DNA of 31,526 nt, taken from positions 1 to 31,526 of the forward strand of contig CAXIUT010000086.1 of NCBI GenBank assembly GCA_964035545.1, read 5' to 3'. A program made the translations under genes and the position numbers. The number at the start of each line of letters is the position of its first letter. The stretch's first letter is position 1. Below, in pieces: positions 1 through 31,526 of this stretch. The notes beneath the pieces were generated by a model. That model was not told the origin of the DNA. It did not search any database and worked only from the letters and a program-made list of their open reading frames with translations. Source of the DNA: Bugula neritina (Eukaryota > Animalia > Bryozoa).

Positions 1-81
1 CCCAACCCCAACCCCAACCCCAACCCCAACCCCAACCCCAACCCCAACCCCAACCCCAACCCCAACCCCAACCCCAACCCC
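1..81. repeat. Left telomere, (CCCCAA)n, C-rich strand
   Basis: Perfect CCCCAA tandem array from base 1 to 81, then unique AT-rich sequence. Same hexamer as Tetrahymena-type ciliate telomeres. Confidence 0.99.
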
Positions 82-192
82 GAGTAGTTATATTTATTAT
101 CATATCGATCATTTAAAAATATCATTAAGGAATATCATTGAAGATAAATAAAAGAATATGATAGAGATAAGTAGTGAATATAAAATGGAGTA

Positions 193-1490
193 TCATTTCT
201 TTTTGTTGACTCTTACATTTACAGGAACGCTTCTTTCGTTGTGAGTAGATGCTTTTTCAACAGTTTTTTGATAGCTTCCATCTTTATGGACATGAACTAC
301 TATTTATGGTTCAGAACTTCTAGATTCTACTTTTCTTTTTTATAAAAACGATTGGATCAGATCTAACTCTTTTTGTTGTTCTTCTATTGTTCTAACAAGA
401 GATTATCTTTCTTTTTGGTATTTGAATACATTTTCTTAATGTTGTTTTAGACATTATTCGTATTAGTTGATAGTTGATCTATGTTTATCTTAAAAGATTT
501 GTATTTATTGAACTAAATGAGCTATTTCTTCTTTAAGTTTAGCATTCTATAGCTCTAGCTACTAATCTCTAAAAGTAGTAGGTTCAATATATTTGGTAAC
601 TATTTTTTCTACTTAAACTATTTTTTATACTATTTTTTATACTTAAACTGGTCTTTAGATATAAACTGGTTCAACTTTAACTTATTTTTTAACTTTTTTG
701 CTATGATCTAACTCTTGGGTTAAACTTTATATCTTTTATGATAACTTATTGATATTACCTTTACATTTAGAGTGTACTTTTTATACTTATTACAATTCTA
801 ATTTGATTTGATTGTATTGATTTTAATGATCTTTTTTTATTTTTTATAATTTGTTTTATAGCAGTTCTATTTGCTAGTTTTTAGAAAGTAGATTATTTTT
901 TAATTTTTATACTTATGGAATTATAACTTGATATTTCTTTTAATATTATTTTACTTTATGTTTTAAATGTTAATTCTATGATTACAGTTGTTGGATTTGT
1001 TCTTGATATTGTTGGGTTATTCTTTTTCTCATTATTGTTACTTCTTATTATAATTTTACCTACCAATCTCTTTCACTTTTATTTCCTCGACTTCTGATCA
1101 TTTGCAGTTGGTTATCTTTATCATTTATTTCATTTTATAGCTATTTTTATTTGTATTTTAGTATTTAGTTTTACTTTTATAGAATCTTTACCTTTGCTTA
1201 GAGATTTATTATTCTTGAAGTCAAATTTCTTATTTAAACATTTTTGGTGTTAACTATTTGGTTTTGTTATGCTTCTTTTGAAGTAAATTATTGTTGCTGA
1301 ATGAATAGATAGTTACCATGAGAGTAGAACATTATGCATATATATTTTATTTGAGACGACCCATATCATTAGTCGCCTGTTTTTGTAGACATAAATATTT
1401 CTATTTCCACATTTATCTCTATTCCAGAAGTTGTTCATCCAGAGTTATCCGAGTTCCGCAGTGGCATCGGCATTTGCATAGATCATCCAT
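193..1490 (-). CDS. Coiled-coil protein (~425 aa) with a short alveolin/IMCp-like V/E/K/I-rich repeat; one 20-nt intron (1297-1316)
   Basis: ATG at 1490 (MDDLCKCRCHCG...). Removing GTAACTATCTATTCATTCAG avoids an early TGA and gives an E/K/Q-rich frame ending at TGA 193-195. 601-660 encodes IERPVEVEKIVEKIVEVEKI when TAA=Glu. Confidence 0.8.
1297..1316 (-). other. Tiny spliceosomal intron, 20 nt (GTAACTATCTATTCATTCAG)
   Basis: GT...CAG ends. Removal restores the long frame; the unspliced frame hits TGA within about 30 codons. Confidence 0.8.
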
Positions 1491-1647
1491 AACGAAATAA
1501 TTATAGAATTTAAATTATCATTGTTCAATGTTTAATATTATTTTATTTAAAAGAAAATTCAGGTATTTTGATGATTTGATCTTTTGAAGTTATAGTTCTT
1601 TCTAATTAAGTTTTATTTATTTAATAACTAAAAATAAGAAAGATTGA

Positions 1648-4293
1648 TCATTATTTATTTTAGGATTATTTTATAGTTAAAAATTTAGGTCTAACTCTGC
1701 CTCTACAAATAGGACATCTTAGATCTTGAACTAGCCATTTATCCCAGCATTACTGGCACATGCAATGATTACAAGTATTACTTTTTACCATTCTGCACTA
1801 AAGTTGACAAACTGGACATTGTTAATTTAGCTGGTTATATTGCTTTTACTGTCTTACGCATAAACAATTTCCCTCTAGTAACTCATCTTGGCATCTTCTT
1901 GCTTACGTATTAATTCTTCAGCATCGATTTATTCTTTCTTCTTTATGTCTTAGACCTCTTTTTCTGTCTTCATTGTTGCTATTAATTCTTGGAGAGATAA
2001 GTTCTTTGATTATCTGACTTCTTTTGGTTTTGTCTATACTATTGGTCTACTGATGGATTGTCTTAATGATTTTTGTGGTTGGGAAAATGTTTGTGAATCT
2101 AAGGAAAATCCTTTGACTGATACAAGACCCATGTCTTCTTTTATAGCTGTTAATTCTGGAGAACTTTCATTGATGTGATTTATTGCTTTTATTTTGGAAA
2201 TAAACTAGTTGAATTTTTATGGTTTAGATATGTTCATTCGAGCCCAGGAAGCTAGCTGAGCCTAGATGTCAGGTTTTGCAAATCGCGAATCAACGAGATA
2301 TACTGAACCATAGTCATCTGGAGTTCTTATTAAACGGCCAATTCCTTGATTTATTGCTCTTACTGTTTAGGCTTGGTACCATTGATTTCCATTGATAGTT
2401 GTTTGACCCTTTTCAGAAAGAGAATTGAGATACTTCATTTTGGCTTTTACTTTTACATCTTGTGAATTAGGGTATGGCACTCCTACTATTACAACTGCTC
2501 TGCATTTTTTTTGTGAGAAATCAAGACCTTATGAGATTCTACCTCTTACTAGAGCACAAAGAAGAGCTCCTTTCTCAGATTGTGCTTATTTCATATATCT
2601 TTCGAGAATATTAGCGAAATCAGAGCTGTCTTTTTTTTCAAAATATATATTTTTGAGTTAATATAATTTGGTTAGTATTTTTTGAGTATTGAGGTAGTTT
2701 CTCATTTGTTATAAGAAGGCATATGAAGGAAAAAGAGCCACGACTCCGTTTGGTGTATGTTTAACTATTTCATATAGGGCTTGAGAAATATCTTAGAAAA
2801 GGGTTTAGTTTTTTCTATTTTAGAATTTTGTGTCTAGAGGTCTTCCTGTAGGTCCTACTCCTAAGATAACTGTATTAGTCTGTTAAGGACAAAGTACATG
2901 TGGACAGGAGACTGGTTGAGCAAAATCAACTTTTAATTATAATGGCCACATTTTGAGAGGACTAAGAGTTCCTGAAGTTAGAATAATTGATCTTGGTTTA
3001 TGTTCCTGTATGACTTCTTTGAATCCACTTGATGGGTCAAGGCAAAATATACTTATCTTCATATCTGCTCCTTCATAAGCTATTTGGATGTTATATTGAG
3101 AATGATATTATTATGGTCTAGAGTGATTTATGATTTCACTAACTGTTTCCATAAACTTCATCCAACTTTCTAAAGCCCAGTAAGGATAGAAGATAATATC
3201 ACTTCTAAAGAGTTAATATTTTTTAATCATTTCTTTTATATTTTGAGATAATTTGCCAAATTGACATTGGGAAGTAGCTTTATCCAGAGTAGATATAAAT
3301 GTTTTTGATTAGAGGACTGTCCCTGATGAATCAGACGAGATATCTAGCATTTGTATATGTTCATAGATAAGTTGAATATAGGCTGCATTGATTTATATAT
3401 CTTATAAAGATACTTTTAAGGTTCTATTATTGTCTCCTTCACCTGAATCTTTCTGGTTTTTGTTCTCATTCAACTTTTATAGTCTGAGATCTTAAATTTG
3501 TTTAATAGTTCGGGTTAAAGTGCTCAAATTTAAGTTGTATTCTCTGAACTGTTAGCAAACTGACTGAATATTATGAGCTTCATCTAGAATAAGGATAGAT
3601 CCTTCGAGTCTGAACCCTTAATCATTTGTCCAAACCTTTTTATCAAAGAGGTAGTTATATGGAATAAGGACTATGTTAGCTATTGGTCTGGAATATCTTT
3701 AATAGAAGAAAGGACAAAAGTTTTATAACTTTCCTTTGATAACTAATTCTTAGATATCAAACTTCTTTGCTAGTTAAACTTGTTTGTCATAGTAAATTTA
3801 ATTTTTGTAGAAATGGCAACTTCTTCCTTTCTTCTGGGCTATTCTCAACCGACATTAAAGTTATTTATCTTGTCCTTTCAGCAATTTAAGATCCTCATTG
3901 GCACAGGTTTGATCTCTACTGCTCAAAATGGCTATTTTAACTTGATAGCATAATTTATTGATCTATGCTACGACTTGTTTGAGTTGAGCATGAGTTCTTG
4001 ATGCATATACTATCTGTATGGGAGGTTGGTTGGTGCGTTCTTGTTCTTACATAACATACGAAAGAGTCGAGCAGAGAAGAGATATTGTTTTACCTGTTCC
4101 TGTTGGACTTTGAATAAGTGCATTTTGTTTATTTTTGAGACAGTTAATGATCTAGATGAGAGAGGTGTACATAGTTGATGTATGTGTTTTGGGACTAATA
4201 GATTTAGTATGGAGTGTAGACTGGAGTGGAATCGAATTGGTATTTATAGTGTTTTGAGGCGTCTTTGATGGATATTCTGTTGGTTTTTGACAT
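1648..4293 (-). CDS. Fe-S cluster SF2 DNA helicase of the RTEL1/FANCJ (Rad3/XPD family) type with a C-terminal C3HC4 RING finger; 19-nt intron at 4152-4170 and a second frame change near 1849-1906
   Basis: Motifs: [11 protein letters not shown] (Walker A), YASRTHAQLKQV, four Fe-S Cys (SRDQTC...ECR...SCHFY...CPFF), PYNYLFD, ILDEAHN, IILTSGTLSP, RGRISEGLDF, RAINQGIGRLIR. A RING (CPVC...CNHCMCQEC...CPIC) lies in another frame ending at TGA 1648-1650. The unspliced helicase frame would end at 1518. Confidence 0.88.
4152..4170 (-). other. Tiny spliceosomal intron, 19 nt (GTACACCTCTCTCATCTAG)
   Basis: Removal joins SQNTYINY to [22 protein letters not shown], which aligns without gaps to the recalled RTEL1 N-terminus ([30 protein letters not shown]). 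Confidence 0.88.
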
Positions 4294-4428
4294 GGCGGTC
4301 AAATACTATTGTATTTATCAGAAGTAATTAAGTGATTAATAGATATAAAAGGTTATGATATAACGTTAATTAGTTGATATTGTGATTATTTTAGGTTAAT
4401 TAGTTGGTTTGAGATGATATAATGATAA

Positions 4429-5916
4429 TCATAGGAATTCGACCTAGTCATGTGGGTGTTTCAACTGAACAAAGGGATAGATTTTAGGTTCTACCATATT
4501 TTCAGGTAAGGTGATTTGGACAAAGGGTTCGCTTGCTCCTGTTCTTAAGAATTTGACTTTTCTTTGTTTGGATTAGACTTCGATAATGATGAGAGTATAT
4601 TTTTCGATTTAATCATATTTAATACTCTTATTTTTTCCATCAATGTACAACTCATAGTTATCACCACAGCCCATAAAGATAACTTTTTTTTGACATTTAT
4701 CAATTTTCTGTAGATTTTTATGTTATTCACACATAATGCCAAAACTGATGTCTTGATTTGTTACTTTATTTATCATCAATGTTATTTTTTGTCTCTTCTT
4801 TTTAGGAATTTCATTCTGGCTGTAAACATGATATTCTTATCTCTACTCTTAGCTCTCTTGTCCTTCATTTTCTTTTTTAGTTATCTTTAAATTATCTATT
4901 TGGAATTGATTTAGGTATTTATTTGACTCGTCCAGTTGAAATATAAACTATTGAGTACATGTGGTGATATATTTTTAGTTTTAGTTGGAAATTTTAGCGG
5001 ATCGTAAGGGTGAAATGTTTGGTTCTGATTAGTCTAGGTTTATATATGATATTGATGTTTGGTATCTTTGGGTTATCTTTTTGTTGCCTTATTAGTTAAA
5101 AATTTTCTTTTTTGTGTCAGCCAAAGATGTAAAGTTGACTTCTTTTTTTTCTTTTGGTTATCTTTGTTATTCTAACCATTAATTGGCTGATTTTTTATTA
5201 TCTTTTTTTGTCTATTTTGTTTATTTTCTCTATTTTTGTTCTATTCTTTATGAATATTGATTTTTTTTGTCATTTATATTGTAGAATTGTTAAAAGTATT
5301 TTTAGCATTATTTTCTCTCTTTATTTGAATTTTTGTGAGCCTAAAAGGAGTCTTTTTATCTTTTGTTATTTTTATTTTTTTATCTATCATTTTTTTCTTT
5401 ATTTTTAGCAAAAATGAATATTGTTTTTTACAATTTTTAAATTCTTTTTTAAAGTTGTGAACATTTTTAGTTATTGACTTTATTTTGCTACTCGATTGTA
5501 TTTTGCCACTATTATTGGAATTTCTTTTATAGTTTTTAATATTGTTTATTTTTCTTTTCCAGATTTTCATTTTCAAGTTCCAGACTGTCTACTTTTCTGA
5601 AAGGTCTTGAATTCATAGGTATTTTAACGAATTTAGTTATCTTTAATTCCACCAAATAGATTTTTAATGTAAGGATGTTATTTTCCAAAAAAAGAAGAGT
5701 ATAGCTATCTTTGAGATATTCATATAGTTCTAGGACAGTATAGATGAAGTTAGCACAAGATGAGGGAAGATTTGATTCTTTGACCACAGCAGTAACTAAC
5801 AGCTTTTATGAAAACATTCTTCCTGAGATAAACAGTTCACTTTCTTCTAGCGTACAAGTAAAATCAAACTTGATAAGGGTTCTTTTGAAGGACTTGGGAC
5901 CAGTCTAGACGATCAT
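4429..5916 (-). CDS. Hypothetical protein (~495 aa): N-terminal globular region, central coiled coil, C-terminal SPRY/B30.2-like beta domain
   Basis: Frame is open from ATG 5916 to TGA 4429-4431 with TAR=Glu. The C-terminus (ISFGIM...KVKFLRTG...KIYPFVQLKHPHDEVEFL) resembles SPRY-like ends; the domain call is pattern recall only. Confidence 0.75.
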
Positions 5917-5982
5917 TGCTATTTATTTATAAATTACTAATTAATTAAAATTGCCTCTTAAAACTATATATAATCATCTGAA

Positions 5983-8166
5983 TCATCTTAGTTATTTTAG
6001 TTGTTTAAGCCATTGACATAGCCTTGAATCTCTTTGTTGATTGATAGTCCTTATTCTTTACTTTTTAGGTAGTTTATTATTGGTTATTTGTAGTAGTATA
6101 ATTTTGGGAGGTGTTTTTTATATATCTTTTAAATATGATTTTGTTTTTTATTCGAGACTGATTGTTTTATTTTGTTCTATTTTTTGAGATTTTGGTGATT
6201 ATACTGAGCTGGACCATTTGTTTTTACTTTTTTTGGTGAGTTAGTTTTTAATTTTGGTTGGTGTTCTTGATTTTGATCTTTTTTATGTTCTTACCTTTTA
6301 TGCTTATATCAATTGTTTCTTTAAAAATAATTCATATGATTCATCTAGTTATTCCATATTGTTGTTCTAGTTATTGAGTTTTATCTAAGATAAAGGTTAT
6401 ATTGTTATTTATTATGACTGTTTTATTGATATTTAAGGATCTTATTTGATATACTTTGGAACTTTTATGATAGATTCTTAGTTATTTTATAACTATAATG
6501 AATTTTTAAATGTAATTTATACTATTTAATTATTTTATATACTCTTTGTTATTTCCTTATTATTATTTTATTATTTATTACTATTTTTATTAAAAAGAAG
6601 AGGCACTTTAATGGTATTAACTACTCGATATTAATTAACTCTAATATTTTAAAACAACTCGTCAGTAAAGAAACATCCCAAATCTTTAGTAATTTGATTT
6701 TAGTAAAAATTGAAACAACTATTATTTTGATAAAAATTGATAACATTATCAATTAGTTTTAAACTTTACTGACAGATAGTAATTTAGTGGTAGTGATTGA
6801 AGGTGTTTTTGATGGTGATTGAATATTGATAATAGAATTTGAATAATTTGATGGTATGCATGAACAATCTTTAATTTTTATCTTTTAAATTTTATACTAT
6901 GAGTTGTATTTGATTGTAAAATGTAAAGAAATAGGTGAAAAGAGGGAAAGTTATATTATTTTTATTATCTACTTTATTTTATTATATTTTAAGAATAGTT
7001 TATTTCTACATATTGATAAATACCAATTTAAGTAGCTATATTATTCTTACAACTATGATATCATTATATTTATATTCTATTAGGATTTTTAAACTATGTT
7101 AGATTACTTTATTTCTTATGAATAGTTGTATTTTATATTGATTTTCACCCATATCTGAGCAAAATATTATCAGCCAGTCCAAAAATACAGGATAGACTAT
7201 GCTGACAGGTTGGTTGAATATTGAAGTAATGATGGGTTATCTGAAGGAGTCGAGCCACTAGTAGTTAATTGGTAGGCTTTTTATTCTTAATAGTAATATT
7301 TCATTTAGTTGGATTATTTATAAAACTGAGGATTGGAGAGATTTGTCTGGATGGTTGAGGATGTGAGTAATTAATATGAATTTTTGTTGGATTGTTATGT
7401 ATAAATTAGAAAATATTAATATCTTTTTATTCTTTTGCTAGTTGAATGTAGAAGTATTCATGATGTACTTGATTGATTCCTAGAAATACATTTTTATGAA
7501 TAGTAATGAATTTTAAAGAGTATCTTAGTCAATATTGACTCCTTGGAAGTAAAGTTCAAGATATCTAAAGCAACATCCAATAATATTTCTTTTAAATTCC
7601 TATTTAACGACATATTAATCATCGTTATAGTCGATAGTAATAAACAGACAAAAGCATGATACTATCGAATACTTATGCATATGTTTCCCAAACACGTTAA
7701 TAATCTTATTAATTTCCTGTTCCAAAATAGGTACTAATATATTCCGATTGATTCTTATTTTGATAACTACTTTCACCAATTCCTATAGATACCCATGATA
7801 GATATTGATATTCTATCTATGCGGGTCAACCGTACCAAAATACTAAACCAAATATCTGATATACAATTCTAGCATTTATTTGGTCCACTGAAGATGGATC
7901 CATAGGTGTTAGTTAGTCATCATTTAGATGGCTTTTGTGGGGTACATATATTTTTTATTGAAGTTGTCGTCTGGTTTGGCGTATTAAAGACAATAGCATA
8001 GAGATTGCTTGATTATTTATTAGATGTTATTTAAGAAATAGTTTTGGACTTCTTTTATTAGGGGAAGTTCTTTTATGAGGATGTCTTTTTTGTTGAGGAG
8101 GGTTTCGAGGGTGAAGGGTTGGGTGATTATTTGTTGCCATTCTGGGGTGTTGGGATTGGCCCACAT
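5983..8166 (-). CDS. SAPS-domain protein (SIT4-associated / PP6 regulatory subunit-like), ~727 aa
   Basis: Intronless frame translated in full. FTLETLL, KYMYPTKAIEMMT (cf. FKYPNTACELLT), KHMHKYSIVSCF (cf. KHIGTSALMDLL) and EYKYNDII (cf. KYTWNNFL) occur in the expected order. Confidence 0.72.
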
Positions 8167-8205
8167 TTGAATTTAAATAACTGTTGGTATAATTATGATA
8201 TAATA

Positions 8206-8898
8206 TCATTTTTTAGTTAGTTTGTAGACCTAAAAATCTATTTATTTCAAAAGTGGGTATCTTTTAACACCATCTGCTGAATTCTACAATGGACTTTAAA
8301 AATATTGTTCTTTCTATAATTTCTATTTCTATACCATAAATATTTCATCTTCCACTTTATCTAAAAATAACTAAGCATAGTTCTTTCTTACTGGAATAAC
8401 TATGATACCCAAACCTCCCTTAGCAAGCTTCTATTTGAATATTTGGTAGAGATCTGCTACTGGGCATCCGAAATAGACTATATCGCTGCCCATGATGATA
8501 TCGTATGTTTTTGGTTATGGTTGGTGTTTGGTCCAATCTAGTTCGTAGACTGGACATTTAATATCATTTTTATTCATGTTTCTTTTGATGTTGTCAATGA
8601 CAGCTATGTGGTAATCAGTGATATCGACTTCTTTTGCCTATGTCCATTTCTTTGCGGCTAGACCGGCGATACCAACTCCTGCGCCTAGTTCTAGAATGGT
8701 TTTGTTTTTGAAGATGGAGTTGTTAGCGATGACGTATCTGGATAGGAGGATTCCTGCTTACCAGAGTCGTAGTCCATCGAGTTGATGTGGAAATTTATCT
8801 ATGTTGTTGATGAGGAGGGTCATTTTGAAGTTGTGGTGGATGATGATTTTTTATAGTTTTGAATCGAGAGTCATAGTTTTAGGATTGTTATTTCCCAT
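8206..8898 (-). CDS. Family-16 seven-beta-strand protein lysine methyltransferase (METTL21/EEF2KMT-like), 230 aa
   Basis: DGLRLWEAGILLSRY, KTILELGAGVGIAGL (motif I), VDITDY, ELDW, YDIIMGSDIVY (DxxY motif). ATG 8898, TGA 8206-8208. Confidence 0.9.
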
Positions 8899-8996
8899 TG
8901 TATAAAATTAAATAGTAAGATATTATTGGGATAGTTATTAATATGTTAAATGATATATGTTTAGCCCTCCAAATGATATTAATATGAATAATAATT

Positions 8997-10134
8997 ATGT
9001 AATAGTAGGAGGATAATCATACGCCTTTGGAAGTGATTTAAAATCATAGCAACCTGCCCTTTATTATTTAGAATTATACCAAAGAAGATAGGTTGAAGGA
9101 AAGGTAGAATCGACCTAAGTTGGGCTTGAGGAGGTTGACTTAAGATAAAAAATTAGTATCAATAGACCTGGATATTCCTGTTGATTAAAACACAATTATT
9201 AAAGATAAGTTTGATTGGGATCTAACTAAAGATAAAATATCTCCCACTTAGTTTTCAAAGGAGTTGGTGGCAGCTTTGAATTTGCCTGAAGATTATGTTG
9301 AAAAGATGAAGGAGCAGATATTATCTCAAATAATGCAGCATATTAAAACTCATACCAGGCAGAAACCACCAGAGTAACGATAGACTTTTGATGACCAGCT
9401 GTACAATCGAGGATATCAGCCTATTCGTTTCAACAACGAGTACGCTGAGTAGGATATTGAGAAGGAGTAGAACTAGAAGAAGAAGATGTCTCGGTTGAGA
9501 AGAAATGATATGAAAAGGGCGACTGTTGCTAACACTATGCCTCCTAATAGATATTTTAAGGAAAAGAAGGTCTGTCGGAACTGTCGGAATGAAAATGTGA
9601 CTCCTGGTTTTGAATGTAAGAATTGTAAGATGCCATTTGAGTTGTTGTAGTTGTTGAATTTGGATGATAGACGGGTGAAAATATCAGTGAAGTATTATTA
9701 GAAGATAGCTAATAAGATACCTTTGCTAACTTATTAAGCTAAGAAAAGACATTTTTAGAAGGAAGATTTCGATTCTTTCTATGCTACTTACAATAAAATA
9801 AAAAACATTTTTTAAAATAGTGATTAGTTGTCAAAGGAGAATCTGCATCAGGTTAAGTATATTATGGAAAAATATCATTAGTATTTTTTGAATGGACAAA
9901 TCGATTTCAACGACTAAGAAATCATTTAGTATTTTATTATTAATATTTAGTTAAAAGGATCTGAGAAAGGATTCTAAGGAGTAAGATTTGGCTCGATCTA
10001 AAAGACCTAGAGGTCGTCCAAGAAAAATAAAAATAATTAATGACGATTTAATACCCAATTCTGATAACAATTAAGAAGAGTCTTCTTCTTAAAGTGAAGA
10101 GGAAGAATCGTAGTCTTCAGGGGAAACATCTTGA
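8997..10134 (+). CDS. SNF5/SMARCB1/Sfh1-domain chromatin protein with a CxxC...CxxC zinc ribbon and a C-terminal AT-hook; 22-nt intron 9929-9950
   Basis: LVSIDLDIPVDENTIIKDKFDWDLTKDKISPTEFSKELVAALNL matches the SNF5 repeat. CRNC...CKNC follows. After splicing GTATTTTATTATTAATATTTAG the frame gives KRPRGRPRK and an acidic tail ending at TGA 10132-10134. Confidence 0.82.
9929..9950 (+). other. Tiny spliceosomal intron, 22 nt (GTATTTTATTATTAATATTTAG)
   Basis: AT-rich GT...TAG; removal brings the AT-hook and acidic tail into frame. Confidence 0.82.
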
Positions 10135-10260
10135 TACGCAGTTATTGATTCAATCGTTAAATATATCAGATAATTGACTTTATTGTTGTTTTTGGGTTAA
10201 TATAATAAGGATACCAGATGATATAAGATAGAAGAGTATTAGCTATTATTAATGTTTTAT

Positions 10261-10659
10261 TCAATCATCTTTCTTTTTGATTCTACTGAGAAGATCCATT
10301 TTAGCGTTTTTTCCGACTTAAAGTAAATTTTATTTTATTGTACCTTTCTTCATTTCATACTAATCCTTTGCTATTTCGATCTTATCCTTGGCAAATTCAA
10401 CTACTTTACCTCTTGCTTCAGATATCTTCTGAGATTTGATAGAATAGTGCATGTAAAGAGAAGGACCTGCCAGAAGAGCCAAATTTAAAGCTACTTTTCC
10501 CGTAAAAGGAACATTTGGTATAAATTTGAGTAAATAATTAAAAGGAACTAAGGAGACAGCTGAAAGTCCAGCAGTTATTTGCATTTTTTGTTTGTATTCT
10601 TCTGAAGCCTACCGTATAAAGGTTTGACTTTACTTCTTAAACTCTTTAAGATGCTACAT
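10261..10659 (-). CDS. Small predicted two-TM membrane protein, 132 aa; paralog of 16317-16760
   Basis: MEHLKEFKKESQTFIREASEEYKQKMQITAGLSAVSLVPFNYLLKF...TGKVALNLALLAGPSLYMHYSIK..., ending at TGA 10261-10263. Confidence 0.78.
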
Positions 10660-10792
10660 ATTATTCTATCCAAAATATAAAGTTATATCACAATTAACCA
10701 TAATTATGGCTTTATAATAGTTGATAAGAGATAGTTATTTAAATTTATTGATTATAACTTTTTTGATTATAAAACAGATATTTGAGTAGATA

Positions 10793-13700
10793 TCAGCATT
10801 CTTTTAAATTTTTCTTTTATTGTTTTCTTAATTTAGTTCTGATACTTTCACCAGGTTAATTGACAGCTTTTTAACTGGATTCTGCTTTATCTAGACTGGG
10901 ATGGTAGACTTTCTTTTTGTTTAATGATTTCTTTGCTGATCTGTTGCCTTTTGCTTTTACACTGCCTTTAATCTTAGTAGCATTGGTATTGGTTGAATTG
11001 TCTTACTCTTGTTCTGGATGGTTAGCAATTGTCAATGATACTTGTTCTACTCCTTCTAGGATGATATCCATGAACATTTAGATGTCTTTTTCTATGATGT
11101 TAATTTTTTAAAGGAATGTAATATCTTATTAGTATGATGTTTGTTTGATGATTTCTTCAAGTTTTAAATAAGGATTATTAATATGATCGAAATTACTATT
11201 ATATGTTTTGATTTGCTGGGCAGACTATTTGTATTGAGAGAAATATGCCAAAGCACTGATCATTTATCGATAAGCCAAAACGATATTAGTTTATTTTGCT
11301 TGCATAGTGATATCTTTATTACTTTTTAATTTAATTATCAAATTTTCAATAAAAATTTGGTTACTGGTAGTAAGTTTATGCAAGCAGAAAACGATTTAGC
11401 TGAGTTCTATGTAATCTAGTACTTTTTGGCATTTTATAAGTTTTAACATAAAAGTAAAAGTTAAAGGTTTTTATCTAAGCATATCGTTATTGATAAGATC
11501 TCCTACTTTTTTGACTAAGGTGCTTTTGATTTTGATTTATTTTTTTTATTTTACCAAGTAGATGTTAGATTTCTTATGCGTTATTTGTGAAAACAAAGAT
11601 AGACATTATTTTTGTTTTTAATTAAAATTAAACATACAAAAAGGAGTGGTATCTTTAAGATTAAATACAAGTTAGCATAATTCTATTGATTAGCATAAAT
11701 TGATAAACAGCACTTTATCTTAAGTTTACTTGGTGTATATTTAAGTGAGCATTTTAGTGGTTATTTGATTGACTTTATCTGAAGGATGTATGAATCCAAA
11801 ATATAGATATTTTGTAAAACTATATAATCCTTACATCCCACACTTTAGTAGATTGTATAATATTTAATAAAAAATTTAGACAAATTATTAATCTTATTGC
11901 ACTTATTGGTATCTTATTAAATTATGAAATCTTTTTGAAAATTGCTATCTAATAAAACTGAGTAGTTGTATGCTGGTTGATGGCAACAGTGATGCGAAAA
12001 GGTTGTACATTGATTTCAGCAAAATAAAACTTTCAGTTTATTGATCGTTTAAACGGTTGAGTATTGATATTAGTCTGGAATCGATGAATATGATTTTCGG
12101 GTTGGTTTTCCAGAAGTATCTGAGGAGTAGTAAAAATTTTTTATAGAAGTTTACGAGTTGTTGATTTTATTTTATCACTTAGTCTGATAGTTATAAAGTA
12201 GATATGACAATATTGTAGATTCTAACGAACATGGATGTCGTTTATAATGTTATTTATGAAGAATATGTTTTTTATTTTAGTTTTTTGTTGTTATTTTATG
12301 TCATTTTCTAGAGATGATGATAGAATGCTTGGACTTTTTGTTGATCTATGTGGTATTTTTATATTTGTGTTACTAGTATGACTGTGATATAGAGACATCT
12401 GTTGAGTGTGAGGTAGCTGATCGTAAGTTATTAATTATATTTTTTATTTTTTTGATATTTTTGTTTGTTCTAGACATATTTATTGAAAAATAGACGACTG
12501 AATCGTTCGTAGTTGGCAAGTATGTTGAGTTCTAGTTCTTATAGTTGGTCTAGAAAGAGATGGATATTGACTAGTAGACAAATTTCAAGTTACAAATACT
12601 CGATGGATGATGATTTGATAGATTATCTTAATAAAGAGGACAAGTTGTGGAGTTATTATTATATTTTCGAGTTGAGGATGATGGGTTATATGATTTGATT
12701 GGTAGATTTTCTTTTGCTTTTGAGCCATATTTGTTTATAGTTGACTAGATCTTTACTAGTTGTTATTAGTTTGTTAGTATTGCTGCAGATCAGTAGAGTA
12801 TTTAAGAGGTCTAATTTGACATAATTAGGTAGTTATTTATCTGTTTATTTAGATGTACAGATTAGAAGTTATAAGAATCGAGAGGAATTGATGAATACGT
12901 TGAGTTGTTGTATATTTTTTAGTGATTTATTGGTTTTTGATTGATATTTTTTTTGTTGGCATATTTATTATTTAAAGTTGATAATATCTGCATAGACAAA
13001 TTAAATCACTACTGTTAGATTATAATTGATAACTTCCATAGTCTATTTACTACAATTTTATTTAGAAGTAATTTCAATCATCTGTCTAACTATCTACTTA
13101 CCAACTTCATTGATTTTACTAATCATATTTTGATTGATTTTGATTTAAGTCAAAATTGCTAGTATCAATTTTTATTAAACTTAATCTAATGAATGTATTT
13201 CGATTTGATTCCATGTGTAGGTTTGAAGATGTTTTTATATTTAATCTAACAAAATAGATTTGATTTCTGATGACTAACTTTGACATAGTTAGTCGAGTGA
13301 AGATAAAACTGTTTGTAGCAATTTCGATATATTATCATGGATTAGTATTTTTGATGTATTTTATGGATGATATTAGTATTTTTTGACAATGTTAGTTATA
13401 AATATTAAACTATGCAAGTAGCAACTTCCAAGAAGACTATACTTGTCTTTTGATTATTACTTTTAGTTGATAAATTTCATATTATAGACTAGTTTATCAA
13501 GAATATCGATAGAATTACTGACCATATCCATATTTTACATATCTATAATAGATCGACAGATATATTGATAGAGATCTTGTCTTTATGATATTTTATGTTT
13601 ATTTTTGAAGAAGATGTCTGATAAAAATTATAGACTTATTGAACTGACATTGTGATTGCTGTCTCTGAGTCGATATTGCAATCCTTTGATTATTTTATTT

Positions 13701-15355
13701 TTGTAGTTGCTTATTTAATATTTTTATTGGTTTTGCAACAATCCGTAAGAATCGAATAAAAAGTTAGTTATTGATGATTTGCTTATCAGTTTTATACTTC
13801 TCTATCTGATTTTATCGTCTTTTGCGTTCCAGAATATAAGAGTTATTTGAATGAGATTGGTTATTATCTATTTTATTGATAACTGTGCATGTGAAAAGAT
13901 AAAAGTGTTGTAGAGTTGATCTATTATCTATGCTGATATAGTCTATTAGATGTTGTTCATGGCGATGTTGCTATTGATATTGAACTATTATTCATATTTT
14001 TTTGTTTTATCTTGTTTTTTTGGTTATATTGAATGATAGATTAGCATTGCTTTTAGGGCTTATTTTATTTTAGGAATGCGGCAGTGGTGGGATTCGTTCC
14101 AGTATTTGCTTAGAATTAGAGGAGAGAATATCATGAGGTTTAGTTTGTCATTTGGTTGGGAATTTACGCTTTTGCAGCAGTTTTAGCAAATGGTGATAAC
14201 TGTGTTATGATTTTATGATATTTTAATAGATATTTTTTGATAAATTAGTCTTTATAAGGTGTTTCCTTTTTTTTATCCACAGTAACTGCAAATTCCATTG
14301 AAACTGACTTGTATTTTAGCAGATGTATACTATATAATTTTATTAGCATTCTTTTAGCAAAGTTAAAGCATAGCAGTAATATTTTAAAGCGAGAAGACTT
14401 ATTTATTTGATATTTTATGTTGTTATTTATCTTGACTAAGTGAATAATATATTTTGAATCTTTACTATATGAGCAAGCTGACGTGTTTTAGAAAGAAAGG
14501 GATGATAGGTAGTTATAATTAGCCTATATTTTGAACTAGACATTTGACTAGATCTTTGAAGAGGTTGAGTTAATCATATTAATCTAGAATTATTTTATTG
14601 ATTATTTATTTGATGTATCTATTGATATATTTATCATAGACTTGTTTGAGTGTCATCTATCCTTTCTATCTTAGTTATTTATTTCTTATCTATTTTAGCT
14701 ATTATAAATTCTTTTGGATTATTCTTAACACCAAAAACCAAATAACATCGATTTTATTTCCACTCAACAAAGTACATTCTATAGTTATTTTATCTCTATT
14801 AGTTTTTTTATTAGCTTTCTTTGTTTTCAGTTAACTAGTATTTAAATGAAAATCATAGTAGTGTCCAATAATTTAACTGATGAAGTTACAGGTGCTGGGT
14901 ATGGTTATTTTATTTGGAGTTATTTTTGATAAGATGAGTTATGTTAGATTCTGTATGACTGTTAGTTATATTTGTTGGACTGCTTTTTGGTATGATGACT
15001 AACTGAGTCTTTTTGATCTGGTTTACATGTTGTATTGGTTGGTTATGTTGTTTATCTTTTTTATTATTTGAAGTGACTAGATTAAGCATCCATTTTTATC
15101 TTATTACTCTAAATAGCATTGATTTTATATTAAAGAAATGTAGGTGTTTATTTTTTTTATCCTCTAGATCCTCTATTGTTTTAGTTTTGATATTTCTGTG
15201 CCTGGCTGATGGGTATCAATAGGTGATTAGAATGTTTGGATGTATTTGTCTGTCAGACCGAAAAGGAGAGTGAAGTATTGGATTCCTTTTAGGTTTTTTG
15301 GAGGTTATTGTTGTTCGTAAAAGACGGGTTTGGAATTTGATTTTGCTTGCCGCAT
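10793..15355 (-). CDS. Large alpha-helical HEAT-repeat protein (~1520 aa), possibly the cohesin loader Scc2/NIPBL (a condensin HEAT subunit is not excluded)
   Basis: About 1520 codons with no TGA found in frame, so the ORF itself is secure. DDKIRERSIKLIS...IKGLQYRLRDSNHNVSSISLEFLS...YQYICRSIID resembles the recalled NIPBL HEAT block (VRTKAMKCLS...RGVHGRLMDNSTSVREAAVELLG...YYDMLIERILD). The identity is tentative. Confidence 0.6.
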
Positions 15356-16027
15356 TTATATAGGCAACTATTTGAATTATTATTTTAAGAGGGCTCAAAT
15401 TAGCAAGAAATGCATATTTAATATTTGAATAATATCAATAAACATAAATATATTCATTCAATACAACATGATATATTAAATAGATAAGTAAATGATGGAA
15501 GATAGTAGAGATAGTTGGTTAATAATATATTAAAGGTCAGAAGGCGTAACAGGAGGCAAGTGATACTAAGAAGTAAAGGCCTACTCATCAAAATAATAAA
15601 ACCTTAGAAGGATCAAATTATGACTTCCACACTTTAATAAATATAAACCTTTTTATCAATTCTTATGGGATTTAGTCTCAACAATCGATCCCATAATTAT
15701 TTAATAGGCTTGAACTCGATGTCCAAACTCATCTTTTCGGTTGATTCCATCACAAAACAATATCTTCAGCCATGATTCATGATAATCTGTGACTAGTTCT
15801 TAGTCTTTATTGATTTTTTACTAACCCATAGAATACTCACTATTTACTTTGTTCATAAATTATCTCTAAAGCACCTGATAATCTAGTTTAAAAGAAGAGA
15901 AAGCACTTGAAAGTGATAGATTTCTTCCTATTTGAGTGGTAGTGGATGATAGAGTGATAATGTTGGTGTGAAGAGGAGGTGTTGATAGTATGAATAGATA
16001 GAGATATTGAATTAAATGGGTGTACAA

Positions 16028-16234
16028 TCATCTAAGTCTTCTGGCTTATCTTTCGCTTTCCATGAGTTCGAGGACATCACCGATTTTGACTGGGCCTTTA
16101 ACATTTCTGATAAGATGACGTTTATCTGCTTCTTTTCCTGAGATGAGGATCACTTTCACTTGGGTAATACCTCCTCTTGATCCGGTTCTGCCTAATAGTT
16201 GAGTCACTCTTGCCTTAACTGGTTCTGAATCCAT
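16028..16234 (-). CDS. RPS28: 40S ribosomal protein S28 (eS28), 68 aa
   Basis: [16 protein letters not shown]...[22 protein letters not shown][TAA]ARRLR-TGA; the conserved end is ESEREARRLR. Confidence 0.98.
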
Positions 16235-16286
16235 GTGGTGATTACTATAATATCAATTAATATTATTTCTATTTTTTATCTTTTAT

Positions 16287-16334
16287 TCAATTATCATTTC
16301 TAAACCAAATCAATTATCATTTCTAAACCAAATC
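16287..16334. repeat. Perfect 23-nt tandem duplication (TCAATTATCATTTCTAAACCAAA x2) spanning a stop codon
   Basis: Copies at 16287-16309 and 16310-16332, read directly from the sequence. Confidence 0.95.
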
Positions 16335-16760
16335 TATCTCTCCATTTAACTCTAGTATATCTCCTGTCAATTCAAATCTTTCTAGCCTGGCCTTATTTAC
16401 TTCAAATGCTTTCCTTTTTGCTTCTACTATTTGTACTTTTATAGAGTTATGAATGTATAAAGTAGGAGCCAAAAGAAGAACCATATTGATTCCTATTTTA
16501 CCAATAAAGGGCATAAATCCTGATCCAAATTTGATGTATTTATTGAAAGGAATTAAAAATGCTAAAGAAAATGCAAAGGTTGTGAATATTTTAGATTTGT
16601 ATTTGCCTGATAGTTATTGTAATTTTTATAGACTATGTTTATCTATGAGTATTTTTTATAGTTGTGAATATTTATTGAGAATATAATTGAATCTTTACTG
16701 TGTGGGATGTGAATGCATCAATTCTGTATATTATCTTACTTGAAAATCATTTGCTAACAT
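16317..16760 (-). CDS. Small predicted two-TM membrane protein, 147 aa; paralog of 10261-10659
   Basis: MLANDFQVREYTELMHSHP...KYKSKIFTTFAFSLAFLIPFNKYIKF...MPFIGKIGINMVLLLAPTLYIHNSIK...FELTGDILELNGEIDLVEK, ending at TGA 16317-16319. Confidence 0.8.
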
Positions 16761-16872
16761 CTTGTTATCTTTTATTAATTATCAAATATTATCAAAAATA
16801 TCGATATTATCACAATTAATCAGATTTATTTAATTTATAAATGAAGATTGATATTTTCTTTTATTATAGTAA

Positions 16873-17844
16873 ATGGCAACAAATGGAAGAAAACCATTCG
16901 AGTTGGAAATGAGAAGGAATTATTATGTGAATCATGTCAAAAGGTTACAAGAACTCAGTGGACCGAATAATCCTATGAGAAAAACTCTGCTTAAAGAAAA
17001 ACAAGAGACAGATGCTTTGATTAAAAAATCACATTAGTTTCATAAGAAAAGTTTAAAAGAATAGCTAGATAAAAGATAAAGAACAGAAAGAACTTCTAGA
17101 AATCATTATGATACAATTAAATCAACTTTAAAATAGTAGCTAAGTAGAAAATTATTGACAATTCCTTAGCGACATAAACCTGATACATTCTTTAGAGATC
17201 AGGATAACTTAAAACTGATTGATAGGATAATGAATACCAAGTCATAATTTAATTTTAGAAGTGAGTCTTTGACTCATTTAAGAAAGAAGAAGGAAAATAC
17301 AACTATAGAAGACTATTCATAGCTATATTAAGAACTAAATAGTAAAGGTGAGGATAAGACTAAAGTAGTGTTTAGATTTGATAAAACTAGAAATAATGTA
17401 AAGCTATAGCTAAAGTTTTTAAATGTTTAAAATGTATTCAAAGAGAAAAATTATAGATATTTTAAGACTGTGCTCTAAAATGAAGATAGTGTAAAATCTT
17501 CAACAGTTTGTTCTTTGAAATTGCTTCTATCTTCTTAAATTATAGTTGAAATTCCACCTAAAAATACTAAATTATCTTTTGTTTAAAAAGTAGGAGATAA
17601 AGATATTCTGAGATTCAAAATATAGTTTAAAGAAGAATATCTCAATGAAAAGAAGAGCATTAGAAAGATTGTTGCTGTTGAGGATACTAGAAATAAGTCT
17701 ATTGGGTTGGTTGAGGTCAAATTCAAAAAGAAGAAAAAAAGAAGATTAGCAAAAATTAACTAAAATGGAGAAAGTAGAATCCAATAATATTAAAGTATGA
17801 ATATTTCTAGAACTAATGATTATAGTGAATTATCAGTCCGATGA
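16873..17844 (+). CDS. Hypothetical basic protein, 323 aa; N-terminal half weakly Hemingway/CFAP97-like
   Basis: Open frame from ATG 16873 to TGA 17842-17844. DQDNLKLIDRIMNTKS resembles the ExENxxLLxRL motif of CFAP97-like proteins (weak). Confidence 0.7.
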
Positions 17845-18140
17845 TTTTACATATACTATCTATCCAAAAATAACATCAATAAATATTAATATTTATCAAT
17901 ACAAGAGCAACGGCTTTGTTATCTATGGTTATAGATTTTATTCTGAAATAGTTTATTTTGATGATTATACATTGATCTTGATCTCGATCTCGAGAGTAAA
18001 CAGCTATTTTCAGACAATTTTTGATTTACTAGTCAATTTGCAAACTAACTTTGTAGGTTTTTGATATTTTTTTATTATTTTAGAAGAGGAGATGATGATG
18101 TGTTCGTGCTGATTGATATAATAAGACTAGCTATAAAATT

Positions 18141-18149
18141 CACACGTGA
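18141..18149. promoter_or_regulatory. Candidate E-box/bZIP-type element CACACGTGA upstream of BiP
   Basis: 56-64 nt upstream of the BiP ATG; the same 9-mer occurs inverted at 26753-26761. Confidence 0.3.
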
Positions 18150-18204
18150 AATATTCTATAAATTAATCATTTAAACATCATACGTATAAATATTTAAATC
18201 ATAA

Positions 18205-20154
<1,950 letters not shown>

Positions 20155-20250
20155 TTTTGTATCACAATTATCAAATTTACTCTTTTCTTATCACAAAATA
20201 ATTCTACTTAATGGTCTTTTCATCAATTAATAATAAAAATATAATTATAA

Positions 20251-22113
20251 ATGCATAATGACAAGACTAATTCAGTTCAATAGGTCTTGATCGAATAATA
20301 TAAAAATGCTATTTATTTGAGTATTCCTCTAAAAAATGTATAAAAATAATCTCAGACAAAGCAATAGACTTTAAAAAATATAAACTATCTTTCCCCTCGA
20401 GATTTATAATTTAAATCAGGCAATTTTAAATAAAATAATAACTATAATATTAGAGATGGATATGATTTTGGGTTAACTATTGACGATGATGGCAATGTAT
20501 TATTTGCTAGATGGAAAAATGGTAAGATAAAAGGTTAATATTTTTTATTTAAAAGTCATTTTATTGGAGATATGAGGATGAGTAACTAATATTAAGGGAT
20601 TTGTCAATATGGTTTAATGAATAATAATTGTTTATAAGGTGATAATTATCTCTATAATTTGCATGGGACACTTGTAAAGTCAACTTTTAAGGATAATATT
20701 ATACAAGAAAAATCATATTTTTGCTAAAAGAATAGTTATCAAACTAAAAATTAATAAAATATTCAATGTTAAGTTATTACTAATACTTATAGTCAAAATG
20801 AAGGGAAAGGAAATAGTATTAAAAAATTTAGAATTCCTCATTTTTAAGCTATTAAAGGAAACAGAGGAGAATCTAAGGTGATGGAATCAGTTGAAAGGTA
20901 ATTGATGAAAACACCTTTATAATTTTTAAAACAAATGTTTAATGAAATTAAAGAAAACAAAAGAATATAAAAGTAAAGATATTTCGATCATATTTTCAAT
21001 GAAAAAGAGGATTTTTTTGGAGTATTATAAAATACATCCAATATTGAAACATAGAGACCTTATAGTCCTCGATCTCTAATTAAAAAATAAAAAAGTTTAA
21101 GTGGATATGGAATCATTTTTCGTGATGGATGGCCATAAAGATATGGACATTTTTTGGATGGAAAACTTGATGGTTTGGGTCGAAAGTACTAGCTTCAAAT
21201 GAATTTTTACGACGGTTATTTTCTAAATGATTAACTACTTGAAGGATTTAAATTTGACTATTTCAATAAAAAATTATACAACGGCTATAGTTCAATTTTA
21301 TCAAAAGAAAAATCAACAAAAAAAGAGTTCATAATAACAAAGGAATTATAAATCGATCAACAGCACTATATAGGTGAATATAAGAAGGCATTTCACTTGA
21401 AATCACTTCATTTTACTAATAATTACTTTATTGGATCAGATTTGTTGAGACATTCTCCTTGGCCTTTCGGTGTTGTTGAGATATTAGAACATAGAAGTCC
21501 GATGAAGAAGTTGATTAAAAGACTGAGTCCTGATATGGATATTTCTTCTATTGATGGTAAGCAGGAAATTTCTGAGAATAAGGTCGAGAAGTTGTTGATT
21601 TAGCATTTAGGAGTAGAGGGGAAAGATAGGAGGTAATCTGGGAAAAGTAAAAGAATTAAATAAGGAATTTAGGAGTATTTTAAAGTTAATTAGATGAACT
21701 AATATAACAAACTTCAAAAACAAATCGAAATAGAAAAGAATAAAGATGGTTCTAGAAAAGTGAAAGAACAAAATAAAATAAAAACAAATATCAAATACTT
21801 ATAATAACCTCAACAAAAGACTTTATCAAAGCAAAATACCTAAAGATATCACTAACATAAAAAATAAAAAAAAGCTTACAAAGTAAGTGAATATGAAAGC
21901 ACTCATCCTCGAGTTCAAAAAGATTTGAGTTAATTAATTGATGAGTACAATGATTACGAGACAGAGAAGCAGTATATTTTGACTGAAAGACAGGGAACTC
22001 AACGAAAATAGAATCGGTTTAATCGGGATAAGAATGACAGACAAAAGACCAATCGAAGTATAAGTCCTTCCCTTCATGAAATATACAAAAAATATTTGAA
22101 AGTTAAGTATTGA
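20251..22113 (+). CDS. MORN-repeat-like protein, ~620 aa
   Basis: Open frame to TGA 22111-22113, with Gly/aromatic MORN-like segments (FARWKNGKIKGEY; GYGIIF...YGHFLDGKLDGLGRKY...YDGYFLND). Confidence 0.72.
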
Positions 22114-22170
22114 AAAATATCATATATGATTACTATATTTATATTATGAGATAATTCTTATTTAACAGTG

Positions 22171-23122
22171 ATGAAAGAAAGCAGAATTGGATAAAACCCT
22201 ATCAAATGCACTATTTGTATATAATAGTACAATCGTAATAGAAGGCAACCTGTTGTAATTTGTTATAATCATCATACTATATGCAGAAAGTGTTTGGATG
22301 GTTTGAGGGGTAATCTTTTATGTCCTTTTTGTAGATAAAGGATCTAGTTGGATAAGGTAGCATCTAATGATAATATTTTAGCTTTTATTCCTCAATAAAT
22401 AGTACCAAATGTGAGGATAAACTATTTCAATCAGAACAATCTCAATAATATCAATAATTTTGAACAAAATATTTAAAATAATCATCATATTGATGAGGAG
22501 TTACCAATATTTAGAGATTATGCTGAAATTCCAGACTAAAGAATTTTCAGACATGTTGCTAATCAAGGCTATAGAATTGAATAGCCAAATCTATTTTAAG
22601 AAGTTCAAAGAATGTAGATACCTAATCGACATGTTGTTAACTAAAGATTTAATCATAGAAGAAGATTTAATAGACAAATTTAATATAACTAGTCTAACAC
22701 ATAATGTAAAAAGATAATAGCTTTCTTCATTATAATTTTTGTTCAATGTATTATAGCATTTTTAAACATTTATTTTGGAAGTTCTCCTTATAATTGTCCT
22801 GATTTTACCTAATAAATGGTGCTTAATCCGACTGGACATTGGCTAACTGCTATTGGAAGTCTTGAAACTATTCTTATTTTTATGCAGTTTATACTCTTTG
22901 CTTTAATTAAAGATATTACTGTTTCTCGAGATGGACCTTCAAGTTGCTTGGATTTGGTGTTCGGATTTCACTATTTTAAAACTTTTGTTTGGCTTTTCGT
23001 AGAAATATGTTTATTTAGTGATACTATTTCTCATTGCTAAGGAGGTTTTTATAGCTATGGAATTGTTTTTTATCAATATATTTTATTTAATTTTTCCTTG
23101 TTTGATAAAACTTTTATCTTGA
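22171..23122 (+). CDS. RING-HC finger protein with C-terminal transmembrane segments (putative membrane E3 ligase); 3' end uncertain (23122 after a +1 shift, or 23283 as read)
   Basis: CTIC...ICYNHHTICRKC...CPFCR at the N-terminus; several hydrophobic segments after 22730. Confidence 0.78.
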
Positions 23123-23160
23123 TTTATATATTAAATAATATTGTATTAAGTAATTCGATA

Positions 23161-23610
23161 TCATTCTAAACTTTTTTAAACCACTTGCTTTACTCTTCTT
23201 TCATATTCGTTCTTGTTTCCATTATAGATAGAAGCTGCCTCGCTATTAGCAGGGGAGTTAGGATTGGGATCTCCTAGTAATGATCGAATTGATGTCAAAA
23301 CGGCCCAAACATCATAAATAGGACTCCATTGATTTTGAAGAATATCTAGGCAGATTCTGCCGTCAGCATAAACATTGGGATGGAACATTTTGGTTAGAAA
23401 CTTAACTTTAGGAGGTTTGGTAGGATATTAATCAGTAAACTAGAGATTAAGTTAGAATAATCCTCCTTCCCATAAGGTTCTTTCTGGTCCCTAGATGAAG
23501 GCTGTCCACAGATAAAGGTTGTTTTATTCAGGAGAGGCATTTATTCCATTCTCTTCTTCTTGGCTCAACTTTTGAAGGTCTTTTACTAATCTCTTTTATG
23601 CTGCTTTCAT
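23161..23610 (-). CDS. UBC2: Ubiquitin-conjugating enzyme E2, RAD6/UBC2 type, 149 aa
   Basis: [10 protein letters not shown]...[40 protein letters not shown]...[13 protein letters not shown]...[18 protein letters not shown]. Confidence 0.95.
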
Positions 23611-23657
23611 TTATCAGAAACTATTATAAAAAGTACACTTGTAGTTTGGAGTCATAA

Positions 23658-23981
23658 ATGCTAATTCTGTTATATTCTGACCCGAAAATCTCTCATAAAT
23701 ATTATCTAATACAACACATAAAATAACTTAAATCAACCTACTCAAGCTAGCCAAAGCTGTAAGGGAATAACGAACCAAAGGAAAATCAAAGTATAGAATC
23801 GAATGAAGTTAATCAAAGTATAACATTGAATGAAGCTAATCAAAGTATAACATCGAATGAGGCCAATAGAAATATAACATCAAATGAAGTCAATCAGAAT
23901 AGTTTATTGAAAGTAGTTAATTGGATATAAAAACATGATATCGATATAAATAGGAGGATATTAGATAATTAATTGATTTGA
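23658..23981 (+). CDS. Orphan small protein, 107 aa, with 9-aa repeats (NQSITSNEA-like)
   Basis: ATG 23658 to TGA 23979-23981 fills the gap between UBC2 and RTF1. The repeat unit is a multiple of 3. No recognisable homology. Confidence 0.5.
23784..23900 (+). repeat. 27-nt minisatellite, ~4.3 degenerate copies (AATCAAAGTATAACATCGAATGAAGCT consensus)
   Basis: Units start at 23784, 23811, 23838 and 23865, with a partial unit at 23892. Confidence 0.92.
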
Positions 23982-23997
23982 ATATTAAGATATATAA

Positions 23998-25215
23998 ATG
24001 AGTCGTCCTCAAAAGAAGAGTTACGCTCAGAAGGTAGATTTTTCTGACGAAGAGATCTACTAGTAGATAAAAGACCAAATCAGATAAATCAAAGAAAGCA
24101 ACCTCAAAAAAGTAGAATAGCAAACCCAAATAAACGACCTCTACATGAATCGCAAACAGTAGAAGAGGAAGCAGAAGTATATAAATAATAAAAACAACAA
24201 TTAAAAACTTAATCTTCACGAGGTGGTTATCAAGCAAAGGGATTCATCTGATGATGAGGAAGGTGAAATTCATTAAAAACCTATCAAATCATAGTTCATA
24301 CAAAATGATTTCAATTTTTAGGGGGTGCCTTCGATTAGCAATTTAGGCGACCATATTAGACCACTAACACTAACAAGAAACAAGATAGTTGATTTGCTAA
24401 ATTCTAGGAAGTTTTAGGAATTGATGAAAGGATGTTTTGTGAGGTATTTGATTGATTCTACGATCAATTCAAATAATAATTCTTATATTATTGCGCAGAT
24501 AGTTGGGGTAACTGAGGGAAATAAGGAATATCAGGTGAATAGTATTAAGACTAAGGTGTTACTCAAGTTACAGGAAACTTCTGATAGCGTAGTAACTTTG
24601 TCTTTGCAGTTGATATCTAATCAGCATCCTCCGGGAGGGCTAGAAATATAGAAATGGTTGCAAACTAATAGAAACAAAATACCAAAATAGAAAGAATTGA
24701 AAGAGAAGTTATAGGAACATAACAAGTTGTTGGTGTAGCAGTTGAGTTCAGTCGAAATAGATTCTAATATTTGGAAAAAAGCACAAAGAATAGCTGAAAT
24801 GTTAGAATAGCCTAAAGAAGATATCAATTTATTACTTGATTTCGTGGGATAGAAACTGCATAATTTATAGGCCAGGATCGATGAGTAGATAATAGGTCGA
24901 AATACTAAGGGAGATCTTTCAAATTTACAGAAAGAGGCTAAATAGAGTAAAGAGGTGCACTAGAAGTTGTTGAAGATCAGAGAGAGTTATATGAAGAGCA
25001 GACAGGCTGCTGAGAAGTTGAATGCTCCTAAGAAGTAGAAGAAGTATAATATGAATTTGATTGAGTAGAAGAGAAAGGACTAGATCAATGAGAAATGTAA
25101 GGCTAGGACATTGATGTTGGCTACTTATGAGGGCTTTGTGAGGTTGAAGCAGAATATATTGGAGAATCATATGAAGTATAATTTTGTACTTGATGAGGAA
25201 GATATGCAATATTGA
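23998..25215 (+). CDS. RTF1: Plus3-domain protein, Paf1 complex subunit Rtf1-like, 405 aa
   Basis: LTLTRNKIVDLLNSRKFEELMKGCFVRYLI...YIIAQIVGVTEGNKEYQV...LQLISNQ...EIEKW matches Plus3. TGA 25213-25215. Confidence 0.85.
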
Positions 25216-25251
25216 TTGATAAATAAACTATTAATAATTATTTTTGTATTA

Positions 25252-26423
25252 TCATGCTTCTTTTTTAATCCATTTTGACATGAAATTGCTTTGTTTTGAC
25301 ATTTAATTTTGTTGACTTTGTTTTTTACTTTATTTTGGATATTGATTTTTTATTGATTATTTTGATTATGTCTTCTTGACTTTTGTCTGTTGTGCATTAT
25401 TTGATGCCTTGATCTATAGTTTTTATTTCATTGCGATTGGTTTTTATTCTCCTGAATCTGACTGGAACATCATCTTTTTGGCTTCTACTTGTTTTTATAG
25501 GTTGTTATTTATTTTTGGTTACTATCTGTCTTCTTGTGTTGATATTGGTTTTTCATTTATTTATTTTTATGCTGTTGATGTTTGTGGTTTGATGTTGTAA
25601 AGAGCAATTGATGATTTAACTTATTCTTATTCATCTGAATCTGACATAAACAACATCTTTTTAAATTTTACTTATTTGCTTGCATCCATTACCTTTGATT
25701 ATTTGTTTATTTTTGGTTCTTCTTTTGGCTTAGATTATACTTTCTGTTGGAATAAACTACTTTTAACCTATTTTGTCTTTTTAGGCTTATCAAATGATTC
25801 ATTCTTTTTAGGCCTATCAAATGATTCATTCTTTTTAGGCTTATCAAATGACGCAACCTTTTGCATCTTTTTTGGTTTATCATCTTTTTGACTAAATTTC
25901 TCATCTTTTTGACTAAATTTCTCATCTTTTTGACTAGGTTTATCAAAAGAGTCAGCTTTTTGAGATATTGGTTATTTATTGATTTGATTTTTCGAGCAAT
26001 ATTGATGAGTTTTCCTCAAACAAGTACTTTTTACTTAAGCAATAACTTGATCAATAGATATATCTTAATGATAAATAGCTCTTATTTTGATTTATCTAAT
26101 ATTTTATTTTTTGAATTAACAACTCATAGAATTACTTTTTACATCCATATGTTCAATCTTATTTAAACTAGTTGTTTCAAAAGCCATAAATCCTTCTTTA
26201 ATTAATACTACATCACATAAAAATTAATATGGTTATTGTCTTTGATTTTTGTATTAGTCTAGTACTCCACTAATCACTTGATTTGATGTTAATCCTTGAT
26301 TTGATGTTAATCCTTGATTTTGTAATAGATTTAGTAGATCTTGGAATCTTTATTTATATTGAGGTACATGAAGTATCCTTTGGATTGAAGATGGGTATCG
26401 ATTTATTGGTAAATGGCGCGCAT
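25252..26423 (-). CDS. Low-complexity protein with a C-terminal PIP-box-like motif, possibly DNA polymerase delta subunit 3 (POLD3/Cdc27/Pol32)-like; 20-nt intron 26348-26367
   Basis: Long open frame to TGA 25252-25254, reached from ATG 26423 by removing GTACCTCAATATAAATAAAG. About 140 ordered N-terminal residues, a K/E/S-rich tail, and the end KQSNFMSKWIKKEA. The architecture fits POLD3 but the identity is inferred. Confidence 0.5.
25778..25945 (-). repeat. Coding tandem repeats: 21-nt (SQKDEKF x~3) and 27-nt (SFDKPKKNE x3)
   Basis: Read directly from the sequence; boundaries approximate. A further 18-nt duplication (NQGLTS x2) lies at 26278-26320 in the same gene. Confidence 0.88.
26348..26367 (-). 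other. Probable tiny intron, 20 nt (GTACCTCAATATAAATAAAG)
   Basis: The only short GT-AG segment found that links an ATG-bearing frame to the long downstream frame; the AAG acceptor is less typical. Confidence 0.6.
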
Positions 26424-26524
26424 ATTTTATCTTGAAATTCTAATATTATTATTAATTAACAAGAACTAATAGAACATAAACTATTTTAATATCAATAAAT
26501 ATCAATTAAGCAAAATTATGCAAA

Positions 26525-26725
26525 TCAATTTTATTTAACTTTTTTTTATTTGAATGCTCTTTCAACTTTATCTGAAAAGCTATCGCTAGATTTCCACATT
26601 TGAGGACAAGCCAGACAGCACCAGATACCAACGGCTAGCAGGTGGACAAGTATCAGGACATATACTACAACTTTGATGGTCGGGTTGACTTATCCCATGA
26701 AGTCGAATGCGGAGAGGGTCTACAT
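26525..26725 (-). CDS. Single-pass membrane microprotein, 66 aa
   Basis: METLSAFDFMGEVNPTIKVVVYVLILVHLLAVGIWCCLACPQMWKSSDSFSDKVERAFKEKKVKEN-TGA. Elevated GC matches the ORF; one clear hydrophobic helix and a basic tail. Confidence 0.8.
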
Positions 26726-26752
26726 GATTATTAATATCTTATTTATGTCAAA

Positions 26753-26761
26753 TCACGTGTG
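26753..26761. promoter_or_regulatory. Candidate E-box-type element TCACGTGTG in a 74-nt divergent promoter
   Basis: Lies between ATG 26725 (-) and ATG 26800 (+); reverse complement of the 9-mer upstream of BiP. Confidence 0.35.
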
Positions 26762-26799
26762 GAGAGTAATTAAATTGATTAGATTTTAAATATATTTGA

Positions 26800-27630
26800 A
26801 TGAAGGAGTCTGAGGCTGGTCTTGGGAATTGGGATTTCAAGTTTAGAGAAGGCGGGTTGGGTAAATCTGAATAGATGGATGCTATTACGACTGATTGTAA
26901 GCTGTTCAGGGCACCAACTATCATATTTCCTCAAAACGAAATGAAAATAATTGATAAAGGAGGAAATATCCAAATAACCTTCAACGCTAAGTAGGCTTTG
27001 AGGTTTATTAATTACTAGGTGAGGCAGAAACAGTATAATGCTGTTGATTCTCCTGGATAAATAAATACTATAAGCTATATTCCTAAAAAATTACATGTGA
27101 AACATGCATAGCATTGGAAGAGTATATAGAAACCTAAGGACATTGAGATAACATAGATAAAGTAGTGTTCTGATAGTTTTTTTTTATCAACTTTCAAAGG
27201 ATTGGTCGAGGGAAAGGTAAAAGTGTAGAAGGTAAAGGAGCCTGTAATACCGGTTGAAAAGTTAGGTCCATAAAACCCAATAACTTTCTATAACCAGGGA
27301 TCGTTATACTAAGATGAACTAGATGACAATGGACTGATTCAGTATTAGTATAAATTCAGGACGATGGCTACTTGTTGGTTCGCTTTGATAAGAAATTATG
27401 CTCGCATTGATTCAGTGACAGTGATCATATTCGATACTAGAATGTATTGGGAGCAGGGATGGAACAAAGTAGCTAGACAATTCATGGTTAAATAAATCAA
27501 CTGGAATTAGTTGAAATAGAAAGAAGGGTAGTTGCCTGGAGGATGGAGGATGAATCCTAATCAATCGCATATACTTTATCCTCATTTGAAGGAGGTCTTC
27601 GGGGAGAACTAGTTTATTCATTATGGTTGA
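26800..27630 (+). CDS. TIP41: TIP41/TIPRL-family regulator of PP2A-like phosphatases, 276 aa
   Basis: PTIIFPQN...ITFNAKEALRF...LYEDELDDNG...KFRTMATCWFALIRNYARIDSV...DTRMY. TGA 27628-27630. Confidence 0.92.
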
Positions 27631-27682
27631 TGTTGATTGAATTATTTTTATATTATTAAATTATTAGATAATTGTGGTTTTA

Positions 27683-29404
27683 TCATAGGACAGTTTGTAC
27701 AAATTTTTATACTTACACCCATAGGTATCTTTCTTTGATAAAATTTTTAATCATATTTTTGACCATCTAATTTTATTACCTAACCACTTTTATAACTGAA
27801 TTCTGATCCAAGTTATTTTTATTTTATCCGATTATTGAATTTTAGTAGATATCGATTTGTCTTTGAATGATGGCTTTTTTTTATAACAGAGTCCATGAGT
27901 TAAGAAGTTGATTTTCGGTATTAATATTTACAGAATATTATCTTATTATTCTGGGCATATTGGTCATGATATCTTCTTCATTCATTTTATAAAATTATGA
28001 ATATATTTGTTGTAATTTAGTCAATTATTTTGACTATTTTTATTATGTTTATGGAGTTATTACTTATTTTGGTCTTTTATTTTATAATTATGTTTTTAAG
28101 GTGTCGTTTATTTTCTTTTTATCTGTTAGTTCTTTTTATATTTTTTTGTTTTTATTTGTATTATCTGTTATTTATTTTTTCACTTTTCTTACTTAGATTT
28201 CATGATCTTTCTTCTTCTTTTGGACAGTATTTTCTTTGTTCACAATATCATCGTTTAGCTTATTACTTTAATTTACTATTCTTTATTTCTTTTTATCCAG
28301 TTAACTCTATTGAACTGTTGGTATTTGAGGTGTTTGTACTTGAGGTGCAACTGTTTTAGGGAGGGTTTTGAAGGATTTGCTTTTATTTGGTTTTTATTAT
28401 TATTTTTTTATGATGCAACAACCTGAATAAAGTGATATTTTATTGAATCCTTGTTTTAATAATTATTTTGAACAAAAACTATAAGCAGATGATATTTGAT
28501 TAAACAATTTGATTTTATTTGCATTTTATTGCATAGATTTTTAATATATATTTTTGAAGCCAAATCGAACAATCTTTTTTTATTTATCGTTTAAACATAA
28601 GATAGCTTTATTGACATTATTAACATACAATAATTGATTTTTCAATTTATTAAAAGCCTATCTAACTTTATTTCTTCCAAAAAGATGTAACAAATTGCAA
28701 ATATTTTATTTACTTTTATTTCCATTATTTTTAATATGATCTCCTATCATACTAAATGATTATTTATTGATTTTAGTTGTATTATTTTTTAGTTTATCAA
28801 TAAATAAAGAATACCAATTAGACTAATATTTTTTAGATAGTTGAATAGTGGCTAGTATTAGACATTTAGATTATATGTTTATTTTTGTTTTAGTTGTTGT
28901 TTTGTTTTACTTTAGTTTTGAAAATGATGTTTTTATATTGTTTTTTAGACATCTAGAAATGATATAAATTGTTGATATTGATTTTTTCAATAGAATTTTA
29001 GGATGTTACTATTCTTTTTATTCTACTTTTTGTCTAGGAGATAGTATCTTGGTTGACATTTTTGCTTATTATTTCTTTTATGTTATGCTTTGTTTCTTTG
29101 ATTCAGGAGATTGAGGGGTTTCAGTAGGCGATGCTATTCTTTTTATTTTGTTGAAAGATGGTTCTTAAGGTGTAGGTGATTTTGCTGTCTATTTAGTTCT
29201 ATTAGTTCTTGATATAACTTTTGGTCTTTAGTGTTTTATTTACTGTGTTGGAATTTATGATATTTATGAGGTGGCGTTGGTTTGTTCGGCTGTTGTTGTA
29301 CCTCGTTTGCTTGTTCTGGCAAATTTATTTGGAGATAGTATTGAACTATTCGGTGAGTCTTATTCTTTAATGGGTTAGATTGGTTTTTTATGTCTAGAAA
29401 TCAT
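27683..29404 (-). CDS. Hypothetical protein, 573 aa, with an S/T/P-rich N-terminus and helical K-rich repeats (weakly Sfi1-like)
   Basis: Open frame translated from ATG 29404 to TGA 27683-27685; recurring AFNKLK/GFNKI/GFKNI-type segments. Confidence 0.72.
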
Positions 29405-29541
29405 GATAGATTTTTTAGATTGTGATTACAATATATTTTATCAAATGGAAAACAAAATAATAAGTTTATCATCTATATCATTTGGTTAGAAATAGATAAT
29501 AATAGATAATATGAATAAGTAGTTTCTACTATAAAAGATAA

Positions 29542-31369
29542 ATGAATAATAATTCTTATAAGTTTATTGATTTTAGTCATAGATTATATAATACCGATAG
29601 CAATAATCTCCATGAATAAGAACTACTATCCAATAGATTTCTAGGCCCAATATTAAGGTAGTATATAGATAACGAAGACACATCATAGAAGATGATATAG
29701 ATATCTAAAAAGTACAGAGAAATGATACTTACATTTGAACCTGATGCTACAGATATCTTATAGCAAAATTTATCTAATATTCTTGAAGAAATATAAGAAT
29801 GGCAGATGTAATTTAGAAAGGAGAGTAGTTATCTATTAATATAGCTATTTATTCGTAATTTGCTAATGGTCAGTTGTTGGCCTAGAGACGGAAACATCCT
29901 CCATAAATGTGTCCATAATGTGGGTAATAAATTAAAAAACCTATTCAATGCTAATTTTGTGCATAAATCTTTTGCAAAAAATGTTGTAGTAGAAGTCGAG
30001 CGATACCTTTTCTTGCGAAAGAGGGGAGATTATGCTGTGAAAATTGTCATTGGAAATTCGTAAAGTTGTTTGATAATAAGGTATTTATCTTGTTATTTAG
30101 TATTTTTATTAAGAAAAGGAGAAATTGATTAATGTTATTAATTTTGTGAGAAATAAAACTAATAGGATCAATTAGAAAGTTAAAATTAAACAGAAAGAGT
30201 TGGATTAGATTAGAAATGAAAAGAGAGATAAGAAGATAAAAGAAAATGTGAAGGAAAAAGAGATTCAAGATTAATAGAAAAAGTTAAAAGCTCTTGAGGA
30301 ATAGTTCAAAAAAGTTATAGCTGATAAAGCAGAGTAAATCAAGTTATAGCAGAAAAGGAAATAATAAAAATAAAAAATATAAAAATAATAAAAATAAAGA
30401 GCCTAAAGATAAAAAATTAGATACTAAATATTAAAAAAATAAGAATAATAGCGAAGACTAAAAGAAATAGCAAAGGATAAATCTGAATAATCAAAATAAA
30501 ATGGATAATAGAAGATAGAATAATAAAAGAAAAATTAATAAAAAGCAATTCAATAGAACTAAATGCAGTAACAGTTGAGAAAGAAAGAGTAGTAGATATA
30601 ATAGCTAAGGAGACAACTTCAAAATAGTGCCAAAAAATCATAGAGATCATAAAATTCGACTAGTTCAAAAAAGTAGTCATAGACTCCTAAGCAAAGTATA
30701 AATTCGACTTAATAAAAATAAAAACAAATTAACTCTGCAACAACAGAGTTATCATAGAAAAGTCGGTCTAGAAAACAAAGTTCATAAATATAGAAAAAAT
30801 CTTAGAAAAAAGATTAAATTAAATTGATCTAACCATCTCATACAAGTCAAAGTGGAGTCAAAAGAACATCAGTGGTTGAATCTAAGTAGACAGAGTAAAA
30901 TGAGGAAATAAAGCCAGAATCAGAGTTGGAGAAAAGTTTGGCCAAAATGTTCAAGATCAAGAATGATGATCAGAAATCAGTGGTTAGCAGATTATCTAAA
31001 ACATCTAAAAGCGTAATTGATATGTCTGTAAACTAATTGCTTTCTTTGAAGATTCCTTTGGCTCGTTCTAGTTCTAAAGTAGAAGCACCTGAACAAATTT
31101 CAGCTAAAAAAAGCTAAACATCAAGTGAAAATGCTCTAAACTAGGAGCCAAGGACCCCTCTATCTACTCTTTCTTCTCCTAAAATCTAGCATCGCAATTC
31201 TTTGAAGATATAGGAATTGAATAGTCCTGAACTAGACAAACAGTCAGTGCAGATAAACCGTGACCAGATAATTCGTAATTCAAGTTTGATATCATCTTCT
31301 GCTAAGGATCAGACGATACCTTAGACTGGTGATATGGATAGTAATAAGTGTAAATGCGAAGTGATGTGA
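29542..31369 (+). CDS. FYVE/PHD-like zinc finger plus coiled-coil protein (~595 aa) with C-terminal CaaX (CKCEVM); two 20-nt introns
   Basis: CPEC...CEFCAEIFCKKC...CENC (eight Cys with FYVE-like spacing) is in frame after removing 29825-29844. The coiled coil and tail are in frame after removing 30081-30100. TGA 31367-31369. Confidence 0.85.
29825..29844 (+). other. Tiny spliceosomal intron, 20 nt (GTAGTTATCTATTAATATAG)
   Basis: GT...TAG; removal puts the zinc finger in frame. Confidence 0.82.
30081..30100 (+). other. Tiny spliceosomal intron, 20 nt (GTATTTATCTTGTTATTTAG)
   Basis: GT...TAG; removal avoids a TGA and opens a frame of more than 400 codons to the CaaX end. Confidence 0.85.
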
Positions 31370-31440
31370 TATTAATGAAATTATAAGTTTTATTTTCTTT
31401 ATATTTTTAATCAATTATGATGTTTTTATATTATGCTTCA

Positions 31441-31526
31441 GGGGTTGGGGTTGGGGTTGGGGTTGGGGTTGGGGTTGGGGTTGGGGTTGGGGTTGGGGTT
31501 GGGGTTGGGGTTGGGTTGGGGTTGGG
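31441..31526. repeat. Right telomere, (TTGGGG)n, G-rich strand
   Basis: GGGGTT array to the end of the window, with one GGGTT variant unit near 31511-31515. Confidence 0.99.

Follow-up and report, generated by a model that had tools for sequence, protein, structure and literature searches.

A complete ciliate macronuclear mini-chromosome in a bryozoan genome assembly, with UAA and UAG predicted to encode glutamate

The code in which TAA and TAG (TAR) specify glutamate is NCBI translation table 30, described for Vorticella, Opisthonecta, Campanella and Carchesium. It was reportedly first found by Sanchez-Silva et al. in 2003, from TAA codons at conserved glutamate positions of alpha-tubulin. 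UAR as glutamic acid in peritrichs is documented (PMC11687900, PMC10553269, PMC4967479), and the literature thus agrees with the initial annotation of the DNA studied here, which had named this as the peritrich code. Other variant codes are known in ciliates: split codes exist, an uncultured oligohymenophorean reading UAA as lysine and UAG as glutamate (PMC10553269), and so do codes without a dedicated stop, as in Condylostoma and karyorelicts (PMC4967479).

The window, that is, the whole stretch of DNA analysed here (31,526 nt), is a small contig of 31.5 kb filed in the 216 Mb host assembly of Bugula neritina. As C4A2/G4T2 telomeres are found at both of its ends, the contig is a complete ciliate macronuclear mini-chromosome carried along within the genome assembly of another organism. 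The telomere repeat is that of Tetrahymena, and C4A2 telomeres fit Oligohymenophorea. The following features have been identified in the window.

1–81, no strand assigned: telomere, (CCCCAA)n
196–1332, minus strand: coiled-coil K/E-rich gene with a V-x-K-I repeat; ORF with approximately 39 TAA and 7 TAG
1521–4172, minus strand: RTEL1-like helicase (Helicase_C_2); ORF with 40 TAA and 8 TAG, ending at TGA
8209–8898, minus strand: lysine methyltransferase-like gene (Methyltransf_16), TAA and TAG in frame
8997–10131, plus strand: SNF5-like gene (weak SNF5 match, obtained with the orthologue), 81–83% identical to orthologues, with a 22-nt GT..AG intron at 9929–9950; begins ATG-TAA-TAG-TAG-GAG-GAT
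10796–15355, minus strand: large gene without assigned function, 1533-codon ORF with 104 TAA and 23 TAG; 36–37% identity to orthologues across approximately 1500 codons
16031–16234, minus strand: ribosomal protein S28e (RPS28), TAA at 16046–16048, RRLR followed by TGA
18205–20151, plus strand: BiP (ER HSP70), TAA at 18826–18828, 18952–18954 and 20122–20124, FSDDGL followed by TGA
22171–23280, plus strand: RING-finger membrane protein gene, TAA and TAG in frame
23164–23610, minus strand: UBC2/RAD6-type ubiquitin-conjugating enzyme, TAA at 23176–23178, with the same TGA end as the L048 orthologue
23998–25212, plus strand: Rtf1 (Plus-3 domain), ORF with 20 TAG and 5 TAA
26800–27627, plus strand: TIP41, 13 TAG and 4 TAA
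31441–31526, no strand assigned: telomere, (GGGGTT)n

If only TGA is counted as a stop, the longest open reading frame has 1533 codons, and 8823 codons lie within frames of at least 300 codons. In 30 shuffles the longest frame reached at most 556 codons, and the codons in long frames averaged 2019 (maximum 3698); the frame lengths of the window exceed these values, so the pattern is more than chance. Under the standard code a single frame of at least 300 codons is observed, of 389 codons. The run of codons described as starting at 8997, at the head of the SNF5-like gene, is present, its N-terminus having no alignment to the orthologues, and TAA does alternate with GAA in the V-x-K-I repeat at approximately 601–660, as had been noted (V[TAA]KIV[TAA]KIV[TAA]VEKIV on the minus strand).

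Three related environmental ciliates (L048, L054 and L055) have the same gene order at 71–84% DNA identity. In six well-conserved genes we tallied each window codon against the orthologue codon, separately for each relative. TAA of the window stands opposite GAR or TAR at 17/18 sites in L048, 15/18 in L054 and 4/8 in L055, while glutamine partners of TAR number 0 to 2 per comparison, and lysine partners, 0 to 1. The controls in the same tally behave conventionally, CAA being opposite glutamine in 28 of 38 cases and AAA opposite lysine in 75 of 80. Across all aligned genes glutamate is the best-fitting residue for both TAA and TAG, by 16 to 95 nats. Moreover, the ratio of TAA to TAG tracks the strand-specific ratios of GAA to GAG, CAA to CAG and AAA to AAG.

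Each of the previously named positions that could be tested proved to be as stated, and many of the individual sites at which TAA had been seen in place of glutamate are conserved. In HSP70, THLGG[TAA]DFD (18952–18954) occupies a column where 33/34 distant and 40/41 close homologues have E, and the orthologues have GAG, GAA and GAG. ESER[TAA]ARRLR of RPS28, followed directly by TGA, has GAA in 3/3 orthologues at this conserved glutamate; UBC2 has GAA in two orthologues, and LY[TAA]DEL of TIP41 (27310–27312), GAG in its orthologue. For the helicase, DI[TAA]EL (3750–3752) and RGRIS[TAA]GLDF (2529–2531) occupy columns with E in 120/121 and 121/121 RTEL1 homologues, respectively, and when further TAA codons at 3552–3554 and 2937–2939 are counted in, 116 to 121 of the 121 homologues have E at each of these sites.

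The distant-homologue profiles were built on 121 RTEL1 and 34 HSP70 reference proteins; for RTEL1, a 56-residue helicase piece matched mostly fragments, and two full-length matches were used for the analysis. For TAA, glutamate is the best residue in these profiles, 67.8 nats above the next one (n = 59), and in columns conserved at 90% or more TAA is at E in 12/19 cases and TAG in 6/7. Some TAA and TAG codons coincide with columns where K, L, P or M is conserved, in a fast-evolving BiP-like paralogue and the helicase. In other genes of the same ciliate the trend is similar: TAA of alpha-tubulin occupies columns with E in 107/111 and 92/105 references, TAA and TAG swap with GAA in the BiP-like paralogue and in a copy of RPS28 on contig C291, and both codons are found at conserved glutamate positions of eRF1. 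TAA is thus observed at positions where no fewer than 88% of homologues have E, in HSP70, RPS28, RTEL1 and alpha-tubulin. Codon exchange with orthologues and the distant profiles concur in the proposed reading of TAA as glutamate, and in these sequence comparisons both TAA and TAG are used like GAA and GAG.

Candidate decoding machinery has been found on other contigs. Two tRNA(CUA) genes (G000:C10:16787–16858 and C256:3981–4052) both have a run of T after them, as is typical of RNA polymerase III terminators; the relevant gap in these suppressors is 13 bases, so that a search pattern allowing 14–17 bases missed them and a widened version found them. With the widened pattern no tRNA(UUA) gene is seen in the partial assembly, and BLAST of tRNA(CUA) against the genome yields the two copies only, with no close tRNA-Glu or tRNA(UUA) paralogue; patterns for tRNA-Gln and tRNA-Glu(CUC) have no match on the ciliate contigs. 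The same suppressor family includes UUA members in environmental contigs, which themselves show TAR exchanging with GAR. Of the UUA and CUA anticodons on glutamate backbones that had been suggested as a search target, two CUA genes are present and UUA is seen in the environmental relatives alone; the backbone shares just 55–63% identity with tRNA-Glu and is no nearer to tRNA-Gln. The first three acceptor pairs and the T arm are Glu-like, the inner anticodon stem and loop are Gln-like, and the discriminator G73 is unlike that of either the Glu or the Gln tRNAs compared.

We take the suppressor tRNAs to carry glutamate because of the codon evidence, and not of the tRNA sequences. UAG would be read by the dedicated tRNA(CUA) genes, and UAA, probably along with UAG, by the sister tRNA(UUA). 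Judged by these identities, the suppressors appear not to be simple tRNA-Glu mutants. A rather doubtful extension is that the glutamate tRNAs for UAR form an ancient family in its own right, with mixed ancestry, distinct from anticodon mutants of tRNA-Glu; the mixed Glu- and Gln-like pattern is expected if an ancestral oligohymenophorean suppressor reading UAR as glutamine later changed its charging synthetase. If true, this would be a sense-to-sense reassignment through changed tRNA identity.

Termination at UAA and UAG may be avoided through changes in the stop-codon-reading loops of eRF1. In the eRF1 encoded on G000:C314, QIKD replaces NIKS, as placed by residue count, and the protein lacks one residue of the GTS loop in a HMMER alignment to human eRF1 residues 8–46; Y125, C127, F131 and GGQ are retained. 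A 24-residue piece around NIKS gave no match in PDB. Human eRF1 T32 mutants tend towards UGA-only recognition (PMC3384315), and we infer that the altered eRF1 fits termination at UGA only.

The likely source of the chromosome is a peritrich, as indicated by the C4A2 telomeres, the 22-nt introns, the hitch-hiking habit and the code itself. We also considered that UAR might have come to mean glutamate independently, in a ciliate outside the peritrichs. A search of the assembly for the conserved 3′ end of 18S rRNA matched only the host rDNA arrays (C6 and C135), peritrich names are absent from the protein matches of the ciliate genes, and the suppressor tRNAs lack close similarity to tRNA-Glu, all of which would suit such an origin. 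However, glutamate at UAR has been reported only from Peritrichia, with an inferred single origin (PMC10553269), and introns in three peritrich genomes are reported to span a narrow range of lengths (PMC13685798), with which the 22-nt intron is consistent. Moreover, the DNA of the window is present in sequencing runs that bear three distinct organism labels, which is what one would expect of an epibiont, and close relatives of the ciliate are common in metagenomes; none of the sequencing runs recorded as RNA contains the window. Against this background we regard an independent origin as improbable. Approximately 300 small contigs of the host assembly probably belong to the same hitch-hiker. 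Since annotation under the standard code fragments the genes of the ciliate contigs, these should be marked as foreign to the host, and table 30 used for their translation.

Less probable still is a code with no dedicated stop, where TAR is glutamate inside genes and a stop close to the 3′ end of the mRNA, or where TGA at times encodes an amino acid. Ciliate codes of this kind exist (PMC4967479), and the gene ends that can be checked in the window are only seven. All seven orthologue-supported ends are TGA, as had been claimed for every end that could be fixed, and in this window TGA lies at or within four codons of the aligned place in the relatives. For BiP, RPS28 and Rtf1 the two species align as far as TGA whichever relative is compared, and for UBC2 they do so in the comparison with L048. 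The alignments of TIP41 and of a small membrane protein stop one or two codons before TGA, and those of the last SNF5 exon, zero or four codons before it. TAA or TAG occurs 2 to 12 codons upstream of these ends and is followed by residues matching the relatives, for example AE[TAA] in BiP, whose C-terminus matches up to TGA, VV[TAA]KSLE in UBC2 and GEN[TAG]FIHYG in TIP41. The supported coding frames of the window contain no in-frame TGA. TGA is thus best read as the terminator, with no sense role in these frames. Conserved reading through TGA was also sought in six frames, and the candidates, being off-frame echoes of conserved DNA, were discarded.

A split code, with TAA for glutamate and TAG for some other residue, we consider extremely improbable. 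Such codes are known (PMC10553269), the TAG codons of the helicase taken alone (n = 5) do not decide between lysine and glutamate (K 0 against E –1.1 nats), and one TAG of the BiP-like paralogue is at an invariant K. Yet in the six conserved genes TAG is opposite GAR or TAR at 28/35 sites in L048, 30/35 in L054 and 10/13 in L055, and glutamate is preferred by 54, 62 and 21 nats in the three orthologue comparisons and by 28.3 nats over the next residue in the distant profiles (n = 15). TAA and TAG are freely interchanged between orthologues. For the 20 TAG sites of Rtf1, the L054 orthologue has GAG at 13, GAA at 2, GAC at 2 and TAA, CAG and AAC at one each; the orthologue of TIP41 has, at its 13 sites, GAA at 8, CAG at 2 and GAG, TAA and GCC at one each. 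The TAG sites previously pointed out agree: that of the helicase (3963–3965) lies in a column with E in 119/121 RTEL1 homologues, that of TIP41 (26992–26994) corresponds to GAA, and that of Rtf1 (24415–24417), to TAA and GAG. Outside the window, LGI[E]TVGG and V[E]KGKR of the C291 paralogue have TAG where 34/34 distant HSP70 homologues have E, and FFS[E]TGAGKHVPR of alpha-tubulin (TAG 55), where 78/84 references do. The earlier caution that evidence for TAG is thinner than for TAA applies to the distant-homologue profiles only; elsewhere the TAG-rich plus-strand genes are resolved by orthologues. Together with the matching tRNA(CUA) genes, codon exchange and profiles uphold the reading of TAG as glutamate as well.

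The assignment of both codons to glutamine, as in Tetrahymena and Paramecium (NCBI table 6), which has in its favour the same ciliate class and telomere repeat, 2 of 13 TIP41 TAG sites opposite CAG, one BiP TAA column with Q in 11/41 close relatives and the Gln-like inner anticodon stem of the suppressors, is refuted by the codon tallies and deserves practically no credence, as glutamine lies behind glutamate by the same margin (16 to 95 nats) in all orthologue comparisons above a handful of positions and is absent from the four best residues of the combined distant-homologue profiles, TAR is found at none of the columns conserved as Q at 90% or more (CAA is at Q in 19/22), and TAA or TAG is seen at glutamates that 93% or more of the homologues share, in HSP70, RTEL1 and alpha-tubulin.

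Taken jointly, it is very probable that the window is a complete oligohymenophorean macronuclear chromosome, most likely of a peritrich living on or with the host, in which UAA and UAG are glutamate and UGA is the terminator. As the code is already known, this result confirms and does not discover it. What is added for a ciliate reading UAR as glutamate is a telomere-to-telomere chromosome with environmental relatives of conserved synteny, the sequence of an eRF1, and a family of suppressor tRNAs with CUA members here and UUA members in relatives; the combined material makes the move of UAR from stop (or glutamine) to glutamate directly testable.

This code and that of table 6 (Tetrahymena, Paramecium, Oxytricha) both give a new meaning to TAA and TAG and leave termination to TGA alone, and the machinery seems to be of one kind, UUA/CUA suppressor tRNAs and a UGA-restricted eRF1, whereas the amino acid differs, glutamate here and glutamine there, by tens of nats. 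Oligohymenophorea sp. PL0344 shares with this ciliate UAG as glutamate and the presence of tRNA(CUA) genes, but reads UAA as lysine, and its tRNA(CUA) is 69–93% identical to its own tRNA-Glu (PMC10553269), in contrast to only 55–63% for the suppressors described here. The peritrich code of table 30 agrees in TAA and TAG as glutamate, in TGA as the only stop and in the oligohymenophorean features, and TAA at conserved glutamate positions of alpha-tubulin is found here as well.

The window spans the whole of contig C95, one of the 321 contigs (216 Mb) of the Bugula neritina assembly, and telomere repeats at both of its ends mark it as a complete ciliate macronuclear chromosome:

1–81, (CCCCAA)n telomere at the window start
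31441–31526, (GGGGTT)n telomere at the window end

C4A2/G4T2 telomere repeats are typical of Oligohymenophorea. On the large contigs C1–C9, the tRNA-Glu and tRNA-Gln genes are of animal type and the rDNA arrays are found, and hence the ciliate is a passenger in the host assembly, in which ciliate 18S was not found. Window DNA, whole or partial, is present in sequencing runs under three organism labels from three studies (runs X1–X10), and is absent from every run on record as RNA. Two further loci lie outside the nuclear code question: a dense group of at least 11 organellar- or bacterial-looking tRNA genes (C214:41188–45349), and contig C73, with 19% G+C and tRNAs of its own, which may be the ciliate mitochondrial genome.

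The chromosome, with G+C of 25–37%, carries about 19 genes, distributed over both strands from telomere to telomere; very little spacer separates them, and the next ORF frequently starts a few codons after the preceding TGA. If TGA alone is taken as stop, the longest ORF has 1533 codons, and 8823 codons lie within ORFs of at least 300 codons; for shuffled sequence read in the same way, the longest ORF does not exceed 556 codons and on average 2019 codons lie within long ORFs. Translated with the standard code, the window has just one ORF of at least 300 codons (389 codons). Pfam matches in stop-free pieces include an RTEL1-type helicase, a lysine methyltransferase, RPS28e, a ubiquitin-conjugating enzyme, Rtf1 (Plus-3), TIP41 and a RING protein, and BiP has been identified through homology. 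In the gene set, TAA and TAG together make up 6.9% of codons, against 4.8% for GAA and GAG.

The initial annotation read both TAA and TAG as glutamate, and every codon cited for this reading is indeed present in the sequence. Four of them occupy glutamate columns:

18952–18954, BiP, TAA, column E in 33/34 distant and 40/41 close homologues
3963–3965, helicase, TAG, column E in 119/121 homologues
3750–3752, helicase, TAA, column E in 120/121 homologues
2529–2531, helicase, TAA, column E in 121/121 homologues

At the positions cited in RPS28, UBC2, TIP41 and Rtf1, orthologues carry GAA, GAG or TAA. The window helicase, the window BiP and a BiP-like paralogue on contig C291 were also compared with profiles of 121 RTEL1 proteins and of 34 HSP70 proteins sharing under 80% identity with the window BiP. 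Both codons are best explained as E, by 67.8 nats over the next residue for TAA (n = 59) and by 28.3 nats for TAG (n = 15), and the same procedure assigns GAA/GAG to E, CAA/CAG to Q and AAA/AAG to K. Among columns of these profiles conserved at 90% or more, TAA falls on E in 12 of 19 cases and TAG in six of seven, and neither is found at any Q column. In the ciliate alpha-tubulin (contig C87), TAG aligns with glutamate in 78/84 references, and TAA with glutamate in 107/111 at one site and 92/105 at another.

A search with the long stop-free BiP piece yields dozens of proteins 85–95% identical to it, from metagenomes and two NCBI assemblies. Three loci of related environmental ciliates, L048 (GCA_020049755.1), L054 and L055 (both JGI metagenomes), are syntenic with the window (SNF5-like ... 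RPS28–BiP–UBC2–Rtf1, with TIP41 in L055) at 71–84% DNA identity. Gene order is kept and the chromosomes break elsewhere, the L054 telomere lying just before the SNF5-like gene. Two small membrane proteins of the window (10363–10608 and 16326–16613, both minus strand) look paralogous to each other, and both align to a single orthologous ORF of L054. Six well-conserved genes were paired codon by codon with these orthologues.

Window codons facing GAR (GAA or GAG) or TAR (TAA or TAG) in orthologous genes
TAA: L048, 17/18; L054, 15/18; L055, 4/8
TAG: L048, 28/35; L054, 30/35; L055, 10/13

Per comparison, only zero to two TAR partners encode Gln, and zero or one, Lys. As controls, GAA faces GAR or TAR in 90 of 94 cases, CAA faces Gln in 28 of 38, and AAA faces Lys in 75 of 80. 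In substitution profiles derived from the orthologue alignments, E is best for both codons in every comparison, by 16 to 95 nats over Gln or Asp. First-position changes of T to G, C or A are all single steps, and exchange with GAR is in strong excess, so selection treats TAR and GAR as synonyms. Orthologue pairing, distant profiles and the alpha-tubulin columns thus agree on glutamate for TAA and for TAG alike. L054 has a higher G+C and makes much less use of the two codons: its aligned genes contain 15 TAA and 18 TAG, and those of the window 131 and 67.

Over nearly the entire chromosome, the plus strand contains more G than C. The share of G-ending codons is 0.32–0.45 in plus-strand genes and 0.11–0.17 in minus-strand ones for TAR, GAR, CAR and AAR alike, plus-strand genes being TAG-rich (0.45 for TAR) and minus-strand genes, TAA-rich (0.17). 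As the shift is common to all four pairs, TAA and TAG behave as a synonymous pair under strand-specific composition bias.

A telomere-adjacent block of the same assembly (C291:52000–57841) is a paralogue of the window RPS28–BiP pair. Its RPS28 copy has 82% DNA identity to that of the window, with TAA and GAA swapped at both Glu positions of ESEREARRLR. The BiP-like paralogue is only 60% identical to BiP, has an intron of roughly 23 nt, and contains 26 TAA and 10 TAG. Several of these codons fall where homologues have an invariant K, L, P or M; the paralogue is evolving fast or else decaying.

That genes end at TGA, as originally proposed, holds for the seven window gene ends with orthologue support, where the alignments run to or near this codon. 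In every comparison the BiP, RPS28 and Rtf1 alignments reach TGA in both species, as does the UBC2 alignment with L048; those of TIP41 and of a small membrane protein stop one or two codons before it, and that of the last SNF5 exon zero or four codons before it. No in-frame TGA is seen in supported frames of the window. The C-terminus of the window BiP matches the ends of its relatives and has AE and then TAA before the final residues. TAA and TAG are thus translated even when the true end lies no more than a dozen codons away, which argues against position-dependent termination. BiP itself (20122–20151) has DDGL at its C-terminus in place of KDEL or HDEL. Close relatives share this ending, and Paramecium has DSDL; DDGL may be a variant ER-retention signal.

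Two candidate suppressor tRNAs and the release factor gene have been located in the assembly, all on ciliate contigs:

C10:16787–16858, tRNA(CUA), 72-nt cloverleaf followed by a T-run
C256:3981–4052, minus strand, tRNA(CUA), 72-nt cloverleaf followed by a T-run
C314:16400–18700, minus strand, eRF1, its own gene containing TAA and TAG

Metagenomes contain the same tRNA family on AT-rich contigs, with CUA and UUA anticodons; one of these contigs opens with a C4A2 telomere, and in the two contigs that have both the UUA form and shared genes, TAR likewise faces Glu codons. Family members (L044, L045, L062, L124, L131, L064 and others) are 87–98% alike, with the C256 copy at about 70%. Of the UUA and CUA anticodons expected on Glu backbones, CUA is seen in the assembly and UUA in environmental relatives only; the family is only 55–63% identical to the ciliate tRNA-Glu(UUC) (C54), host tRNA-Glu and host tRNA-Gln alike; the ciliate and host tRNA-Glu(UUC) are 81.5% identical. 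Within these tRNAs, Glu-like features lie in the acceptor end and T arm and Gln-like ones in the inner anticodon stem and loop; the discriminator is G73. The amino acid delivered at UAR is Glu according to the codon evidence, the tRNA sequences being silent on the charging synthetase.

In eRF1, a TAA aligns by residue count to human E55, and other glutamate correspondences to the human protein (FEPFKP, RLRMEKRH) are probable. By residue count NIKS is replaced by QIKD, a HMMER alignment to human residues 8–46 leaves the GTS loop one residue short, and YxCxxxF and GGQ are retained. By analogy, the protein would fit a UGA-only factor; human eRF1 T32 mutants tend toward UGA-only recognition (PMC3384315). 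A tRNA-Pro(UGG) gene adjoins eRF1 on C314.

Overall, the original observation is confirmed and its interpretation supported, the UAR = Glu code itself being already known; the item worth following is the suppressor tRNA family, its origin and charging. The source organism is very probably a peritrich. In peritrichs the published code has UAR as glutamic acid (PMC11687900, PMC4967479, PMC10553269), and one of these studies infers that in Oligohymenophorea it took the place of an older assignment, UAR = Gln. Tiny introns with narrow length distributions are seen in the three available macronuclear genomes of peritrichs (PMC13685798), and the window intron fits this pattern:

9929–9950, 22-nt GT..AG intron, GTATTTTATTATTAATATTTAG, joining two frames of the SNF5-like gene
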